DNA from: Rhodoferax sp.
GTDB lineage: Bacteria > Pseudomonadota > Gammaproteobacteria > Burkholderiales > Burkholderiaceae_C
Assembly: GCF_028688795.1 (NCBI RefSeq)
Contig: NZ_JAQTXM010000014.1
Location: 48,234 to 112,233 of the forward strand
Direction of reading: 5' to 3'
Length of the DNA: 64,000 bases
Under the pieces are notes generated by a model. It saw nothing but the letters and a program-made list of their open reading frames with translations. It was not told where the DNA came from and made no database searches. Of this stretch, positions 1 through 64,000 are shown one piece after another. Positions within the stretch are counted from its first letter, which is position 1. Each line of letters opens with the position of its first letter. The translations under genes and the position numbers were made by a program.

Positions 1-458
1 AGCAAATCGCAGTAACCGTATAAAAGGTTTATGAGCGTGTGCTTTGCTTCGCTCTCCGCTTTTGCGACCTCTGCAACTGCAGCAGCGAGCTCGGCCAGCT
101 TCAGCGCTGGTCTGCCACCTTCTTCTCTATGCTCGGCATGTTCAATTGCCATAGCTTCAGCAAATTTCATAGCGGCCAGGACGCTATAGCCTTTTTTTCC
201 CGGTGTATGACTTTTAACAGGTGCAGTTGAATCGTAGATGCCGATTTTTATCCGCTCGCTTTTATTGCTTTCGCGGGTACCAACTGTATAGCGCCAGTAC
301 AACATGACAGCGCCATCACCTTGTTTCCTTGCCTGCAACGCCCCTACAGGCTTCACCTTGTCAATGGTAAAAAACGATCCTTGCTTAAGATCGTTAAGAG
401 TCTGCCCAATCGTTTTTTTGGGTTCTAACACTTGGTCTGCTTTCGGTGAATTTTTCAT
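1..458 (-). CDS. Tyrosine (P4-type) integrase, N-terminal part only; gene continues beyond the left edge of the window
   Basis: Absent from the ORF track because no stop lies inside the window. My own translation of the minus strand from ATG 458-456 is open down to nt 1: MKNSPKADQVLEPKKTIGQTLNDLKQGSFFTIDKVKPVGALQARKQGDGAVMLYWRYTVGTRESNKSERIKIGIYDSTAPVKSHTPGKKGYSVLAAMKFAEAMAIEHAEHREEG... The layout (beta-hairpin LYWRY, IKIGIYD, then an Ala-rich helix) fits the arm-type N-terminal domain of tRNA-targeting integrases. It lies about 215 bp from a tRNA 3' fragment. Confidence 0.55.
   Translation of the reverse strand, partial: MKNSPKADQVLEPKKTIGQTLNDLKQGSFFTIDKVKPVGALQARKQGDGAVMLYWRYTVGTRESNKSERIKIGIYDSTAPVKSHTPGKKGYSVLAAMKFAEAMAIEHAEHREEGGRPALKLAELAAAVAEVAKAESEAKHTLINLLYGYCDL
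131..205 (+). repeat. Repeat copy M (probable, with a ~5-nt internal insertion), antisense inside the integrase gene
   Basis: ttcaattgcc-ATAGCTTCAGCAAA-TTTCATAGCGGCCAG-GACGCTATAGCC-tttttttcc. Read on the gene strand as ...KKGYSVLAAMKFAEAMAIEH... Confidence 0.5.
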
Positions 459-673
459 CACTGCAGTGTAGTCCGCAATTCTCTTGTTGCCAGACCGGTT
501 GCCAGACAGAGTCCGAATAGAACCGTATAAACGCAAAGTGTTGTTAAATAGTGCTATAGCGTTAGTACATTTTTAAAGTATTTTTGTGTTAAAAAACAAT
601 GACTTATGCTATTGACATCAAATCCAGCAGCTTGTAGAGTTAATTTTGCATGGTGAAAAAATGGCCATGATAG

Positions 674-721
674 GGACTCTTAATCCGTAGGTCGAGAGTT
701 CGAATCTCTCAGTTCCCACCA
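674..721 (+). tRNA. 3'-terminal 48-nt fragment of a tRNA-Lys(CUU)-type gene (anticodon loop to CCA); probable att site, not a functional tRNA
   Basis: GGACTCTTAATCCGTAGGTCGAGAGTTCGAATCTCTCAGTTCCCACCA. Parts: anticodon loop CTCTTAA (anticodon CTT), 3' anticodon-stem strand TCCGT, variable loop AGGTC, T-arm GAGAG/TTCGAAT/CTCTC, acceptor 3' strand AGTTCCC, discriminator A, CCA. The upstream 30 nt contain no matching 5' acceptor strand (GGGAACT) and no D-arm. Confidence 0.7.
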
Positions 722-744
722 AGATAAGCATTACTGCACACCAA

Positions 745-778
745 AGTCTACTATTAAAATGATAGTGGACTTTTCTTT
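745..778 (+). terminator. Rho-independent terminator downstream of the tRNA fragment
   Basis: AGTCTACTAT (745-754) / loop TAAAATG / ATAGTGGACT (762-771): 10-bp stem with one G-T pair, followed by TTTCTTT. Confidence 0.6.
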
Positions 779-876
779 GGTTTCAACATGTAGGCACGGG
801 CGCAGGCAGGGTTTAACAATTCCACCGCGTATGCACCATGTAGGCAGATCACAGCGCCAGCAGTTCAGCCCGCCCG

Positions 877-1089
877 CTACCGGGTAAGGATGGTTTCGTA
901 ACGATCACGGAAACTACTGCGCTGAAAGAAATCTATATCAGCACTTACGGCGGCATGGCAGTGCAGCACTCGCGACAACATCACGCGACTGATGCCAATG
1001 TGCTCAACGAAGGCAGTTACGCTCACGCCCAGGTCATCAAGCCAGCCGGTCAGCAGTTTGCCAGGGTATGCGGGGTTGTGCATGTTCAT
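877..1089 (-). CDS. HigA/VapI-type XRE-HTH antitoxin-like protein, short (70 aa), possibly C-terminally truncated
   Basis: MNMHNPAYPGKLLTGWLDDLGVSVTAFVEHIGISRVMLSRVLHCHAAVSADI... follows the HigA pattern (MHNPxHPGxxL...LGxSxxxxAxxxGxSRxxLSRxL). The tail after SADI does not continue the usual helix pattern, and the protein is about 25 aa shorter than typical HigA. Confidence 0.6.
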   Translation of the reverse strand: MNMHNPAYPGKLLTGWLDDLGVSVTAFVEHIGISRVMLSRVLHCHAAVSADIDFFQRSSFRDRYETILTR

Positions 1090-1094
1090 GACTG

Positions 1095-1409
1095 CTATGA
1101 CTTCACCACGCCATGCGCCACGGCGTCACGCAGCACGGCATTGATACGGGTCTGCCAGCCCGGCCCGGTTGCCTTGAATGCGTCCAGCACGTCAGCATCT
1201 ACACGCATGTTCAAAGTCGGGCGCTTGACTGCCACGGGCGGCCTGCCACGGCCACGGGTGATAGTTGCCTTTTGCCAGTAGGCCGACACGGCGGCGTGGT
1301 CGTTCGGGTCATACGGCCCGGCCTGGTCATCAATGGGGGCATCAGCGGCGGCCTCACGTTTGACGCGCTCCCAGTCTGTGCCGGTGGGCTTAGTGCTAGT
1401 TTTTGGCAT
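1095..1409 (-). CDS. BrnA-type antitoxin-like protein (DUF4415 family)
   Basis: ORF 1095-1559 trimmed to ATG 1409-1407 (MPKTSTKPTGTDWERVKREAA...). The C-terminus GRGRPPVAVKRPTLNMRVDADVLDAFKATGPGWQTRINAVLRDAV is the DUF4415/BrnA signature as I remember it. Confidence 0.7.
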   Translation of the reverse strand: MPKTSTKPTGTDWERVKREAAADAPIDDQAGPYDPNDHAAVSAYWQKATITRGRGRPPVAVKRPTLNMRVDADVLDAFKATGPGWQTRINAVLRDAVAHGVVKS

Positions 1410-1576
1410 ACAGCGTCCTTTCCTGTTTGGATGCAAGGTGGGCAATGAAGTGATTGGCGCAGGTGGTGTGGGTGGTGCACCCGGCGGCCATCTGGATGAA
1501 AAATGCGCCATGGCAGGCATTGCCAGTGTGCAAGACATGCTGAAGTAAGCCAGCTTCAACCCAACCTAGACAAGAC

Positions 1577-2283
1577 ATGGCAAGCAAAAACCCATTTCCC
1601 GTCAGGCCCATGGCCGCGCTCCTGGCCGTGGCAGCCTTTGCAGGCCCAGCCCAAGCCCAAGTGGCCCCCAGCGCGGCAGAGGCCGCGCGTTACACAGGCT
1701 TGCATGCGGCACAGCGCACAAGGGTAATTTGGTGCAGCTTAAAAAGCTGCTGGCCAGCGGTGCCAGGGTCACTGCGCGAGACCTGTTTGGCCGCACGCCA
1801 GTGCATGTGGCCACGTTTGCCAGGCAGCCAGAGGTCATACGTGCGCTGGCCTTGGCGGGCGCGAACCTTGAGCTGCTGGAAAACGACCGCTACGACGCGG
1901 TGACAGTTGCGGCGGTGGCCGATGATGAAGACACCTTGCGGGTATTGCTGGGCTTGGGCGCCAGTGCCAAGCTCATCACCAGCCGACATGACGGCACCGC
2001 GCTGATTGCGGCTGCCCACTTGGGGCACGACGGGTTGGTGAGGCAGTTGATTGCTTCGGGTGCCCCACTTGACCATGTCAACAACCTGCATTGGACAGCC
2101 ATGATCGAGGCCATTGTGTTGGGCCAGGGTGGTACCAGGCATCAGGCGGTGTTACAGGCGCTGCTGGCGGCCGGTGCCAGCACCCGGTTGACCGACCGCG
2201 AGGGCAATACGCCGCTGGCGCTGGCCAAAGCCCGCGGATATGCAGCCATGGTGGGCATGTTGAAGAAGGGAGGCGCTAGGTAG
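1577..2283 (+). pseudogene. Secreted ankyrin-repeat protein gene split by an apparent 1-nt frameshift near 1709-1712
   Basis: ORF 1577-1903 gives a signal peptide (MASKNPFPVRPMAALLAVAAFAGPAQAQ) and runs into ...YTGLHAA. The ankyrin repeats continue in another frame (...TAHKGNLVQLKKLLASGARVTARDLFGRTPVHVA..., ORF 1729-2283). The GLHAA / AHKGNLVQLKKLL junction is one ankyrin consensus split over two frames. Confidence 0.6.
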
Positions 2284-2544
2284 GTTGTGCGGTGACGGCA
2301 ATGTTCAGGGCAAACGCATCAGGGCTTCAACGGGCCAGGCCTTGTGACCACGCCTTCAGTCACCTTGCCCCCCGGTATCCATGACTGGGCAGGCATTGAA
2401 AAGAACTTTATATTTTCAAATTCGGCTGTCAGAAGATCCAGTGGCGTCAAGGCGCAAGCGGACGGGAGGTTTAGTTGCCATCAGCCGCAGTCAAGCAGGC
2501 GCCTGTGCTTGCTAGCAAACTGGCTGCACATCCTAGGTACCAAT

Positions 2545-2576
2545 TCAAAAACCCAGCACGAAGGCTGGGTTTTTCA
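2545..2576. terminator. Bidirectional intrinsic terminator between the convergent ankyrin and phasin genes
   Basis: CAAAAA-ACCCAGC-acgaag-GCTGGGT-TTTTCAAAAA: 7-bp GC-rich stem flanked by an A-run and a T-run. Confidence 0.55.
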
Positions 2577-2673
2577 AAAATACAAACCAGGGTGAACAGA
2601 AATGCGATGGTTACCGCCCTTCTCCATCAGCCGCAATCAACCGGCCGAAGGCTACCACCCTGAAGGTCGCTAA

Positions 2674-3156
2674 TTAGCGAGCCTTTTTTGCTTTGGAAGC
2701 AGGTGCTACGGATGCGACAGCTGCCGCGCCTTTTTCCATGACTGTGTCGAGCGTGCTTTCGGCAGTCGTTGCAGCGGCTTTCAGGTTCTTGGCTACAGGA
2801 GCAAAAGTTTCTGGTGCAGGATGGGCTTTTTCTACCGCATCAACCGTGCTGTGGAACTGGCCCACACTCAAGGAAGTTGCTTCTTTCAGGTTCTTGGCAA
2901 ACATGGCCATGCCAGCTTCGGCGGAAGCCTTCATGATTTCAAAAGCGGCCTGAGGGTCCTTGATGTCCTTGATGGACGCCACGGTTTCAGCAATAGCAGC
3001 TTGCACTTCTTTTGCCTGATTTTGAGCCAGGTCAGCCCATGCCTTCAGGTTCTCCTGAGCTGGCTTGATAGCGTCTTGCATTGAAGTCGCATTGAATTTT
3101 GGAGCCGATTCCGACATGGTCTTGGCGATGGCTTCGAAGGGGGTGTTCTTAAACAT
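2674..3156 (-). CDS. phaP: Phasin (PHA granule-associated protein)
   Basis: ORF trimmed to ATG 3156 (MFKNTPFEAIAKTMSESAPKFNATSMQDAIKPAQENLKAWADLAQNQAKEVQAAIAE...). About 160 aa, Ala/Lys/Glu-rich and helical, typical of beta-proteobacterial phasins. Confidence 0.85.
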   Translation of the reverse strand: MFKNTPFEAIAKTMSESAPKFNATSMQDAIKPAQENLKAWADLAQNQAKEVQAAIAETVASIKDIKDPQAAFEIMKASAEAGMAMFAKNLKEATSLSVGQFHSTVDAVEKAHPAPETFAPVAKNLKAAATTAESTLDTVMEKGAAAVASVAPASKAKKAR

Positions 3157-3430
3157 TGGTGGGCCTTTGGTAAAAATGTTGCAGTGCAGCAATTGTAGCC
3201 GGCAATCCAGTCAGTGGCTGTTGAAATACAAAATTGGACGCGATTAGTGACGCAAGCCTATATCGACCAATCACATTCAAAGGTTTCAGAAAGTGTATTG
3301 TCGCCCCCAACAGACTTGCTATACCTTGAATGAAAGGGTCGCCAATTTTGAAGAATCGGCGCGGTCATCGGTAGCTTTGACAGTGAGCCTTTGCTGTCCA
3401 TTCGTCGATTTGCGCTCGATATCGAAAAAC

Positions 3431-3721
3431 TCAAATGGCTGAATTGAACTCACTTCGGCGCTGTACACCGCCTTCCAAAATCGATGAAGCCGTGACCGTC
3501 CCAGCGGCGTGACGCCGGTTATTGCAAACGTCATGACTGATAGCCAGGTTTTCCAAGTGGCTGTTGCCACCTTCGCTCAAGGGTTTGATGTGCTCCAGCG
3601 TCGCTGCGGCAGGGAACACATGCTCACCGCAAACCCAGCAGGGCACGACTCCGTGCATTTGCCGAGCAACCGTTTTATAAATTTTGTCGCGTGTGTGGGA
3701 TAGTTTGCTCACGACTAGCAA
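3431..3721 (-). CDS. Small HNH endonuclease
   Basis: CWVCGEHVFPAAATLEHIKPLSEGGNSHLENLAISHDVCNN contains CxxC, the H-N-H residues and a C-terminal C. It lies in a visibly lower-GC patch. An overlapping ORF in another frame (3319-3570) may be its frameshifted continuation. Confidence 0.7.
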   Translation of the reverse strand: MLVVSKLSHTRDKIYKTVARQMHGVVPCWVCGEHVFPAAATLEHIKPLSEGGNSHLENLAISHDVCNNRRHAAGTVTASSILEGGVQRRSEFNSAI

Positions 3722-3777
3722 TGTACATCACTGCATCGTCCTTCAGGCTGTCATTGACGCCCCCCTGACCGACCAAC

Positions 3778-4674
3778 TCAACGCCAAAGAATCAGCGCTG
3801 TTCCCACCACGGTCAACGTAGCGCCCACCCAGGCACCCAGGGCGGGCAGGCGTTTGAACTGAAACCACAACAGGGGCAACACCAAAATCGGTGACACCGA
3901 CGACAGGATGGCAACCATGCCCACGTCACCTTTCTCCAGCGCCAGCAACACCAGTGTCATGCCCACACCCATGGCAATAAAACCATTCAAGCCGGTTTGC
4001 ACCAGCACCCGCAAGGTAGGCGGCGTGTGGGCGCGCGCCGCCTGCAAGCCTGCCGCCAGCAGCACAAAATGGGCACAAGTGGCCACGGTGACACGCACCG
4101 CAGAAGCCATCACCGGATCAACCTGCATGGCCATCACCGGTTTTGCGATAAGCGAGCCCACCGCCTGGCACAACGCCGCCACCAGCGCCAGCGCCACACC
4201 CGCGCCCACGTGGCCCCGGTCAGCTTCCCAGGCATGGGTTTCGTCCTTGTGGCGGCCCAGCACAATGGCCAGCATCACGCCAGCCAGCGTCAACACGGCG
4301 CCAGCCAGAGCCTGCAAATTCATGCGTTCACCCAGCCAGACGAAGCCCAAAGCGGCGCTGAATGCCGCGTGGGTGGCAAACAGCACCCCGGCACGACGAG
4401 GCCCTAGCCGGTTCATGGCGGCAAACAACGCGGTGTCGCCAACAAAAATGCCAATCAACCCGCTGATGGCCATGACGCCCCAGGCGTGGCTGTCAAAACT
4501 GTCCCATGTGCCGTTGAATGCCACCACCGTCCACAGCATGAATGCCACCATCAGCATGCGCCAGCGGGTGAAGGCAAAAGCGCCCAAATGGCGCGCCGGC
4601 ATCACAGACATGACACTACCCATCGCCCAGCAAGCGGCCGCACCCAAAGCGAACAGGTCGTAGGTGGCCATCAT
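3778..4674 (-). CDS. EamA/DMT-family transporter
   Basis: About 10 hydrophobic helices and two EamA-like halves. Start moved to MMATYDLFALGAAACWAMGSV (ATG 4674). Confidence 0.85.
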   Translation of the reverse strand: MMATYDLFALGAAACWAMGSVMSVMPARHLGAFAFTRWRMLMVAFMLWTVVAFNGTWDSFDSHAWGVMAISGLIGIFVGDTALFAAMNRLGPRRAGVLFATHAAFSAALGFVWLGERMNLQALAGAVLTLAGVMLAIVLGRHKDETHAWEADRGHVGAGVALALVAALCQAVGSLIAKPVMAMQVDPVMASAVRVTVATCAHFVLLAAGLQAARAHTPPTLRVLVQTGLNGFIAMGVGMTLVLLALEKGDVGMVAILSSVSPILVLPLLWFQFKRLPALGAWVGATLTVVGTALILWR

Positions 4675-4770
4675 GGGAGCATCAATTCGTTCTGGGTGGC
4701 TTCCACAACGCCGACGTGTACCGGCCATGGTCGGTGCACGTCGGCCCTACAGCACACACTCACTGCTTGC

Positions 4771-5607
4771 TTAGGGACAGGCACGCAATGTGTCATCGGG
4801 CAAACGGTCAATTTCTGCCAGCAGTTGGGCCAGTGCCTGCGCTGCCGAATTGACCATGGCGTGGCCTTTGTCAGCCGTGGCGTTGGCCGCGTTACCAACA
4901 GCGCCGGCCGGGTTGTAGTCTTGCATTTGCCAACCCAGCTTGGCGCTTTTGCCGTTGCCCAGAATGGCAAACTGCTGCGCCCGGTCTTGCGAGGTAGAGT
5001 GGAAATCTTGCGCCTTCGCCATGTCCACATGCGCGGGGTCAAGCGCCAGCATCATCGAGGTCTCGATGTCGCCGGCGTGAATGCCAAAGCGGTGCTCTTG
5101 TGGGCTGAACAGCGCGTTGACATCGCCGCCTTGGGCGTCCAGCAACGGCAGGTTGAACCAACTCACGCTGTACACCAGCATGTTCAGGCGGGCGCGCAGG
5201 TCACGCGCCACCAGGTCCATCACACCGACGTTGCCGCCGTGCGCATTAAACAGCACCAGTTTTTGGATGCCGCTGGCCGCCACGGACTCGGCAATGTCGG
5301 TCCAGAGACGGATCACGGTCTCGGTTTTCAGGCTCAGGGTGCCGGCAAAGCGCGCATGCTCCGGGCTCAGGCCCACGGCCTGGGTGGGCAAAAAAACCAC
5401 CTTCAAATCAGCGACCAAGAACGGCAAAGCGGCTTTCACAATGCCATCCATAAGCACCGTGTCGACACTCAGCGGCAGATGCGGGCCATGCTGCTCAATA
5501 GCGGCGACCGGCAGCACCGCAATGGTGTGTGCGGCATCACCACAAGCGCGTAAGCGCTCGAAGTCCATCGTGGTAAGGTCAGCCCAGAAGCGTGAAGATG
5601 GGGTCAT
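4771..5607 (-). CDS. Creatininase-family amidohydrolase
   Basis: VLPVAAIEQHGPHLPLSVDT, LVLFNAHGGN and FGIHAGDIETS motifs typical of the creatininase family. Confidence 0.85.
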   Translation of the reverse strand: MTPSSRFWADLTTMDFERLRACGDAAHTIAVLPVAAIEQHGPHLPLSVDTVLMDGIVKAALPFLVADLKVVFLPTQAVGLSPEHARFAGTLSLKTETVIRLWTDIAESVAASGIQKLVLFNAHGGNVGVMDLVARDLRARLNMLVYSVSWFNLPLLDAQGGDVNALFSPQEHRFGIHAGDIETSMMLALDPAHVDMAKAQDFHSTSQDRAQQFAILGNGKSAKLGWQMQDYNPAGAVGNAANATADKGHAMVNSAAQALAQLLAEIDRLPDDTLRACP

Positions 5608-5731
5608 CGTGGAACATCCGGTTTTAAGCCAACAAAACTGTCAGGAGAAACACAAGTGCCAGCTTGAAGAGAGGGCTTGAAGTGAAGACGGCCCATGCCC
5701 AGCGCTGGGGCAAAGATCACGCAATTAGGGC

Positions 5732-6079
5732 TCAGGCCTTCTTCATGAATTCAGCTTTGAGCATGAACGCACCCTGATCTGTCTTGCAATCGACCTCATG
5801 GTCGCCCGCGCCCTCAGGTAAGCGGATGCCTTTGATCTTGGTGCCTTTTTTCAGCACGATGGACGAGCCCTTGACCTTCAGGTCTTTGATCAAAATCACG
5901 GTATCACCATCGGCCAGCGGATTGCCGTTGGCGTCTTTGATGGGGCCACTGTCAGCCTCACCTTCAGAGGCAGCAGCGGCCTGAGGCCATTCAAAGCCGC
6001 AATCCGGGCAGACGTAGTTATCGCCGTCCGGGTAAGTGTTTTCAAGAGAACATTGGGGACAGGAAGGCAAATTGGACAT
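5732..6079 (-). CDS. yjdM: Zinc-ribbon protein YjdM (PhnA family)
   Basis: Start at [31 protein letters not shown] (ATG 6079). C-terminal ...[31 protein letters not shown]...HEVDCK is the YjdM signature. Confidence 0.9.
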
Positions 6080-6129
6080 GGCGTAGAGACTCAAAAGGAC
6101 GCAATTGTAGAGGTCGCTATCATCCAGCC

Positions 6130-6489
6130 ATGACTGAAAAACGCGCACGCAACCTGACCGGCGACAGCTTCTTTGCATGGGACGGTGACGTGCTGGTGGT
6201 GAACATTCTGGGCAAACCCAGCGCCAGCAAAGACGCTATAGGCAAACCAAAAGGTACACAACTCAAGGTCAGCGTCACTGCAAAACCCCTGAACGGCAAG
6301 GCCACCGACCACATGGTTCGCTTTCTTGCGCCGCTGTTTGGCGTGAGTGTGTCAGCCATTGAGGTGGTGTTCGGGCAGGAAAATGTCAACAAGCAATTGC
6401 GCATCAAGGCCCCGTCCAAACTGCCAGCGGTCTTTGCCAAACCAGCAGAGCAGTCCTCACTGTTTTCGTCTGACAACGCCGACGCGTAG
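6130..6489 (+). CDS. yggU: DUF167 (YggU) family protein
   Basis: [72 protein letters not shown] matches the YggU pattern. Confidence 0.85.
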
Positions 6490-6543
6490 CGCGCGGCAAC
6501 ATCCCCCCGGAACTTTGCCATCAGCCACGCATCTTATCTAAAT

Positions 6544-8706
6544 ATGACATTCAACACACGCTTGGCGCAGCGTTTCAACGCTCTATTTTTTATAGCTGCT
6601 TGCGCAATATCTACGGGGGCTATAGGCCAAAATTCCATAAATTATTTGGTCACCACCGAACAGGTGCGTGCCGAGTTGATGGCGCACGCGCCTGATGGCG
6701 TTGACCCTGGCAAAACTGTCTGGGTGGGTTTACAACTCGCTCACCAGCCACATTGGCACACTTACTGGAAAAACTCCGGCGACTCAGGCCAGCCCACCAC
6801 GCTGGAGTGGAAGTTGCCGCCCGGCGTGCTGGCCGGCGACATTGCCTGGCCGGTGCCACAAAAATTGCCAATTGGCAACCTGGCCAACTATGGTTATGAA
6901 GGCACGGTGTTGTTGCCCGTGCCACTCACCATCACGCCAGACTTCAAACCCTCCGCGTTAAGCCCCGAACTGGAAATCAAGCTGCAAGCCAGCTGGCTGG
7001 TGTGCAAACTTGAGTGTGTGCCGCAAGACGGTGAATTTGTGCTGCGGATTCCCGTGCGGAGCTCCACCGGCATCAACGGCGCACAGTTTGATGCCGCCTT
7101 CAAAGCCTCACCAAAACCACTCAAGGACGCTGGCAGCATCCAGATCAAAGACCACACCCTGTACGTCTCTGTGGCCGGCCTGCCCACCAGCCTGCAAGGT
7201 AAAATCCTGGATTTTTTCCCTGAAACCCCCGAGGTGATTGAAACCGCTGCCCAGTGGACACAAAGCTGGCAGGGCGCGGTGTGGACAGCGGCTGTGCCGA
7301 TCTCAAAGCAGCGCAGCGCCAGCCCGGAGGTGATGCCGCTGGTGCTGGCCGGCGTGGCCGGTAAAGAGCGCCTGGGCTTCACCGTACAGACCAAAGTCAG
7401 TGGCAACTGGCCGGCCATGGCTCCGCTGGGTGGCGCTGCAGCCACACCGGCTAACGTCAGCCCCTCTGCCGCCAGCGCGCCTGTCGGTGCTGCGGCAAAC
7501 CTGCCCACATCGCTCTGGCTGGCCCTGCTCGGTGCGCTCTTGGGCGGCATGATCCTAAACCTGATGCCCTGTGTGTTCCCAGTGCTGGCCATCAAGGTGG
7601 TGGGCTTTGCACGCCATGGCACCAACCAGCGCCGCCAGCGCGTGGGTGGGCTGGCCTACAGCGCGGGTGTGGTGCTGTCATTTGTCGCCTTGGGCGCGCT
7701 GATGCTTGCCTTGCGTGGCGCGGGCGAGCAACTGGGTTGGGGCTTTCAGCTGCAGTCACCCGCCGTGGTGGCGGCCCTGGCCGTGTTGTTCACCGTGATT
7801 GGGCTCAATTTGGCTGGTTTGTTTGAGTTTGGCCAATTTGTGCCCAGCAGCGTGGCCTTGCTGGAGGCAAAAAACCCGTCGGTGGATGCGTTTTTGTCGG
7901 GCATTCTGGCTGTGGTGATTGCCTCGCCCTGCACGGCGCCGTTCATGGGTGCCTCGCTTGGTTTGGCGCTGGCCTTGCCCGCCGCGCAGGCGCTGGCCAT
8001 TTTTGCAGCCATTGGTGTGGGTATGGCGCTGCCGTATCTGGCGGCCAGTTGGTCACCCGCGCTGGCCCGCCTGTTGCCGCGTCCCGGGGCCTGGATGGAC
8101 ACCTTCCGACACGCCATGGCGTTCCCGATGTTCGCCACCGTGGTCTGGTTGGTGTGGGTGTTGGGCCAGCAAAGCGGCATTGACGGGGCTACCGCCCTGC
8201 TGGCCTTGCTGCTGGCGCTGGCCCTGATGATCTGGGCGTTCGGCTTGCGCGGGCGTGGTCGCTTCTTTGTTGCTACTTTTTCAATAGCTGTTCTCGCACT
8301 ATTGACGGTTGCTATAGGCCAAAATGTCACTAAGCTTTCAGAAAATCCAGACACCGCTACCAGTACTGCACTGTGGCAACCTTGGGCGCCGGGCAAGGTG
8401 GACCAAGTGCTGGCCACGGGTGTGCCGGTGTTTGTGGATTTCACCGCCGCCTGGTGCGTGACTTGCCAGTACAACAAAAAAACCACCTTGGCCAATGCCG
8501 AGGTACTGGCCGACTTTGCCGCCAGAAAAGTCACCCTGTTGCGCGCCGACTGGACGCGCCGCGACCCGGCCATCACCGCTGCGCTGGCACAACTGGGACG
8601 CAACGGCGTGCCGGTGTATGTGCTGTACCAAACTGGCCGGGCACCCGTGGTTCTGTCCGAGATTTTGTCGGTCAGTGAAGTTCACAAGGCACTGGAAAGT
8701 TTGTAA
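6544..8706 (+). CDS. dsbD: DsbD-family protein-disulfide reductase (N-terminal periplasmic domain, membrane core, C-terminal thioredoxin)
   Basis: HWHTYWKNSGDSGQPT N-domain motif; membrane core with LMPCVFPVL and SPCTAPF cysteines; C-terminal VFVDFTAAWCVTCQ thioredoxin motif. Contains repeat copies A and B. Confidence 0.85.
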   Translation: MTFNTRLAQRFNALFFIAACAISTGAIGQNSINYLVTTEQVRAELMAHAPDGVDPGKTVWVGLQLAHQPHWHTYWKNSGDSGQPTTLEWKLPPGVLAGDIAWPVPQKLPIGNLANYGYEGTVLLPVPLTITPDFKPSALSPELEIKLQASWLVCKLECVPQDGEFVLRIPVRSSTGINGAQFDAAFKASPKPLKDAGSIQIKDHTLYVSVAGLPTSLQGKILDFFPETPEVIETAAQWTQSWQGAVWTAAVPISKQRSASPEVMPLVLAGVAGKERLGFTVQTKVSGNWPAMAPLGGAAATPANVSPSAASAPVGAAANLPTSLWLALLGALLGGMILNLMPCVFPVLAIKVVGFARHGTNQRRQRVGGLAYSAGVVLSFVALGALMLALRGAGEQLGWGFQLQSPAVVAALAVLFTVIGLNLAGLFEFGQFVPSSVALLEAKNPSVDAFLSGILAVVIASPCTAPFMGASLGLALALPAAQALAIFAAIGVGMALPYLAASWSPALARLLPRPGAWMDTFRHAMAFPMFATVVWLVWVLGQQSGIDGATALLALLLALALMIWAFGLRGRGRFFVATFSIAVLALLTVAIGQNVTKLSENPDTATSTALWQPWAPGKVDQVLATGVPVFVDFTAAWCVTCQYNKKTTLANAEVLADFAARKVTLLRADWTRRDPAITAALAQLGRNGVPVYVLYQTGRAPVVLSEILSVSEVHKALESL
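6580..6646 (+). repeat. Repeat copy A, sense, inside dsbD (signal-peptide region)
   Basis: GCTCTAttttttATAGCTGCTTGCGCaatatctacGGGGGCTATAGGCCaaaattccATAAATTatt. Peptide NALFFIAACAISTGAIGQNSINYL. Confidence 0.9.
8272..8330 (+). repeat. Repeat copy B, sense, inside dsbD (TM segment before the thioredoxin domain)
   Basis: GCTACtttttcaATAGCTGTTCTCGCactattgacGGTTGCTATAGGCCaaaatgtcac. Peptide VATFSIAVLALLTVAIGQNVT. Confidence 0.9.
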
Positions 8707-8790
8707 GACGCCAGGGGTGGCATAGGTCAGTGCCGAGCTTGCGTTGTCTGAATACGCCATGCCATTGCCCCCACCGCACTGAAGCACATC

Positions 8791-10584
8791 ATGGCCAAGC
8801 GTTCTTCTTTTCTTTTCAAGGCAGTTTTCATCCTGCTGGGTGCGTGCAGCTTTGGCCAAACACCAGTGCTTGCCAAAGAAGTTGTCATTGGTGTGTTTGC
8901 TTACCAGGGCGAACGCGAGTCGACCGCAGACTGGTCGCCCGTGCTCAGTTACCTCAATGGCGCATTGCCTACCTACCAGTTCCGTCTGGCTAATTTTGAT
9001 GCCGGCGGGCTGCGTGCGGCGATTGCGCAGCAGCGCGTGGACATGGTCATTACCAACCCCGGCTACTACGTCGCCATGGAGTATGAGTTCGGACTGAGCC
9101 GGATTGCCACCCTGACCTCACCGCAGGCCCTGTCCCCCGCCAAGGCGATTGGTTCGGTGGTCATTGTTCGCGCCGACCGAAGCGACTTAAAAGCGTTGTC
9201 AGATTTGAGTGGCAAACGCCTGGCCGCTGTGGCACCGCAGGCCTTTGGCGGCTATCTGGTGGTGGCGCGTGAGCTGCTGCGCCAAGGCATCGATCCGGAA
9301 TCCGACCTCAAGGAAATACGCTTTATGGGCTTGCCAATGACGCAAATCATTGCGGCCGTGCAAAGCGGTGCCGTAGATGCCGGGGTGATCCGCACCTGTC
9401 TGGCTGAACAACTGGCGCACCAGGGAGCACTCCGCATGGCAGACTTCCGGGTGCTGTCACCGCGCCACGAGGACGGTTTTGAGTGCGCCTTGTCGACACC
9501 GCTTTACCCTGACTGGCCGATTGCCGTCACCCGCACCACCGATCACAAGCTGGCCAAGCGGGTCGCCCGGGCACTCCTGGCGATGCCTGACACACCCGGC
9601 GGCCTGAGTTGGTCAGTGCCTGCAGACTACCAGCCGGTGCATGAGTTGTACCGCACACTTCGCATGGAACCCTACGCCTTCCTTCGGGAAAACACACCAA
9701 AAGCCTTGCTCCATCGCTTCTGGCCCTGGCTGCTGGGCTTTTTGCTGGTGTTGGTGGCCTGGGCCATCCACACCTTTCGGGTTGACAAGCTGGTGCTACG
9801 CCGAACGGCACAACTGCGTGAGTCACTGAATGCCCGCGAAGCCGCTGAAGCGCGCATGCGGGGCCATCAGGAACAAATGGAGCACCTGTCGCGCCTGTCC
9901 ATCCTGGGTGAACTCTCCAGCAACCTGGCGCATGAGATAAACCAGCCGCTCACCACCATCGGAAATTACGCGCGCAGCGTGTTGCGTCGTCAAGCCGATG
10001 GCCGACTGAGCCCTGAGGCGGTGTTGGAGGCCTGCACTGAAATTGACAACGAGGCGCAACGCGCCAGCGGCATCGTGCGACGCATTCGCCACTTTGCCCG
10101 CAAGCGCCCCGCGGTCCGCGAGCCGGTCGACGTGGCGCAACTGGCCGCCGAAGCACGTCGTTTGCTGCTGGGCATGCTGATGCACCCGCCCGCCATCCTC
10201 ATTGAAGACGTGACCGGCACGGGCTGCGACGTCTTGGCCGACGGGCCGCAGATTCAGCAGGTCTTGCTCAACCTGCTCAAAAATGCCATCGATGCCGGTC
10301 GCGACCTGCCCACTGAGCGCCAGGGTATTTTTCTGCGCATCGAAAGCGTAGAAAATCGGCAACTGGTGCATGTCATTGACCAGGGCTGTGGGCTGACGCC
10401 GGACGACCTGAGTCACCTGTTTGAACCCTTTTTCACCACCAAGCCAGACGGCTTGGGGCTGGGCTTGCCGATCTGCAAAACCATCATCGAAGCACACGGC
10501 GGTCGCCTGTGGGCTGAGATGAACCCGCAAGGCCCCGGCATGTGTTTCTCTTTTTCCCTACCTTGCCATGTTACACCTGCCTGA
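8791..10584 (+). CDS. Sensor histidine kinase with periplasmic PhnD/TtrS-type solute-binding domain
   Basis: Signal peptide, then VVIGVFAYQGERESTADWSPVLSYLNGALPTYQFRL...VDMVITNPGYYV...RIATL (TtrS-like periplasmic domain). One TM, H-box SNLAHEINQPL, N/G boxes LLNLLKNAIDA and DQGCG...GLGLGLPICK. Confidence 0.85.
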   Translation: MAKRSSFLFKAVFILLGACSFGQTPVLAKEVVIGVFAYQGERESTADWSPVLSYLNGALPTYQFRLANFDAGGLRAAIAQQRVDMVITNPGYYVAMEYEFGLSRIATLTSPQALSPAKAIGSVVIVRADRSDLKALSDLSGKRLAAVAPQAFGGYLVVARELLRQGIDPESDLKEIRFMGLPMTQIIAAVQSGAVDAGVIRTCLAEQLAHQGALRMADFRVLSPRHEDGFECALSTPLYPDWPIAVTRTTDHKLAKRVARALLAMPDTPGGLSWSVPADYQPVHELYRTLRMEPYAFLRENTPKALLHRFWPWLLGFLLVLVAWAIHTFRVDKLVLRRTAQLRESLNAREAAEARMRGHQEQMEHLSRLSILGELSSNLAHEINQPLTTIGNYARSVLRRQADGRLSPEAVLEACTEIDNEAQRASGIVRRIRHFARKRPAVREPVDVAQLAAEARRLLLGMLMHPPAILIEDVTGTGCDVLADGPQIQQVLLNLLKNAIDAGRDLPTERQGIFLRIESVENRQLVHVIDQGCGLTPDDLSHLFEPFFTTKPDGLGLGLPICKTIIEAHGGRLWAEMNPQGPGMCFSFSLPCHVTPA

Positions 10585-11200
10585 ACAACCGATCGTCTAT
10601 GTCGTTGACGACGACCCGGCACTGTGCCGCTCGCTGCGTTTTCTGCTGGAGTCGGTTGGCTGGACCGTACAACTGTTCTCCTCTGCGGCCGAATTTTTGC
10701 CGGTAGCCAGCGTGCTGTCGCGTCCTTGCTGCCTGCTGCTCGATATCCGGATGCCCGGCATGAGTGGGCTGGAATTGCAGCAGGTGCTGCATGCGCGCGG
10801 GTTTGCCGTCCCCGTTCTATTCATGACCGGGCACGCCGATGTGTCCATGGCCGTTCAGGCCCTGAAATCAGGGGCTTTTGATTTCATCGAAAAACCGTTC
10901 AACGACCAAAAAGTACTGGATTCGGTAGCGGCCGCCATGCGGCACTGCACCGACACGCTGGATGAGGCACAGCGCCGTGATGTGGCGCAACTGGCCCTGA
11001 CCCACCTGTCGCCACGCGAGCGCGAGGTAGCGCAATTGGTGGCCCTAGGCCGACCCAACAAGTTGATTGCCAGCGCCCTGAACATCAGTGAAAAGACAGT
11101 GCACATCCACCGCCAGCACATCATGGAAAAGGCTGGCATCTCATCGGCGGCCGAACTGGCCCGCCTGATGCTGCGGGCCAACCCGGATGCCCTGGACTAA
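10568..11200 (+). CDS. FixJ/LuxR-family response regulator
   Basis: Receiver domain (VYVVDDD...LLLDIRMPGMSGLEL...TGHADV) plus C-terminal LuxR HTH (LSPREREVAQLVALGRPNKLIASALNISEKTVHIHR). Overlaps the kinase gene by 17 nt. Confidence 0.9.
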   Translation: MLHLPEQPIVYVVDDDPALCRSLRFLLESVGWTVQLFSSAAEFLPVASVLSRPCCLLLDIRMPGMSGLELQQVLHARGFAVPVLFMTGHADVSMAVQALKSGAFDFIEKPFNDQKVLDSVAAAMRHCTDTLDEAQRRDVAQLALTHLSPREREVAQLVALGRPNKLIASALNISEKTVHIHRQHIMEKAGISSAAELARLMLRANPDALD

Positions 11201-11203
11201 GGC

Positions 11204-13243
11204 TTAATAACGCGCATCTGCCGGTTTGCCACCTTTGGGCCAGTCATTGGCTTTTCCAGCAAAATCCGGGCGCGGCATGTGCGAGAAATAGTGCGCCACA
11301 TCCACCGCGTCCTGATCGCTCAGGTTACCCTGCGCCAACGGGAACTTCTGGCCGTGCCCCATCACCATGTTGGCCTTGACGAAGGCCGCAGCGGTGTAGG
11401 TTCTGGCCATGCCGGCCCCAATGTTGAATGAGGCGTCACCCCACAAGGCTGGGAAAGCGACGTTGCCGTCCGCCTGCTTCATGCCCTGGCCATCCTGACC
11501 ATGGCAAACGGCGCATTGGTCGCCGTAAACCCTTTTGCCGTTGTCCGGGTTGGCCACCAGGGTCTTGTCAATCTTCTCGGTGCCACGTCCGGGCACCTTG
11601 TCGCCCATCTTGACACTGCCTTGCATCCAGTCGGTGTAAGCCACCATGGCCTTCATCTCGGCTGAGGTTTTGGCCAGCGGTTTGCCGTTCATGGAGCGTT
11701 TAAAGCAGCCGTTGATGCGGTCTTCCAGATCAATCACCCGACCCGCCCGGGGCGCTTCCGACGGAAAGAAAGCAGAGATGCCGACAAACGGCGAGCCTTT
11801 GGCCACCGTGCCGCCATTCAAGTGGCAACTGGAACAATTCAACTCATTGCCCACATGCTCTGGCAACAAGGCTTTGGTTTGTGTCATCAGGCGCATGCCC
11901 TGAATAAGTTGATCGGCATTCGGGCGCTCAAGCAGTGCGGCAAATCGTGGTGTGACAAATTTTGACGGTTCAGCTGGCTTAAGCTTGAGTTCATCACGAA
12001 TCTTGCGCACCTGATCGACGCTGACCGGCTCACCCTGGTTTCCCCATTTGGTGCGCACGAATGTGGCAATCTCGGCAATTTCGCGGTCATCCAGGCTGCT
12101 GTAGCCCGGCATGCCAAAGGCGCGTGGCGTGGTTTGTGTCACTGCAGACTGCCAGCCGCTAAGCATGATGTGGATCACCGAGGTGGCGTCTTTGGCTTGA
12201 ACCGAAGTATTTTGGGCCAATGGCGGAAAGATGTCGCCCACTCCCAGGCCGTCACGGCGGTGGCAGGTCGAACAAAACTGCACATAGCCCAGTCCGCCAC
12301 GCGTTTTGTAAAGCTCTTGCGCACTGGCTTGCGTGACAACTGCGGGCGCTTTACGGCCATTGGCTGCATCACCTGCAGGCAGGGATTTCAGATACTCAGC
12401 CAGCGCATTCAGATCAGCATCGGTAAAGTACTGCGTGCTGTGCTGAATCACCTCCGTCATGCTGCCAGAAGCCGCACCAAAACTGTTGCGCCCGGTTTTC
12501 AGAAAACGCACCGTCTCAGGCACGGTCCAAAGGTCACGCAGGTTGACCGCATGCCAGGCTTCAAAGGTAAAACCCGAAAGATAGAGTTTTCCAGACGACT
12601 CGGCATCACCCATGGCTTTTTCCTGGAAGGCGAGGCCACGCGGCGTGTGACAGGAGCCGCAGTGGCCCAGCCCTTGCGCAAGATACGAACCCCGATTCCA
12701 TAAGGCTGATTTGGCCAAATCTGGCTTGAACACCTCATCGTCCAGGAACACCGCTTTCCACAGGCTCAAGCCCCAGCGCATGCTGAATGGCCACTTCATG
12801 GTGCTGGGCGTGTTGGCCTGCTGAACGGGGGGCACGCCGTGCTGCAGGTAGGCGAAGAGGGCTTGCATATCGTCGCTTGTTATCTTGGCATACGACGGAA
12901 ACGGCATGGCAGGGTAAAGATTGTGCCCATCGGCAGCCACGCCCTTGCGCATGGCCTGATCAAACTGGGCGTAGCTGTACTTGCCGATGCCAGTGCTGGC
13001 GTCCGGTGTGATGTTGGTCGAGTAAATCACGCCAAACGGGCTGCTAAGTGCCAGACCTCCTGCCATGGGTTTGCCGTTTGCTGCGGTGTGGCACGCCACA
13101 CAGTCGCCCAGCCGGGCAACGTATTCACCGCGCTTGATTTGCTCGGCGGGAGGATCAGAAGCCGCCATTGCAGAGGCGCTCAGCAGCGCCAACAGCGTTG
13201 GCAAATAGACGCGCAGATGGCGCAAGACAGATCGAAAATTCAT
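11204..13243 (-). CDS. tsdA: Pentahaem c-type cytochrome: N-terminal trihaem (dehydrogenase cytochrome-c-subunit-like) module fused to a C-terminal TsdA-like dihaem thiosulfate dehydrogenase module
   Basis: Signal peptide and five CxxCH motifs (CVACH, CGSCH, CSTCH, CSSCH, CAVCH). The C-terminal ~260 aa (NCSSCHLNGG...DLEDRINGCFKRSMNGKPL...MKAMVAYTDWM...CAVCHGQDGQG...FPALWGDASFNIGAGMAR...LSDQDAVDVAHYFSHMPRP) match TsdA as I remember it. The N-terminal ~420 aa look like the trihaem cytochrome subunit of membrane dehydrogenases. Confidence 0.8.
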   Translation of the reverse strand: MNFRSVLRHLRVYLPTLLALLSASAMAASDPPAEQIKRGEYVARLGDCVACHTAANGKPMAGGLALSSPFGVIYSTNITPDASTGIGKYSYAQFDQAMRKGVAADGHNLYPAMPFPSYAKITSDDMQALFAYLQHGVPPVQQANTPSTMKWPFSMRWGLSLWKAVFLDDEVFKPDLAKSALWNRGSYLAQGLGHCGSCHTPRGLAFQEKAMGDAESSGKLYLSGFTFEAWHAVNLRDLWTVPETVRFLKTGRNSFGAASGSMTEVIQHSTQYFTDADLNALAEYLKSLPAGDAANGRKAPAVVTQASAQELYKTRGGLGYVQFCSTCHRRDGLGVGDIFPPLAQNTSVQAKDATSVIHIMLSGWQSAVTQTTPRAFGMPGYSSLDDREIAEIATFVRTKWGNQGEPVSVDQVRKIRDELKLKPAEPSKFVTPRFAALLERPNADQLIQGMRLMTQTKALLPEHVGNELNCSSCHLNGGTVAKGSPFVGISAFFPSEAPRAGRVIDLEDRINGCFKRSMNGKPLAKTSAEMKAMVAYTDWMQGSVKMGDKVPGRGTEKIDKTLVANPDNGKRVYGDQCAVCHGQDGQGMKQADGNVAFPALWGDASFNIGAGMARTYTAAAFVKANMVMGHGQKFPLAQGNLSDQDAVDVAHYFSHMPRPDFAGKANDWPKGGKPADARY

Positions 13244-13395
13244 GGGACACCTTCATGACAGACAGGTGTCCAGCTTATGCCGTTTGACCTCATTGCGACA
13301 TTGGAAGATCAGTCCATCGAGCTAGGAACATTTACCTATGCCAGCGACCGACAACCGCCGCATGGCTACGCGCGATCTCCGACAACCACGCCCGC

Positions 13396-13427
13396 TAAGA
13401 CTTCCTTAAGACTCGCCCCTTAAGCTT
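13396..13427 (+). promoter_or_regulatory. Candidate response-regulator site: phased direct repeats upstream of the SHP operon
   Basis: TAAGACT at 13396-13402 and 13407-13413 (11-bp phasing) and TAAGCTT at 13421-13427, 27-58 bp upstream of the SHP start codon. Confidence 0.25.
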
Positions 13428-13453
13428 CAACCACGTTAACAAAAAGGTTAAGC

Positions 13454-13843
13454 ATGCACACCAAACGCTCCACATCCCACTTGCTGGCCTGCCTGGCCAT
13501 CGCATTGCCACTGGCCGCTGCAGCCAACCCCATCCTGGATGGCTACAAGGCAGAGATCAAAGGCACGTTCACCGCCGCCGCAGGCGAAAAACTGTACAAA
13601 ACCGTGGGACCCAACCAACTGTCCTGTGCGTCGTGCCATACCGACTCACCCAAAAATGTCGGCAAACACGCCAAGACCAACAAGGTCATTGACCCCATGG
13701 CCCCCAGCGTCAACCCTAAGCGTTTCACAGACGTGACCCAGGTTGAAAAGTGGTTCAAGCGCAATTGCAACGACGCTTTGGGCCGAGCCTGCACCACGCA
13801 GGAAAAAGGCGACTTCATGACTTATGTGTTGTCGGTCAAATAA
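13454..13843 (+). CDS. SHP-type monohaem cytochrome c (DUF1924 family)
   Basis: Signal peptide, single CASCH, C-terminal ...KWFKRNCNDALGRACTTQEKGDFMTYV, about 105 aa mature. Family call from memory of the sphaeroides haem protein family. Confidence 0.75.
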   Translation: MHTKRSTSHLLACLAIALPLAAAANPILDGYKAEIKGTFTAAAGEKLYKTVGPNQLSCASCHTDSPKNVGKHAKTNKVIDPMAPSVNPKRFTDVTQVEKWFKRNCNDALGRACTTQEKGDFMTYVLSVK

Positions 13844-13853
13844 GGAGCGCACC

Positions 13854-14336
13854 ATGACATTTTTCAAACCTCTTTTGCTGGCCGTGCTGGCTGCAGCCTC
13901 TTTGGGCGTCCAGGCCAAATACAACGGTGAAGACCGTGGCAAACCCGTGATGCCATCCACGAGCAACGCCAAAATGCAGGCCGAATGCTCGGGTTGCCAC
14001 ATGGCCTACCCAGCTGGCTTGCTACCTGCCGCCTCTTGGAAAAAAGTCATGACCGGGCTGGACAAACACTTTGGCACCGACGCCTCGCTGCCCACCGCCG
14101 ACACCAAAGAAATCACCGACTACCTGGTGAAGTACAGCTCCAACCGCTGGACCGCCAACACAGCCCCGCTGCGCATCACCGAGAGCGAATGGTTCAAATC
14201 CAAGCACAACAGCCGCGAGATCAACCCGGCGGTGTGGAAGCGCGAATCGATCAAAAGTCCCGCCAATTGCTCAGCTTGCCACAGCGCTGCCGCTCAAGGC
14301 GACTTCAACGAAGATCGCATTCGCATCCCCAAATAG
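13854..14336 (+). CDS. Dihaem cytochrome c (DHC family)
   Basis: AAGGAG RBS 8 nt before ATG 13854. Signal peptide; CSGCH and CSACH; ...LLPAASWKKVMTGLDKHFGTDASL... DHC pattern. Confidence 0.85.
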   Translation: MTFFKPLLLAVLAAASLGVQAKYNGEDRGKPVMPSTSNAKMQAECSGCHMAYPAGLLPAASWKKVMTGLDKHFGTDASLPTADTKEITDYLVKYSSNRWTANTAPLRITESEWFKSKHNSREINPAVWKRESIKSPANCSACHSAAAQGDFNEDRIRIPK

Positions 14337-14395
14337 GCTGATTGAACACGTGCGTTTCTGATTTGAGTCACCGGCCTTTTCCAGAGAGTTCCCCC

Positions 14396-15604
14396 ATGCG
14401 ACCCACCCTGATCTGGGACCTGCCCACCCGCCTATTTCACTGGGCGCTGGCCAGCAGCTTTGCTCTGGCGTGGCTCACCAGCGACAGCGATCCGTGGCTC
14501 GCGGTTCATGTGTTCGTGGGTTATTTGATGCTGGGGCTGGTGGGCTTTCGATTGGTCTGGGGCTTGGTGGGTTCACATTTTTCGCGCTTTGCCAGTTTCT
14601 GGTTTGGCCCAAAAGCGGCTCTGGAATACCTTAAACAAGTGGCAAAAGGCCGTGCGCCACGCCATGTCGGGCACAACCCCACAGGCAGCTTGGCGATTTA
14701 CATCTTGTTGGGCCTGTCTGTGTTGGTGGGGCTGACCGGCGTTCTGACCCTGGGCGGTGACGAACAACAAGGGCTGGCTGCGGGGTGGTTCAGCTTTGCC
14801 CAGGCGCGGATACTGAAAGAGCTGCATGAACTCGGCGCCATCGCCATGCTTGTGGTGGTCATTGGCCACATCACCGGCGTGGTGGTGGAAAGCCTTCTGC
14901 ACAAGGAAAACCTGGCGCGCTCGATGGTCACGGGGTTCAAACAAGCCGACGCTGGCACGCCCAAAACCAATGCGCGCCCGTTGGTGGCCGTGTTGATGCT
15001 GTTGGCCATGCTGGGCTTTGGCGGCTGGTGGTTCACCTACGCGATTGACAGGCAGATCGACACTCAAACCTGGAACACCCGACTGGAAAGCGGCACGGTT
15101 GAGGAGCCCCATGTGAAATTTGTCGGCAAACAGTTGCCCGACAACCCGCAGTGGCGCGACGAGTGTGGCAGCTGTCACAACGTGTTTTACCCCGCACTGT
15201 TGCCCGCACGTTCGTGGCAAAAAATGATGACCGAGCAAGACAAGCACTTCGGCACCGATCTGGGCTTTGACAAAGCCACCAGCGATGCCATTTTGAAATT
15301 CATGGTGGACAACGCCGCCGAAAAACACGCCGTTGAAGCTGCCTATAAGATAGAGCAGTCTATTGCCGCCACAGACACGCCTTTGCGCGTCACCGAGACG
15401 CCTTATTGGGTCAAAAAGCACCGTGAAATCGCCGCGTCCGACTGGGCCAACCCGCTGGTCAAGAGCAAAACCAATTGTGCTGCCTGCCACAGCGATGCCG
15501 ATAACGGCACGTTTGAGGACGGCGCCATGCACATCCCCGCGGCACCCAAAGCAGTTACGTCGGCTGCCGTAGCAGCGCCCGTGCCTGCTGCATCCAAGCC
15601 GTAA
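14396..15604 (+). CDS. Membrane cytochrome b (b561 / Ni-Fe hydrogenase b-type family) fused to a C-terminal DHC dihaem cytochrome c domain
   Basis: Start at [27 protein letters not shown] (ATG 14396). Four TM helices with conserved His. The C-terminal [36 protein letters not shown]...NCAACH is a paralogue of the upstream DHC gene. Confidence 0.85.
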
Positions 15605-15681
15605 CCGTCTCACATAAGCGCTACGGGCCTCGCAATGCAGCGTGGCATGGCCTCTGGCTCGTGGCTTGCGATAATCAAGCC

Positions 15682-16791
15682 ATGAACATTTCCACATCCT
15701 CCTACGCGCCCCTCAAGAACGACACATTCCTGCGCGCCTGCCTGCGCCAAGCCACGGACCACACGCCGATCTGGATGATGCGCCAAGCCGGGCGCTTTCT
15801 GCCTGAATACCGCGCCACGCGCGCCAAGGCCGGCAGCTTCATGGGTCTGGCCACCAACACCGACTTCGCCACCGAAGTCACCTTGCAGCCGCTGGAACGC
15901 TTCCCGATTGATGCCGCCATTTTATTCAGCGACATCCTGACCGTGCCAGACGCCATGGGCCTAGGGCTGTCATTTGCCCTGGGCGAAGGCCCCAAATTTG
16001 CTTCACCCGTGCGCGATGAAGCGGCCGTTGCCAAGCTGGAGGTGCCCGACATGGCCAAGCTGCAGTACGTGTTCAATGCGGTCACCTCCATTCGCAAGGC
16101 GCTCAACGGCCGTGTGCCCTTGATTGGTTTCAGCGGCAGCCCCTGGACATTGGCCTGCTACATGGTTGAAGGCGCAGGCTCTGACGACTACCGCTTGGTC
16201 AAGACCATGATGTACAGCCGCCCTGACCTGATGCACAAGATGTTGCAGATCAATGCCGATGCGGTGGCGCTTTACCTCAACACCCAGATTGAAGCCGGTG
16301 CGCAAGCCGTGATGGTGTTTGACAGCTGGGGGGGCGTGCTGGCCGACGGCGCGTTCCAGGAATTCAGCCTGGCTTACACACGCCGGGTGCTGGCGCAGCT
16401 GCATAAAACCTGGGACGGTGCGCGTATTCCCAGCATTGTGTTCACCAAGGGTGGCGGCCTGTGGCTTGATGAGATGGAGCAACTCGACTGCAACGCGTTG
16501 GGCGTGGATTGGACAGTCAATCTGACCAAGGCCCGCGCCATTGTGGGCGGTAGCAAGGCCCTGCAGGGCAACCTGGACCCCAATGTGTTGTTTGCCCAAC
16601 CCGCCCAAATCGAGGCCGAAGTGCTGAAAGTGCTCAACGCCTTTGGCACACCGCACACTGGCGACGGCGAAGGCCCGACCCATATCTTCAATTTGGGCCA
16701 CGGCATCAGCCAGTACACCCCGCCAGAACATGTCGCGGCGCTGGTGCAGGCGGTGCACAGCCACTCCAAACTGATGCGCGGCGCTTGCTAG
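15682..16791 (+). CDS. hemE: Uroporphyrinogen decarboxylase
   Basis: [47 protein letters not shown]... classic HemE N-terminus, about 370 aa. Confidence 0.95.
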
Positions 16792-16857
16792 GGCACGTGC
16801 CACGGCTTAGCACTTTTTTGCTGTTTTCAGGTTCAAAAAGAGAAAATACTTTTGTAC

Positions 16858-16866
16858 TTATGCACA
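16858..16866 (+). promoter_or_regulatory. DnaA-box match (TTATGCACA = TTATNCACA)
   Basis: Exact match to the relaxed DnaA-box consensus in the AT-rich hemE-priA spacer. Confidence 0.35.
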
Positions 16867-17043
16867 AAATGGTTGATGCAGAGCAATAACCCTCTGGTCG
16901 ACCATGGGACTTGCTAGCAAACCCATAGCGATAGCAAGTGCTTGATTTATATAGGTTTTTAAAATTGCCTTTTTTCTGTGCAGGCTAAGCGAAGCCTTGA
17001 TTTCCAAGGCTTCGCAGGCTTTGTTGACGATCTATCAACAAAG

Positions 17044-17052
17044 TTATCCACA
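17044..17052 (+). promoter_or_regulatory. Perfect DnaA box (TTATCCACA)
   Basis: Exact 9/9 match to the strict consensus, 75 bp upstream of the priA start and directly abutting a perfect 9-bp palindrome. Confidence 0.4.
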
Positions 17053-17126
17053 GAAAACATGAATGACTTACAAAACCCCTAAAAATCAAGCACTTAACGG
17101 CATTTCCGCAAGTTCACTTCAACAAC

Positions 17127-19310
17127 ATGACGCAAACGCCACCGCGCCTGGGCACCCTGACACCGGTGCTGGTGCATACCCCGGCCTACAGCCAAATGGC
17201 GGGTGCGCTGACCTATTTAAGCGACAGCCCCCTGCCCCCAGGCACCTTGGTGCGCGTGCCGCTGGGCCAACGCGAACTGCTGGGCGTGGTCTGGGACACC
17301 GCCCCACAAGATGGCGCAACTAGCCCGCTTGATCCGGCCAAATTGCGACCCATTGCCGCTGCGTTGGACGCCCTACCCCCTTTGAGCGCCAATTGGCGCG
17401 CCCTGATCAGCTTTGCTGCCAGCTACTACCAGCGTGCTACCGGTGAAGTGGCCTTGGCCGCCCTGCCGCCGCAGCTGCGCGACATGAGCAGTGTGCAACT
17501 GGCCCGCAAACTGAAAAAGCTGGCCAAAGCGGCGCATGTGCCAAGCAACCCAGCACACCGGCAAGACACCTCTGCTGGGCTCGCACAGGGGCTAAGTGCA
17601 GCACAAAGTGCTATTTATTCAATAGTGCTTAGCGCAGAGCAGACAGGGGCTATAAGTCAATTTCATCAAAATTCTGGGCCGTTCCTGCTGTTTGGCGCCA
17701 CCGGCAGCGGCAAAACCGAGGTGTTTATGCAATGCACGGCTGAGTTGCTGGCCAATTCGCCCAACGCCCAAGCGCTGGTGATGGTGCCCGAGATCAACCT
17801 GACGCCGCAGCTTGAAGAGCGCTTCAAGGCACGTTTTTGCGCGCTGTATGGCGAAGACACCGTGGTGTCGATGCACAGCGGCATGACCCCGGCACAGCGC
17901 TTGAACAGTTGGCTGGCGGCGCACAGCGGGGCCGCACGCATTGTGCTGGGCACCCGCATGGCGGTGTTTGCATCCATGCCACAACTCAAACTGATCATCG
18001 TCGATGAGGAGCATGACCCCAGCTACAAAAGCAACGAAGGTGCCCGCTACTCGGCGCGTGACCTGGCCATTTACCGCGCCCGCCTGGAGGGCGCCAAAGT
18101 CATGCTGGGCTCGGCCACACCCTCGCTGGAAAGCTGGCACCACAGCCGCCCAGCCGCAGAGGGCGGACGCTATATGCGGCTGGACATGCCCAGCCGCGTT
18201 GGCAGTGGCCAGTTGCCCTTGGTGCGCCGGGTTGACATGAACCACCAGGCCAAATCGTGCGTGATTTCGCCTCCCTTGCTGGCGGCGATTGCCGAGCGAA
18301 TCGCCCGCGGTGAACAAAGCATGGTGTTCCTGAACCGGCGCGGCTATGCCCCGGTGCTGCAGTGCACCGACTGCGACTGGAAAAGTGAGTGCCCCAATTG
18401 CAGCGCCTACCGCGTCTTTCACAAAATTGACCGCACACTGCGTTGTCACCACTGCGGTTTTTCTGAACGCGTGCCACGCGCCTGCCCAGCCTGCGGCAAC
18501 CCTGACATTGCGCCGCTCGGGCGCGGCACCGAGCGCCTTGAGGAACACTTGGCCGAATTGTTGACAGGGGTGCTGCGCCCCGACGGCCAGCCAGTGCGCA
18601 TTGTGCGTATTGATGCCGACACCACCCGCCTCAAAGGCGCCCTTGAATCGCAACTGGCCCAAGTGCACACGGGCGAGGTCGATGTGCTGGTGGGCACCCA
18701 AATGATCGCCAAGGGACACGACTTTCGCCGCATCACCCTGGTGGCCGCCGTCAACCCGGACAACGCCTTGTTTTCAAGCGATTTCCGGGCGCCTGAGCGC
18801 TTGTTCAGCCTGCTGATGCAGGCTGCAGGCCGGGCCGGGCGCGACTCGGCGGTGGCGGGCAGCAGTGAGATGTGGCTGCAAACCTTTCACCCCACACACC
18901 CCTTGTTTGAGGCTTTAAAAAAACATGACTACCCGGCCTTTGCGGCCTCGCAGCTCAAGGAGCGCCAGCAAGCGGCCATGCCACCGTTCAGCTTTCAGGC
19001 GCTGGTGCGCGCCGAGGCACGCACACAAGAAATTGCCCAAGGTTTTTTAAACCTGGCCAGCCAGGCAGCCGCTCAGCAAAGCGACACCGCAGCCCTGCTG
19101 GCCCACCTGACGCTCTATCCGGCTGTGCCCATGAGTATTGCCCGCATTGCCAACATCGAGCGTGCTCAGATGCTGGTGGAAAGCCCGTCACGCGCCGCGC
19201 TGCAGCGGTTTTTGACGGCTTGGCAAGGCGTGTTGCACAGCACCCGCCAATTGCCCGATTGCAAGGGTGTGATGCGCTGGGCGATTGATGTGGACCCGCT
19301 CAACATCTGA
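17127..19310 (+). CDS. priA: Primosomal replication-restart helicase PriA
   Basis: Walker A GATGSGKTEV, DEEH box, zinc-binding CxxC clusters (CTDCDWKSECPNCSAY...CHHCGFSERVPRACPACG), 727 aa. Contains repeat copy C. Confidence 0.95.
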   Translation: MTQTPPRLGTLTPVLVHTPAYSQMAGALTYLSDSPLPPGTLVRVPLGQRELLGVVWDTAPQDGATSPLDPAKLRPIAAALDALPPLSANWRALISFAASYYQRATGEVALAALPPQLRDMSSVQLARKLKKLAKAAHVPSNPAHRQDTSAGLAQGLSAAQSAIYSIVLSAEQTGAISQFHQNSGPFLLFGATGSGKTEVFMQCTAELLANSPNAQALVMVPEINLTPQLEERFKARFCALYGEDTVVSMHSGMTPAQRLNSWLAAHSGAARIVLGTRMAVFASMPQLKLIIVDEEHDPSYKSNEGARYSARDLAIYRARLEGAKVMLGSATPSLESWHHSRPAAEGGRYMRLDMPSRVGSGQLPLVRRVDMNHQAKSCVISPPLLAAIAERIARGEQSMVFLNRRGYAPVLQCTDCDWKSECPNCSAYRVFHKIDRTLRCHHCGFSERVPRACPACGNPDIAPLGRGTERLEEHLAELLTGVLRPDGQPVRIVRIDADTTRLKGALESQLAQVHTGEVDVLVGTQMIAKGHDFRRITLVAAVNPDNALFSSDFRAPERLFSLLMQAAGRAGRDSAVAGSSEMWLQTFHPTHPLFEALKKHDYPAFAASQLKERQQAAMPPFSFQALVRAEARTQEIAQGFLNLASQAAAQQSDTAALLAHLTLYPAVPMSIARIANIERAQMLVESPSRAALQRFLTAWQGVLHSTRQLPDCKGVMRWAIDVDPLNI
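17610..17676 (+). repeat. Repeat copy C, sense, inside priA
   Basis: GCTAtttattcaATAGTGCTTAGCGCagagcagacAGGGGCTATAAGTCaatttcatcaaaattct. Peptide SAIYSIVLSAEQTGAISQFHQNS. Confidence 0.85.
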
Positions 19311-19334
19311 ACGCGGTGCCTGGCAAGAAAGGGG

Positions 19335-20129
19335 TCAGGCGGGCTTGGTTGCCACAATTACCTGGAAGTTGCCAAAGAATGCCGTATGTCGCTCACAGGT
19401 CACGCCCGGCATGGCTTGCAATTGCAGCACCGGGTCATGGCTGTCCCACAGCGCCAGGCCGTAGGGTTCAAACACCTTGAAATAGGTCCAACTCAAGGCA
19501 CGCAACAGCCACGGACTGGGGCGGTGAAACTCACCCAGGTACAACTTGCCACCCGGCGCCAGCACCCGCATGGCTTCGTTTAAGGCCTCAATTTTCAAAT
19601 GATGCGGCAACTCATGCAGCAGAAAAAACATCACATTGGCTTGCACTGAGGCATCAGGCTGTTGCATGGCCACGGCGTTGTCACGCATGTAAACAATGTG
19701 CCCCGCGTGGTCAGCCAGCTTGGTCTTGGCATGGTCAAGTTCATTTTGAATGATGTCGGCAATCAGCACCTGGCGCGCGCCAGACGCCACCGCGGCGTCC
19801 ACCACCCTTGGTATCACATTGCCAAAGGCACACGAAGTGATCAACACCTGTTTGCCCTGCAGATCGTCCCGGCGCAAGCCATGGGCGATGATGGACACCA
19901 GGTGACTGTACTGAAACAGCAAAATGGCCGAAATGACGGGTTGCCAGTCCACCAGGCGAATCAGCCGCATGTTGGAATAGATTGGGTACACATGTGCGGC
20001 GTCGTGCGTGAGCCGCCCCATGACACCTCGCATGACCAGTGCCCCGCGTGTCAGGGTGAAAAAAAACAGAGCCGTGCTGGCAAGCACCAGCACCACAGCA
20101 AAAACGGTATACGACAACCAGGCAGACAT
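19335..20129 (-). CDS. Class I SAM-methyltransferase-fold protein with N-terminal TM segment and non-canonical motif I (possible RquA-like enzyme)
   Basis: MSAWLSYTVFAVVLVLASTALFFFTL (TM). Has GKQVLITSCAFGNVIP where VLDxGxGxG is expected. Later motifs NVMFFLLHELP and LAPGGKLYLGEF are UbiE/UbiG-like. Confidence 0.75.
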   Translation of the reverse strand: MSAWLSYTVFAVVLVLASTALFFFTLTRGALVMRGVMGRLTHDAAHVYPIYSNMRLIRLVDWQPVISAILLFQYSHLVSIIAHGLRRDDLQGKQVLITSCAFGNVIPRVVDAAVASGARQVLIADIIQNELDHAKTKLADHAGHIVYMRDNAVAMQQPDASVQANVMFFLLHELPHHLKIEALNEAMRVLAPGGKLYLGEFHRPSPWLLRALSWTYFKVFEPYGLALWDSHDPVLQLQAMPGVTCERHTAFFGNFQVIVATKPA

Positions 20130-20268
20130 TGCATTCTTTCAATTGGGAATTTTGAGACGAAATCACTGAGGATTTTTCCAAAGCTGATTACACGTCTACG
20201 GGAAAACCCTGCATTGACTTAAATCAAAGCCTGCGCGGTCCGGGGTGGGTTGCCACCACTCGGCAGAA

Positions 20269-21234
20269 TCACACCAGCAGCGACACTGCCAGTGAAAACG
20301 TGATGAACGCTGCCGCCGTCGACACCAAAATGATGCGGGCAATGCGCCCGTTGTCTGCACCAAAGCGTTCGGCCAACAACGACACGTTGCTGGCACTCGG
20401 CAGCGCCGCCGTGAGCACCATCACCGTCAGCGCAAAGCGTGACAAAGGCACGCCCTGGCTGATCAGCGTACCACCCACCAGCAGCACCAACAGTGGGTGC
20501 AAAAAAAGCTTGAACAGCGCCACTGGCAAATAGTCACGCAGCAGTGGCGCTGTGGCATGGCCTGATTTGGAGAGCATTTGTGAACGCGCCAACACCGCAC
20601 CGATGGTAAAAAGCGCCACCGGGGATGCGGCATCGGCCAGCAAACCCACCGTCTGCGACACCGGCTTGGGTGGCACCCAGCCCAGCACCGACACCAGCGC
20701 ACCCAGCAAAATCGCCCATGGCATGGGGTTGGCCAGCACACCTTTCAGGGCGTTTTTCAAGGCCTTGGCAGCACCATGTGTGTCGGCACCATCCAGCCTT
20801 GAGAGCGCAATACACAGCGAGGTGGTGACGATCATGTCAATCACCATGGTCAAAATCACCGGCCCGGCCGACTGTGCGCCCAGCAGCGCTACCAGCAGCG
20901 GCACTCCCATGAAACCAGAATTGGGAAACGCCGCCACCAGCGCACCAAACGAGGCGTCGTTCCAGCCAATGCGCTGGTTCAGACTGACGGCCACCGTGAA
21001 CCCCACAATGACCAGCGCACAAAACAGCCAGGTGGCAAACACGCCCACGTCCAGCAACTGCTCAATCGGCGTGGACGAGCCAAAGCGGTACAACATGCAC
21101 GGCAGGGCAAAAAACAGCACAAACCCGTTCAAGCCCGGAATGGCTTCCAGCGGCAACATGCGCCTGCGTGCCGCCAAGTAGCCGCACAGCACCAGGGCAA
21201 AGAAGGGAAAGGTGATGATAAATACTTGTAACAC
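20269..21234 (-). CDS. AEC (auxin efflux carrier) family transporter
   Basis: MLQVFIITFPFFALVLCGYLAARRRMLP..., about 10 TM helices, 321 aa, typical AEC layout. Confidence 0.9.
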   Translation of the reverse strand: MLQVFIITFPFFALVLCGYLAARRRMLPLEAIPGLNGFVLFFALPCMLYRFGSSTPIEQLLDVGVFATWLFCALVIVGFTVAVSLNQRIGWNDASFGALVAAFPNSGFMGVPLLVALLGAQSAGPVILTMVIDMIVTTSLCIALSRLDGADTHGAAKALKNALKGVLANPMPWAILLGALVSVLGWVPPKPVSQTVGLLADAASPVALFTIGAVLARSQMLSKSGHATAPLLRDYLPVALFKLFLHPLLVLLVGGTLISQGVPLSRFALTVMVLTAALPSASNVSLLAERFGADNGRIARIILVSTAAAFITFSLAVSLLV

Positions 21235-21497
21235 CGTCGGATTGTCTCAGCTTAAGGCGGCTAGGTAATTACAAGGACACGGGGTATCTTGCGCTTGGTT
21301 ACTCGGGTTGGTAGACCACCCTTTCAAAAGGCTCTGGCGAGCCTTTCTGGTGAACACCCAGAACCGGATGCTAAAACAACCCTCACTTACCTTGACCCGA
21401 CTGACATCAGATTTGTTGATCACACGTCACCCTGACACCATTAAAAGTACGCGCACACCTATATTCAAAGGCTAAAAAGTTTCGTACATTCCAAACC

Positions 21498-22646
21498 ATG
21501 AAATTCATCCGATTGCCCCGTGCCAAAGTCCTTCTCGGGACACCCTTAACGTGGAATGTTCGTGATGAAGCAGGCAACCTGTTGCTGAGCAAAGGCCATG
21601 TGGTCAGCACCGAGAGCCAGCTCGATCAATTGTTGCAGCGCGGTGCGTTTGTCGATGTGGAAGAAGCCAGGCTACAAGCGCAAACCGAAGCTCCCGTCCA
21701 GATAAAACAAATGGTTGCGCCACCCAACCTTTTTGGCCTTTGGGGAAAAACTGCAGAAGCCCTGAGAACCCTGTTCAGCCAACTTGAACATAAAACCGAC
21801 TTTGGGTCGCAATTGGACGAATTTGCTCGGCATATTCTGAAATTGCTTGACTCCAATATGGACATCGGCATTTTTCGTGCGGTGCGCCAGGAGAACCAGC
21901 CGCTCTTCTACTACGGCTACACACACGCCATCCACACCGCCGTGATGTGTGTGTTGCTCAGCCGTCACCTACGCTGGGCACCGGCTCAGGTGACGAGCCT
22001 GCTGAAAGCGGCGCTGACCATGAACCTGAGCATCTCTGACCTGCAGGGGCAAATGGCAGCGCAAGATGTGCCCATGAAAGACCGGCAACGGGCCGACATT
22101 CAGGCGCATCCCCAGAAAGCCGTTGACCTGTTGGAGAAACTGGGGGTGACTGATGCCGACTGGCTCACCGCCGTGCTGCAGCACCACGAACGGGCAGATG
22201 GCTCCGGCTACCCAAGCCACTGCACAGCTGTCAGCGACATGGCCATTGCCCTGCGTGTGTGCGACGTGCTCATGGCAAAAATCAGCCCACGAACCTTGCG
22301 TGCTGCCTTGTCACCTCAGGATGCCGTGCGCCAGCTGTACCGCGAGGACAACGGCGGGCCGATATCAACTGCCATCATCAAGGAATTCGGCATTTACCCG
22401 CCAGGTAACTTCGTGAAACTGGCATCTGGCGAATTGGGCATTGTGGTGCAACGCACCGGCAATGCCAAGGCGCCTGTCGTCGCGGTGATCACCGATACCG
22501 CTGGCCGACCGGTCAGCCGCACCGTGCGCCGTGACACCGCACAAGCAGAATTTGCCATCACAGGAACCCACAGCGACTTGGCCTTGCTAAAACGCTTGCC
22601 GCCGGAGCGACTGTACGGTTTTTCAAACTTGCCAGGCACACCGTGA
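21498..22646 (+). CDS. HD-GYP domain protein (putative c-di-GMP phosphodiesterase)
   Basis: HTAVMCVLL (HD region), LQHHERADGSGYPS (HHExxDGxGYP motif). Confidence 0.9.
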   Translation: MKFIRLPRAKVLLGTPLTWNVRDEAGNLLLSKGHVVSTESQLDQLLQRGAFVDVEEARLQAQTEAPVQIKQMVAPPNLFGLWGKTAEALRTLFSQLEHKTDFGSQLDEFARHILKLLDSNMDIGIFRAVRQENQPLFYYGYTHAIHTAVMCVLLSRHLRWAPAQVTSLLKAALTMNLSISDLQGQMAAQDVPMKDRQRADIQAHPQKAVDLLEKLGVTDADWLTAVLQHHERADGSGYPSHCTAVSDMAIALRVCDVLMAKISPRTLRAALSPQDAVRQLYREDNGGPISTAIIKEFGIYPPGNFVKLASGELGIVVQRTGNAKAPVVAVITDTAGRPVSRTVRRDTAQAEFAITGTHSDLALLKRLPPERLYGFSNLPGTP

Positions 22647-22671
22647 ACAAGCAACTACAGTCACCTCCAAT

Positions 22672-22739
22672 GCTACTTAATAAATAGCTACTTGCGCTCG
22701 CACTTCTTGGGCTAGAAGCCGTTTTTTCATACAAAGAAC
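22672..22739 (+). repeat. Repeat copy D, antisense, overlapping the 3' end and stop codon of the PIN gene
   Basis: GCTACttaataaATAGCTACTTGCGCtcgcacttcttGGGCTAGAAGCCgttttttcatacaaagaac. On the gene strand: KKRLLAQEVRAQVAIY-stop. Confidence 0.85.
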
Positions 22740-23120
22740 AGCGTTATCCTTGCTCAGCAGCAAAGCCTGGTGCTTGACGGCGAGGTCGATGAACTTCTGG
22801 TCATCGGGGTCTTTGCAGGTCAGGGTGGCTTTGGCGGCGGTGTCTACCAGGGTGGCCTGTCCGTCAAATTGCGCCAGCACATGCGCGGCGCTGACCTGGT
22901 AGAACGCCATGCGCAGCACGATTTTGGGGTAGGTCAGCACCCGCTCCAGCTCGTCGCGCATGGTTTTGGTGGCGATCCACTGCAACTGGTCTGAGGCCAG
23001 CGCCTGTTTCAAAGGAACGGTGGCCGGGTCACCAAACACAAAGGCATCCAGCACGATGTTGGTGTCAAGGACAACCGGGGCTGCGACTTGGGGGTCAGAG
23101 CGCACGGCCATGACGCTCAC
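22677..23120 (-). CDS. PIN-domain protein (stand-alone toxin-type PIN family)
   Basis: VVLDTNIVLDAFVFGD... (PIN Asp), ...FIDLAVKHQALLLSKDNAV. The last 16 codons and the stop lie in repeat copy D. Start is GTG 23120 (4-nt overlap with the upstream stop) or ATG 23111. Confidence 0.75.
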   Translation of the reverse strand: MSVMAVRSDPQVAAPVVLDTNIVLDAFVFGDPATVPLKQALASDQLQWIATKTMRDELERVLTYPKIVLRMAFYQVSAAHVLAQFDGQATLVDTAAKATLTCKDPDDQKFIDLAVKHQALLLSKDNAVLCMKKRLLAQEVRAQVAIY

Positions 23121-24505
23121 GATGGCTCAGGCCCGGATTTTCCAGACCCGCCTTTCTCAGCCATTTTTCCGGCCACCATGTCAAAGCGGAACAGGCGGCA
23201 TTCGATCGGACCGTTCCACATCGGCACGCGGCGGGTTTCTTTGAGACGCATCTTGCCGGGCAGCTTTAGGTCGGGCGTGAGGATCCAGGCGGTCCAGCCG
23301 GAATAGTTTTTCTTCCAGTGGCTGGCCAGTTGGTTGAAAAACTCGCCGCCGTTGTCTGTTTGCGGCAATTCGCGGGCGCCAAAACGACCCTGCTGTGCGC
23401 TCGCTGCACTGTCGTCAGTGCTGTCATCTTCGTAGCTGGCAGCCAAAAGCCGTGCTTCGCCCGCCGGTGCGCCGCGCTGTGGTGCGCGCTCAAAGCGGCC
23501 GGTACGGGCCACGCCGGCCACGTCAATGCGCTCGCCATAAGGCGGGTTCAGCACCATCACGCCACCGCCGGTCTCACTCACGTCAACCGGTGGCATGCGC
23601 TGCAAGGCGTCGCCGCCACGAAACTCGATCACGTCGGCCACGCCCGCGCGTTCGGCATTGCGCTGTGCAAAGTCCACCATGCGGTGCGCCACGTCGCTTG
23701 CGAATATGATGGGTTTTTGGCCTGCAGGCCTTACCACCTCAGCGTCAGCAGCTTCCTTCTTAATAGCATCCCAGTCGGCCCGGCGAAACGGCACATACTT
23801 CTCAAAAGCAAAGCGCCGGCGGCTACCGGCGGCAATGTTGCAAGCCATTTGCGCGGCCTCAATGACGATGGTGCCACTGCCGCAACAGGGGTCGTACAGT
23901 GGCAACAGGTCGTCTTCACCTTCAAACCAGCCGGTGGCAGCCAGCATGGCAGCGGCCAGGGTTTCCTTCAGGGGCGCATCGCCCTTGTCTTCGCGCCAAC
24001 CGCGCTTGAACAATGGCTCGCCCGAGGTGTCGATGTAGATCGAGCAACTGTCGGTGGTCAGGTGGGTGTAAATGCGCACATCGGGCCACTGGGTGTTGAC
24101 ATCCGGACGCACGCCATTGGCGACCGCGCGAAAGCGATCACACACCGCGTCCTTGACTTTGAGGGCGGCAAAATTCAACGAAGTCAGCGGGCAATGCTGC
24201 GCCGTGATTTCGACCTTGATGCTTTCACGCGGGGTGAACCAACGCTCCCAAGGCACCTCGCTGGCAGCGCGGTACAAGTCCTGCTCGGACCGGTATTCGG
24301 TGTAGCTGAGCAGAACCAGCACGCGCTGGGCCAGACGGCTGTAGAGGTTGAGCAGCATGACCTGCGCAAACGAGGTGCGCACCGCCACGCCGCCGCGTTG
24401 CTTGGTGACGCAGCCGGGCGGCAGGCCTGTGATGCGCAAAATCTCAGGGGCGAGGTAGTCCTCAACGCCTGCGGCGCAGGGTAAGAAAAGTTGGAGTTGG
24501 TTCAA
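23117..24505 (-). CDS. THUMP-domain class I SAM-dependent RNA methyltransferase (RlmL-like)
   Basis: LFLPCAAGVEDYLAPE... THUMP-like N-terminus; motif I PLYDPCCGSGTIVIEAA; motif IV VLNPPYGERI. Proposed start is TTG 24505-24503 preceded by AAGGAA, overlapping the rpoN stop. The longer ORF-track start (24577) would overlap rpoN by 76 nt. Confidence 0.75.
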   Translation of the reverse strand: MNQLQLFLPCAAGVEDYLAPEILRITGLPPGCVTKQRGGVAVRTSFAQVMLLNLYSRLAQRVLVLLSYTEYRSEQDLYRAASEVPWERWFTPRESIKVEITAQHCPLTSLNFAALKVKDAVCDRFRAVANGVRPDVNTQWPDVRIYTHLTTDSCSIYIDTSGEPLFKRGWREDKGDAPLKETLAAAMLAATGWFEGEDDLLPLYDPCCGSGTIVIEAAQMACNIAAGSRRRFAFEKYVPFRRADWDAIKKEAADAEVVRPAGQKPIIFASDVAHRMVDFAQRNAERAGVADVIEFRGGDALQRMPPVDVSETGGGVMVLNPPYGERIDVAGVARTGRFERAPQRGAPAGEARLLAASYEDDSTDDSAASAQQGRFGARELPQTDNGGEFFNQLASHWKKNYSGWTAWILTPDLKLPGKMRLKETRRVPMWNGPIECRLFRFDMVAGKMAEKGGSGKSGPEPS

Positions 24506-26085
24506 AGTGATTTCCTTAGCGAAGCCGGCGCAATGCGCAGACCTTCGCGGTATTTCGCCACGGTGCGGCGGGCGCATTCAATGCCTTGTTCTTTGAGCAT
24601 CTCGGCAATCTGGTTGTCACTGAGCGGCTTGGCTGGGCTTTCAGCGCTCACAAACTGCTTGATCAAGGCGCGCACTGCCGTGCTGGACGCGTTACCGCCC
24701 GACTCGGTGCCCAGGCCTGAGCCAAAAAAATACTTCAGCTCGAAGGTGCCAAACGGTGTCGCCATGTATTTGGCCGTGGTGACGCGGCTGATGGTGGACT
24801 CATGCAGGCCCAACTCGTCGGCAATTTCTCGCAATACCAGTGGGCGCATGGCCAGTTCACCATGTACAAAAAAGCTCTTTTGCCGCTCCACAATGGCCGT
24901 GCTGACGCGCAGGATGGTGTCGAACCGCTGCTGGATGTTTTTGATGAACCAGCGCGCCTCTTGCAAGCGCTGCTGCAACGCCGCAAAGTTGGACGCATCG
25001 CTACCGCCGGCTTTGTGACCTTTGAGAGCGTTGGCGTAAATGTCATGCACCCGCAGGCGCGGCATGACCTCAGGGTTCAACCGCACCTGAAACTTGGCCT
25101 GGCCCGCTTGGCCGACCGGCACCACCAGCACATCGGGTACCACGATGTTGCGCTCCACGTCTACAAAACGCCGCCCCGGCTTGGGCTCCAGCCGGCCAAT
25201 CAGGGTGATGGCCGCGCGCACTTGCGCGTCGCTGGCGCCGCACAAAGGCACCAAATGCTTGATGTCACGCCGGGCCAGCAAGTCCATGGGTTGGGCGCAA
25301 ATGCGCAAAGCCACCCGCACGGTGTCAGCTTCAAAGTCGGGGTTGTTTTTGAGAGCTTTCAGCTGCAAGCTCAGACACTCGGCCAAACCGCGTGCGCCCA
25401 CCCCGGTGGGTTCCAGGTTTTGCAGCAGGCGCAAGCCCACCGTGAAGTGGTGCACCAGGTCGTCGATTTGCTCAAGATCATCACCTGCCAGACCACGCGC
25501 CAGATCAGCCAGGTCGTCTTCCAGGTAGCCATCGTCATTGAGCGACTCGATCAAAAACCGCAGTGCGGCATTGTCTTCTGCACTCAGCCTCAACGACAAG
25601 GCCTGGCGGTGCAAAAAGCTTTGCAGCGATTCCTGGTTGCGTGCCAACTCGGTGGCGTCCATCTCGTCGTCGCCACTGAGGTTGTTGCCTTTGGCGCGGG
25701 CTTCACCGCCCCACTCGCCATCATCTGGGCTCAGGCTAACGCTGCCGTCGCCCTCCCAACTCGGGCCATCATCTGCGGTCACCGAGCTTTCTTCAGAACT
25801 ATTTTCGCTTGTAGCCCTTGACTGGTAAGCGTCATCAGCTCCTGAATACGTAGCAGTCTCAAGCTCACGGTCGTTCGCCGTTACCGGCGTGTCGGACTGC
25901 GCCAAGCCAAACGACTCGCGCTCGGCCTCATCTGCCGTACGCTCCAAAAACGGGTTCTCGTCGAGCATCTGATCCACCTCGCTGCTGAGCTCCATGGTGG
26001 AAAGCTGCAGCAAGCGAATGGATTGTTGCAACTGGGGCGTGAGCGCCAGATGCTGCGAGGTGCGAAGGGAAAGACCTTGTTTCAT
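24502..26085 (-). CDS. rpoN: RNA polymerase sigma-54 factor
   Basis: Start MKQGLSLRTSQHLALTPQLQQSIRLLQLSTMELS (ATG 26085), acidic region II, C-terminal RpoN box ARRTVAKYR. Contains diverged repeat copy R in the acidic linker. Confidence 0.95.
   Translation of the reverse strand: MKQGLSLRTSQHLALTPQLQQSIRLLQLSTMELSSEVDQMLDENPFLERTADEAERESFGLAQSDTPVTANDRELETATYSGADDAYQSRATSENSSEESSVTADDGPSWEGDGSVSLSPDDGEWGGEARAKGNNLSGDDEMDATELARNQESLQSFLHRQALSLRLSAEDNAALRFLIESLNDDGYLEDDLADLARGLAGDDLEQIDDLVHHFTVGLRLLQNLEPTGVGARGLAECLSLQLKALKNNPDFEADTVRVALRICAQPMDLLARRDIKHLVPLCGASDAQVRAAITLIGRLEPKPGRRFVDVERNIVVPDVLVVPVGQAGQAKFQVRLNPEVMPRLRVHDIYANALKGHKAGGSDASNFAALQQRLQEARWFIKNIQQRFDTILRVSTAIVERQKSFFVHGELAMRPLVLREIADELGLHESTISRVTTAKYMATPFGTFELKYFFGSGLGTESGGNASSTAVRALIKQFVSAESPAKPLSDNQIAEMLKEQGIECARRTVAKYREGLRIAPASLRKSL
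25794..25854 (-). repeat. Repeat copy R (diverged), sense, inside the acidic linker of rpoN
   Basis: Gene strand: GCTACgtattcaGGAGCTGATGACGCttaccagtcaAGGGCTACAAGCgaaaatagttctg. About 65 % identical to copy L by hand alignment, same frame as the other sense copies. Peptide TATYSGADDAYQSRATSENSS. Confidence 0.5.
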
Positions 26086-26110
26086 GGCGTGACAAGCGTG
26101 GGGGCCATAT

Positions 26111-26923
26111 TTACATACGGAAGTGTTCGCCCAGGTACACCCGGCGCACATCGACGTTGTTGATGATGTCAGCTGGCGTACCTTCGGCCAGCACACTGCC
26201 ATCGCTGATGATGTAGGCGTGGTCGCAAATGCCCAGGGTTTCGCGCACGTTGTGGTCCGTGATCAGCACGCCAATGCCACGCGTTTTCAAAAAATTGATG
26301 ATGCGCTGGATTTCAATCACGGCAATCGGGTCAATGCCAGCAAACGGCTCGTCAAGCAAAATAAAGCGGGGCTGGGTCGCCAGGGCACGGGCAATTTCGA
26401 CCCGCCGGCGCTCGCCGCCCGAGAGGGCCAGCGCGCCAGACTCACGCAAATGCTCCACCCGCAAGTCTTGCAACAAGCCCGTCAGGCGGTGCTCGATCTC
26501 GGCGCTGCCAAGCGGCTTGCCTTGCGCGTCGCGCTGCAGCTCAAGCACAGCGCGCACGTTTTCTTCCACCGTGAGCTTGCGGAAAATCGACGCTTCTTGC
26601 GGCAGGTAACTCAGACCCAGCCGTGAGCGACGGTGAATTGGCATGTGCTCTATCGATTGACCGTCGATGGTGATGTCACCAGCCGTGGCACGCACCAAGC
26701 CCACAATCATGTAAAACGAGGTGGTTTTACCCGCGCCGTTCGGCCCCAGCAACCCCACCACCTCGCCCTTGCGCACGGTCAGGGACACATCTTTGACAAC
26801 CTTACGGCTGCCATAGTTCTTTTGCAAATGATGGGCTTCCAGCCGACTGTCAAGCAGCCCGGCATCGGGGCTCACGGCCTTGCTCTGATCGCGCTCAATG
26901 GCCACTGCGTTGGACGTTGCCAT
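26111..26923 (-). CDS. lptB: LPS export ABC transporter ATP-binding protein LptB
   Basis: Walker [10 protein letters not shown], signature [15 protein letters not shown], Walker [14 protein letters not shown]. Position between lptA and rpoN. Confidence 0.95.
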
Positions 26924-27552
26924 CAGCGGGAGGCCCCGCCAAGTTCGGGCGTGGCGCGCAGCGGTTGGCCAGACACCGGTGCCGACGCGCTGGGTTGCGG
27001 TTTGGGTGTCAGCATGGCGCGCACGCGGCCGGCCGGTGCCCCAGGTTGCCCCGCACTGCCCATTGAACCCGCGCCCGGTGCACCATCCAGGGTGAACACC
27101 TCTGTGGTGTTGTTGTAAACAATCACACCGGCATTGAACTCGTCATTCAGCTTGGCACCCTGGTAACGACGCAATTGCGCCCGGGTGATGAACTTCACGG
27201 TATCGGCTTGGCCATCGTATTCAATGCGCTCACCCTCGCCCTCGATGTATTCATCCACCCCTTCGCGCTTTTGCCTGAAAAACGCGAGCTTGCCGGGCTC
27301 GGCAGTGACCAGGCCAAATTGGTTGCCTTGCGGGTCCTGGCGCACTTCAACCTTGCCACCGCGAATCAAAATGCTGCCCTTGGTCAACACCACACGACCC
27401 GTGAACACACTCAGCTGCTTGAGGTCGTCATAACGCAGAGCATCGGCCTCGACATTCATGGGCTTGTCACGGTCGGCCTTTTCAGCCAGCACCCACGGCG
27501 CTGCCAAAGTCAGGACGCCAAGCAAAAGCCAGGGAAGAAAGGGGGTTTTCAT
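26923..27552 (-). CDS. lptA: LPS transport periplasmic protein LptA
   Basis: Signal peptide, OstA-like fold pattern ([39 protein letters not shown]...). 1-nt stop/start overlap with lptB. Confidence 0.85.
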
Positions 27553-27627
27553 AAAGGCACGAATCTTGCATTACAGATGTGCCGAATTGTAGCGGGAGAA
27601 CACCCGCTACACGCGCTTCAATCTATC

Positions 27628-28287
27628 TCAGGCCGGGCGACCGCTTCGGACTTGCGCCGCCAAAAACTCAGTCACTTGCAAAGCCCGGTCCATGCTCTTG
27701 GCCAGCGAGCCGTCGGTGTAATAAAGCCCTGCGACACCCATGGCCGGCACACCTTCCAACTGGTAAGCGTTTTGCAACTGAGTGGCGCGGGTCGCCTTGG
27801 TGGAGGTTGAGAACGAATTGAAATTCTCCAAAAACTTGGCCTTGTCAACACCCTGCTTGACCACCCAAGCCGTGATGGCATCCGCACTGGTCAAGTTTTG
27901 CCTGTCGCCGTGAATGGCGGCGAACACGCGTGCATGAAACTTGTCGACCAGCCCCATGGCCTCCAGCGCAAAAAACAGTTTTTGCTGTGGCACAGAGTCG
28001 CTCCTGAAGGCGATGGGCATACGCTTGAAGGCCACATCTTTGGGCAGCGCTTTCGCCCAGCTTGCCAGCACCGGCTCAAACGCATTGCAATGCCCGCAGT
28101 TGTACCAAAAAAACTCAATGACCTCGATTTTCCCAGCGGCGGCCTCGACCGGCGCTGGCTTGTCAAGCTTGATGAAGTCAACGCCAGGCTGTGGCGCCTT
28201 GGCTTGTGCTTGCACCCAGGAAGGCGACAACATGGCTGCAGTCACGGCAACAGACCCTGCGCCTGCAAAAAAATCACGACGTTGCAT
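27628..28287 (-). CDS. dsbA: Thiol:disulfide interchange protein DsbA
   Basis: Tat/Sec-like signal, VIEFFWYNCGHCNAFEP (CxxC), 219 aa. Confidence 0.9.
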   Translation of the reverse strand: MQRRDFFAGAGSVAVTAAMLSPSWVQAQAKAPQPGVDFIKLDKPAPVEAAAGKIEVIEFFWYNCGHCNAFEPVLASWAKALPKDVAFKRMPIAFRSDSVPQQKLFFALEAMGLVDKFHARVFAAIHGDRQNLTSADAITAWVVKQGVDKAKFLENFNSFSTSTKATRATQLQNAYQLEGVPAMGVAGLYYTDGSLAKSMDRALQVTEFLAAQVRSGRPA

Positions 28288-28346
28288 TGTTCAAATCTCC
28301 AAAAAATTGATTGACACCCAGTCAGAGGCCAAGCAGCTCAATAAGT

Positions 28347-29009
28347 TCAGCGCTGCACCCGCACCAAGGCCGTTTCAATGCTCAGGGCGTCCAGCCGGGC
28401 TTTGGACTTGTCGGCCTCTTCGCGCTTGTCAAAAGGCCCGGTACGCACACGGTACACGGTGCGCCCGGCCTGTTCGCGCTCAGACACTTTGGCTTCAATA
28501 CCAGCCAGCGACAGCTTTGCACGCTGGCTTTCGGCGTCTTCCCGCGTGCGAAATGCACCTGCCTGAACAAAATAGGTAAAGGGCTCTGCTGCCGCAGCCG
28601 CGCCGTCTTTGGTCGCCAAACGTGACTTGGCCAAGTCACCCAGAGGGTCGCCAGTGACCGCGGGTTTGAATTCGGGCTTGGCGTCGGCTTTGGCCGAAGG
28701 GGTGACGGGTGAGCTTGCTGGACCAGCAACCGGTGCTGACTCGGACGGCACCGTGGTCTCAGCAGGCAAGACGGGTTTCGCCGGATTCTTGCCGTACAAG
28801 GGCGTATTGGGGTCCCAGTCCTTGTTTTTTTGCAACTCAGAGGCATCCTTCTCAGGCGTATGGTTGCCCATTTTGTTGACAAAAGGCACGGGGACTTTAG
28901 TGATGTACACCGCCACCACCAAGGCCACCCCCAAACCGACCACCAGGCCCACAATAAAACCCAAGAAAGTACCACCGCGTTGCCGCGTTAAGGTCCGACC
29001 ATTCATCAT
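28347..29009 (-). CDS. SPOR-domain cell-division protein (FtsN-like)
   Basis: GAGGAG RBS before ATG 29009. N-terminal TM (GTFLGFIVGLVVGLGVALVVAVYI), Pro/Ala-rich linker, C-terminal SPOR repeat (YFVQAGAFRTREDAESQRAKLSLAGIEAKV...YRVRTGPFDKREEADKSKARL). Confidence 0.8.
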   Translation of the reverse strand: MMNGRTLTRQRGGTFLGFIVGLVVGLGVALVVAVYITKVPVPFVNKMGNHTPEKDASELQKNKDWDPNTPLYGKNPAKPVLPAETTVPSESAPVAGPASSPVTPSAKADAKPEFKPAVTGDPLGDLAKSRLATKDGAAAAAEPFTYFVQAGAFRTREDAESQRAKLSLAGIEAKVSEREQAGRTVYRVRTGPFDKREEADKSKARLDALSIETALVRVQR

Positions 29010-29044
29010 GTTTCCCTTGCTCCTCAAACACCAGATATTCGGAA

Positions 29045-30742
29045 TTACATTTTTTGCGGGGCACTCACGCCCAACACCGCCAGGCCATTGTGCAACACCT
29101 GAGCGGTGGCCAACACCAACGCCAGGCGGGCCAACTTGATCGCTTCGTCGTCCACCAAAATGCGCTCGGCATCGTAGTAGCTGTGGTAGCAGGCGGCGAG
29201 TTCGCGCAGGTAAAAGGTCACATCGTGCGGGGCAAACCCCTGCGCGGCATCACTCAACATGTCAGGGTATTTGGCCAACAACAACATCAGGGCCAGGGCT
29301 TGCGGGCTTTGCAACGGCGACAAGTCGACTTGCGCCAAACTTGCCACATCACCTCCCCAGGCCGCCAACACCGAGCAAATGCGCGCATGTGCGTACTGCA
29401 CGTAATACACCGGGTTATCGTTGTTCTTGGCCACCGCCAAGTCAACATCAAAGGTGTACTCGGTGTCGGGCTTGCGGCTGAGCAAAAAGAAACGCACCGC
29501 GTCCTTGCTGGTCCATTCAATCAAATCGCGCAGCGTCACATAGCTGCCGGCGCGTTTGCTGATCTTGACTTCTTCACCACCCTTGACCACACGCACCATG
29601 GTGTGCAGCACGTAATCAGGAAAACCCTGCGGAATACCCACGTTGGCCGCCTGCAGCCCGGCGCGCACCCGGGCAATGGTGCCGTGGTGGTCGGTGCCCT
29701 GGATGTTGATGATTTTTTGGAAACCGCGCTCCCATTTGGTGATGTGGTAGGCCACATCGGGCACGAAGTAGGTGTAGCTGCCGTCTTGCTTGCGCATGAC
29801 GCGGTCTTTGTCGTCACCGTAGTCGGTGGACTTGAGCCACAGCGCACCATCCTTCTCATAGGTTTTACCAGCCTCTTGCAAGCGTTTGACGGCCGCATCG
29901 ACCTTGCCGCTGGTGTACAAGCTGCTCTCTAAATAGTAATTGTCAAATTTGACGGCAAAGGCCGACAAATCCAAGTCTTGTTCATGACGCAGATAGGCCA
30001 CGGCAAACTCACGAATGCTGTTGAGGTCATTCACATCACCCGAGGCGGTGAATTCACGGTCGTCTGATTTGACGGTTTTTTGGGCCAAAAAATCAGCCGC
30101 AATGTCAGCGATGTACTCGCCGTTGTAGAAGTTTTTGCTGATCGGGTTGTCGGGGTCGGTCGGCCAGCAGGCGTCGCCCGGCTTGAAGCCTTGGGCCCGC
30201 AGCTGTGTGCTGGTGGCCAGTGTCGCAATCTGCACCCCGGCATCGTTGTAATAAAACTCGCGGTAAACATCCCAGCCCTGGGTGGCAAACAGGTTGCAAA
30301 TAGCATCACCCAAAGCGGCCTGGCGGCCATGGCCCACATGCAGTGGGCCGGTCGGGTTGGCCGACACAAATTCCACCAGCATCCGTTTGCCGTTGCTGGC
30401 TTGCGTGCCATAAGCACTGGTTTGCGCCAGCACACTGCGCACCACCTGCTGCTTGGCGGCAGGTTTGAGCTTGATGTTGATAAAGCCCGGGCCAGCAATG
30501 TCCAGGGTCTCGACCCAAGTTTGATACGGGGCTGTTGCGCGCAAGGCGGTGCACAGGCTTTCGGCCAGTTGTCGCGGGTTGAGCTTGAGCGGTTTGGCCA
30601 GTTGCATGGCGGCCGTGGTGGCCAAATCGCCATGCGCGGCCACTTTGGGCGACTCAAAGGCGGCTTTTGCACCCGCACCGGGTTGTAAATCTTCCAGCGC
30701 AGTGCGCAGGGCTTCGAGGAGTTCGGTTTTAACAATCAGCAT
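29045..30742 (-). CDS. argS: Arginine--tRNA ligase
   Basis: [14 protein letters not shown] (HIGH), ...[11 protein letters not shown] (KMSKS-like), 565 aa. The conserved argS / SPOR / dsbA order is seen in beta-proteobacteria. Confidence 0.95.
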
Positions 30743-30852
30743 CCGGCGATTTTAAGGGGACGGGTTTTCACTGGGCTGTGCGCCACAGTCGGGCATTAAA
30801 CTGAATCGACCGGCCGGCTCCGTCCGCCAGGCCGAAATCAAGAGGAGACCCC

Positions 30853-31389
30853 ATGCGACACCCCATCACCTTTGCGTCAGTTTGCAGCCTTTGCACCGCT
30901 GTGGTCTTGCTGGTGGGCCTGGCCCAAGCACCGGCCATGGCCCAGGCCAAATTTATTCAAACGCCCTACCAGAACCCCAAGGCGCTGGTCGACGTGTTTC
31001 TGGACGATCCGGCCAAACTGGGCTCGGCGCTGTATTGGGTACGCAGTCTGGTGAACCCCCTCACTGAAGCGCCTTACAGCATGTTTTCCGAAGACATGCG
31101 CATCATCGTTTTGCTGCACGGAACCGAAATCGTGACACTGGCTAAGAAAAATGAAGCACGCTACACCGAGTTGGTACAACGAATGCGTTATTACGCCGAC
31201 ATGGGTGTCAAGTTCAAGGTGTGCGGCCTGGCCATGCAGGACTACCAGTACACCGCGGCCGACATGCACGATTTTGTAGAAATAGCGCCATCAGCCATCA
31301 CTGAATTGATGCACTGGCAGAACCAAGGTTACGCCCTGATCACGCCCCAAGTGCATGAAAAGAAATTTGCCATCGAGAACATTCGGTAA
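30853..31389 (+). CDS. Secreted DsrE/DsrF-like family protein
   Basis: Signal peptide ending AMAQA; IIVLLHGTEIVTL and GVKFKVCGLAMQ resemble the DsrE/F-like fold family. Weak call. Confidence 0.55.
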   Translation: MRHPITFASVCSLCTAVVLLVGLAQAPAMAQAKFIQTPYQNPKALVDVFLDDPAKLGSALYWVRSLVNPLTEAPYSMFSEDMRIIVLLHGTEIVTLAKKNEARYTELVQRMRYYADMGVKFKVCGLAMQDYQYTAADMHDFVEIAPSAITELMHWQNQGYALITPQVHEKKFAIENIR

Positions 31390-31449
31390 AACAAGCAAAA
31401 AAATCCTGAGAATTTTGGCCAGCCGGTCGACGCAGGGTTTTCTTTTGGC

Positions 31450-32493
31450 ATGATGCAGCCCATGTTGACACGTCAAACCCTGCCCCCCTCAATCTCCTGT
31501 GTGATCCCGGCCTATAACGAAGCGCGCAGCTTGGGCACGCTGGTGCCCGAGATTTTGACGGCATTGCAGCGCCTGAGCCCGCAAGTGGAACTGATCATCG
31601 TGGACGATGGCAGCCGTGACGACACTTCCGCCGTCATGCAAACACTGTGCGCCAGCCACCCGCAGGTGCTGTACCTGAAGCTGTCGCGCAATTTTGGCAA
31701 AGAGCCAGCACTCACCGCCGGCATTGAGGCGGCACAGGGCGACGTGGTGGTGCTGATGGACGGCGACGGCCAGCACCCGGTATCACTGGTGCCTGAGATG
31801 CTGGCCAAATGGCGCGCCGGTGCCGATGTGGTTTACGCCATTCGCAAAACGCGGCTCGACCAGTCTGGCCTGCAGATCAAGCTCACCGCCTGGTTTTACA
31901 AACTGGTGAACCTGGGTAACCGGGTGAAGATTCCGGCCAACGCGGGCGACTTTCGGCTGATGGACCGCCAGGTGGTGGACGCGCTCAAGCGCCTGACCGA
32001 GCGCAACCGCTTCATGAAAGGCTTGTATGCCTGGGTCGGGTTCAATAGCACGGCCATTGATTACGAGCCGCTGCCCCGCACCGATGGCAAAAGCAACTTT
32101 GGCCTGCGCGGATCGCTGTCGCTGGCCTTCACCGGTATTTTGGCGTTCTCGATAGCCCCGCTGCGTGCCTTGACTGTGACGGGTTTCATGCTCTCCATGA
32201 TCGCGCTGGGTTATGGTTTCTGGGTGGTGGGTGAGTATTTCATCACCGGCATCAAGGTGCCAGGCTACGCCACCATCGTGGTCGGCATGATGTTTTTCAG
32301 CGGCATCCAGCTGCTGTCTATCGGCATTTTGGCCGAGTACGTGGGACGCATCTACGAAGAGGTCAAGCAGCGACCCAATTATTTGGTAAGTCAGCGCTTG
32401 GGCCGGGGGCTGCCAACGACACCGAGCGCAGCAGCGGGCGGCTCGCCTGACGCGTTGCCGTTGCCGCAGGCCTACCCGTCCAGCCAGGCGTGA
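31450..32493 (+). CDS. GT2 polyprenyl-phosphate glycosyltransferase (ArnC/GtrB/HpnI-like)
   Basis: SCVIPAYNEA, IVDDGSRDDT, LMDGDGQHP, two C-terminal TM helices. Confidence 0.9.
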   Translation: MMQPMLTRQTLPPSISCVIPAYNEARSLGTLVPEILTALQRLSPQVELIIVDDGSRDDTSAVMQTLCASHPQVLYLKLSRNFGKEPALTAGIEAAQGDVVVLMDGDGQHPVSLVPEMLAKWRAGADVVYAIRKTRLDQSGLQIKLTAWFYKLVNLGNRVKIPANAGDFRLMDRQVVDALKRLTERNRFMKGLYAWVGFNSTAIDYEPLPRTDGKSNFGLRGSLSLAFTGILAFSIAPLRALTVTGFMLSMIALGYGFWVVGEYFITGIKVPGYATIVVGMMFFSGIQLLSIGILAEYVGRIYEEVKQRPNYLVSQRLGRGLPTTPSAAAGGSPDALPLPQAYPSSQA

Positions 32494-32858
32494 GCGCCTC
32501 CACTTTCTGGTTTCTGGCGGTAGGTGGCGGGGCAGCTGCCACCCACATGGCGGTGTTTGCGCTGGCCCAAGCCCACATGTGGCCCGAGTTGGCCAATGCA
32601 CTGGGCTTCTGCGTGGCGTTTTTTGTCAGCTTTGCCGGCCACCGTTTGCTGAGCTTCAAGGATGCAGGCACCACGGTAGCCACCAGCTTCAAGCGCTTTA
32701 TGGTGACGGCCCTGGCCGGTTTTGCCAGCAACGAGTTGGTGTTTGTGATGCTGCTGCGTGGCCTTGAATTGCCCAGCCTGCTGGCGCTGTTTGTGGCGCT
32801 GCTGTTTGCCGCCGGGCAGACCTTTGTGCTGAGCCGATTCTGGGCGTTTCGGCGCTGA
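32490..32858 (+). CDS. GtrA-family small membrane protein
   Basis: About 120 aa, four TM helices; FLAVGGGAAATHMAVF...FAGHRLLSFKD pattern. GTGA start/stop overlap with the GT2 gene. Confidence 0.85.
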   Translation: MSASTFWFLAVGGGAAATHMAVFALAQAHMWPELANALGFCVAFFVSFAGHRLLSFKDAGTTVATSFKRFMVTALAGFASNELVFVMLLRGLELPSLLALFVALLFAAGQTFVLSRFWAFRR

Positions 32859-32864
32859 CAGAAC

Positions 32865-33725
32865 TCAGGTGGCCTGAACCAAAGCGTCACGTCCCCGCAG
32901 CACCGTCACATGCGCTTGCTGCAAGGCATCGGCAAACGCGCTGCTGGCCAGGTAGGCAAACTCCTGCACACGTGCCACACCAATCTCATCGTCGGGCTCA
33001 GCGGCTTGCGCGGGGTGACACATCAGGATGGCGCCCGCCGGTGCGCGCGCCAGCCAGCCCGTCATCAATGCGGCGTAACGCTGCGGGCCACCCTCAAAGT
33101 TATATATGCCAAATAGGCCTCTAGAACTTATTAAATAAGCGCAAGCAGCTATTGATTCAAGAGCATTCGCACCCATGCCGGCAATCACCCGACTCTTCAG
33201 GTCGGCCATGCCCGGCGGCGCACGGGAGATGCGCAGATAAGGCTTGGTGCCTTGCGTGCCATAACGGCGCAGCAGCACTGCCACCAGCGCGTCGCGAATG
33301 CCGGCAAACTGCTGCACATGCTGGTGACCATCGACAAAGTCAGGCGGCGCTTGCCACTGAGCCTCAAACAGGTCGAGTTGATGGTCAATCACGTCGTGCG
33401 CCCGCGCCTCATCGAACCCGCCAAGCAGCGCACGACGCATGGCGCGCCCCAATGGCATGCCATGGCCCGCGGCGATGGCAAACGCGCTGGTCCAGTCCAG
33501 GTGCAGACCGACATCGATCTGCCCGCGCAATCCCTGCAGCAGGGCCACATCTTGCGCCCAGCGTGGCGACAACACCATGGCGCTGGTGGCACTCAGGCGC
33601 CCCAACTGTGCCAATTTGGCAATGCCCATGGAGGCGCTGGCGTTGACGGCAAAGTCGTCGGCGCAGACGATGATGCCGCGCACGTCAGCATCTTTGCCTG
33701 CCGCGACTTGCCCGGTTTCAACCAT
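32865..33725 (-). CDS. YdjC/ChbG/HpnK/NaxD-family carbohydrate deacetylase
   Basis: Start moved to MVETGQVAAGKDADVRGIIVCADDFAVNASASMGI (ATG 33725, overlapping the LysR stop). DDFG-like motif CADDFA, later HLDWT and VDGHQHVQ. Contains repeat copy E. Confidence 0.8.
   Translation of the reverse strand: MVETGQVAAGKDADVRGIIVCADDFAVNASASMGIAKLAQLGRLSATSAMVLSPRWAQDVALLQGLRGQIDVGLHLDWTSAFAIAAGHGMPLGRAMRRALLGGFDEARAHDVIDHQLDLFEAQWQAPPDFVDGHQHVQQFAGIRDALVAVLLRRYGTQGTKPYLRISRAPPGMADLKSRVIAGMGANALESIAACAYLISSRGLFGIYNFEGGPQRYAALMTGWLARAPAGAILMCHPAQAAEPDDEIGVARVQEFAYLASSAFADALQQAHVTVLRGRDALVQAT
33097..33164 (-). repeat. Repeat copy E, sense, inside the YdjC-type deacetylase gene
   Basis: Gene strand: GCTCttgaatcaATAGCTGCTTGCGCttatttaataagtTCTAGAGGCCtatttggcatatataac. 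Peptide NALESIAACAYLISSRGLFGIYN. Confidence 0.9.
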
Positions 33726-34641
33726 GCGAACCCCAGAACGCGGCTTGGCCGTATTGCTGCTTGAGGAAATCCACCCACAAGCGCACCCGCAACGCCAGAT
33801 GCTTGCGCTGCACAAACACGGCGTAAATGCCGTTGGGCGGAGCCGCATATTCTTCCAGTACCGGCACGAGTGCGCCGGAGGCGACTTCTGCCTGCACCTC
33901 CCAGGTGCTGCGCCAAGCAATGCCGTAACCACTCCGACACCAGTCAAACAACACCTCGCCGTCCGAGCAACTCAAGGGTCCGCCGGGTTTCAGATGCACC
34001 ACCTCCACAGCATCACCCTGCGGCACGGAAAACGCCCAGCCACGGGTTTGCGATGCGTCGCTGGAGAGGGTCAAACAGTCAAACCGCGCCAGTTCATTGG
34101 GGTGCAGCGGTGTGCCGTGCTGCCGGAGGTAAGTGGGCGTGGCCACACACAGGCGTCGGTTGTCGGCCAAGCGCACGCTCACTAGGGACGAGTCGGGCAT
34201 TTCACCCACGCGCACGGCGCAGTCAAAGCCTTCAGCGGCCAGGTCGACCACCCGGTCGCTCAAATTCAGCGAGATCGTCACGTCGGGGTGCAACTCGCGA
34301 AAGCGTGGCACCAACGGGGCGACATGGCGGCGACCAAAGCCGGCTGGAGCTGTCAGGCTCAAGTGCCCGCTGGCCTGGATGCCGCCGGCCGACACACTGG
34401 CCTCGGCATTGGCCAGGTCAGCCAGCAGCCGCTGGCAGTCTTCCAGAAACGCCGTGCCCTCGTGAGTCAACGACACCCGCCGGGTGGTGCGAACCAACAG
34501 CTTAACGCCCAGACGCTCTTCCAGTGTGTCAAGACGCCGCCCGATGATGGCGGGCGCCACGCCTTCGGCCTTGGCCGCGGCGGTCAACCCGCCACGGGTG
34601 GCCACCGCGCAGAAGGTTTCAAGTTGTTTGAGTTTGCTCAT
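33718..34641 (-). CDS. LysR-family transcriptional regulator
   Basis: MSKLKQLETFCAVATRGGLTAAAKAEGVAPAIIGRRLDTLEERLGVKLL HTH plus LysR substrate domain. Confidence 0.9.
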   Translation of the reverse strand: MSKLKQLETFCAVATRGGLTAAAKAEGVAPAIIGRRLDTLEERLGVKLLVRTTRRVSLTHEGTAFLEDCQRLLADLANAEASVSAGGIQASGHLSLTAPAGFGRRHVAPLVPRFRELHPDVTISLNLSDRVVDLAAEGFDCAVRVGEMPDSSLVSVRLADNRRLCVATPTYLRQHGTPLHPNELARFDCLTLSSDASQTRGWAFSVPQGDAVEVVHLKPGGPLSCSDGEVLFDWCRSGYGIAWRSTWEVQAEVASGALVPVLEEYAAPPNGIYAVFVQRKHLALRVRLWVDFLKQQYGQAAFWGSHG

Positions 34642-35861
34642 CCCACTGCGCCCGCATCGCGCAAGGCCTGCACTTGACCCCCGTCGTACCCCAAAGCACC
34701 CAGCAATTCATCGGTATGCGAGCCCAGAACCGGCGGGCTCAGGCGCACACCCAGGCGCTGGCCGTCCATGGTGAACGGAAACAGCGTGGCTTTGGTGGTT
34801 TCACCGGCGTGCGGTCCGTCGGGCAGCGTCATGTCAGCCAGGCCGCCGGTGGCCAAAAGATGCGCATCATCAAACAGCTCCTCAGGCTTGCGAATGGGGG
34901 CGTAGGGCAATTTATTGGCTTCCATCAATGCGCCCAGTTCGGATGCGCTGTAACGGCCTAGACGTTCGCGCAGGATGGGCATGAGCGTCGGGCGCTCGCG
35001 CACGCGGTCGTTGTTGCTGGCATAGCGTGGGTCAGCTTTGAGGTCAGCCAGATCAAACACATTGCAAAACGTGCGCCACTGCGCATCGCTCACGGCGGAA
35101 ATGAAAATTTGTTCGCCATCTTTCACCGTGAACACGTCGTACACCGCCCACGGCGAGATGCGCGCGGGCATGGGTGCGGCGGGCTGGCCGGTCATGGCGT
35201 ACTGCAGCATGTGCTGGCCCACCAGAAAGACGTTGTTCTCAAACAGGGCACTTTGCACCTCTTGCCCACGGCCGGTGATGCCGCGCTGGATCAACGCGCC
35301 CAGGGTGCCAATGGCGCCAAACATGCCGCCCATGATGTCGTTCACACTGGTGCCTGCGCGCAGCGGGTCGCCGGGGCGGCCGGTCATGTAGGCCAGGCCA
35401 CCCATCATCTGCACCACCTCGTCGAGCGCGGTGCGGTGCTCATAGGGGCCAGGCAAAAAACCTTTATGGCTGACATAAATCAGCTTGGGGTTTTGCGCAG
35501 ACAGCGCAGCGTAGTCCAGGCCGTACTTGGCCATGGTGTCGGGCTTGAAATTTTCCAGCACCACGTCGGCACTCAGGGCCAGTTGGCGCGCAACGGCCGC
35601 GCCTTCTGGCTTGTGCAGGTCAATCGCCATGCTTTTTTTGTTGCGGTTGAACATGGGGAAAAAGCCCGCACCCGCGCCCAGCAGGTGACGTGTGCGGTCG
35701 CCCTCAAGGGGCTCCACCTTGATCACCTCGGCGCCCATGTCAGCCAACACCATACCGCAGGTGGGGCCCATAACCATGTGGGTAAATTCGACCACGCGCA
35801 GGCCGGTCAGGGGCAAGCGTTGGGATAACGTTGAAACAGTTTGATTCATGGCAGTTGGCAT
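34638..35861 (-). CDS. Family III CoA-transferase (CaiB/BaiF type)
   Basis: PLTGLRVVEFTHMVMGPTCGMVLADMGAEVIKVEP... classic N-terminus, 407 aa. Confidence 0.9.
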   Translation of the reverse strand: MPTAMNQTVSTLSQRLPLTGLRVVEFTHMVMGPTCGMVLADMGAEVIKVEPLEGDRTRHLLGAGAGFFPMFNRNKKSMAIDLHKPEGAAVARQLALSADVVLENFKPDTMAKYGLDYAALSAQNPKLIYVSHKGFLPGPYEHRTALDEVVQMMGGLAYMTGRPGDPLRAGTSVNDIMGGMFGAIGTLGALIQRGITGRGQEVQSALFENNVFLVGQHMLQYAMTGQPAAPMPARISPWAVYDVFTVKDGEQIFISAVSDAQWRTFCNVFDLADLKADPRYASNNDRVRERPTLMPILRERLGRYSASELGALMEANKLPYAPIRKPEELFDDAHLLATGGLADMTLPDGPHAGETTKATLFPFTMDGQRLGVRLSPPVLGSHTDELLGALGYDGGQVQALRDAGAVG

Positions 35862-35862
35862 C

Positions 35863-36219
35863 TCAGGCTGTCGCTAACAAGCTCTCATAGGGAATACGCA
35901 AACCGGCATGCAGTTTTTTGATCATTTGCAGACTCAGGCGTCGCTTGCGGTTCAGCACTTCAGAAACTCGTCCGCTGGAGCCAATGTAAGGCTCCAGGTC
36001 CTTGGGGGTCAGGTTTTGCTGCTCCATGCGAAATTTGATGGCCTCAACCGGGTCTGCCGGACCAATGGGGTAATGCTTTTGCTCATAGGCTTCAATCAGC
36101 GTGACCAACACGTCACGCTCATCCGCTTGTTCCGAGCCAACGGATGCCTGAAACACCATTTCCAATTGTTTGAACGCGGCGCGCAAATCATCGTCACTGC
36201 GGATAGGCTTAATAGTCAT
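35863..36219 (-). CDS. higA: HigA-type antitoxin (XRE HTH at the C-terminus)
   Basis: MTIKPIRSDDDLRAAFKQLEMVF...LIEAYEQKHYPI...PVEAIKFRMEQQNLTPKDLEPYIGSSGRVSEVLNRKRRLSLQMIKKL. Overlaps higB by 11 nt. Confidence 0.8.
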   Translation of the reverse strand: MTIKPIRSDDDLRAAFKQLEMVFQASVGSEQADERDVLVTLIEAYEQKHYPIGPADPVEAIKFRMEQQNLTPKDLEPYIGSSGRVSEVLNRKRRLSLQMIKKLHAGLRIPYESLLATA

Positions 36220-36517
36220 TGACAGTCTCCACGTTTATTTGATCGTATTGCGCATGGGTTCCGATGAACTTCACCCAGGCGATTCCTGCTTGGTATTGCA
36301 TCTCAACCACGAGGCGGTATTTGTTGCCGGCAATGTTGAACACCACCCGGTTATTGGCACAAATGCTCGCGCTACCGTATTGGTCTTTGATATTTTGTGG
36401 TGTTTGCCAGTTTGCTTTTTGCGCCTCGTCATGCCAGCTTTGCAGAGCACTTTTGGCATCCAATCTCGCAGGCTGACTCCAAAACCTGATCAGTGAACTT
36501 TTGGCGATTACGCGCAT
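36209..36517 (-). CDS. higB: HigB-type mRNA-interferase toxin
   Basis: Start MRVIAKSSLIRFWSQ (ATG 36517). ...AKSALQSWHDEAQKANWQTPQNIKDQYGSASICANNRVVFNIAGNKYRLVVEMQYQAGIAWVKFIGTHAQYD is the HigB_toxin family pattern. Confidence 0.8.
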   Translation of the reverse strand: MRVIAKSSLIRFWSQPARLDAKSALQSWHDEAQKANWQTPQNIKDQYGSASICANNRVVFNIAGNKYRLVVEMQYQAGIAWVKFIGTHAQYDQINVETVNDY

Positions 36518-36525
36518 CAGCAACC

Positions 36526-36547
36526 CTCCCGAATTGGGAGAATTATA
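36526..36547 (-). promoter_or_regulatory. Probable higBA promoter -10 box and palindromic operator
   Basis: On the minus strand: TATAAT (36547-36542) immediately followed by the perfect palindrome CTCCCAATTCGGGAG (36540-26), whose 3' half doubles as the RBS (GGGAGGG), 8 nt before the higB ATG. Confidence 0.5.
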
Positions 36548-36768
36548 CCCATATCCCGATGTAGATGGCTTGGCCTCACAAGACCCGATCTGCCGCATTA
36601 CCTGTATTCAGGTTAAAGCTGTTGCACGTTGGCCCAAACACGGCTGTCAGCATCCGTCCCTAAAATCAGAGCATGACACACCCTACCCGCACAGCCCCTG
36701 ATTTGCGCGCCGTGCTGGAATTGTTCCCCAACTGATTCCTCGATTTTTTAACTCTGTACCTCACCACC

Positions 36769-38994
36769 ATGACTGAACGCATATCCAAGAACGGCCTGCA
36801 AGTGGCCTCGACCCTGAGCCAATTCATTGACACCCAGGTGCTGCCTGGCACCGGCGTGACGCCCGCCAAGTTCTGGAAAGGCTTTGGCGCCATCGTGGCT
36901 GACCTGGCCCCAAAAAACATAGCCTTGCTGGCCGAGCGTGACCGTCTGCAGACCGAGCTTGACACTTGGCACAAAGCCAACCCAGGCCCCATCACCAGCA
37001 TGCCCGCCTACCGCAGCTTTTTGGAAGGCATTGGGTACCTGGTCGAACCCCCAAAAAAGGCAAAAATCAGCACCAAAAATGTCGATGCCGAGTTGGCCAA
37101 ACAAGCCGGCCCGCAGCTGGTGGTGCCGATTCTGAACGCCCGCTACGCCCTGAACGCCGCCAACTCACGCTGGGGCTCTTTGTACGACGCGCTGTATGGT
37201 ACAGACGTGATCGACGAAGCCAAGGGCTGCGAAAAAGTTGGCAAAAAAGGGGGTTACAACCCCAAGCGCGGGGCCAAGGTGATCGCCTACGCACGCCATG
37301 TACTCGACCGCTGCGCCCCGCTGCGCAAAGGCTCACATGTGGATTCTGTGGCCTACAGCGTCAAGGCTGGCAAGCTGGCCGTCAAACTGGCCGATGGCAG
37401 CAATACCAGCCTGGCTGACCCAGACCAGCTCATCGGCTACCAGGGCGAAGCCAAAGCCCCCTCAAGCGTGCTGTTTGAGCACAATGGCTTGCACCTTGAC
37501 CTGATCATCAACCGCGCTACGCTCATTGGCGCCAGCGACCCCGCTGGCGTGTCTGATCTGGTGCTGGAAGCTGCCTTGTCAACCATCCTCGACCTGGAAG
37601 ACTCGGTGGCCGCTGTGGACGCAGACGACAAGGTGCTGGCCTACAGCAACTGGTTGGGCATTTTGAACGGCACATTGACCGAAGAAGTCGCCAAGGGCAG
37701 CAAAACATTCACCCGTGGCCTGAACGCTGACCGCATCTACACCGCACCAGACGGCAAAAAGACCGTGCGCCTGCACGGCCGTAGCCTGATGTTTGTGCGC
37801 AACGTCGGCCACCTGATGACCAACCCGGCCATTTTGTACACCGACAAATCGGGCACCGTGCGTGAAATCCCTGAAGGCATCCTGGACGCCGTGGTCACCA
37901 CCACCATCGCCATGCATGACCTGGCCAAGACCAAGAAAGATGCCATCCGCAACTCGCGCAAGGGCTCGGTCTACATCGTCAAGCCCAAAATGCACGGCCC
38001 GGCTGAAGTGGCTTTTGCCAGTGAACTGTTTGGTCGCGTCGAGAACATGCTCGGCCTTGCAGAGAGCACCGTCAAGCTCGGCATCATGGACGAAGAGCGC
38101 CGCACCAGCGTCAACCTGAAGGCATGCATTGCCGCTGCCGAGAGCCGCGTTGCCTTCATCAACACCGGTTTCCTGGACCGCACCGGTGATGAGATGCACA
38201 CTGCCATGCAGGCCGGCCCAATGATCCGTAAGGGCGACATGAAAACCAGCGCCTGGATTGCCGCCTACGAGCGTAACAACGTGCTGGTCGGCCTGAAATG
38301 CGGCCTGCGCGGCAAAGCGCAAATTGGCAAAGGCATGTGGGCCATGCCCGATTTGATGAAAGCCATGCTGGAGCAAAAAATTGCCCACCCCAAAGCCGGT
38401 GCCAACACCGCCTGGGTACCCAGCCCCACCGGTGCCACCTTGCACGCCCTGCACTACCACCAGGTGTTGGTGAGCGACGTGCAAAAAGAGATGGAAAAAA
38501 TCAGCGCAGACAAGGAACGTGACGCCTTGTTGAACGGCCTGCTGCAAGTACCAGTAGCAGCCAACCCGAGCTGGACCGATGCCGAGAAACAGCAAGAACT
38601 CGACAACAACGCCCAAGGCATTCTGGGTTATGTGGTGCGCTGGGTCGACCAGGGCGTGGGTTGCTCCAAGGTGCCTGACATCCACAACATCGCACTGATG
38701 GAAGACCGCGCCACACTGCGCATTTCAAGCCAGCACATGGCCAACTGGCTGCACCATGGTGTCGTTACTGAAGCGCAGATCAAGGAAACCTTCGAGCGCA
38801 TGGCTGCCGTGGTCGACGCACAAAACGCTGGCGACCCGCTGTACAAACCAATGGCAGGTCACTTTGACACATCGATGGCCTACCAAGCAGCTTGTGATCT
38901 GGTGTTCAAGGGACTGGCGCAGCCCAGCGGTTACACCGAGCCACTGCTGCACGGCTGGCGCCTGAAGGTGAAGGCAGCGGCGCTCATCGCATAA
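36769..38994 (+). CDS. glcB: Malate synthase G
   Basis: 741 aa. [30 protein letters not shown]..., ...[13 protein letters not shown]..., ...[10 protein letters not shown]..., ...IMDEERRTS... are all typical GlcB blocks. Confidence 0.95.
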
Positions 38995-39001
38995 TTAATT
39001 T

Positions 39002-39068
39002 ACTACTAAATACATAGCTTCTAGCGCTTTGTTCATAAGGGCTAGAGGCTATTTTTATATATAAATAT
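39002..39068 (+). repeat. Repeat copy F, the only fully intergenic copy (glcB 3' flank); best-preserved hairpin
   Basis: ACTACtaaatacATAGCTTCTAGCGCtttgttcataaGGGCTAGAGGCTATttttatatataaatatc. Confidence 0.9.
39014..39056 (+). terminator. Intrinsic-terminator-like hairpin formed by repeat copy F, 20 nt after the glcB stop
   Basis: ATAGCTTCTAGCGC (39014-39027) / loop TTTGTTCATAA / GGGCTAGAGGCTAT (39039-39052): 12 Watson-Crick and 1 G-U of 14 positions, followed by TTTT. Confidence 0.5.
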
Positions 39069-39072
39069 CACA

Positions 39073-39288
39073 ATGACACCAACTCCACCCATCAACGCCC
39101 AAATCTGCCCCCTGTGCGGCCAGCCCAACCAATGCGCCATGGAAGTCGAGCGCGCCACGGGCGTCAAGCAGCCCCCTTGCTGGTGCACACAGACCCAGTT
39201 CAGCGCCGAGTTGCTGAACAAAATTCCAGAAGCGGCGCGAGGCGTTGCCTGCTTGTGTGCCACTTGCGTGAACGAAGCCACGCCGTGA
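39073..39288 (+). CDS. Cysteine-rich CWC-family small protein
   Basis: ICPLCGQPNQCAME...PPCWCTQ...VACLCATC, 71 aa. Confidence 0.7.
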   Translation: MTPTPPINAQICPLCGQPNQCAMEVERATGVKQPPCWCTQTQFSAELLNKIPEAARGVACLCATCVNEATP

Positions 39289-39503
39289 GATGGCTTGACA
39301 ACATTCCGTTGCTGGTATTGATGGCGTTGGCTGCCTGGATGGCCATTGCCCCCATCACGCCTGAACCACACCTGATCGAGAAGCTGCGCATGCTCAGCCA
39401 GGGCACGCTGGTCAAACCGCTGGATATGTTTGATTTATGCCTGCACACCGCACCGTTGGTGCTACTGGCTGTGCGTTTATGGCGTCAGTTCATCGCCAAA
39501 TGA
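39285..39503 (+). CDS. Small hypothetical membrane protein
   Basis: GTG 39285 overlaps the preceding stop (GTGA). Sequence is VRWLDNIPLLVLMALAAWMAIAPITPEPHLIEKLRMLSQGTLVKPLDMFDLCLHTAPLVLLAVRLW. No family recognised. Confidence 0.4.
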   Translation: MRWLDNIPLLVLMALAAWMAIAPITPEPHLIEKLRMLSQGTLVKPLDMFDLCLHTAPLVLLAVRLWRQFIAK

Positions 39504-39578
39504 GGGGCTGAATAAGCAGGCTGGTTTTTATTGCTTAGACAGCAAAGCCATCATTTAAGCGGGCACCAGCGTGCTGCG

Positions 39579-41498
39579 TTATCTCTCATTGCCGGTTGAA
39601 CCCGGAAAGTCACTCAAGTCTGAAAAATCAAGGTCCAGCATACGGGACACCGCCCCTTCAATTGGCGCAGTCACCGGCGCCGCCTTGGCCTGATTTTGCA
39701 CCGAGGATTGCGGGGCCGTGGGAATCGAAAACTCCAGCAAATTAGCCTCAACTGTGGCAGGCTGCTCGGGCATCAGCGCCTCAGCCAGCGCATGCAGCAG
39801 CAGCAGGTCGCGGAACGCCGCCAGGTCAAAAAGGCCCCGGGCTTGCGCGTTGGCATCATAAAAAATGCATGCGCTTAAAAAAGCCAAGGCTTCAATGCGC
39901 GGCCACCGCGCCACCAGGGCTGACAATACCTCCGGGTAAGCCTCAAGGTCGTTGCCTTCCACATTGAAGACCGGAAAATCGGGAATGACCCCGTTGAAGA
40001 GCTGATGAAAGGTGTCCCGGCAGTCACGGAACTCGGTCTTCATGCCCTGCGCGTGGTAAAGCGTGAGCAGGTCAAGATATACCAGCGGATTGGGCTCGAC
40101 ACTTTCAGCAATCTGTTTTCTCAGAATAAACAGGGCCCGATCGGTCTGCCCCAAAGACACAAAAAAGTCAGCTTGCTGGCGAATGTCCAGAATCGGCTCC
40201 ACCTGGATATGGCGAATGCCGTTGACGCCAAAGGAATTCCCTGCTCTGCTGTCCCCAAACGCCTCTGACACAGGCACCAGTTGCATCACATGATCCAGGT
40301 CAATGTCCACCTCTGACAACGGCGCGGCAGCCACTTTCACTGGCGCCGGAGTCACACCAGCGGCCGGCGTCACCCGCGTCACCGGCTGGGGCGGTACAGC
40401 AGGCGCAGGCATCGGAACTGGTGCCGTGGGCACCAAACGCGCCAGCAATTCGGTCGCGGGGCCGTCTTCCGGACTGTGCCACCAGCTTGGCTCTGCCTCA
40501 TGTTGGGCACGGTGTTTGCGCTGTTGCCATAACCACGCCACGGCAGCCAGACACGCCAACACCAAAGCCAGTAGGGCATAGACCAGCCACCACGGCATCT
40601 GGCTGGCCTGTGCTTGCTGCAATTTGGACGCCAGGTCAGACAGCTTGGCATCATTGCTGGCCGCCCGGGCACGCAAAGTCTTCACATCGCCCTCAAGCGC
40701 TGAAATCTGGCGGCTGTAGCGCAGGGCGTCTTCCGTGGGCGCAAACAACATCAGCGAATCAAGCGCGTCCATGCGGTCCGACAAGATGTCCAGCGGGTCA
40801 AGCTTGAGCACCGGCCTCGACGCAGCCCGTGCCGCTGCTTTGTGCGCTTGCGCTTGCGCTTGCGCCTGCTCCTGGGCCACTGCCAGCGCCGGAGTTTTCA
40901 GGTGCTTGGCCTTGACTTGGCGCTGCGCGGTAGTTGCCGTAAGCGACCTCGACGTATTGGTACGCGCTGACTTGACCGGTGCCACCACCACGCTTGGCGC
41001 AGCGGACGCTGTCGCTGGCAACACCAACACGGGCGGCGCCTCAAGGGCATTGGCCACAGGCGCTTGGGCAGCGGTTGCGGCAAGTGCCGGAAAATCTGCC
41101 AGCAACACATAACGCCGCAAAGTGTTTGAACCGCAGTGCGCGCGCACCTCCACAGTGATCACCGGCTCGTCAATGGCCGCCGTTGACTGCACACGCACTG
41201 CAGCGCCGGTGGAGGCACCTGTAATTGGCACCACCGTGACCTTGACGGCAGATTGACGTGCATCGGCATAAAACACGTCGGCCGCCACGCAGGTACTTGA
41301 CAGCACTTCGTCAGGCCCGGCCTGCACCTGTACGGTCACATCCAGTGGACGCCCAAGCACAGCTGCGCCACGCAAATTACCCAAGGTAAAAGCGTGCGCT
41401 GAAAAGGTCAAATGAACCAACAACGCGGCGAGAGCGGGTGCCAGATAACAAACTCTGTTCTTCAAGACAGCTTTTCCTCGTTTTGATGAATCCATCAT
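39579..41498 (-). CDS. FimV/HubP-like polar landmark protein
   Basis: Start MMDSSKRG (ATG 41498). Signal/TM, then a FimV N-domain pattern (LGNLRGAAVLGRPLDVTVQV...IDEPVITVEVRAHCGSNTLRRYVLLADFP), Ala/Gln-rich coiled region, mid TM, TPR-like C-terminus. Confidence 0.65.
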   Translation of the reverse strand: MMDSSKRGKAVLKNRVCYLAPALAALLVHLTFSAHAFTLGNLRGAAVLGRPLDVTVQVQAGPDEVLSSTCVAADVFYADARQSAVKVTVVPITGASTGAAVRVQSTAAIDEPVITVEVRAHCGSNTLRRYVLLADFPALAATAAQAPVANALEAPPVLVLPATASAAPSVVVAPVKSARTNTSRSLTATTAQRQVKAKHLKTPALAVAQEQAQAQAQAHKAAARAASRPVLKLDPLDILSDRMDALDSLMLFAPTEDALRYSRQISALEGDVKTLRARAASNDAKLSDLASKLQQAQASQMPWWLVYALLALVLACLAAVAWLWQQRKHRAQHEAEPSWWHSPEDGPATELLARLVPTAPVPMPAPAVPPQPVTRVTPAAGVTPAPVKVAAAPLSEVDIDLDHVMQLVPVSEAFGDSRAGNSFGVNGIRHIQVEPILDIRQQADFFVSLGQTDRALFILRKQIAESVEPNPLVYLDLLTLYHAQGMKTEFRDCRDTFHQLFNGVIPDFPVFNVEGNDLEAYPEVLSALVARWPRIEALAFLSACIFYDANAQARGLFDLAAFRDLLLLHALAEALMPEQPATVEANLLEFSIPTAPQSSVQNQAKAAPVTAPIEGAVSRMLDLDFSDLSDFPGSTGNER

Positions 41499-41707
41499 CA
41501 GGTCAAAAATCAACTCAAACCACCCTGTCGGGCGCAGCACTGGTCTGCCAGCAACGCTCAATGAACGGCAAAGACGCCAGCATACCCGCTTGCCATGCAA
41601 AATTTACATTTTGATTCAGTTTGGCGCAGGAATGGGTTCTGGCAGCGTTAAGCTTGTCGCAATTAGCCCCTTTTTGCGCATCGACACCTCCACGCTCAGC
41701 CCTCAAC

Positions 41708-42592
41708 ATGTGCCAACTCCTTGGAATGAACAGCCACCTGCCGGCCAGCTTGACGCTGAGTTTTACCGGATTTTCGCAGCGTGGCGGCTGCACTGACCAC
41801 CATGCAGACGGCTGGGGCATCGCTTTTTTCGAAAGTGACTGCGCCACCCCAGGTAAAGGTGTACGCCATTTTGTCGACAAATCCAGCGCTGCGACTTCGC
41901 CCATTGCCCAGATGCTCAAGACTTACCCGATCAAGAGCCACAACGTGGTGGCGCATGTGCGTAAGGCCACTGTGGGACGGGTGTCGCTGGAAAACTGTCA
42001 CCCCTTTGTGCGCGAGCTGTGGGGCCGCAACTGGGTCTTTGCGCACAACGGCGACCTGAAAAACTACGCCCCCAAGCTGCACAGCAGCTTCAAGCCTGTG
42101 GGCAACACCGACAGCGAATTAGCCTTTTGCTGGCTTATGCAAGAGCTTGCGAAATCTCATGCAGGCGTTCCCACCGTTGAAGAACTGAGCCAAACCCTGC
42201 GTGAACTGGTGCCCCAGATTGCCAAACATGGCACTTTCAACTTTTTGCTCAGCAATGGTCAGGCCTTGTGGGCCCATGCCACCACCAAACTGCATTACGT
42301 GCTGCGCGCGCACCCATTTCGTCAGGTCCATCTGAAAGATGAAGACCTCACTGTGAACCTGGCTGAACTCAACAGCCCTGAAGACCGGCTGGCGATTGTT
42401 GTTACCGAGCCACTCACCACCGACGAAGACTGGGTGGCCATGTTGCCGGGCCAGCTGATGGTGTTTGTCGATGGCTTGCCGTCGCAATGCAGTTGTTCGG
42501 CGCATCGCAGTGCGTCAGTGGACGAAATGCGACGCTGTGGCACCCTGCATCAGCACACGCCAGCCATCGCCGTCCCGATAAGCGCCACCTAA
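41708..42592 (+). CDS. Class II (Ntn) glutamine amidotransferase, YafJ-like
   Basis: Start MCQLLGMNSHLPASL (Met-Cys nucleophile). HADGWGIAFF, VVAHVRKATVG, HPF..., FAHNGDL. Confidence 0.85.
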   Translation: MCQLLGMNSHLPASLTLSFTGFSQRGGCTDHHADGWGIAFFESDCATPGKGVRHFVDKSSAATSPIAQMLKTYPIKSHNVVAHVRKATVGRVSLENCHPFVRELWGRNWVFAHNGDLKNYAPKLHSSFKPVGNTDSELAFCWLMQELAKSHAGVPTVEELSQTLRELVPQIAKHGTFNFLLSNGQALWAHATTKLHYVLRAHPFRQVHLKDEDLTVNLAELNSPEDRLAIVVTEPLTTDEDWVAMLPGQLMVFVDGLPSQCSCSAHRSASVDEMRRCGTLHQHTPAIAVPISAT

Positions 42593-42619
42593 GCCGTCGC
42601 AACGACCTGCAAAAAACGG

Positions 42620-43576
42620 TCAGGCGAGCGCGGCCTCCAGCGCCCCCACAAACATGGCGGCCACATCAAACCCGGTTTGATCGGTGATTTCCTGAAAGCA
42701 GGTCGGGCTCGTCACATTGATCTCGGTCAGGCTATCGCCAATCACATCCAGCCCAATCAGCAACAAGCCACGTTCGGCCAACACCGGGCCAATCGCTTCG
42801 GCAATTTCCAGGTCACGTGGGCTCAAGGCTTGCGCCACGCCCTTGCCGCCCACGGCCAAATTACCGCGCACTTCACCACCTTGCGGAATACGTGCCAGAC
42901 AGTACGGCACCGGTTTGCCGCCAATCACCAAAATGCGTTTGTCGCCGTGTTCGATGGCAGGTAAAAACTTTTGCACCATCACGGTTTGTGCGCCGTCCAG
43001 GTTGAGCGTTTCGATGATGGCCCCCAAGTTCAACCCGTCTTCTTTCACCCGGAAAATGCCCATGCCACCCATGCCGTCGAGCGGCTTGAGGATGATGTCT
43101 TTGTGCTCGGCGTGAAAGCGTTTGATGTCTTGCGCATCACGCGTCACCAGCGTTGGGCCAATGAACTGGGGCCAATCCAGAATCGCCAGCTTTTCGGGGT
43201 GGTCACGCAGGGCGCGCGGCTTGTTGAAAACCTTGGCGCCTTCCCGCTCGGCCTGTTCCAGCAAATGCGTGGTGTAGAAATATTCGCTGTCAAACGGTGG
43301 GTCCTTGCGCATCACCACCGCGTCGAAATCTTTCAAGGCTTGCCCGCGCTCATTGGGCGTTTGTTGCTCCGAAGTAAACCAATCCACCACCTGTCCGGTG
43401 AGCGTGATGTCGCGCACAAATGCGGTGACGGGCGTGCCACTTTGCCACATGATGTCTTTGGGCTCGCAGGCGCTCAAGCTGTGGCCACGTCGCTGTGCCT
43501 CGCGCATCATGGCAAAGGTCGTGTCCTTGTAGACTTTGAAAGATTCGAGGGGGTCGGCGATGAAGAGCAGTTTCAT
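42620..43576 (-). CDS. gshB: Glutathione synthetase
   Basis: MKLLFIADPLESFKVYKDTTFAMMREAQRRGH..., ATP-grasp C-terminus, 318 aa. Confidence 0.95.
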   Translation of the reverse strand: MKLLFIADPLESFKVYKDTTFAMMREAQRRGHSLSACEPKDIMWQSGTPVTAFVRDITLTGQVVDWFTSEQQTPNERGQALKDFDAVVMRKDPPFDSEYFYTTHLLEQAEREGAKVFNKPRALRDHPEKLAILDWPQFIGPTLVTRDAQDIKRFHAEHKDIILKPLDGMGGMGIFRVKEDGLNLGAIIETLNLDGAQTVMVQKFLPAIEHGDKRILVIGGKPVPYCLARIPQGGEVRGNLAVGGKGVAQALSPRDLEIAEAIGPVLAERGLLLIGLDVIGDSLTEINVTSPTCFQEITDQTGFDVAAMFVGALEAALA

Positions 43577-43653
43577 TCGGGTTTATCCAGTCTTGTGTTT
43601 AGGAAGGAATGCAGCGCGGCACTTTGCCCCGATGCAGCAAATCAGAAAAAACC

Positions 43654-45561
43654 TCAAATCTCAATCTTCGACCCCAACTCCACCACCGAGTTGCTAGGCA
43701 AGTTCAAGAAATCCGCCGCGCCACTGGCGTTCAAATGCATCTGTGCAAACAGCTTTTCGCGCCACTGTGCCATGCCGCTGCCAATGGTCGGCACCACGGT
43801 GTCACGCGACAGGAAATAGCTGGTGGTCATGGCATCCAGCTCACAACCGCGACCCCGCATGTGGGTCAGGGCCTTGGGCAAATCAGGGTCGTTTTTAAAA
43901 CCGTAGTTCACCACCACCTGCCAGCAATCGTGTCCGAGTGACTCAATACTCAGGCGCTTGTCCATGCCAATCCACGGCACCTCGTGGTTCACCACGGTAA
44001 CAAACAGGTTGATCTCGTGCAGCACCTTGTTGTGTTTAAGGTTGTGCAACATGGCGTTGGGCACGGTACCGGGCGCCGCCGTCAAAAACACCGCCGTACC
44101 CGCCACGCGTACGGGTGGGCTGACAAACACGGCATCCAGGAAGCTAGTCAAGTCAATGGCATCAGCCTGGAGTTTTTTATTGAGCAGGCGCCGGCCATCT
44201 TTCCAGGTGAGCATCAGGGTGAAGACACCCGCCGCGATCAGCAACGGAAACCAGCCACCTTCGAACAACTTGAGCAAATTTGAAGAGAAAAAAGCCAGGT
44301 CAACAACAAAAAAGACACTGGTGGCGCCAAGACACAGCACCAGTGGGAAGTGCCAGGCGTAACGGATGACAAAAAATGTCAGCACCGTGGTGATCAACAT
44401 GTCCAGCGTGACCGCAATGCCATAAGCGGCGGCCAGGTTGCTGGATGATTTGAACAGCAACACCGCCAGCACAATCAGTACAAACAAGCCCCAGTTCACA
44501 AACGGCATGAAAATTTGCCCGGTTTCCTTGACGCTGGTGTGCCAGATCTGAAAACGTGGCAAATAGCCCAGCTGAATCACCTGTTTGGTCACCGAGAACG
44601 CGCCTGTGATCAGGGCCTGCGAGGCAATCACCGTGGCCAGCGTGGCCAGCACCACCAGCGGAATCAGGGCCCAGGCCGGCGCCATCATGTAAAACGGATT
44701 TTTGACGGCGGCCGGATTGCTCAGCAACAAAGCACCCTGACCAAAATAGTTCAGCGTCAGGCACGGCATGACAACCGTGAACCAAGCCAGGCGGATCGGC
44801 TTTTTGCCAAAGTGCCCCATGTCGGCATAAAGCGCCTCACCACCAGTGACACACAACACCACGGCGCCAAGAATGATAAAGGTGGTGAGCGGCTCAGCCC
44901 ACATGAAACCCAGGGCGTAATGCGGGCTGAGCGCCCACAAAATCTCGGGGTTGTGCATGATGTGCGACACGCCCAGCACCGCAATCGTGACAAACCAGAC
45001 CAGCGTGATCGGGCCAAAAAATTTGCCAATGTCGGCGGTGCCACGCTTTTGCACGGCAAATAAACCAAACAAAATCACCAGCGTCAGCGGAATCACCGCT
45101 TTCTTAAAAGTCGGTGACACCACTTCCAGGCCCTCGACAGCGGAGAGCACCGAAATGGCGGGTGTGATGACGCCATCGCCATAAAACAGGCAGGTGCCAA
45201 AAATACCCACCAGCAACAGCACCCGGCGCAACTTGGGTTTGTCCTTGACCGACTGGGACGCAAGCGCCAGCATGGCCACCAAGCCACCTTCACCATTGTT
45301 GTCAGCGCGCAACACCAAGGTGACGTATTTCAGGGAAATGATGACGGTGAGGGTCCAGAAGAAAATCGACAAGATGCCCATCACGTTGTCTACCGTGAAT
45401 GGCACATGGCCGGCACCGAATACTTCCTTGACGGCATACAGCACACTGGTGCCGATGTCGCCATAGACCACACCAATGGCGCCCAGGGTCAGGGCGCGAA
45501 GCGACGATTGAGAGGTTGCCAAATAGCCACCCGGCGCCAATGCGGCCGGGCTCCGTGTCAT
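43654..45561 (-). CDS. kup: KUP/HAK/KT potassium uptake transporter
   Basis: [21 protein letters not shown] signature, 12 TM helices plus a cytoplasmic C-domain, 635 aa. Confidence 0.95.
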
Positions 45562-45593
45562 GAAGGAACGCTATTTTGCGTCAGAACGCCCGG

Positions 45594-46889
45594 CTACTCG
45601 AAATCTTGTGCATCCGGGTCGGTGGCTTCCAACTCGTAACTGGCCGCCAACATGGCCAAGCGCCCCACCACGCCGTACATGTAAAAACGGTTCGGCACAC
45701 TGGCGCCGGGCTTGACGCCAGGTTGTGGCAACTGGGTGCTGTGCTCAAAGGCCAGTGGCACGTAGCCAGCGCCCGGTGCGTTGAGGTTTTCATCCACACC
45801 ACGCCCGGCATGCACGCGGTAGAAACCGCCCACCACGTAACGGTCCATCATGTAGATCACCGGCTCGGCCACGGCGTCGTTGACGCGCTCTTGTGTCTGC
45901 ACGCCCTCTTGCACCATGAAATCATGCGTGAGCCAAGGCGTTTTTCGGCCTTTGGAGAGCGTCTGGATGCGCTCTTGCAGCGCCTGCATGTCCTTGCCGT
46001 CGCGCACCGTAACAATGCCCAACTCGTGGGTGCCGTTATCGGCCTTGACCACCACAAATGGTTTTTCCTTGATACCGTACTCTTTGTACTTGCGTTTGAC
46101 TCGGGTGAGCACCGCATCAACCTGGGTTTGCAGGCTATCCAGTCCGATGCTCTCATTCAGGTTGACGTTTTCGCAGCGGTCAAACAAGGGGTAAATCAGC
46201 CACGGGTCAACGCCCAGCAGCTTGCCCAGGCGCTTGGCCACTTCCTCGTAACATTTGAAATGTGTGCTTTTACGTCGCGTTGGCCAGCCCGCGTGCAGTG
46301 GCGGTAGCAGGTACTGCTCATGCAGGTCTTCCAGAATGCCGGGCACGCCCGCACGCAAATCATTGTTGAGCAAAATCGTACAGGGGTCGAAGTCTTTGAG
46401 GCCGAGGCGACGCTTGCCTCGAATGACGGGCTCAAGGGTGATCTTTTCACCACTTTGCAACTCAAACGTGGTGTTTTTCTTGACGGCCGGGTCAATCGAG
46501 CCCAGACGCACGTTCAGGCCCGCCATGTTGAAAATGCGTTGCAACTGGGCCAGGTTGGCCAGGTAAAAGCTGCTTTGATTGCCGTTTTCGGGAATCACCA
46601 GCAGGTTACGCGCCTCCGGACAAATCTTCTCGATGGCAGCCATGGCCGCCTGCACGCCCAGCGGCAGCATTTCGGACGTCAGGTTGTTCCAGCCGCTGGG
46701 AAACAGGTTGGTGTCCACCGGTGACAGCTTGAAGCCGGCATTGCGCACATCCACCGAGCTGTAAAACGGCGGGGTGTGCTCCATCCATTCCAAGCGAAAC
46801 CAGCGCTCAATGGCAGGCATGGAGTCCAGCACACGCTGCTCCAATTCGTTGATGGGGCCAGTCAGGGCGGTAATCAGGTGCGGAACCAT
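45594..46889 (-). CDS. gshA: Glutamate--cysteine ligase (beta-proteobacterial GshA type)
   Basis: Start MVPHLITALTGPINELEQRVLDSMPAIERWFRLEW (ATG 46889). FYSSVDVRNAGFKLSPVDTNLFPSGWNNL block as in this GshA lineage. Confidence 0.9.
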   Translation of the reverse strand: MVPHLITALTGPINELEQRVLDSMPAIERWFRLEWMEHTPPFYSSVDVRNAGFKLSPVDTNLFPSGWNNLTSEMLPLGVQAAMAAIEKICPEARNLLVIPENGNQSSFYLANLAQLQRIFNMAGLNVRLGSIDPAVKKNTTFELQSGEKITLEPVIRGKRRLGLKDFDPCTILLNNDLRAGVPGILEDLHEQYLLPPLHAGWPTRRKSTHFKCYEEVAKRLGKLLGVDPWLIYPLFDRCENVNLNESIGLDSLQTQVDAVLTRVKRKYKEYGIKEKPFVVVKADNGTHELGIVTVRDGKDMQALQERIQTLSKGRKTPWLTHDFMVQEGVQTQERVNDAVAEPVIYMMDRYVVGGFYRVHAGRGVDENLNAPGAGYVPLAFEHSTQLPQPGVKPGASVPNRFYMYGVVGRLAMLAASYELEATDPDAQDFE

Positions 46890-47032
46890 AGGAGAAACCT
46901 TGCAAAGTGTGGTTATTGATTTTAGAGCGAGGTCATGACAGTAAAACACATGACGCCTGACGTTCAGGCCAACCCGTCAGAGCAAGGCCTACGGCATAAG
47001 TTCCATCAACCGGTCAAGCTCTGGGCACAGGA

Positions 47033-48367
47033 TCAAGCTCGGACTTCACCCTCGCCCAGCACCACGTACTTGAGCGAGGTCAGGCCCTCAATACCGACCG
47101 GGCCGCGGGCGTGAAACTTGTCGGTAGAAATGCCGATTTCGGCCCCCAGGCCGTACTCGAAGCCATCGGCAAATCGGGTGCTGGTGTTGACCATGACACT
47201 GGCCGAATCGACCTCCCGCAAAAACTGTTGCGCATGCATGTGGTCACGCGTCAGGATGGCATCGGTGTGGTGGCTGGAATACTGGTTGATGTGCGCAATG
47301 GCTTCATCCACGCCGGCCACCACTTTGATGCTGATGATCGGCGCCAGGTATTCCTCAAACCAGTCCGCTTCTTGCGCCAGCACCAGCACTGGCGGCTTGA
47401 TTACTACATTTTCAATAGCTAATAGCGCTTTATCTACGGGGGCTAGAGGCCAATTTTCCTTAAGGATTTCCAGTGTCTCGGCATCACAACGCATCTCGAC
47501 ACCTTTGTCAGCATAGATTCGCCCAATCAGCGGCAAAAAATCTGCGGCCACGCCGCGCGCCACCAACAGGCTTTCGGTCGCGTTGCAGGGGCTGTATTTG
47601 CTGGTCTTGGCGTTGTCGGCCACCTTGACAGCCATGTCGATGTCGCACGGGTCGTCCACATAGGTGTGGCAATTGCCGTCCAGATGCTTGATGACCGGCA
47701 CCTTGGCATCACGGCTGATGCGCTCAATCAGTCCCTTGCCGCCGCGCGGAATGATCACATCCACATACTGCGGCATGGTGATGAGCTGGCCCACCACCTC
47801 ACGGTCGGTGGTTTGGACCAGTTGCACGGCGTTGGCTGGCAAACCTGATGCGGTGAGTGCCTGCTGCACCAGTTTGGCCAGCGCCTTGTTGGAGTCAATC
47901 GCTTCTGAGCCACCGCGCAGAATGCAGGCATTGCCGCTTTTGATGCTCAAGGACGCAGCCTCGATGGTGACGTTGGGTCGGCTCTCAAAGATCATGCCAA
48001 ACACGCCAATCGGCACGCGCATTTGCCCCACGCGGATGCCGCTGGGTTGCTGGCGCAGCGCGGTGATCTCGCCAATGATGTCGGCCATGGCGGCCAGTTG
48101 CTCGCAGCCCTGGGCACAGGTTTCGATCACTTTGGGCGTCAGCTTCAGGCGGTCCACCATTGGAGCGGCCAAGCCAGCCGCGATGGCGCGCTCAATGTCT
48201 TTGGCGTTGTCAAGCTGCAGCGCGTCCACGTTGGCACGCAGCAACTTTGCCAGGGTGCGCAAAGCTACATTTTTAGTAGCTGCTTGCGCCTTAGCCATAA
48301 GGGCTGAGGCCTGTTTTGCCTGCAAACCAAGGGTTTGGGCGTAGTCGGTGATGTTGAGTGCGTTCAT
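47033..48367 (-). CDS. proA: Gamma-glutamyl phosphate reductase
   Basis: Start [21 protein letters not shown] (ATG 48367). ...IFESRPNVT..., ...ILRGGSEA..., ...[10 protein letters not shown]..., ...HTDAILT..., ...[17 protein letters not shown]... Contains repeat copies G and H. Confidence 0.95.
47403..47470 (+). repeat. Repeat copy G, antisense, inside proA (apparent 17-codon insertion)
   Basis: ACTACattttcaATAGCTAATAGCGCtttatctacGGGGGCTAGAGGCCaattttccttaaggatttc. Gene strand peptide [19 protein letters not shown]. Confidence 0.9.
48254..48312 (+). repeat. Repeat copy H, antisense, inside the conserved N-terminal helix of proA (no length change)
   Basis: GCTACatttttaGTAGCTGCTTGCGCcttagccataaGGGCTGAGGCCtgttttgcc. 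About 78 % identical to copy F by hand alignment, same frame as copy G. Peptide [18 protein letters not shown]. Confidence 0.75.
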
Positions 48368-48495
48368 ATCGTGTTTGGCCTGAGAAGCTGCAAGGAAGCG
48401 GCTTGCATTTTGGCAGAGTTGGCTTGCCGACCACACAGAACGCATCGGCGCAAGCCCTGTGAGTATGATTCGCCCCTTCGGAATAATTGCGCCAG

Positions 48496-50655
48496 ATGTC
48501 TTCCCCCTCCCCCAACACCGGCCTGAACCTGGCCCAGCAAGAAGCTGTGAACTACCTGCACGGCCCTTGCCTGGTGCTGGCCGGAGCGGGTTCGGGCAAA
48601 ACGCGCGTCATCACCCACAAAATTGGCGCGCTGATCAAGGCTGGCGTGCCGGCCAAGCGCATTTTTGCCATCACCTTCACCAACAAGGCCGCGTCTGAAA
48701 TGCGCGAACGCGCCCGCGGGCTGATTGGCCGCGCCGCAAAAGACGCAGTGATCAGCACCTTTCATGCCTTGGGCGTGCGCCTGCTGCGTGAAGATGGTGC
48801 GGCACTGGGCCTGAAGCCCAATTTTTCGATTCTGGACAGCGATGACGTCACCAGCATCCTGAAAGACGCTGGCGGCAGTGTCGATGCCGCTACCGCGCGC
48901 AGCTGGCAGTGGGCCATCAGCGCCTGGAAAAACCAGGGCCTTAACTCGGCAGCGGCAGAGGCACAGGCCAGCACTGACAGTGAGCGCATCACCGCCCGCG
49001 TGATGGCGCATTACGAAGAACGCCTGTCGGCCTACCAGAGCGTGGACTTTGACGACCTGATCAGCCTGCCGCTTAAATTGCTACAAAACCACGAGCACGT
49101 CAGGCACAAATGGCAGGCGCTGGTGGGCCATATTCTGGTGGACGAATACCAGGACACCAACGCCACCCAGTACGACTTACTGAAACTCTTGGTGGGTGGC
49201 AAAGACCCGGCAAACGCGCGTTTTACCGCCGTGGGCGACGACGACCAGTCGATTTATGGCTGGCGCGGCGCCACGCTGGACAACCTGAAAAAGCTGCCCA
49301 TTGAGTTCCCCACGCTCAAGGTCATCAAGCTGGAGCAAAACTACCGCTCCACGTCGGCCATTCTGCGCGCCGCCAACAACGTGATTGGCCCCAACCCCAA
49401 GCTCTACCCCAAAAACCTGTGGAGCGACCTGGGCGAAGGCGAGCCGGTGCGCGTGGTCGATGCCGACTCCGAAGAACACGAGGCCGAGCGCACCATTGCC
49501 CGTATCCAGGGCCTGCGCGCCAGCGGCCTGAACCAGCCTGGGCCGCAGTTCCAGGAACTCCGCGACTTTGCCATCCTGTACCGCGCCAACCACCAGGCCA
49601 AAACATTTGAGAAAGCGCTGCGCAAGGCGCAAATTCCTTACAAGGTATCGGGCGGCACGAGCTTTTTTGACCGTGCTGAGATCAAGGACCTGTGCGCCTG
49701 GTTTCGCCTGTGGATCAACAACAACGATGACCCGGCTTTTTTGCGTGCTGTGACCACGCCCAAGCGCGGCATTGGCCACCAGACGCTCGGCCACTTGGGT
49801 GACTTTGCTGGCAAATACCGGTTGAGCATGTTTGAGGCGCTGTTCTCCAGCAGTCTGGGCAGCGTGATCTCCGGCAAGGCGCTGGGCAGCCTGCACGAGT
49901 TTGGCCGCGAGGTGAATGACCTGGAATTTCGCGCGCGCCACACGCTGGGCGCTGAGGCGGCCAAAACATTTTTGCTGGATTGGCTCAAAGCCATTGGTTT
50001 TGAGCAGTACCTGATTGATGGTGAAGACAGCGACAAAGTAGCCGTCGCCCGCTGGGGCAACGTGCTGGATTTTGTCGACTGGATGAGCGGACGCTGCGGC
50101 GGCCAGGTGGAAGACGCCTCTGGCGTCAACGCCGCGGGCGAGGTGAAATCTTTGCTGGAAGTGGCGCAAACCGTGTCCTTGCTGTCCACCATCAGCGAGC
50201 GCGAAAAAGACCAAAACGTGGTGACCCTGTCGACCCTGCACGCCGCCAAAGGGCTGGAATGGCCGCATGTGATGCTGGTGGGCGTGACCGAAGGCATGCT
50301 GCCATTCAAACTGCGCGACAACCCTGACGATGCGTCCTCCGGCAAGGAGTCGGCCGCGCAGCGCGCCGCAGCCCAGGAAGCGGCAAGTGAAACACTCACC
50401 ACCCACCTGCAGGAAGAACGCCGCCTGATGTATGTGGGCATCACCCGCGCCCAGCGCAGTCTAGCCGTGAGCTGGACGCGCAAGCGTAAAAAAGGCCGCG
50501 AAATGGTTCAGGCCCAGCCCAGCCGCTTCATTGCCGAGATGGGGCTGGACCAAGCCACCACCCGCGAAGATCCGCGCGAAAAGCTCAGAGCCTTGCGTGC
50601 TGAGTTTGCGCAAAAGGCGCAGGACAGTGCAGCGGCGCGGGCGCTGGTCAAATAA
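48496..50655 (+). CDS. rep: UvrD/Rep-family SF1A DNA helicase (Rep-like)
   Basis: [56 protein letters not shown]..., [20 protein letters not shown]. Confidence 0.85.
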
Positions 50656-50692
50656 GCTACCGGCCGAAAAAATTAAACCATCAGGACAGACT

Positions 50693-51937
50693 ATGAAGTT
50701 GACAAATGCCAGGGCGCGCAGGCGCATACACAGTGCAACACCGCCAACCAAAGTGACAATAATCACTCTATATTTGATAGCTGCTTGCACAATATCCACG
50801 GGCGCTACAGCCCATAATCTTATAAATTCTACAGCAGATGACAAGACCTCGGGTTGGCAGCGATGCAGCAGTCTGGGTGCCGACAGTGCGGCCCGTCTGA
50901 GCTGTTTTGACGCGTGGGCCGCACAACAAAGTGCGTCGATGCGCTTGGCATCTGAGCCAGCCTCGGCCAACAACCTGACCGCCGATGTTGGGCCACTCGC
51001 CGCCCCAACACCAGCCAAGGCACCGGCCGTGGCACCCGTGGTCATCACCATGACCGCACCCGAAGCGCACAACTGCAAGAACCCCATTTTTTCCGAACTC
51101 TCTCGCTTTTGGGAGCTGGAAGCCGGCAGCGACTGCGGCACCTTTGGCATTCGGGGCTACCACCCCATAGCTTTAAGCTGGATTGGTTCGGACAGTGTCA
51201 ACGAGCAGCCCACCTCACCCACGCCGGCCAACAACGCCACAAGCGCCCAGGCGTTCAAAACCACCGAAATGCGCATTGGTGTGTCGGTGCGCACCAAAAT
51301 TGCCCAGGGGCTGCTGACGCAAGACCAGCCACTCCAGCGCGATTCCTTGTGGTTTGGTTACTCGCAGCAGTCCAACTGGCAACTCTTCAGTGGCGATTTG
51401 TCACGCCCGTTTCGCACCACCGACCACGAGCCTGAGCTGATCTACATCTACCCGACCGATCTGGCGCTGCCCCTGGGTTGGCGCCTGCGCTACAGCGGCA
51501 TCAGCTTTAACCACCAGTCCAACGGCCAGCCCCTGCCGCTGTCCAGAAGCTGGAACCGCACGATTTTGATGGCCGGCATGGAAAAGGGAAACACCTTTCA
51601 TGTGCAGGGCAAGCTGTGGTACCGCACGCCTGATGGCGACGGCACCGATGACAACCCCGACATTGCCAACCTGATTGGCCGCGCCGAAGTGATGGGCTAC
51701 TGGAACGTCAACCCCGACAACGCGCTGAGCCTGACACTGCGCCACTCCTTGCGCGCCAATGCCAACGGTTCAACGCGCGTGGAATGGCTTAAGAAACTGG
51801 GCAGCAGCGGTTTTGTTGGCAGCAACAGCGGCCTGCGGCTTCACACGCAGCTGTTCTCAGGTTACGGCGACTCGCTGATTGACTACAACCGCCGACGCAC
51901 GGTGCTCAGTGTGGGTTTGAGTTTGGTGGATTGGTAA
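50693..51937 (+). CDS. pldA: Outer-membrane phospholipase A (OMPLA)
   Basis: Start MKLTNARARRR (ATG 50693). ...EPELIYIYP..., catalytic FNHQSNG, ...SWNR..., C-terminal beta-barrel ending ...GLSLVDW. Signal peptide encoded by repeat copy J. Confidence 0.85.
   Translation: MKLTNARARRRIHSATPPTKVTIITLYLIAACTISTGATAHNLINSTADDKTSGWQRCSSLGADSAARLSCFDAWAAQQSASMRLASEPASANNLTADVGPLAAPTPAKAPAVAPVVITMTAPEAHNCKNPIFSELSRFWELEAGSDCGTFGIRGYHPIALSWIGSDSVNEQPTSPTPANNATSAQAFKTTEMRIGVSVRTKIAQGLLTQDQPLQRDSLWFGYSQQSNWQLFSGDLSRPFRTTDHEPELIYIYPTDLALPLGWRLRYSGISFNHQSNGQPLPLSRSWNRTILMAGMEKGNTFHVQGKLWYRTPDGDGTDDNPDIANLIGRAEVMGYWNVNPDNALSLTLRHSLRANANGSTRVEWLKKLGSSGFVGSNSGLRLHTQLFSGYGDSLIDYNRRRTVLSVGLSLVDW
50766..50830 (+). 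repeat. Repeat copy J, sense, inside pldA (signal-peptide region)
   Basis: CTCTAtatttgATAGCTGCTTGCACaatatccacGGGCGCTACAGCCCataatcttATAAATTct. Peptide ITLYLIAACTISTGATAHNLINS. Confidence 0.9.
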
Positions 51938-51946
51938 GCTTCGGTA

Positions 51947-53530
51947 TCAACCCAACGGGTGGCACAGCCGGACCCCATCGCGCCCAGCCGCTTTTGCGCG
52001 GTACATGGCATCGTCTGCGCCTTTGGTCAACGCGCTGGCATCGGTGCCATCCTCGGGGTAGACGGCCACCCCAACACTGCATGAAATGGCCAGCTGATGC
52101 CCAGCCACCACGAAGGGCGACTTCAGGGCTTGGTGGAGCTTGTTCGCCAACGCAAGGATGGTGTCTGATTCGCTGAGGTGGGCCAACAACACGACAAATT
52201 CATCGCCACCAATGCGGGCAACGGTGTCTGCAGCCCGCACGCTAGCCAACAGCTGTTTGGCCACCTGCCGCAATACCTGATCACCCACGTCGTGACCAAA
52301 GTTGTCGTTGATGGGTTTGAAATGGTCGATGTCAAGAAAAACCATGGCAAAGCGCCCACCTTGGCGTTTGGCGCGGGCCAGCTCCTGGTCAAGGCGATCA
52401 TTGAACAAGGCACGGTTGGGCAGCCCCGTCAACGTGTCGTGCTGTGCCATGTGCCGCAACTCTTCCGTCATGGCGGCAGCAAGGCCCAAAGCCCGTTCGC
52501 GGCCATTGATCATCAACCAGGTCAGCAGTGCCAGCAGCAGGCTCAAGAACACACCCGCCACGGCAATCACTGTCTCAGCTCCCCGTCCATAGCGGTCCTC
52601 GAATAACGCTTGTGTGCGCAACGACAGGGTCCAGTTGTGGCCTGCCACGACCATGTATTCATTGGCGCTGACAGCGGCGGTCTGTCTCTGGGCTTCATCA
52701 ATGGCTGCGACGCCACCTGTGCGGTACAGCAAAGAGGTGTCTTTGCCATCTGTTCCGTCATAGATGGCAAGGGTGAGTCCAAGCGGCTGGTTCCCATACA
52801 AACTTGCCATGAAGTCATTCATGTGAAAGGCCGCATAAACCCATCCAATCAACTGGGCACGCCGCTGGGCGATGCTGTCATGTGGCTGGCCCTGCGCATA
52901 AATCGGCAAATACATGATGAAACCGGGCGGCGCCCCGGACTGGGTATCCGCTTTCAGCTGAACCTTGCCAGAAATGGCAGGCATGCCGGAATCGCGGGCC
53001 CTCTCAAGAGCCATCCGCCGCATGGGGTCAAGCCAGACGTCGCTGCCCGGCGGCGCTCGATTTCGGCCCACATAGGGCTCCCGCTGCACGATCGGGGCAT
53101 AAACTTCACGTGGCCCGTCAGGGTCAATGACGTAGTCCGGGAAACCCGCGCTGCGCATGTTGACCAGATGCGCTGCCTTGTCCTGCTTCGACACCCAAGC
53201 CACCACGCCGATGGCCTGGATGCCGGAAAAATTGGCGTCAAGCTGCAGGGTTTCCACATAGTCGTGCAAGGCAGCACGATTCTTCAGGGGGGTTGTGGCA
53301 AAAAGCGACTGCACGCCTCGCAACATTTGCTCGTAGCCCAAAACACGTTGTTCAACGCGGCTGACGGTTTCACGCAGGGCAAAGTCAAACTGCGAACGCA
53401 AGGCGTGGCTGGCATTCTGACGCTCGTGGTCCCAGGTAAACCAGGTGACACCGAGCGTCATCATCAAGACAAACCAAGGCAGCAGCATCAGGAGAGCACG
53501 TGTTGCGGCGTTGTTGAGGGGTGTGCTCAT
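51947..53530 (-). CDS. CHASE-domain diguanylate cyclase
   Basis: N-terminal TM, periplasmic CHASE-like region, second TM, GGDEF domain with RIGGDEFVVLL. Confidence 0.9.
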   Translation of the reverse strand: MSTPLNNAATRALLMLLPWFVLMMTLGVTWFTWDHERQNASHALRSQFDFALRETVSRVEQRVLGYEQMLRGVQSLFATTPLKNRAALHDYVETLQLDANFSGIQAIGVVAWVSKQDKAAHLVNMRSAGFPDYVIDPDGPREVYAPIVQREPYVGRNRAPPGSDVWLDPMRRMALERARDSGMPAISGKVQLKADTQSGAPPGFIMYLPIYAQGQPHDSIAQRRAQLIGWVYAAFHMNDFMASLYGNQPLGLTLAIYDGTDGKDTSLLYRTGGVAAIDEAQRQTAAVSANEYMVVAGHNWTLSLRTQALFEDRYGRGAETVIAVAGVFLSLLLALLTWLMINGRERALGLAAAMTEELRHMAQHDTLTGLPNRALFNDRLDQELARAKRQGGRFAMVFLDIDHFKPINDNFGHDVGDQVLRQVAKQLLASVRAADTVARIGGDEFVVLLAHLSESDTILALANKLHQALKSPFVVAGHQLAISCSVGVAVYPEDGTDASALTKGADDAMYRAKAAGRDGVRLCHPLG

Positions 53531-53543
53531 GTCCAGGCGTGAA

Positions 53544-54335
53544 TCAGAAATTCACAAGAGAAGCTGCCAGATCAGGTTTGAAATATTTCTCAAAGATCCG
53601 GCGCATGGTGCCGTCCGCACGCATGTCATCAATGATGGCGCGCCAAGCCTTTTGCTGCGCAGTTGAGAGGGCTTTCTTTGACATGATCAGGCCATGGGGC
53701 ACGGGCGCATCGTTGAATTCCAAAATGGTGGTCAGCTCTCGAATCTTCTTTTCCTCCAGCGCCGGAAAGTCAAAGGGCTCGATGATCATTCCCTGAATAC
53801 GTCCCAGCATCAGCGTCTGGTACAGCGGCGCAAGCCCCCCGGCCTGGCTGACACGGTTGGCTTTCTGCAAGGTGTCGACCAGCCGATTGGCGGATTCGCT
53901 GTACCTGAAGCTGCGGATCACACCCAGTTGCAGCGCGTCGTTCTGCTCGAAAGCCGTCAGGTTGCGCACATCGGTATCGTTGCGAACCAGCAGGTAATAT
54001 TTGTTGCTGAAGTACCAGGCAAAACCGGCAAACTTGTCGCGCTCAGCGTTTGTGATGCCTGAGAGACTGAAATCAAGTGCGCCGGACTCGATGAGTTGCC
54101 AGATGCGCGAGCGCGGCATCAGGCTCACCGTCACCTTGCAACCGCTGCGGCGGATGAGTTCGTCGGCCACATCCTTGTCAATCCCGGCATCGGTGTCAGC
54201 TGAGTAGAGCAAACCGTGGTCGTGAAGCGCCAGGGTGTAGGTGCGAAAACAGTCGGCTGTTGCGGCATGGGCGACGCTGACCAAGCCAAATTGGGTGAAC
54301 AGAACCAGCAATGCGAGCAGTAGTCGGCCAAACAT
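53544..54335 (-). CDS. Periplasmic family-3 solute-binding protein
   Basis: Start MFGRLLLALLVLFTQFGLVSVAHA (ATG 54335). PBP-3-like (amino-acid ABC type) pattern. 14 nt upstream of the CHASE-GGDEF gene on the same strand. Confidence 0.8.
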   Translation of the reverse strand: MFGRLLLALLVLFTQFGLVSVAHAATADCFRTYTLALHDHGLLYSADTDAGIDKDVADELIRRSGCKVTVSLMPRSRIWQLIESGALDFSLSGITNAERDKFAGFAWYFSNKYYLLVRNDTDVRNLTAFEQNDALQLGVIRSFRYSESANRLVDTLQKANRVSQAGGLAPLYQTLMLGRIQGMIIEPFDFPALEEKKIRELTTILEFNDAPVPHGLIMSKKALSTAQQKAWRAIIDDMRADGTMRRIFEKYFKPDLAASLVNF

Positions 54336-54422
54336 GGGATTCCTAACAACGTTTTGGTGTTGACTTTTCACCCATGATACAGATTTGCCTCACAGATATG
54401 GGCACTGCAAGGCTGACCGACG

Positions 54423-55655
54423 CTACTTCACCAATTGGTTGAGCTGGATAATTGGCAACAGCACGGCCAACACGATCAGCATCACCACCAGGCCCATCGC
54501 CACAATCAACAAGGGCTCCAAAATGGTGGCGAACTGCATAGCACGGCGCTGCACTTCGGTGCTGAGCTGCTTGGCGGCGCGCTGCAGCATCACCGGCAGC
54601 TGGCCAGTTTGCTCACCGAGGCGGGCAAACATGGACAGCAGGCCAGGAAAACGCTTTTTTTGCGCCAGCGCCGAGGCCAGCGGCGCCCCTTCACGCACCA
54701 ACACCAGCGCATCCAGCGCATCCGTGCGCATGGCGCGGTTGGACAGGGTTTGCGCGGCAGCTTGCAAGGCTTTCAAAATGGGCACACCAGCGGCGGCCAG
54801 CATGGCCAGCGTGCTGGCAAAACGGGCCGAGTTGTAGCTGCGTGACATCTTGCCGATGATGGGCAGGTTCAGCCAGGCGGCATCAAATTTTTCATGAAAC
54901 CGCTCATTCTTCAAAGCCATGCGCCCAGCCATGGCGCCCAGCACCAACGCCACCAGCAGCAACCAGCCATAACTTCTGAAAAAGTCGCTCACAGCGATCA
55001 TGATGACCGTGAGGACCGGCAAGGCTCGTTTGCTGCTGGCGAACACATGGGCCACTTGCGGCACCACGTAAGTTACCAGAAACAGCACGATGACGATGGC
55101 CACCAAGGAGACGATGGCCGGGTAAAGCGCAGCGCCAATCAGTTTGGATTTGAGCGCCTGCTGCTCTTCCAGGTCGTCAGCCAGGCGTTCCAGCACCAAG
55201 CCCAGATTGCCACTTTGCTCACCGGCGCCGATCACCGCCACAAAAATGTCCGAGAACTCGCGCGGGTGCTGCGACAGCGCTTTGGCAAACGGCGCACCGC
55301 CGTTCACTTCAGCGCGCAACATCGCCACCAGTTCGCGCTCAGGGGCTTTTTCAGCCTCATCTGACAGGCTGGTGAGGGCCCGCTCCAGTGGCAGGCCGGA
55401 AGACACCAGGCCAGCCAGTTGGCGCGTCCAGATGGTCAGCGCTGTCGCACCAAACACGCGTTTGCGCCGGCCGGCACCTGAGCCTGCCTGGGTTTTGTGC
55501 GCAGCATCAAACTGCGCACTGACCGGCTCCACTTTGAGTGGCACCAGTGACTGAGCGCGCAACTGGGCGCGCGCCGCTTTGGCGGAGTCGGCATCAATCA
55601 CGCCCTGGCGGGTGTCGCCGGTGCTGCTTAAGGCCTCAAAGGAATAGACGGGCAT
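54423..55655 (-). CDS. gspF: Type II secretion inner-membrane platform protein GspF
   Basis: 410 aa, duplicated GspF domain, three TM helices. Position after gspE. Confidence 0.95.
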   Translation of the reverse strand: MPVYSFEALSSTGDTRQGVIDADSAKAARAQLRAQSLVPLKVEPVSAQFDAAHKTQAGSGAGRRKRVFGATALTIWTRQLAGLVSSGLPLERALTSLSDEAEKAPERELVAMLRAEVNGGAPFAKALSQHPREFSDIFVAVIGAGEQSGNLGLVLERLADDLEEQQALKSKLIGAALYPAIVSLVAIVIVLFLVTYVVPQVAHVFASSKRALPVLTVIMIAVSDFFRSYGWLLLVALVLGAMAGRMALKNERFHEKFDAAWLNLPIIGKMSRSYNSARFASTLAMLAAAGVPILKALQAAAQTLSNRAMRTDALDALVLVREGAPLASALAQKKRFPGLLSMFARLGEQTGQLPVMLQRAAKQLSTEVQRRAMQFATILEPLLIVAMGLVVMLIVLAVLLPIIQLNQLVK

Positions 55656-55666
55656 GGTGAGGGAAA

Positions 55667-57139
55667 TCAGTCGCGCGTGACGCGCAGCAGTTCTTCGCGT
55701 GCGGTCACGCCGGTGCGCACCAGCCGCTCGCCGTCTTCACGCATCAAGACCATGCCGGCAGCTCGGGCGGCGCTGCGGATATCAGCCTCAGAGGCTCGGC
55801 TGTGGATTTGGGCACGGATGGCGTCGTCGGTGACGAGCAGCTCAAAGACACCACTGCGACCGCTGTAACCGGTGTGGCCGCATTTGTCGCAACCAACCGG
55901 GTGGTATTCGACCGAAGGCATGGATTGCTGCGCTTCACTCGCCATGCCGTCGGTGAGGACATTGGGGTCGATGGTGGACGGCGCTTTGCAATGCACACAC
56001 AGCTTGCGTAACAGGCGCTGGGCCAGTACACCCAGCAGACTGGAACTCAGCAAGAACGGTTCAACACCCATGTCGGTCAGGCGCGTGACGGCACTCGATG
56101 CGTCGTTGGTGTGCAGCGTGGCCAGCACCAGGTGGCCGGTCAAGCTGGCCTGAATGGCAATTTGCGCGGTCTCGAAGTCGCGGATTTCACCGATCATGAT
56201 GATGTCTGGGTCTTGCCGCAGGATGGCGCGCAGGGCCTTGGCAAAGGTCAAATCGATCTTCGGGTTAACCTGGGTTTGGCCAACACCTGCCAGCTCGTAT
56301 TCGATTGGGTCTTCCACCGTCATGATGTTGTTGCGGGTGGCGTCCAAGCGTTGCAGCGCGGCATAGAGCGTGGTGGTTTTGCCTGAACCGGTGGGGCCGG
56401 TCACCAGCACAATGCCGTGCGGTTGGGCTACCAGTTGCTCAAATTTGCGTAGCACCTCGCCTTGCATTCCCAAGGCCTCCAGGCTTAATTTGCCTTCGGA
56501 TTTGTCCAGCAAGCGCAGCACCGCGCGTTCACCGTGAGCGCTGGGAATGGTGCTCACGCGCACATCCACCGCCCGCGTGCCAATGCGCAAAGAGATGCGG
56601 CCGTCTTGCGGCAGGCGGCGCTCGGCAATGTCGAGTTCGGCCATGATTTTCAGGCGCGAGATCAGCGCGGCGTGCAGCGCGCGGTTGGGTTGCACCACTT
56701 CGCGCAAGCTGCCGTCAACCCGAAAGCGCACGGACGAATGGCGCTCGTAGGGCTCGATGTGGATATCGCTGGCGCCATCGCGCGCGGCTTGTGTCAAGAG
56801 CGCGTTGAGCATGCGGATGATGGGTGCGTCATCGCTGGTTTCCAGCAGGTCTTCAATGGCTGGCAGGTCTTGCATCATGCGGCTTAAGTCAGCGTCGCTT
56901 TCGACCTCATTGACCACAGCGGCAGCGCTGGATTCACCTTGCGCATAAGCCGCGCTGATGCGTTGAACCAACACAGCAGCGGCCTGGGTTTGCAGTTGCA
57001 GCTGCGGGTATTTGCGGCACACCTCGCTCACGGCGGCGGCGTTGGATGCGGGGTGCAGCCAGAGCGTGCGCGCATCCGCATCTTCTTCAAGCAGCAGCTG
57101 GTGCGTGCGGGCAAAGGCGTAAGGCAAGGGGTAGCGCAT
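55667..57139 (-). CDS. gspE: Type II secretion ATPase GspE
   Basis: Start [17 protein letters not shown] (ATG 57139). Walker [10 protein letters not shown], Asp/His boxes, C-terminal CxxC...CxxC zinc site (CVHC...CDKCGHTG). Confidence 0.95.
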
Positions 57140-57143
57140 GGCC

Positions 57144-59270
57144 CTACTGACCCAGTGGCCTGTTAGCCGAAGCCGGTGTGTCCGCGTTTCCCTTGATGTT
57201 GCCATTGGCAGGCAAGGCTGGGCCTGGCTTCAACTGAGCCGCAGGCAACACCGGCGCCTCGTTGATCGGCACCAGGCGGCTGGGCTCGGGCTGTGCGTCT
57301 TGCATGCCGCTTCGCATCAAGTCGTAGCGGTCCATGGAAAGCTTGTCGGTGGCGCGCGCGTCACGCACCACCACCGGGCGCAGGAACACCATCAGGTTGG
57401 TTTTTTTGCGGCTGCGGGTTTCGTTCTTGAACAAATTTCCAAACAGTGGCACGTCGCCCAGGCCGGGCACTTTTTCCTGGTTGCCAGCGTATTCGTCTTG
57501 CAGCAAGCCACCCAGCACCACGATAGCGCCATCTTCTACCAACACGTTGGACTCGATCGTGCGCTTGTTGGTGGTGGGGCCGTTGGGGGCATTCACGCTG
57601 GAGGCCAGCACATTGCTCACCTCTTGGTAAATGGCCATTTTGACGGTGCCGTTTTCGCTGATTTGCGGTTTGACCTTGAGCGTCAGACCAACGTCTTTAC
57701 GTTCAATGGTTTGAAACGGGTTGACGGTGCCAGTGCTGCTGCCAGTGTTGGTGAACTGGCCGGTGACGAAGGGCACGTTTTGGCCAATGACGATCTTGGC
57801 CTCTTCGTTGTCGAGCGTGAGCAAATTGGGCGTTGAGAGCACATTGCCAGAGCCAGAGTCTTCCAGAAAACGCGCCAGCAGGCCAAGCACATAGACGCCA
57901 TTGGTTTGCTGCACGGCACCAAAATTGAGTCCGCGCGCTGGCGCCACCCCGCCCGTGGCCGCCCCCGTGGCCAGACTGATGATGTTTTTGCCGCCGGTGC
58001 TGAAGTTGGTGCCCAGCAGGCCAATCACGCCATCACCGGCCTTGCCCAACGGTCCTTGCCACTGGATGCCAAACTCTGCCGCCTTCTCCACACTGACCTC
58101 AGCAATCAGGCTCTCCACAAACACCTGGGCACGCCGGGCGTCGAGCTTGTCAATGACCGCGCGAAGCTGGCGGTATTGCGGGTCGGGCGCGGTGATGATG
58201 AGCGAATTGGTGGCCACGTCGGCCTGAATTTGCCCGCCTGTGGTGGCGGCTTGCGCCGTGGCACCGGCAGCACCGCCCGGTGTTGCCGTGGCCGCAGCAG
58301 GTGCCGCACTGCCACTCAAGGCGGCGCGCAACGTGGTCGCCAGCTTGGTGGCATCGGCGTTTTTGAGGTACACCACATGCACGTTGCCCAATGCGTCGTT
58401 GTTGCTGCCTGCGTCCGGCTGGTCGAGCTTTTGAACGAGTGAGCGCACCAGCGCCAGTTGCGCCCCATTGGCAGCGCGCGCTATCAGTGCGTTGGAGCGG
58501 GGTTCGGCCACCAGCGTGGTCTTGAACGAGGTGTCGGCTGCACCGGCCGGGGCAGCGGCGGTGCTGGCACCCAGCAGCCTGAGTACCAGCGGCGCCAAAT
58601 CAGAGGCAATGGCGTGTTGCAGCGGAATCACCTCCACGTCGGTGGCATTGGCCACATCCATCGCCGCAATGATGCGCGACAGGCGGCGCAGGTTGTCACC
58701 GTAGTCAGTGATCACCAGGGAGTTGTTGCCAGGGTTGGCATTGATGGTGTTGTTGGGACTGATCAAGGGGCGCAGCACCGGCACCAGGTTATTGGCCGAC
58801 TCAAAATTGAGCTTGAAGATTTGCGTGGCAATCTGGTTGCTTCCAGGCAGCGTGCCGCTGTCGCCCTCTTGAATCGTCACGCCTGCACTTTGCAGCTTGG
58901 CCTCGGCCTCGGGCACCACCTTGTAAAGCCCGCCGGACTCCACCAGCGTGTAGCCCTGCAGGCGTAGCGCCGACACAAACTGGCCCAGGGCGGCCGCGCG
59001 GCTCACCGGCTTGTCGGTGACCAGAGTCAGCGTGCCCTTGACACGCGGGTCGACCACCACGTTGCGCCCGGTGATGCTGGCAAAAGTGCGCGCCACAGCT
59101 TCGATTTCAGCCCCCTGAAAATTCAGCGTGACGCCTTCACTGGCCTTGCCGGCAGCATTCGACTGCGCCCAAGAATTTATAGAAAAAAGGCCTGTAGCCC
59201 CCGTCAATAAAGCGCAAACAGCTATTGAAACAATAGTATGTTTAGAAGAAACAAAAATATGTTGTGGCAT
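57144..59270 (-). CDS. gspD: Type II secretion secretin GspD
   Basis: Start [11 protein letters not shown] (ATG 59270). N0-N3 domains, secretin domain (...[15 protein letters not shown]...). Signal peptide encoded by repeat copy K. Confidence 0.95.
59172..59237 (-). repeat. Repeat copy K, sense, inside gspD (signal-peptide region)
   Basis: Gene strand: ACTAttgtttcaATAGCTGTTTGCGCtttattgacGGGGGCTACAGGCCttttttctATAAATTct. Peptide [22 protein letters not shown]. Confidence 0.9.
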
Positions 59271-59274
59271 GTGC

Positions 59275-60111
59275 TTACCCAAGCTTGATGATGGACCGCG
59301 CGCCCTCGCGCCGCCCAATGATGTTCAATAAATTTGACAGTGCCGCCTGATGCTCTGGCGTGCTGCTGGCCTCGCCCACAAAGCGCAGCTTGCCGCCTAC
59401 CCACTCACCACGACCGGAGAGCTGCAAACTGCCCTGCAAGGTGGCCAGCGACAGTTCAGGTGCTGCGCCCCCGGTCAAAGTAAAGCGGTAGCTACCCATG
59501 GGGCGCAGGGTGGACAAGCGCGATGAAATGTCTTGCGCGTCGAGCTGCGCTTGCCCACTGAGCTGCAGCCGCCCAGCTGCCCAGGTCAGGGTAAGCCCCT
59601 CGGTGCTCAAGCCCAGTTGGCCTTGCGGCGCAATCGTATTAAAAGGCGTGCCCAAGCCAGCAAGCATCTGCGCCGGCCAGACCGATGGGCTGTCGGACAC
59701 CCGCAACTGCGCGCCGTTCCACCTCGGTGCCAGAAAAAACCCCCAGGACTGTGCCAGGCAACAACTGGCTTCCAGGCGCACGCCCAACCCGGTCAGGCCG
59801 GGTTGCAGCTGCCAGCCCAGCCGCGAGGGCAATTGGGTCGCGGCCACACTGCCAACGCCACCCGTGAGCGTGAGCTGCGCACTGCCTGACCAGACCGTGC
59901 CACGGGCATCCTGTAACAACACCTGACCAGCACTGGCCTGGCGCACCACTGCGGCGAGCCAGCGCGCTGGCGCAAACACCAGCACGCTCAGCAGCGCCCC
60001 CACCAGCAAACCACTCAGGCCCCAGACCCAAGGCGTTTGCGCACTGGTGCGCGCAGCCACGCCTGAGCGACGCAACGCACTGACACGTGAAGGCCGGGCA
60101 AACAAGCGCAT
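59275..60111 (-). CDS. gspN: Type II secretion protein GspN
   Basis: Start MRLFARPSRV (ATG 60111). One N-terminal TM, then ...VLLQDARGTVWSGSAQL...L.WQL... GspN pattern. Position between gspM and gspD. Confidence 0.8.
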   Translation of the reverse strand: MRLFARPSRVSALRRSGVAARTSAQTPWVWGLSGLLVGALLSVLVFAPARWLAAVVRQASAGQVLLQDARGTVWSGSAQLTLTGGVGSVAATQLPSRLGWQLQPGLTGLGVRLEASCCLAQSWGFFLAPRWNGAQLRVSDSPSVWPAQMLAGLGTPFNTIAPQGQLGLSTEGLTLTWAAGRLQLSGQAQLDAQDISSRLSTLRPMGSYRFTLTGGAAPELSLATLQGSLQLSGRGEWVGGKLRFVGEASSTPEHQAALSNLLNIIGRREGARSIIKLG

Positions 60112-60136
60112 GGGCACAGTCACAGCACCAGGTCCA

Positions 60137-60616
60137 TCATGATGCAGGCAGGTACAACACCAGCGTGCCATCCCAGGTGCCGGCGGCATTGCGCGTCAGG
60201 TGCGCCTCAGACGGCACGCTGTGGGCGTTTTGTCGGGCCGCAGCCAGCCACTGCGCCAGCGCGTCAGGGGCCACACCCTTGAGTGTGACCGTGACACGCT
60301 CCACCTGCACCACCATTTGTGCACTGGTGCCGAGCGGTTTCAATGACGCTTCGAGCGCCCGGCGCGCGTCATCAGCACGCATCACCGGTTGCGCCCGCAA
60401 AGCCAGCGCCTGGGCTTGCAGTCGCAGCATCTGCTGGTTTTGGGCGTCCAGCGCCAAATGCTGTTGCGGCGCGGTCTTGAGCACTTTCAAGGCCGGGGCC
60501 ACAGCCACCCACCACAGCAGCGCCAGTACCACCACGCCCAAGGCCAGCAAAAGCAGCCGCTGCTCACGCGGCGAAACCTCTCGCCAGCGACGCTGCAAGT
60601 CGGTCAAGGCGCTCAT
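60137..60616 (-). CDS. gspM: Type II secretion protein GspM
   Basis: Start MSALTDLQRRWREVSPREQRLLLLALGVVVLALLWW (ATG 60616), about 160 aa, single TM. Confidence 0.85.
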   Translation of the reverse strand: MSALTDLQRRWREVSPREQRLLLLALGVVVLALLWWVAVAPALKVLKTAPQQHLALDAQNQQMLRLQAQALALRAQPVMRADDARRALEASLKPLGTSAQMVVQVERVTVTLKGVAPDALAQWLAAARQNAHSVPSEAHLTRNAAGTWDGTLVLYLPAS

Positions 60617-61896
60617 GGTTGGCCTCCCGCAGCCAGGAGCCATTGGTCGCCCTGCTCACTTGCGCGCAAGCCTGCCGCCTTTAGTTTGGCAATGACGGCG
60701 GCTGGGTCGCCCACCTCAGGGCCTTTCAAACGCAACTCATTTGATGCAAATTCAATAGCTACTACCGCATATTCTGCAGGGGCTACAGCCGAAAATGATG
60801 CCAACATACTCTCCAAATCAGTGCCAGCGGCAGCACCACTGGCGCGCTGCAAGGCGGCCACTTCACGCGCCATCTGCAAGGGTGCATCGACCACCACAGG
60901 CACTTTGGGAAAGGTCTCTAGCAGCACCGCGCGCACCACTTGACGTTTGGCATTCAACGTGGCTTGCTCACGCAGAGCCCAGGCGTTCAGGCCGACCAGG
61001 TTCACCAGCACGCCAGCCACCAACGCGCCACGCGCCACGCGCCACTGCGGCGCACGCAAAAAACTGGCAAACGCCTGGGTCACACGGGCCCAACGCCGGT
61101 CACGGTTGGCGTGAGCCAGGTCAAACTGGGCCAGATCCCACGGCGACTGCGCTGCTTGCAGCAAACGCTCGGTGTGCTGCAACAAGGTGACCGGGCGCTT
61201 GAACCAGGCTTCGGCGATGGCGGCCACGGCGGGCTCGGCCACCACTTGCGGCCAGGTTGGCTCGGCGTCTTGGGGCAACGTTTCACCCAACCACAGCAGT
61301 GCCGGCGCGGCCAGGGGTCCAACCAGTACGCCACCGAATGCCGGGCTGTCGGTGGCCGCTCCAGCGACTGCAGGCAAGCGCTGCAAGCCGGCCACACGCG
61401 GGTGATCGGCATCGCCGGTGACCACCACGGTACCCCGCAAACCATGTGGTGTGAACTCGGGCACGATACGCGCCACTTCATGCCCGGCTTGGGCCAGGGC
61501 ACTCAATGCGGCTTTGAGCCAAGCCCGGTCGCAGGCAGCCACCCAGACCAGCGCATCCGCTGTGGCCTGCGGCTGCAAGGCCAGATGCAATTGTGCCGGG
61601 TCGTCGAGTAACTGGTCTTCCAGCACACCCTCCAGAATGCTACGCAGCCGACTGCGGGCACGCTCACCGGCGAGGGTCCGCGGCACGCTGCCTGCGGGCA
61701 GCTTCACCTGGTGCCAGGACAGTGCCTGCGCAGGCACCAGCGCCACCACTTCGTCGTGCGCAGCGGGCAACAAGGCCAACGGCACGCTGGCGTGCGCGTG
61801 CACGGTGAGGCCATCGGTGCTGAGCACGTAGTCAAACAATGCAGCCGCATCTGCGCCGGCCGGGGGTAAGGTGATGATCAGGGTCGTCATGGGCAA
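60613..61896 (-). CDS. gspL: Type II secretion protein GspL
   Basis: 427 aa; cytoplasmic actin-like domain, mid TM (VAGVLVNLVGLNAW), periplasmic C-domain. 4-nt overlap with gspM. Contains repeat copy L. Confidence 0.85.
   Translation of the reverse strand: MPMTTLIITLPPAGADAAALFDYVLSTDGLTVHAHASVPLALLPAAHDEVVALVPAQALSWHQVKLPAGSVPRTLAGERARSRLRSILEGVLEDQLLDDPAQLHLALQPQATADALVWVAACDRAWLKAALSALAQAGHEVARIVPEFTPHGLRGTVVVTGDADHPRVAGLQRLPAVAGAATDSPAFGGVLVGPLAAPALLWLGETLPQDAEPTWPQVVAEPAVAAIAEAWFKRPVTLLQHTERLLQAAQSPWDLAQFDLAHANRDRRWARVTQAFASFLRAPQWRVARGALVAGVLVNLVGLNAWALREQATLNAKRQVVRAVLLETFPKVPVVVDAPLQMAREVAALQRASGAAAGTDLESMLASFSAVAPAEYAVVAIEFASNELRLKGPEVGDPAAVIAKLKAAGLRASEQGDQWLLAAGGQP
60745..60800 (+). 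repeat. Repeat copy L, antisense, inside gspL (periplasmic C-domain)
   Basis: tgcaaattcaATAGCTACTACCGCatattctgcAGGGGCTACAGCCgaaaatgatg. Gene strand peptide SFSAVAPAEYAVVAIEFAS. Confidence 0.85.
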
Positions 61897-61905
61897 AGTA
61901 TCAAT

Positions 61906-62883
61906 TCATTGTAGGGGTGCCCCCTCGGCAGCCACCACTTCGCGCGTGCGGCTCAGTACCTTCACGTCCAAACCGTCGCGTTGCAGCGCAGAACGCTCTT
62001 GCAAGGTGGTCTGCCCGACGCGCAATTGGCCGGTGACACTGAAAAAGCGCGACGCCACACTGTGCTCGGCGGCATCAAATTTCACCTCTGGGTTAGCCAC
62101 CACCAGCAGGGCATCCATCAGAGTGCCAATGGGTTTGGCCGCGCGTGACTGCGCCAGTTGACGGGCCTGCGCCAGCGTCAGGCCATCGACACAAGCCGCC
62201 AGCACTTCCACTGGCGCCGTGTTGAGGTTAACCGGGGTGCGCACTGGCAGCAGCGTGACAAAAGGTGCCAGGGCTTGCACGGTGCGGTCAGACAAGCCTA
62301 ACCAAGCCAGGTCAACCACGCTGGCCGGCCAAAGCGGTGCCAGCGGGTCGACTTTGCCACTGACCAGTGCGCTGCCGGCTAGCAACAACTGCTGGGTCAT
62401 GCGGTCAAGTTCGGCCTGGGGCAAATTCAGTTGTTTGAATAGATTTCCCCAAATGGCCACGCTGGGCTCATGCAGTTTGCCGTTGTCAATCAGATTGGTC
62501 ACGTTCAGGCGCGCCTGCAAGTCGTCTATGTGGCCGGCCAAAAAGGCCTCTTGTTCAGGATCGGTGTCATCGGCCACCACCGCCTGGCCCCGTTCGGCGG
62601 CCAAAAAAGTGGACAGTCGCGCCGACGCCAGTGGCACCGCCCAGGGTTCGGCCAGGTGGTCGGAGCCGCCCTCGCGGGCATCTTCACGCAGGATCAGCCG
62701 TGCCCAATCCAGCGCCCCCGTGAGAATCCAGGCAGATTGCACGCGGGTGCGCTGGGCAGATTCAAGCTCGACCCCACGCCACTGCTGCCACATCATGCTG
62801 GAGGCCAGCGTGGCGACCAGCACCACGGTGAGCATGGCCATCAAAATGGCAGCACCGCGCTGGCTGCGACCTACCGCCCTCAT
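61906..62883 (-). CDS. gspK: Type II secretion minor pseudopilin GspK
   Basis: Start MRAVGRSQRGAAILMAMLTVVLVATL (ATG 62883, ATGA overlap with gspJ). Confidence 0.85.
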   Translation of the reverse strand: MRAVGRSQRGAAILMAMLTVVLVATLASSMMWQQWRGVELESAQRTRVQSAWILTGALDWARLILREDAREGGSDHLAEPWAVPLASARLSTFLAAERGQAVVADDTDPEQEAFLAGHIDDLQARLNVTNLIDNGKLHEPSVAIWGNLFKQLNLPQAELDRMTQQLLLAGSALVSGKVDPLAPLWPASVVDLAWLGLSDRTVQALAPFVTLLPVRTPVNLNTAPVEVLAACVDGLTLAQARQLAQSRAAKPIGTLMDALLVVANPEVKFDAAEHSVASRFFSVTGQLRVGQTTLQERSALQRDGLDVKVLSRTREVVAAEGAPLQ

Positions 62884-63623
62884 TTGCCACCGCCAAGGAT
62901 CGGGCGCGCCCAATCACGCGTGAGCGTGCCGCTGAGGGCCTGCCCGCCCGAGAGGGTCAACACCAAGCGCACACCATCCGGGGTGGTGCTGGTGGTTGTT
63001 GCGCCGGGCGCTGCTTCGCCGCTGGCAGTGCCCGTGGCATCGGCACTGGCCGCACTGGAGAGCGGGTTGGTCCAGGTGTTACCGCGGTAATAAAAAATTT
63101 GCCAGGCATCCAGCGCCACCGTGCGCACCTCGCGCTGGCGATCTTCATCGCTGGGGGTTTGCGCCCAGACCTGCGCTTTTTGCCAGGCCAGATCAAGCTC
63201 GCCACGAGTACGCAACTCGGGCGACTGCCAGCGCAACCACTGGCCAGTGCCGCCGTCATTGCGTTGCGCCCAGGCCACCACCCGCAGACCTTCACCCGGC
63301 GAGGCGCTTCCGCGACGCAGGATGCGCATGCTGCGGCCGTCCCATTCCAGGCTTGGCATGTTGGGCTGCTCGGCCATGGCGTCCAGGTCGGCACCCCACT
63401 GGCCAAGCGTGGCCTGCAGGGTTTGCACATCGTCTGCACGCTGCTGCAATTGCGTTTGCGCCCGGCTGATGCCATCAAGCCCGCGCCAGCTCAACACCGC
63501 CATCAGCGCCATCAGGCTGATGGCCACCAGCAACTCGATCAGGGTAAAGCCCAGGGCACAACGCGGCCGACGCCGCTTGACCGGCAAAGCACCGCACCCC
63601 ATGCCCTGCAACATGGCTTTCAT
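62880..63623 (-). CDS. gspJ: Type II secretion minor pseudopilin GspJ
   Basis: Start MKAMLQG... (ATG 63623). Prepilin motif GFTLIELLVAISLMALM. Confidence 0.85.
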   Translation of the reverse strand: MKAMLQGMGCGALPVKRRRPRCALGFTLIELLVAISLMALMAVLSWRGLDGISRAQTQLQQRADDVQTLQATLGQWGADLDAMAEQPNMPSLEWDGRSMRILRRGSASPGEGLRVVAWAQRNDGGTGQWLRWQSPELRTRGELDLAWQKAQVWAQTPSDEDRQREVRTVALDAWQIFYYRGNTWTNPLSSAASADATGTASGEAAPGATTTSTTPDGVRLVLTLSGGQALSGTLTRDWARPILGGGK

Positions 63624-63994
63624 CAGTAGCGCCCCACCACGGTGCTGACGCGCCAAATGGGCACCTCAGCATCGAGCACCTGGGCGTCGACGCGGCGAAA
63701 GTTCGCATTGGGCGTCGGGCGCACGGCCAGTACCACCGTCAACGTACGCCCGGCCTGTTCACAAGCGGTCTGGTTGTCGCCCACGCCCGGCAACTGGCGC
63801 GCCAGGCGCACTTGGGTCAGGGCATTTTCAGCACACAACTGAGCCAGCAACATGTCCGACTGGCGCTGCGCATGGCGCGTGATGGCGCCGGTGGCTTGCA
63901 AGCCGGCAGCCAAGGCAATGGCCACAATGCCCAGCGCCACCAGCACTTCCACCAAAGTAAAGCCGCGCCGCTTTGCGTAAAAACCCACGGACAA
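63623..63994 (-). CDS. gspI: Type II secretion minor pseudopilin GspI
   Basis: MSVGFYAKRRGFTLVEVLVALGIVAIALAA prepilin N-terminus, 123 aa. Confidence 0.85.
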   Translation of the reverse strand: MSVGFYAKRRGFTLVEVLVALGIVAIALAAGLQATGAITRHAQRQSDMLLAQLCAENALTQVRLARQLPGVGDNQTACEQAGRTLTVVLAVRPTPNANFRRVDAQVLDAEVPIWRVSTVVGRY

Positions 63995-64000
63995 CTCCCG

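Follow-up and report, generated by a model that had tools for sequence, protein, structure and literature searches.

Repeat copies and their host genes in the Rhodoferax window

The 64-kb stretch of Rhodoferax DNA analyzed here (the window) harbors dispersed copies of a two-box DNA unit of ~60 bp (about 55-70 bp), most of which are embedded in genes. The unit follows the layout RCTAY-N7-ATAGCTGCTTGCGC-N11-GGGCTASAGGCC-WWTTT, in which box 1 (ATAGCTGCTTGCGC) and box 2 (GGGCTASAGGCC) are almost invariant and separated by exactly 11 bp; together they span 37 bp and carry ~40 bits. The pair is flanked by AT-rich sequence (RCTAY-N7 on the 5' side and WWTTT on the 3' side), in agreement with the AT-richness described in an initial annotation of this DNA. 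An HMM trained solely on copies from other genomes, with no window sequence included, recovered 12 of the 13 copies listed there, at the positions given (E values from 1e-15 to 1e-6), which corroborates that the dispersed repeats belong to one homologous family and corresponds to 12 copies per 64 kb, or ~1 per 5 kb. The HMM scores in the window are bimodal, with 12 strong matches followed by noise, and the best match below the 12 is a strongly decayed, borderline candidate for a 13th copy (23703..23754, minus strand; E 0.003 and 0.017, the latter with this HMM) within a THUMP/RlmL-like methyltransferase gene (23117-24577, minus). The remaining listed copy, M (131-205), is not supported: it scores at E>10, and the distance between its two TAGC cores exceeds that of the family by 5 bp; its presumed integrase host, the ORF at 3-572 (minus), shows no Pfam match to an integrase or anything else. 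The pattern ATAGCTNNTNGCGC-N11-GGGCTANAGSC with <=3 mismatches was observed 10 times, compared to 0.00 matches expected by chance. Lone boxes are found at chance level in an isolated-box test and the boxes always occur together; an origin of the copies as whole units is supported. The family has no Rfam match even at E<=1 and is absent from the literature searched, in line with the earlier failure to recognize a named family.

The hosts named previously, DsbD, PriA, RpoN, a YdjC-like protein, ProA, PldA, GspD, and GspL, were all recovered with open frames. Copies A and B lie in sense orientation and phase 0 in dsbD (ORF 6544-8706). In copy A (6578..6649, +; aa 13-36), the unit specifies the hydrophobic core (ALFFIAACAISTGAIGQN) of the signal peptide, and copy B (8269..8335, +; aa 577-600), situated between RGRGR and the periplasmic thioredoxin domain, probably encodes the last transmembrane helix, as judged from DsbD topology. 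Copy C (17606..17680, +; sense, phase 0) occupies aa 162-186 of PriA (17127-19310) and directly precedes the Walker A; orthologous copies of A, B, and C are all present in the related locus L111. Copies J (50762..50833, +) and K (59166..59240, -) are sense copies in phase 0 at the 5' ends of pldA (ORF 50531-51937) and gspD (57144-59318, minus). The former encodes the PldA signal-peptide core (TLYLIAACTISTGATA; the orthologue in L121 reads MYRYTLFLIAIYAFCSSAIA followed, after the cleavage mark, by QN), and the latter the signal peptide of the GspD secretin, with a Q after the cleavage mark. Copy R (25789..25856, -; sense, phase 0; E 1e-6), the most diverged one, covers aa 117-140 of RpoN (24502-26202, minus), within the variable acidic stretch that separates the activator-interacting domain from the core-binding domain, and copy E (33099..33167, -; sense, phase 0) covers aa 262-284 of the YdjC-family protein (32865-33947, minus). 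The alignment of this protein to its PDB homologue ends short of copy E.

Four copies are read in antisense orientation. Copy D (22669..22740, +) extends beyond the end of its host ORF, as annotated; this PIN-domain gene (22677-23120, minus) takes its final ~22 codons and its stop codon from the copy. Copies G (47400..47466, +) and H (48262..48329, +) are both in phase 1 in proA (47033-48367/48445, minus), the latter with a near-perfect box 1 and a 1-nt deletion in box 2, and copy L (60739..60807, +; phase 1) encodes aa 363-384 in the periplasmic domain of GspL (60613-61896, minus). Copy F (38999..39070, +) was confirmed as the sole intergenic copy of the window and begins 5-8 nt 3' of the stop codon of the malate synthase G gene (glcB, 36769-38994).

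Reading frames, embedding, and secondary structure

The claim of non-random frame use holds in the window, where the seven sense copies all share one phase and the four antisense copies (D, G, H, and L) share another single one, and also family-wide, since among the matches listed the preferred frame is used by 38 of 39 sense and 32 of 38 antisense copies. The sense frame encodes a hydrophobic helix (xIAACAxxTGAxGQ) and the antisense frame an Ala-rich one (PLAxxxxAQAAIxxxV). The proposed exaptation of some copies was likewise substantiated by the three unit-encoded signal peptides of DsbD (A), GspD (K), and PldA (J), which are of normal length, together with the probable transmembrane helix of DsbD. 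Stop-codon filtering would largely give rise to such a frame rule, which would suit the view that the copies are passive palindromic REP/MITE-like relics, inserted at random and tolerated in coding DNA like the Rickettsia palindromic elements. This view also gains from copy G, which adds a net 18 aa in frame to a loop of ProA as a clean insertion; 30 orthologues have this copy and 52 lack it. For this copy, a Rickettsia-like in-frame insertion stands, but it does not extend to the other cases: copy H encodes the native N-terminal helix of ProA without any length change and is colinear with 4ghk, copy C adds no net insertion to PriA compared to the K. pneumoniae protein (4nl4), and in related loci a copy in LpxB is colinear with 5w8n and one in a TrmH-like protein with 7qiu and 1ipa. 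Net insertion is therefore missing in four of the five internal copies comparable to unit-free homologues, with proA G as the exception, and this speaks against relics of random insertion. Taken together, the colinear alignments and the normal-length signal peptides indicate that the unit most likely replaced host sequence rather than being inserted into it. Colinearity could in principle also reflect an insertion plus a compensating deletion. The element-likeness of proA H is graded across orthologues (0-42 bits), which is also readable as slow in-situ gain or decay. No presence/absence polymorphism marking a fresh copy-and-replace junction was found between close relatives.

The unit is defined by its sequence rather than by a hairpin. 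Significant folding is confined to copy F (z -5.8); z is ~0 for the genic copies except K (z -3.5), and the consensus structure of the family consists of a 5-bp invariant TAGCT/GGCTA pairing. The imperfect palindrome described in the initial annotation is accordingly weak. The family alignment contains neither covariation nor a conserved structure on either strand, and no TIR or TSD rises above permutation level, consistent with the earlier observation that no consistent target-site duplication is seen. With no conserved hairpin and no TIR, the suggested REP/MITE-like palindromic basis was not upheld, and the simultaneous lack of palindrome, TIR, and TSD weighs against passive relics.

Distribution and conservation of the family

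A genome scan with the exact two-box pattern, in which genes were called by a home-made codon-usage caller, gave at least 233 copies, and the matches listed are all in Comamonadaceae/Burkholderiales records (Polaromonas, Rhodoferax, Giesbergeria, Acidovorax, and others). The copies are thus not confined to the window but occur throughout the Comamonadaceae, many of them read in frame within essential genes. Among those listed, 49% are intergenic, within roughly 12% of the DNA, so that intergenic DNA, like the 3' ends of genes, is over-represented among the sites; the statement that almost all copies lie in genes is valid for this Rhodoferax window, but not family-wide, where about half of the matches listed are intergenic. 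The motif does recur in other taxa at matching protein positions, with the same sites occupied across genera, which the initial annotation would have taken as a sign of ordinary conserved coding sequence. The unit is nevertheless not of this kind, as it lies in genes that are unrelated to one another, in either orientation, and also outside genes. The orientation of the listed copies is balanced relative to host genes (39 sense, 38 antisense) and to flanking genes (33 vs 31), strand use is equal, and there is no replication-skew bias. An RNA-level element, i.e., a small RNA, a cis-regulatory RNA, or a terminator family, would be suggested by copy F, which is terminator-like because its 12-bp stem directly 3' of glcB is followed by a T-run and whose L120 orthologue retains the stem through compensatory changes, and by the excess of convergent over divergent gene pairs around the listed intergenic copies (24 vs 11). 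However, the lack of covariation and conserved structure on both strands, the missing Rfam match, and the orientation-neutral placement largely refute this explanation and render it extremely improbable.

The unit appears to be restricted to chromosomes: none of 50,697 phage records matches, and the 2 matches among 72,556 plasmid records are a linear R. antarcticus contig that resembles a chromosome and a 305-kb Comamonadaceae replicon. One Giesbergeria genome contains 7 near-identical copies within 6 kb and a further copy with the same spacer on a different contig; like the bimodal scores in the window, this favors an origin by whole units. Among the loci listed, the copy is retained in 72 of 73 orthologous comparisons, even between genera at 66-70% DNA identity, and seven window copies (A, B, C, F, G, H, and J) are found in other species as well. 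As judged from these comparisons, the copies are old and fixed in position.

Because the scan was ascertained by the exact two-box pattern, box conservation in its loci is partly built in, and unbiased evidence comes mainly from the window and a set of 28 proA-G orthologues collected via the protein instead of the motif. In this set, the pairwise identities are 0.74 and 0.77 for the boxes, 0.47 for the spacer, and 0.40-0.54 for adjacent coding DNA. Among 24 orthologues, 20 use CTA for the Leu codon of box 2, compared to 0.5% of the other proA Leu codons, and 22 use GCT for the Ala codon of box 1, compared to 5.5% elsewhere. An intergenic copy shared by L021, L078, and L114 has likewise kept its boxes next to an unalignable left flank. 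The boxes are therefore conserved as DNA, even at rare synonymous codons, while the spacer drifts, and because this conservation extends between genera, the unit is not merely decaying selfish DNA. In addition, the non-box columns alone assign Polaromonas and Rhodoferax copies to the correct genus in 98 of 118 cases (orthologues left out), and in a cross-genus test comprising two orthologous sites, 6 of 6 copies carry the dialect of their own genus (log-odds +/-9 to 12). Passive relics would still be compatible with the occurrence of whole units, the enrichment outside genes and at their 3' ends, and the recent local amplification in Giesbergeria. They are nevertheless an unlikely explanation in view of the boxes held at rare codons and in intergenic orthologues, the slower evolution of boxes than of neutral sites already indicated for proA G, the genus dialects at orthologous sites, the same-site retention across genera, and the near absence from phages and plasmids.

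Possible maintenance of the unit

The two DNA-conserved boxes at fixed spacing, the AT-rich flanks, the conserved positions, and the chromosomal restriction would also be expected of an architectural or regulatory binding site selected purely by the host, e.g., for a nucleoid-associated protein or topoisomerase, which had arisen by ordinary mutation and duplication with no copying mechanism of its own. We consider this very unlikely, since ~40 bits cannot recur via point mutation, half sites do not exceed chance, the spacers and flanks within a genus have a common ancestry, the Giesbergeria array is recent and near-identical, and the placement shows no logic with respect to genes or replication.

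Uptake sequences are known as DUS in Neisseriaceae and USS in Pasteurellaceae. A similar signal for "self" DNA, fixed by preferential uptake and recombination wherever tolerated, would agree with the equal strand use without replication skew, the colinear embedding in preferred frames, the family-wide unit with its genus dialects, the conserved positions, and the scarcity in phage and plasmid records. About half of the listed copies are in ORFs, as for USS/DUS, of which 34.5-65% lie in ORFs (PMC2817400). Moreover, Verminephrobacter eiseniae, a member of the Comamonadaceae, is naturally transformable via type IV pili, and competition data hint at sequence specificity, although no uptake sequence is known (PMC4212676). 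Against this reading, the unit (~40 bits over 37 bp) exceeds all known uptake sequences severalfold in length and is sparser (1 per 5-10 kb vs ~1 per kb), it lacks the excess of partial or half sites expected from gradual in-situ accumulation, and its spacers seem to descend from genus-specific masters rather than to be under selection. An uptake signal is thus unlikely.

The unit is best read as an undescribed variant of REP/RPE-like repeats, and we assign a probability of about one half to its being an old chromosomal unit that is recognized by a putative trans-acting protein and actively maintained or re-copied. Such a sequence-specific protein would lead to the creation and refreshing of whole units, presumably by a conversion-type copy-and-replace process rather than cut-and-paste insertion, with whatever benefit this may bring to the cell, and the boxes would afterward be kept as DNA. 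A genic copy would survive only in a stop-free frame giving a harmless helix, one frame per orientation. The hydrophobic helix of the sense frame may then have been recruited to form the core of three signal peptides (DsbD, GspD, and PldA) and a transmembrane helix in DsbD, and the Ala-rich helix of the antisense frame may add a surface loop (proA G) or replace a native helix, as in proA H and, in related loci, LpxB, while an intergenic copy could drift into a terminator hairpin (F). The genus dialects point to an active, lineage-specific maintenance of the unit.

Anatomy and distribution of the unit

The dispersed repeats of the window represent a single bipartite unit of 55-70 bp, RCTAY-N7-ATAGCTGCTTGCGC-N11-GGGCTASAGGCC-WWTTT, in which two boxes of 14 and 12 bp are separated by 11 bp and the spacing is fixed. 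As judged from 205 copies aligned on the register of an HMM, the conserved stretch begins about 3 nt upstream of RCTAY and stops about 66 nt later, and the flanks show neither information content nor a target motif. The boxes account for about 40 bits out of about 72 bits for the unit as a whole, both values being inflated by ascertainment, and the 5' RCTAY is conserved only to 60-90%.

An HMM trained on 139 copies, all from other genomes, recovered 12 of the 13 copies listed in the initial annotation when it was run against the window (E 1e-15 to 1e-6), and the two-box pattern with up to three mismatches matched 10 times there against 0.00 expected. The next HMM match after these 12 strong copies lies at 23703-23754 (E=0.017), the remainder being noise. 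This minus-strand match (E 0.003-0.017) is a weak, possibly decayed 13th copy in a THUMP/RlmL-like methyltransferase gene adjoining the PIN gene that carries copy D. The candidate at 131-205 (copy M) is not supported, as it gave no HMM match in the window search, and its supposed integrase host is an ORF (3-572, minus strand) without a Pfam match. By a 100%-identical ProA, the window can be assigned to a metagenome-assembled genome of Rhodoferax sp. Positions 1-4000 have a G+C content of 54%, compared to 59% for the window, and contain an ankyrin-repeat gene (1729-2283) as well as ORFs without Pfam matches. The other proposed host genes were confirmed by Pfam as coding for DsbD, PriA, a PIN protein, RpoN, a YdjC-like protein, ProA, PldA, GspD, and GspL, and all genic copies of the window keep the open frame. 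Copy D overlaps the 3' end of its host gene and provides the stop codon, and copy F is intergenic.

The proposed palindromic, hairpin-forming nature of the unit did not hold up in a structure search that combined single folds, manual pair counts, and RNAalifold runs on both strands of 72 intergenic and 63 genic copies. Among the single folds, that of copy F was significant and that of copy K moderate, the other genic copies folding no better than shuffled sequences. RNAalifold returned no conserved hairpin on either strand, with an invariant 5-bp TAGCT/GGCTA pairing as the entire consensus, and covariation gives no support to the apparent 5' stem GCTAT..ATAGC. The best consensus-level match between the ends, as expected for terminal inverted repeats, amounts to 8/12 positions within low-complexity AT. 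In agreement with the earlier reading, target-site duplications are missing, direct repeats of 2-8 bp exceeding permutation at none of the boundaries in the 72 intergenic copies. No RAYT gene was present among the window ORFs checked, and a tRNA/tmRNA scan of the window gave no match. Readings of the boxes as sigma-70, sigma-54, IHF, or DnaA-box sites were dropped by eye for misfits of spacing or consensus. The GGGGCTATAG of box 2 resembles the 5' end of bacterial tRNA-Ala, and the TAGCTGC of box 1 its 3' acceptor strand, possibly by coincidence.

A scan for the exact two-box pattern over one genome per species (185,579 species) yielded at least 118 matching stretches. All named records among the matches listed, with genus labels taken from the record titles, fall within the Comamonadaceae (Polaromonas, Rhodoferax, Giesbergeria, Simplicispira, Acidovorax, Paenacidovorax, Diaphorobacter, Comamonas, Variovorax, Ca. 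Aalborgicola, and Ca. Egaibacter), and the others are MAGs of unclassified Burkholderiales, Betaproteobacteria, or Pseudomonadota. The two-box unit had zero matches in the phage records searched and two in 72,556 plasmid records, namely one linear chromosome-like contig and one 305-kb Comamonadaceae replicon. The unit is a family-specific marker for Comamonadaceae contigs. The window carries copies at a density of 12 per 64 kb, compared to 10 per 55 kb for three further Rhodoferax loci. In the scan loci, which were themselves ascertained by the exact two-box pattern, secondary copies occur about once per 10 kb.

Placement in genes and contribution to proteins

Genes in the scan loci were called with a home-made codon-usage caller trained on the Pfam-validated genes of the window. 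Of 233 copies, 49% are intergenic, 28% internal to genes, 17% overlap a gene 3' end (33 of these 40 in antisense), and 6% are located at the extreme 5' end of an open frame, so that 34% lie inside ORFs if the 3'-end overlaps are counted apart. The earlier statement that almost all copies reside in genes applies to the window and the other Rhodoferax loci (18/22 genic), but not to the unascertained secondary copies elsewhere, about half of which are intergenic. Because the genic excess is limited to Rhodoferax loci, predominantly genic placement is a feature of the lineage or the window. The non-random frame use claimed for the window proved to be general, with 38/39 sense copies in one phase (p 2e-17) and 32/38 antisense copies in one phase (p 1e-10). 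Orientation shows no bias with respect to GC skew, as for a KOPS/Chi-like polarity (105:128), or to neighbouring genes (33:31), and convergent gene pairs around copies are somewhat commoner than divergent ones (24:11). N-terminal placement is enriched in sense copies (11/39 vs 2/38 antisense, p=0.013).

In three Rhodoferax genomes (L021:1782-1860, L078:981-1060, and L114:972-1050), an intergenic copy stops 8 nt upstream of a conserved ATG (ATGTCCAATACC...) with the GAGG of box 2 at the Shine-Dalgarno position; the unit is conserved there, and the left flanks of the three genomes are not alignable. Copy F (38999-39070) follows the stop codon of malate synthase G by 5-8 nt and combines a 12-bp stem with a T-run. 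In its orthologue from another genome (L120:10206-10271), the two arms of the stem carry compensatory changes, from TTCTAGC/GCTAGAG to TGGTAGC/GCTTCCA, and box 2 is lost; copy F seems to be evolving as a terminator hairpin and not as a unit of two boxes.

The sense copies A, K, and J constitute the hydrophobic cores of the signal peptides of DsbD, GspD, and PldA, respectively, all of normal length, and copy B is predicted to form the final transmembrane helix of DsbD. In L121, a locus from another genome, the PldA orthologue begins with MYRYTLFLIAIYAFCSSAIA|QN, and additional signal-peptide copies were found in four further loci (L026, L040, L104, and L113). One frame has repeatedly been turned into a signal peptide or transmembrane helix of exported proteins, which represents a concrete route from repeat DNA to a protein part. 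At the starts of dsbD (6544-6680) and of the L121 pldA (L121:6242-6520), the public annotation begins downstream of the unit, leaving DsbD with 675 instead of about 720 aa (P0121) and L121 PldA with 295 aa, so that both lack the signal peptide. Start-codon prediction seems to go wrong because of the AT-rich unit, gene callers truncating genes at these patches, and the signal peptides of dsbD and pldA are consequently missing from public annotations.

Whether a genic copy adds to its host protein or takes the place of a native segment differs between the cases. In a comparison of 80 orthologous metagenome loci of proA, copy G was found 30 times and was missing 52 times, and the stretch between two conserved motifs comprises 41 aa with copy G and 23 aa without it. 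Copy G is therefore a real net in-frame insertion of 18 aa into a loop, and it falls into a gap of the alignment to solved ProA structures. A few metagenome proA sequences without copy G (L136, L164, and L146) cluster within the G-bearing ones in a quick NJ tree, and the loop of L136 is shorter still (19 aa) and retains the G-type C-terminal context PAQES, which suggests that the insertion was secondarily lost by deletion in some orthologues.

Copy H encodes the native N-terminal helix of ProA, and its alignment to Burkholderia ProA (4ghk) is free of gaps; its peptide is identical in all orthologues, and the likeness of the underlying DNA to the element ranges from 0 to 42 bits. The alignment of an lpxB copy found by exact-pattern match (L014) to E. 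coli LpxB (5w8n) is likewise ungapped, and the copies in a trmH-like gene and in priA (copy C) differ from the homologues by +3 and -3 aa. All four are colinear with the native protein within +/-3 aa and, together with the signal peptides of normal length, suggest that plain insertion is the exception among the testable internal copies. From this colinearity we infer a copy-and-replace mode. For copy E in the YdjC-like gene the alignment to a solved homologue does not extend to the position of the copy, and the PDB matches of DsbD are restricted to the soluble domains.

Age, constraint, and genus-specific dialects

In all-against-all comparisons of the loci, the copy was kept in 72 of 73 orthologous cases, including genera whose flanks are only 66-70% identical, and the one deviating case involves a decayed copy. 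For window copies A, B, C, F, G, H, and J, orthologous copies occur in other genomes. Within such groups the boxes are near-invariant and spacer and flanks diverge, a pattern to which ascertainment contributes in the scan loci. Copy G of proA provides an unbiased test: mean pairwise identity is 0.74 and 0.77 for the boxes, 0.47 for the spacer, and 0.40-0.54 for the neighbouring coding DNA. The codons in its boxes are rare ones held against codon bias, a Leu codon being CTA in 20/24 orthologues vs 0.5% of the Leu codons elsewhere in proA, and an Ala codon being GCT in 22/24 orthologues vs 5.5% of Ala codons.

Isolated boxes outside the copies are not in excess over chance, with 18 occurrences of box 1 (up to two mismatches) against about 15 expected and 15 of box 2 (up to one mismatch) against about 10 expected. 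The copies therefore originate as whole units, and a gradual origin in situ, as in USS, was rejected.

Spacer and flanks follow a genus-specific consensus, ..CCGTATTTATT-GGGC in Polaromonas and ..ATTATCTACGG-GGGC in Rhodoferax. From the non-box columns alone, and with whole orthology groups left out, 98 of 118 copies from these genera were assigned to the right one. At the two orthologous sites common to both genera (n=2 sites), each of the six copies follows the dialect of the genus it comes from (log-odds +/-9 to 12); a DsbD protein search returned Rhodoferax-like orthologues only, so that the number of cross-genus sites stays at two. Since the spacer is weakly constrained at each site and yet genus-specific across sites, the dialects point to re-copying, homogenisation, or co-evolution with a putative reader protein, and passive decay is inadequate to explain them. 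The conservation of the boxes across genera against codon bias, taken together with the dialects, implies such a putative reader.

Recent copying of the unit is evident in a Giesbergeria sp. MAG (JBHCAP010000060.1, L051:1-5800), where seven near-identical copies in the same orientation occupy 6 kb between toxin-antitoxin cassettes (BrnT/BrnA, a CopG antitoxin, an HI1420-type antidote, DUF4160/DUF2442, and DUF1902), each cassette or pair being followed by one copy. The same variant of the unit is also present on another contig of this genome. The arrangement resembles an integron-type cassette array. Integron attC sites (RYYYAAC...GTTRRRY boxes) were rejected, as the folds between the cassettes are similar to shuffles (z -0.3 to +0.8) and R boxes are missing. 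A perfect 26-bp palindrome, GTCGGGTTAGCGCAGCGTAACCCGAC, which is REP-like, adjoins several copies of the array (near 2930-2975 and 5755-5800 and beside the copy at 4363), forming a larger composite repeat with a common 3' segment (AACCAAAGTGGGTGGCC) and the unit.

Relation to known repeats and possible function

RPEs are palindromes of 100-150 bp which have been described as net insertions and occur in Rickettsia only. The unit shares with them the character of a short AT-rich dispersed repeat located in frame within unrelated housekeeping genes and between genes, with copies common to related species, and copy G of proA is likewise an in-frame insertion into a surface loop. It differs in having no conserved hairpin, in the colinearity of most testable internal copies with the native protein, in boxes conserved as DNA with genus dialects, and in its host, a free-living GC-rich betaproteobacterial family; because the hosts are Comamonadaceae, sequence homology to RPE families is not expected. 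The initial proposal of a tolerated selfish insertion of the Rickettsia kind covers part of the observations: it accounts for copy G and for the frame filter, but leaves the colinear copies, the conservation of the boxes, and the dialects unaccounted for.

Like REP/BIME and REPIN-RAYT elements, the unit is a high-copy, chromosome- and lineage-specific short repeat enriched near gene 3' ends, and the persistence and sequence homogeneity of REPs have been ascribed to a domesticated trans-acting protein (PMC3733652). However, REPs are extragenic palindromes of 20-40 bp with a terminal GTAG/CGTC tetranucleotide, whereas the unit is non-palindromic, bipartite, and 55-70 bp long, and about half of its copies are genic or overlap a gene end, only 49% being intergenic. 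It has in common with MITEs such as Correia/NEMIS and ERIC that it is small, non-autonomous, and dispersed, and that copies F and D sit at gene ends or are terminator-like, but it has no terminal inverted repeats, target-site duplication, or target motif, and is rarely found on plasmids (2/72,556 records). PARCELs also are translated repeat DNA providing proteins with helices and membrane-targeted segments, but as tandem intragenic repeats of 25 residues with dyad symmetry, spread horizontally among unrelated microbes, while copies of the unit are single, dispersed, and vertically inherited in one family.

The impression that the unit is not a named family stood up, since Rfam gave no match at gathering thresholds in the window and none at E<=1 in four loci with 16 copies, and literature searches with the exact boxes and with keywords retrieved no description of it. 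The only betaproteobacterial repeat with intragenic copies found there was BRE, which has been reported from Bordetella and from members of the Comamonadaceae (Polaromonas JS666, Rhodoferax, Acidovorax, Delftia), mostly between genes with some copies within coding sequences, and consists of about 90 bp with 69% G+C, often in tandem (VNTR; example TTTTTTTTTGGCCGCGGGCCGCCCAAGGCAAAAAAGCCCC...) (Hot et al., 2011, PMC3110155). Identity with BRE was rejected, as its supplement sequences share no box with the unit, whose copies are single and AT-rich. The unit is thus filed with the small dispersed repeats of REP/RPE type, but lies outside the definitions of RPE, REP, MITE, DUS/USS, attC, and BRE.

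The data fit an old unit which would be recognised by a putative trans-acting protein and actively maintained or refreshed, its genic copies being filtered to two frames that yield benign helices and having sometimes been exapted. The unit may be maintained by an enzyme dedicated to conversion or a transposition-like process, by selection in the host for a binding site, or by a drive of the uptake type. In favor of the last option, natural transformation with some indication of sequence specificity has been described for Verminephrobacter, a member of the Comamonadaceae (PMC4212676), and many statistical properties are common to the unit and the uptake sequences DUS of Neisseriaceae and USS of Pasteurellaceae, namely occurrence on both strands, core-chromosome bias, family-wide distribution with dialects, rarity in foreign DNA, and about half of the copies in ORFs, in preferred frames and colinear with homologues (PMC2817400). 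Against it, the unit is far longer and sparser and born whole: DUS/USS have a core of 9-12 bp at about one per kb, compared to two boxes with about 40 bits, 3-5 times longer, bipartite, without half sites, and 5-10 times sparser (one per 5-10 kb).

In-frame repeats in housekeeping genes, near-unique to Rickettsia until now, appear here in a large, free-living, and environmentally dominant family. Beyond the Rickettsia case, many copies would, as judged from sequence comparison, replace native protein segments instead of adding to them, and the DNA boxes are kept across genera against codon bias, with lineage dialects. A probability of roughly one in four is assigned to the reading of the unit as a genome-wide mark of "self" read by a dedicated protein and either written over existing DNA by copy-and-replace or fixed by sequence-specific uptake. 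If this were true, the unit would represent either the missing signal for uptake specificity in those Comamonadaceae that are naturally transformable or the substrate for a new short-patch conversion system, and in both cases a 57-bp DNA signal would be superimposed on essential proteins and would serve as a source of ready-made signal peptides.

Follow-up and report, generated by a model that had tools for sequence, protein, structure and literature searches.

Two in-frame copies of a ~66-nt repeat family in the predicted signal peptide and last transmembrane helix of a Rhodoferax DsbD protein

Two copies of a short repeat, A and B, lie in frame within the dsbD gene of the window, i.e. the whole 64,000-nt stretch of Rhodoferax DNA that was analyzed. 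They are probably old, vertically inherited members of a ~66-nt family widespread in Comamonadaceae, each under constraint at the level of the protein as well as the DNA. Both belong to this family and occupy sites orthologous to those of other genera, and B is accompanied by no indel. Synonymous positions are conserved at these sites, and the sites are lost in a coordinated manner. The gene and the two copies are located as follows.

6544..8706, plus strand: dsbD, gene for a DsbD/ScsB-like thiol:disulfide interchange protein of 720 aa, host to two repeat copies
6577..6641, plus strand: repeat copy A, sense frame, encoding the predicted signal-peptide h/c-region (residues 12-33, NALFFIAACAISTGAIGQNSIN)
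8271..8333, plus strand: repeat copy B, sense frame, encoding TM8 (residues 576-597, VATFSIAVLALLTVAIGQNVTK)

The protein carries three Pfam domains on one chain, all exceeding the gathering scores: DsbD_N (residues 55-167, E = 4e-17), DsbD_TM (325-537, E = 2e-19), and Thioredoxin_7 (611-695, E = 3e-19). Its start codon is conserved among orthologues. Signal peptide and transmembrane segments were assigned from hydropathy and rules, not by a trained predictor. By KD hydropathy only, the membrane core has eight hydrophobic segments, the last of which (residues 574-592, KD 2.42) corresponds to copy B. Because this number is even, both soluble domains would be periplasmic, and TM8 is predicted to place the C-terminal thioredoxin domain in the periplasm. 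Site A, in a reading by rule only, fits the Sec pattern, with the basic MTFNTRLAQRF followed by NALFFIAACAISTG and by A-I-G before Q. The latter, at the end of copy A, is compatible with signal peptidase I, and most DsbD orthologues have A-x-A before Q at the aligned cleavage position. These readings agree with the earlier description of copy A (given there as 6580-6646) as the signal-peptide core after MTFNTRLAQRF and of copy B (8272-8330) as a hydrophobic helix ahead of the thioredoxin domain. A lipobox-like IAAC is also present at site A; IAAC can mimic a lipobox. The AT-rich copies lead gene callers to truncate N-termini, and in one complete genome the called DsbD lacks 48 residues.

Cysteines are readable in TM1 (PCVFP) and TM4 (SPCTAP), as is a CXXC in the gamma domain (WCVTC). 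Escherichia coli DsbD and the Salmonella ScsB-type reductant transporters likewise combine a periplasmic N-domain, a membrane core, and a C-terminal thioredoxin-like domain, with cysteines in TM1 and TM4, a CXXC, and eight TM segments. Compared with these, the window protein is ordinary; the oddity is the DNA coding for its signal peptide and TM8.

The first-pass annotation had reported about 70% DNA identity between the two segments, 1.7 kb apart in one gene. This figure was reproduced (70% over 63 nt, gapless, with an exact 15-mer in common, GCTATAGGCCAAAAT), and both segments are true family members. An nhmmer profile of nine other window copies, excluding A and B, retrieved A with E = 4.3e-15 and B with E = 2.2e-9; leave-one-out profiles gave 1.2e-15 and 7.3e-10, and a profile built from intergenic and antisense copies alone gave 8e-11 and 3e-6, respectively. 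Over all 11 seed copies, leave-one-out E-values ranged from 1e-15 to 2.5e-5. Local triplet shuffles produced no match of 15 bits or more; the real window contained 12 matches of at least 20 bits. Chance or compositional similarity of A and B was ruled out by the independent, leave-one-out, and non-coding-only profiles together with the shuffles. Both copies are local dips in GC content (0.42-0.48 compared with ~0.6-0.75 in the gene body).

At least 12 family members occur in the window, a density of ~1 per 5 kb. Ten of the 12 lie inside real genes, always in a stop-free frame. Besides A and B, the copies are:

17607..17670, plus strand: copy in priA, sense frame, QSAIYSIVLSAEQTGAISQFHQ (leave-one-out E = 2.5e-5)
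22669..22732, plus strand: intergenic copy, 23 nt past the stop of an HD-domain gene (21498-22646)
25801..25856, minus strand: copy in rpoN, sense frame, in variable acidic region II (E = 2.6e-6, outside the seed alignment)
33104..33167, minus strand: copy in a YdjC-like gene, sense frame, ANALESIAACAYLISSRGLFGIY (matched by the profile)
39000..39061, plus strand: intergenic copy, 6 nt past the malate synthase G stop, the window's best hairpin, followed by TTTTTAT
47400..47463, plus strand: copy antisense in proA (47033-48367, minus strand), truly inserted, in frame, adding 18-22 aa (leave-one-out E = 2.5e-15)
48261..48324, plus strand: copy antisense in proA, on the native N-terminal helix, no indel (leave-one-out E = 1.1e-6)
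50763..50826, plus strand: copy in phospholipase A1 (50693-51937), sense frame, ITLYLIAACTISTGATAHN, probable signal peptide (leave-one-out E = 3.2e-10)
59176..59239, minus strand: copy in the GspD secretin gene (57144-59270, minus strand), sense frame, signal peptide (leave-one-out E = 5e-15)
60740..60802, plus strand: copy antisense in gspL (60613-61896, minus strand), toward the C-terminal end of the periplasmic domain (leave-one-out E = 2e-7)

Several of these copies overlie native protein segments. The priA copy covers the native L..EQ..A motif just upstream of Walker A; it aligns to native Klebsiella PriA (4NL4) and shows no indel among 120 homologues. The proA copy at 48261 aligns without gaps to Burkholderia ProA 4GHK (RRASRSIARASTAAKNAAL). 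At 47400, the insertion opens a gap of 16+2 residues against 4GHK and of 22 residues against Thermotoga maritima 1O20. Region II of rpoN exceeds that of E. coli sigma-54 in length. Phospholipase A1 has Pfam support (PLA1, 136-411), as does GspD (Secretin, Secretin_N, and N0), and GspD homologues have either a repeat-type or a GC-type signal peptide of equal length. Many GspD database entries begin downstream of the signal peptide. For the YdjC and GspL copies, PDB and Pfam offered only distant comparators. An Rfam scan of the whole window returned no family at gathering score.

The family is an AT-rich interspersed element with the broad consensus aattGCTATtaaTTTaATAGCTGCTTGCGCat.ttc.ACg.GGGCTAgAGgCC.ATTTgact.aaAAa. 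Its best conserved blocks are TGCTA, TAGCT, GCGC, and GGGCTA, no invariant core exceeds 6 nt, and copies are 60-85% alike. Four of the six frames of the consensus carry stops, leaving one sense and one antisense frame open; intragenic copies can therefore survive only in these two. The peptide read from the sense frame is hydrophobic and Ala/Ile-rich, of the type ..ATxSIAACALSTGAxGQ.. (IAACALSTGA), and that from the antisense frame is of the type PLAPV..AQAAIK. In window genes with Pfam support, seven sense copies share one frame and three antisense copies share the other. A similar picture emerged from 880 kb of metagenome loci, in which 40 of 48 intragenic calls fell in the two stop-free frames. 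Coding context on these loci was called with our own codon-score classifier, which is conservative and misses two of the ten window copies known to be intragenic; by its calls, 71% of metagenome copies lacked coding context, compared with 36% of random windows. Contexts were convergent in 11 cases and divergent in 1. Gene 3′ ends are thus the main location of the family, and a large minority (at least 29%) lies within ORFs. The literature searched contained no occurrence of any of four exact strings taken from the core of the element, and searches on Comamonadaceae REP elements and on signal-peptide-encoding repeats returned nothing relevant and no description of the family.

Folding was compared with shuffled sequences for all 12 copies, and a good fold was obtained for just two of them, 39000 (z = -5.55) and 48261 (z = -2.51). 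The former, a candidate intrinsic terminator, has a hairpin of -22.1 kcal/mol followed by the T-rich stretch, and a simple consensus terminator scan gave no call there. Promoter and terminator scans around dsbD and this copy returned nothing specific. A (z = +0.90) and B (z = -0.38) fold no better than shuffles. A conserved mRNA hairpin was therefore rejected as an explanation of the coding copies, and a reader that depends on hairpins would not obviously see A or B.

The set of orthologues comprised 80 Comamonadaceae DsbD proteins. Repeat-like DNA was found in the same register at site A in 22 of them and at site B in 13, so that the idea of a repeat "recruited twice here", put forward in the first-pass annotation, does not hold: both sites are orthologous. 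Carrier lineages are labelled Rhodoferax, Egaibacter, Hylemonella, Polaromonas, Albidiferax, and Acidovorax, among others, and repeat-like states are spread over the entire DsbD tree. Variants are common to several genera (TGC GCA.TA TC. ACG at site A; CTC GC. ... TTG ACG at site B). At site B, TM8 is of equal length in all 80 orthologues, with no indel, and those without repeat-like DNA encode a homologous peptide in GC-rich codons. In more distant DsbD representatives (38-60% identity), TM8 is present with an unrelated sequence. At site A, the length of the signal peptide varies among orthologues, and neither a displaced remnant of a second signal peptide nor a 22-codon length difference was seen.

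Synonymous positions at these sites are conserved well beyond the level of the remaining gene. The ATA codon is kept in 27 of the 28 orthologues having Ile at the respective position of site A, and in 24 of 33 at site B. Codons ending in A or T are kept in 49% (A) and 32% (B) of comparisons compared with 21% in the gene body. At identical residues, codon identity between the window and the carrier L201 is 81% inside the elements and 53% outside (p = 8e-5); for L013 the values are 84% and 49% (p = 9e-5). The PriA site keeps 16 of 17 synonymous codons. The A and B segments are 82-86% identical to those of L013, whose protein shares 68% of its amino acids with the window protein, and just 55-60% identical to those of the closest relatives L001 and L002 (82-84% at the amino acid level).

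Loss of the DNA signature was joint. L201 retains DsbD-A, DsbD-B, and the PriA site; in L202 and L205 all three are lost and the peptide remains. In these two genomes, no family copy was found by profile or de novo repeat search in the 22-kb samples by which their family-negative status is defined. GC pressure was rejected as the cause, since the GC content of L202 (58.8%; L205, 61.2%) is like that of the window (58.4%), yet its three sites are gone. A diverged subfamily concealed in L202 and L205 was likewise discarded, the de novo search having found none. The first-pass annotation had proposed looking for the same nucleotides at both positions in orthologues from genomes without the family; such genomes do not have them, the DNA having decayed and the peptide having been kept. 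Synonymous conservation in carriers together with joint decay in family-free relatives points to a genome-wide, sequence-specific constraint, which on these alignments would act at the nucleotide level and be confined to genomes carrying the family.

The sequence of events that we favor is as follows. At site A, the sense peptide would serve as hydrophobic core and cleavage region of a Sec signal peptide. At site B, it would serve as TM8, returning the chain to the periplasm before the thioredoxin domain; element-type sequence would here stand in for a helix required in every DsbD, adding no length, and this state may go back to the ancestor of the present clade of Comamonadaceae DsbD proteins. 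Afterwards, each site would have been subject jointly to protein topogenesis and a nucleotide-level constraint, and lineages losing the family would have shed the DNA signature at all sites together, keeping only the peptide. We infer that the constraint reflects recognition of element DNA by a genome-encoded factor, and favor a REP-like element with a cognate protein. Recurrent in-register gains at pre-adapted sites may have occurred instead of ancestral presence followed by many decays. Since the family member at 47400 in proA was simply inserted and other copies are in place, two modes must coexist. We know of no mechanism for the in-place replacement of ~66 nt without an indel.

The notion of a ready-made signal or TM helix stands insofar as the sense peptide forms the predicted h-region in DsbD, GspD, and phospholipase A1 as well as TM8 of DsbD. 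It fails as regards specificity, and with it the implied purely topogenic role, because the same element, in the same frame, overlies native helices of the cytoplasmic proteins PriA, GcvP, and MurI and, in the antisense frame, the N-terminal helix of ProA, with length unchanged. Rather than being what the element is for, signal peptides and TM helices seem to be places where its single open sense frame is tolerated. Hydrophobic or Ala-rich helices would then simply be contexts that tolerate the element.

The main alternative to a REP-like arrangement, which we consider unlikely, is a drive similar to that of uptake sequences. The motif would be made and kept in situ by point mutation and biased uptake and recombination, build up where its peptide is tolerated, and decay once specificity is lost. 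Such a drive would resemble coding-region USS/DUS as described in PMC2817400, and would account for (i) the lack of indels at most intragenic sites, (ii) the fixed reading frames, (iii) the conservation of positions across genera, each site with its own variants, and (iv) the genome-wide coordinated loss. It is harder to reconcile with a degenerate motif of ~60 nt, USS/DUS having cores of 9-12 nt, with the low copy density, and with the one full-length insertion in proA. The distribution of profile scores is bimodal, and the near absence of intermediates of 10-20 bits weakens the case for graded evolution in situ. Furthermore, no uptake specificity is known to us in Comamonadaceae.

A mobile repeat that inserted twice into this dsbD, each time creating a new topogenic segment (the signal peptide and the last TM), is improbable, and for site B already contradicted: TM8 keeps its length in repeat-less orthologues too, DsbD representatives at 38-60% identity are also hydrophobic there, and with a ninth helix the thioredoxin domain would face the wrong compartment. 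Moreover, the A and B sites are in register across genera. The idea draws on the hydrophobicity of the sense peptide and on the family's ability to insert in frame, as seen in proA at 47400 (18-22 aa added relative to Burkholderia and Thermotoga ProA) and suggested by the rpoN copy in an expanded linker.

Concerted evolution, in which repeated gene conversion within a genome homogenizes the copies, has very little likelihood. It could explain the 15-mer common to A and B, and many family copies could act as donors. Between genera, however, A-A and B-B identities reach 82-86% compared with 70% for A-B, site-specific variants persist, and copies that are 60-85% alike are a poor substrate for recombination. 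Variants specific to one genome, present in all of its copies and absent from orthologous copies of relatives, were not seen. Homogenization within genomes was rejected, orthologous copies being more alike than paralogous ones. Finally, the view that rare AT-rich codons slow translation for targeting and merely coincide with similar hydrophobic peptides is scarcely credible: it would suit the GC3 of the A and B segments (0.26-0.38 compared with 0.71 for dsbD) and the placement of the window's seven sense copies, of which three fall within signal peptides and another within a TM helix, but it is already contradicted by non-exported hosts (cytoplasmic PriA, RpoN, ProA, GcvP, and MurI), by antisense and intergenic copies, by similarity over ~60 nt with E down to 1e-15, and by the synonymous codons kept in PriA.

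Returning to recognition of the element by a genome-encoded factor, a more general and tentative proposal can be formulated, for which we would not yet claim an even chance. A Comamonadaceae motif of ~66 nt may be written in place into coding DNA, with length unchanged, wherever an Ala/Ile-rich helix tolerates an open frame, and may be kept from synonymous drift by a genome-wide, sequence-specific agent, for example a protein that binds it, a RAYT-like enzyme, or a drive of the uptake type. Loss of the agent would let hundreds of sites decay jointly, and signal peptides and TM helices (DsbD, GspD, OMPLA) would be favored hosts. If this were true, the family would represent a coevolution of repeats and proteome intermediate between RPE insertions and uptake sequences. 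If it applied genome-wide, a sizeable repeat family would share sequence space for very long times with essential protein segments, i.e. signal peptides, a topology-determining TM helix, and the PriA helicase motif region, and protein sequence across a bacterial family would be shaped partly by an agent acting on DNA, not by function alone. Close relatives with and without the family offer a natural experiment for finding the agent.

Among known systems, Rickettsia palindromic elements (RPE) are comparable in being dispersed, palindrome-containing short repeats that lie in frame within genes and whose peptide is tolerated. The proA copy at 47400 behaves exactly in this way and is the only one found to be an insertion relative to orthologues; at site B, 80 orthologues show no indel. 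RPEs are insertions of 100-150 bp adding 30-50 residues. Unlike RPEs, most intragenic copies of the window family leave protein length as it was and cover native motifs, even conserved ones, and the family is mainly intergenic.

USS of Pasteurellaceae and DUS of Neisseriaceae, according to PMC2817400 and PMC2346458, are coding motifs that arise in situ without indels, in preferred frames and with tolerant peptides, at conserved orthologous positions, and their intergenic copies form hairpins after genes. The window family shares in-situ coding copies, preferred frames, orthologous conservation, and post-gene hairpins. In contrast to the short near-invariant core and high density of uptake sequences, its motif, ~60 nt in length, is degenerate and has no long invariant core, its density is roughly five times lower, and intermediates are rare.

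REP/REPIN sequences with their RAYT transposase are described, in PMC3116915 and bioRxiv 10.1101/2022.05.22.493013, as short hairpin repeats located at gene 3′ ends that are inherited vertically, are long-lived, and are presumed to rely on one genome-encoded factor. The window family is like them in being a short hairpin-forming repeat at gene 3′ ends with vertical inheritance and long persistence. By definition, REPs lie outside genes. Of this family, at least 29% is intragenic (10 of 12 copies in the window), its consensus hairpin is imperfect, and most copies fold non-significantly; A and B themselves are neither extragenic nor stable imperfect palindromes. By analogy, the coordinated decay in family-free genomes fits the loss of a REP-type factor.

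The dsbD gene (ORF 6544-8706, + strand) encodes a DsbD/ScsB-type protein of 720 aa with the domains DsbD_N, DsbD_TM and Thioredoxin_7. It carries two in-frame copies of an AT-rich interspersed repeat of about 66 nt (the element):

Copy A, ~6577-6641, + strand: encodes NALFFIAACAISTGAIGQNSIN, DsbD residues 12-33
Copy B, ~8271-8333, + strand: encodes VATFSIAVLALLTVAIGQNVTK, DsbD residues 576-597

An ungapped alignment over 63 nt showed 70% identity between A and B, with an exact 15-mer common to both (GCTATAGGCCAAAAT). GC content drops sharply to 0.42-0.48 in A and B (gene: ~0.6-0.75). Both segments had been named in the first-pass annotation, which read the repeat peptide as a ready-made signal/TM helix recruited twice in this gene; their presence and likeness were confirmed. 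A basic n-region precedes copy A, whose end reads A-I-G|Q, and copy B corresponds to the last of eight hydrophobic segments in the DsbD core (TM8, residues 574-592) according to hydropathy. The sense peptide probably does serve as signal-peptide core and TM helix, but hydrophobic helices appear to be tolerant hosts of the element, not its purpose. We also noted I-A-A-C in the sense peptide of DsbD (6598-6609) and phospholipase A1 (PLA1; 50784-50795), and the variant I-A-V-C in GspD (59203-59214, - strand). The motif matches a lipobox in DsbD and PLA1, where its spacing from the start is plausible, and both proteins could therefore be mis-predicted as lipoproteins. Among DsbD orthologues the lipobox-like Cys is not conserved; A-x-A|Q is.

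At least 11 family members were found in the window by repeat search and alignment, and a twelfth by profile search. When A and B were left out of the profile, it matched both (E=4.3e-15 for A, 2.2e-9 for B), all seeds survived leave-one-out analysis (E=1e-15 to 2.5e-5), and a profile derived from intergenic and antisense copies alone still matched A (8e-11) and B (3e-6). Twelve hits in the window scored 20 bits or higher, with the 10-20-bit range empty; after local triplet shuffling, nothing reached 15 bits. Given these profile, leave-one-out and shuffle results, the copies are discrete family members, and a compositional artefact is ruled out by the shuffles and independent profiles. Four weak hits in the window (5-10 bits), where local shuffles predict 0.9, are possible decayed or nascent copies.

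Ten of the 12 window copies are intragenic, in Pfam-confirmed host genes, and two are intergenic, directly after stop codons. The seven sense copies share one frame, as do the three antisense copies:

Sense copy: DsbD signal peptide
Sense copy: DsbD TM8
Sense copy: GspD secretin signal peptide
Sense copy: phospholipase A1, probable signal peptide
Sense copy: PriA
Sense copy: RpoN region II
Sense copy: YdjC-like protein
Antisense copies: proA, two
Antisense copy: gspL, one
Intergenic copy, 39000-39061, sense orientation: 6 nt after the malate synthase G stop, -22 kcal/mol hairpin and T-run
Intergenic copy, 22669-22732, sense orientation: 23 nt after a stop codon

This frame rule follows from the consensus: four of its six translations are interrupted by stops, which leaves the sense frame and a single antisense frame (FESNWPLAPVEYAQAAIKLIAI) open. 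Significant folding was restricted to two window copies, one being 39000, whose strong hairpin and T-run suggest that the family may supply terminators; a simple terminator scan made no call there.

A pattern scan of metagenome contigs yielded 120 loci (880 kb in total) with 190 profile hits. Context was assigned by a classifier that scores codons and was trained on genes of the window. It is conservative, missed two of ten known intragenic window copies and made no coding call for 71% of assessable copies vs 36% of random windows. The remaining 29% were intragenic, using the two open frames in 40 of 48 cases. Intergenic copies avoided divergent regions (11 convergent vs 1 divergent). In an unbiased profile of 66 copies outside the ascertainment set, the best-conserved blocks were TGCTA, TAGCT, GCGC, GGGCTA and ATTT. 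Other genomes contained further sense copies of the signal-peptide-like type, and GspD homologues carry a repeat-type or a GC-type signal peptide of equal length. Well-formed copies were also seen in ORFs tentatively read as a LuxR-type response regulator (linker; L149 574-636), a SpoU-type methyltransferase (L135 4454-4513), a TrpD-like protein (L085 6479-6535), an ABC ATPase (L160 457-515) and an acyl-CoA synthetase (L171 1243-1298); by eye, several overlie native motifs, e.g. LEALGV-type or a..a.eLL..vG. Gene callers place starts downstream of the AT-rich repeat. DsbD of the complete Rhodoferax genome L201 (3499-5724) is called from 3706 (672 aa), with a repeat-encoded signal peptide and an ATG ~48 residues upstream of the called start, and many database entries for GspD homologues (P0243-P0360) begin past the signal peptide.

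Most intragenic copies are not insertions. The PriA segment showed no indel in 120 of 120 homologues and aligns with native Klebsiella PriA (LRLNTEQATAVGAIH vs IVLSAEQTGAISQFH), and at proA 48261 the copy covers the native N-terminal helix, with no gap vs Burkholderia ProA. In metagenome loci, the GcvP copy has a 1-aa gap vs 9UZ6 and none vs human GLDC, and in MurI the sole gap (3 aa) immediately precedes the copy. The other proA copy (47400-47463), however, is a true insertion of 18-22 aa vs Burkholderia and Thermotoga ProA. Since ungapped PriA and proA 48261 copies stand beside this inserted one, both modes exist; in-place copies occupy positions whose native peptide was already similar to one of the two element translations. 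The rpoN copy (25801-25856) lies within an enlarged variable linker, the acidic region II of sigma-54. The proA insertion also occurs in a related metagenome locus (L096 2589-2652, E=2e-15), and sigma-54 region II is ~36 residues longer in the window than in E. coli.

For DsbD, 80 orthologous Comamonadaceae loci were fetched and aligned. TM8 was of equal length in all 80, the sole nearby indel being a 3-aa insertion in one locus (L079) in the TM7-TM8 loop, upstream of the copy. In exactly equal register, the repeat profile matched site A in 22 and site B in 13 of the 80 loci (labelled Rhodoferax, Candidatus Egaibacter, Hylemonella, Ramlibacter 2FC, Polaromonas, Albidiferax, Acidovorax and others); 480 kb of orthologue flanks gave only seven hits. 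In codon alignments, repeat-like orthologues retain rare AT-ending codons (e.g. GCT ACT TTT TCA ATA GCT ... GCT ATA GGC CAA AAT), whereas in the others (Ramlibacter, Variovorax, Hydrogenophaga, and the closest relatives, L001 and L002) a homologous peptide is written in GC-rich codons. Repeat-like states were dispersed across the whole clade in a distance tree. More distant DsbD representatives (38-60% identity) have a hydrophobic segment of unrelated sequence at the TM8 position. The dsbD copies are orthologous features, probably ancient and under double constraint; the proposed double recruitment in this gene is not supported, and the first-pass interpretation is upheld only in part. DsbD topology would require TM8; its coding sequence probably took the element form, length unchanged, in the common ancestor of these Comamonadaceae, and many lineages would later have lost the DNA signature and retained the peptide.

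Constraint was evident at the nucleotide level. Of the orthologues retaining Ile at ATA codons, 27 of 28 used ATA at site A and 24 of 33 at site B; in same-residue comparisons, A/T-ending window codons were kept at 49% for site A and at 32% for site B, vs 21% in the gene body. Against orthologue L013 the protein is 68% identical and the DNA of the two segments 82-86%; against L001 and L002 the protein reaches 82-84% and body DNA 79-80%, but the two segments only 55-60%. Codon identity at identical residues, inside vs outside elements, was 81% vs 53% for family-positive L201 (DsbD and PriA, Fisher p=8e-5), 84% vs 49% for L013 (p=9e-5), and 36% vs 60% for family-negative L202. Orthologous copies carry common site-specific variants and resemble each other more than A resembles B, which indicates vertical conservation and rejects within-genome homogenisation.

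Syntenic 22-kb priA loci were fetched for related genomes. In L201 (GC 57.2%), DsbD-A (E=2e-12), DsbD-B (8e-10) and the PriA site (8e-9) were detected together with two further copies. The loci of L202 (GC 58.8%) and L205 (GC 61.2%) held no family copy; all three sites were decayed, with peptides still recognisable (VLFFTVICALSTGASGQ and TTLSMATLAFLTGSIGQN). A de novo repeat search of these loci revealed no comparable family in L202 and L205, and the same search recovered the family in L201. GC pressure as the cause of this difference is ruled out by the similar GC of the window (58.4%, first 30 kb) and L202. Because independent sites of a genome are correlated in state, the element is apparently maintained by a genome-wide agent. 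Between dsbD and priA, these three relatives carry a dihaem cytochrome (DHC)/DUF1924/cytochrome b cluster and hemE; in the window (8791-17100 compared) a sensor kinase directly follows dsbD, so local gene order varies among these close relatives.

Rfam gave no match for the element, its core strings did not occur in the literature searched, and no description of the family turned up in targeted literature searches. The element is partly like three known kinds and departs from each in one defining respect. Like Rickettsia palindromic elements, it lies in frame within genes, but at most sites without insertion. With uptake sequences it shares in situ occurrence, fixed frames, conservation at orthologous sites and joint loss, but it lacks a short invariant core. 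REP/REPIN sequences likewise lie at 3′ ends, persist vertically and apparently depend on a genome factor, whereas the element is not extragenic.
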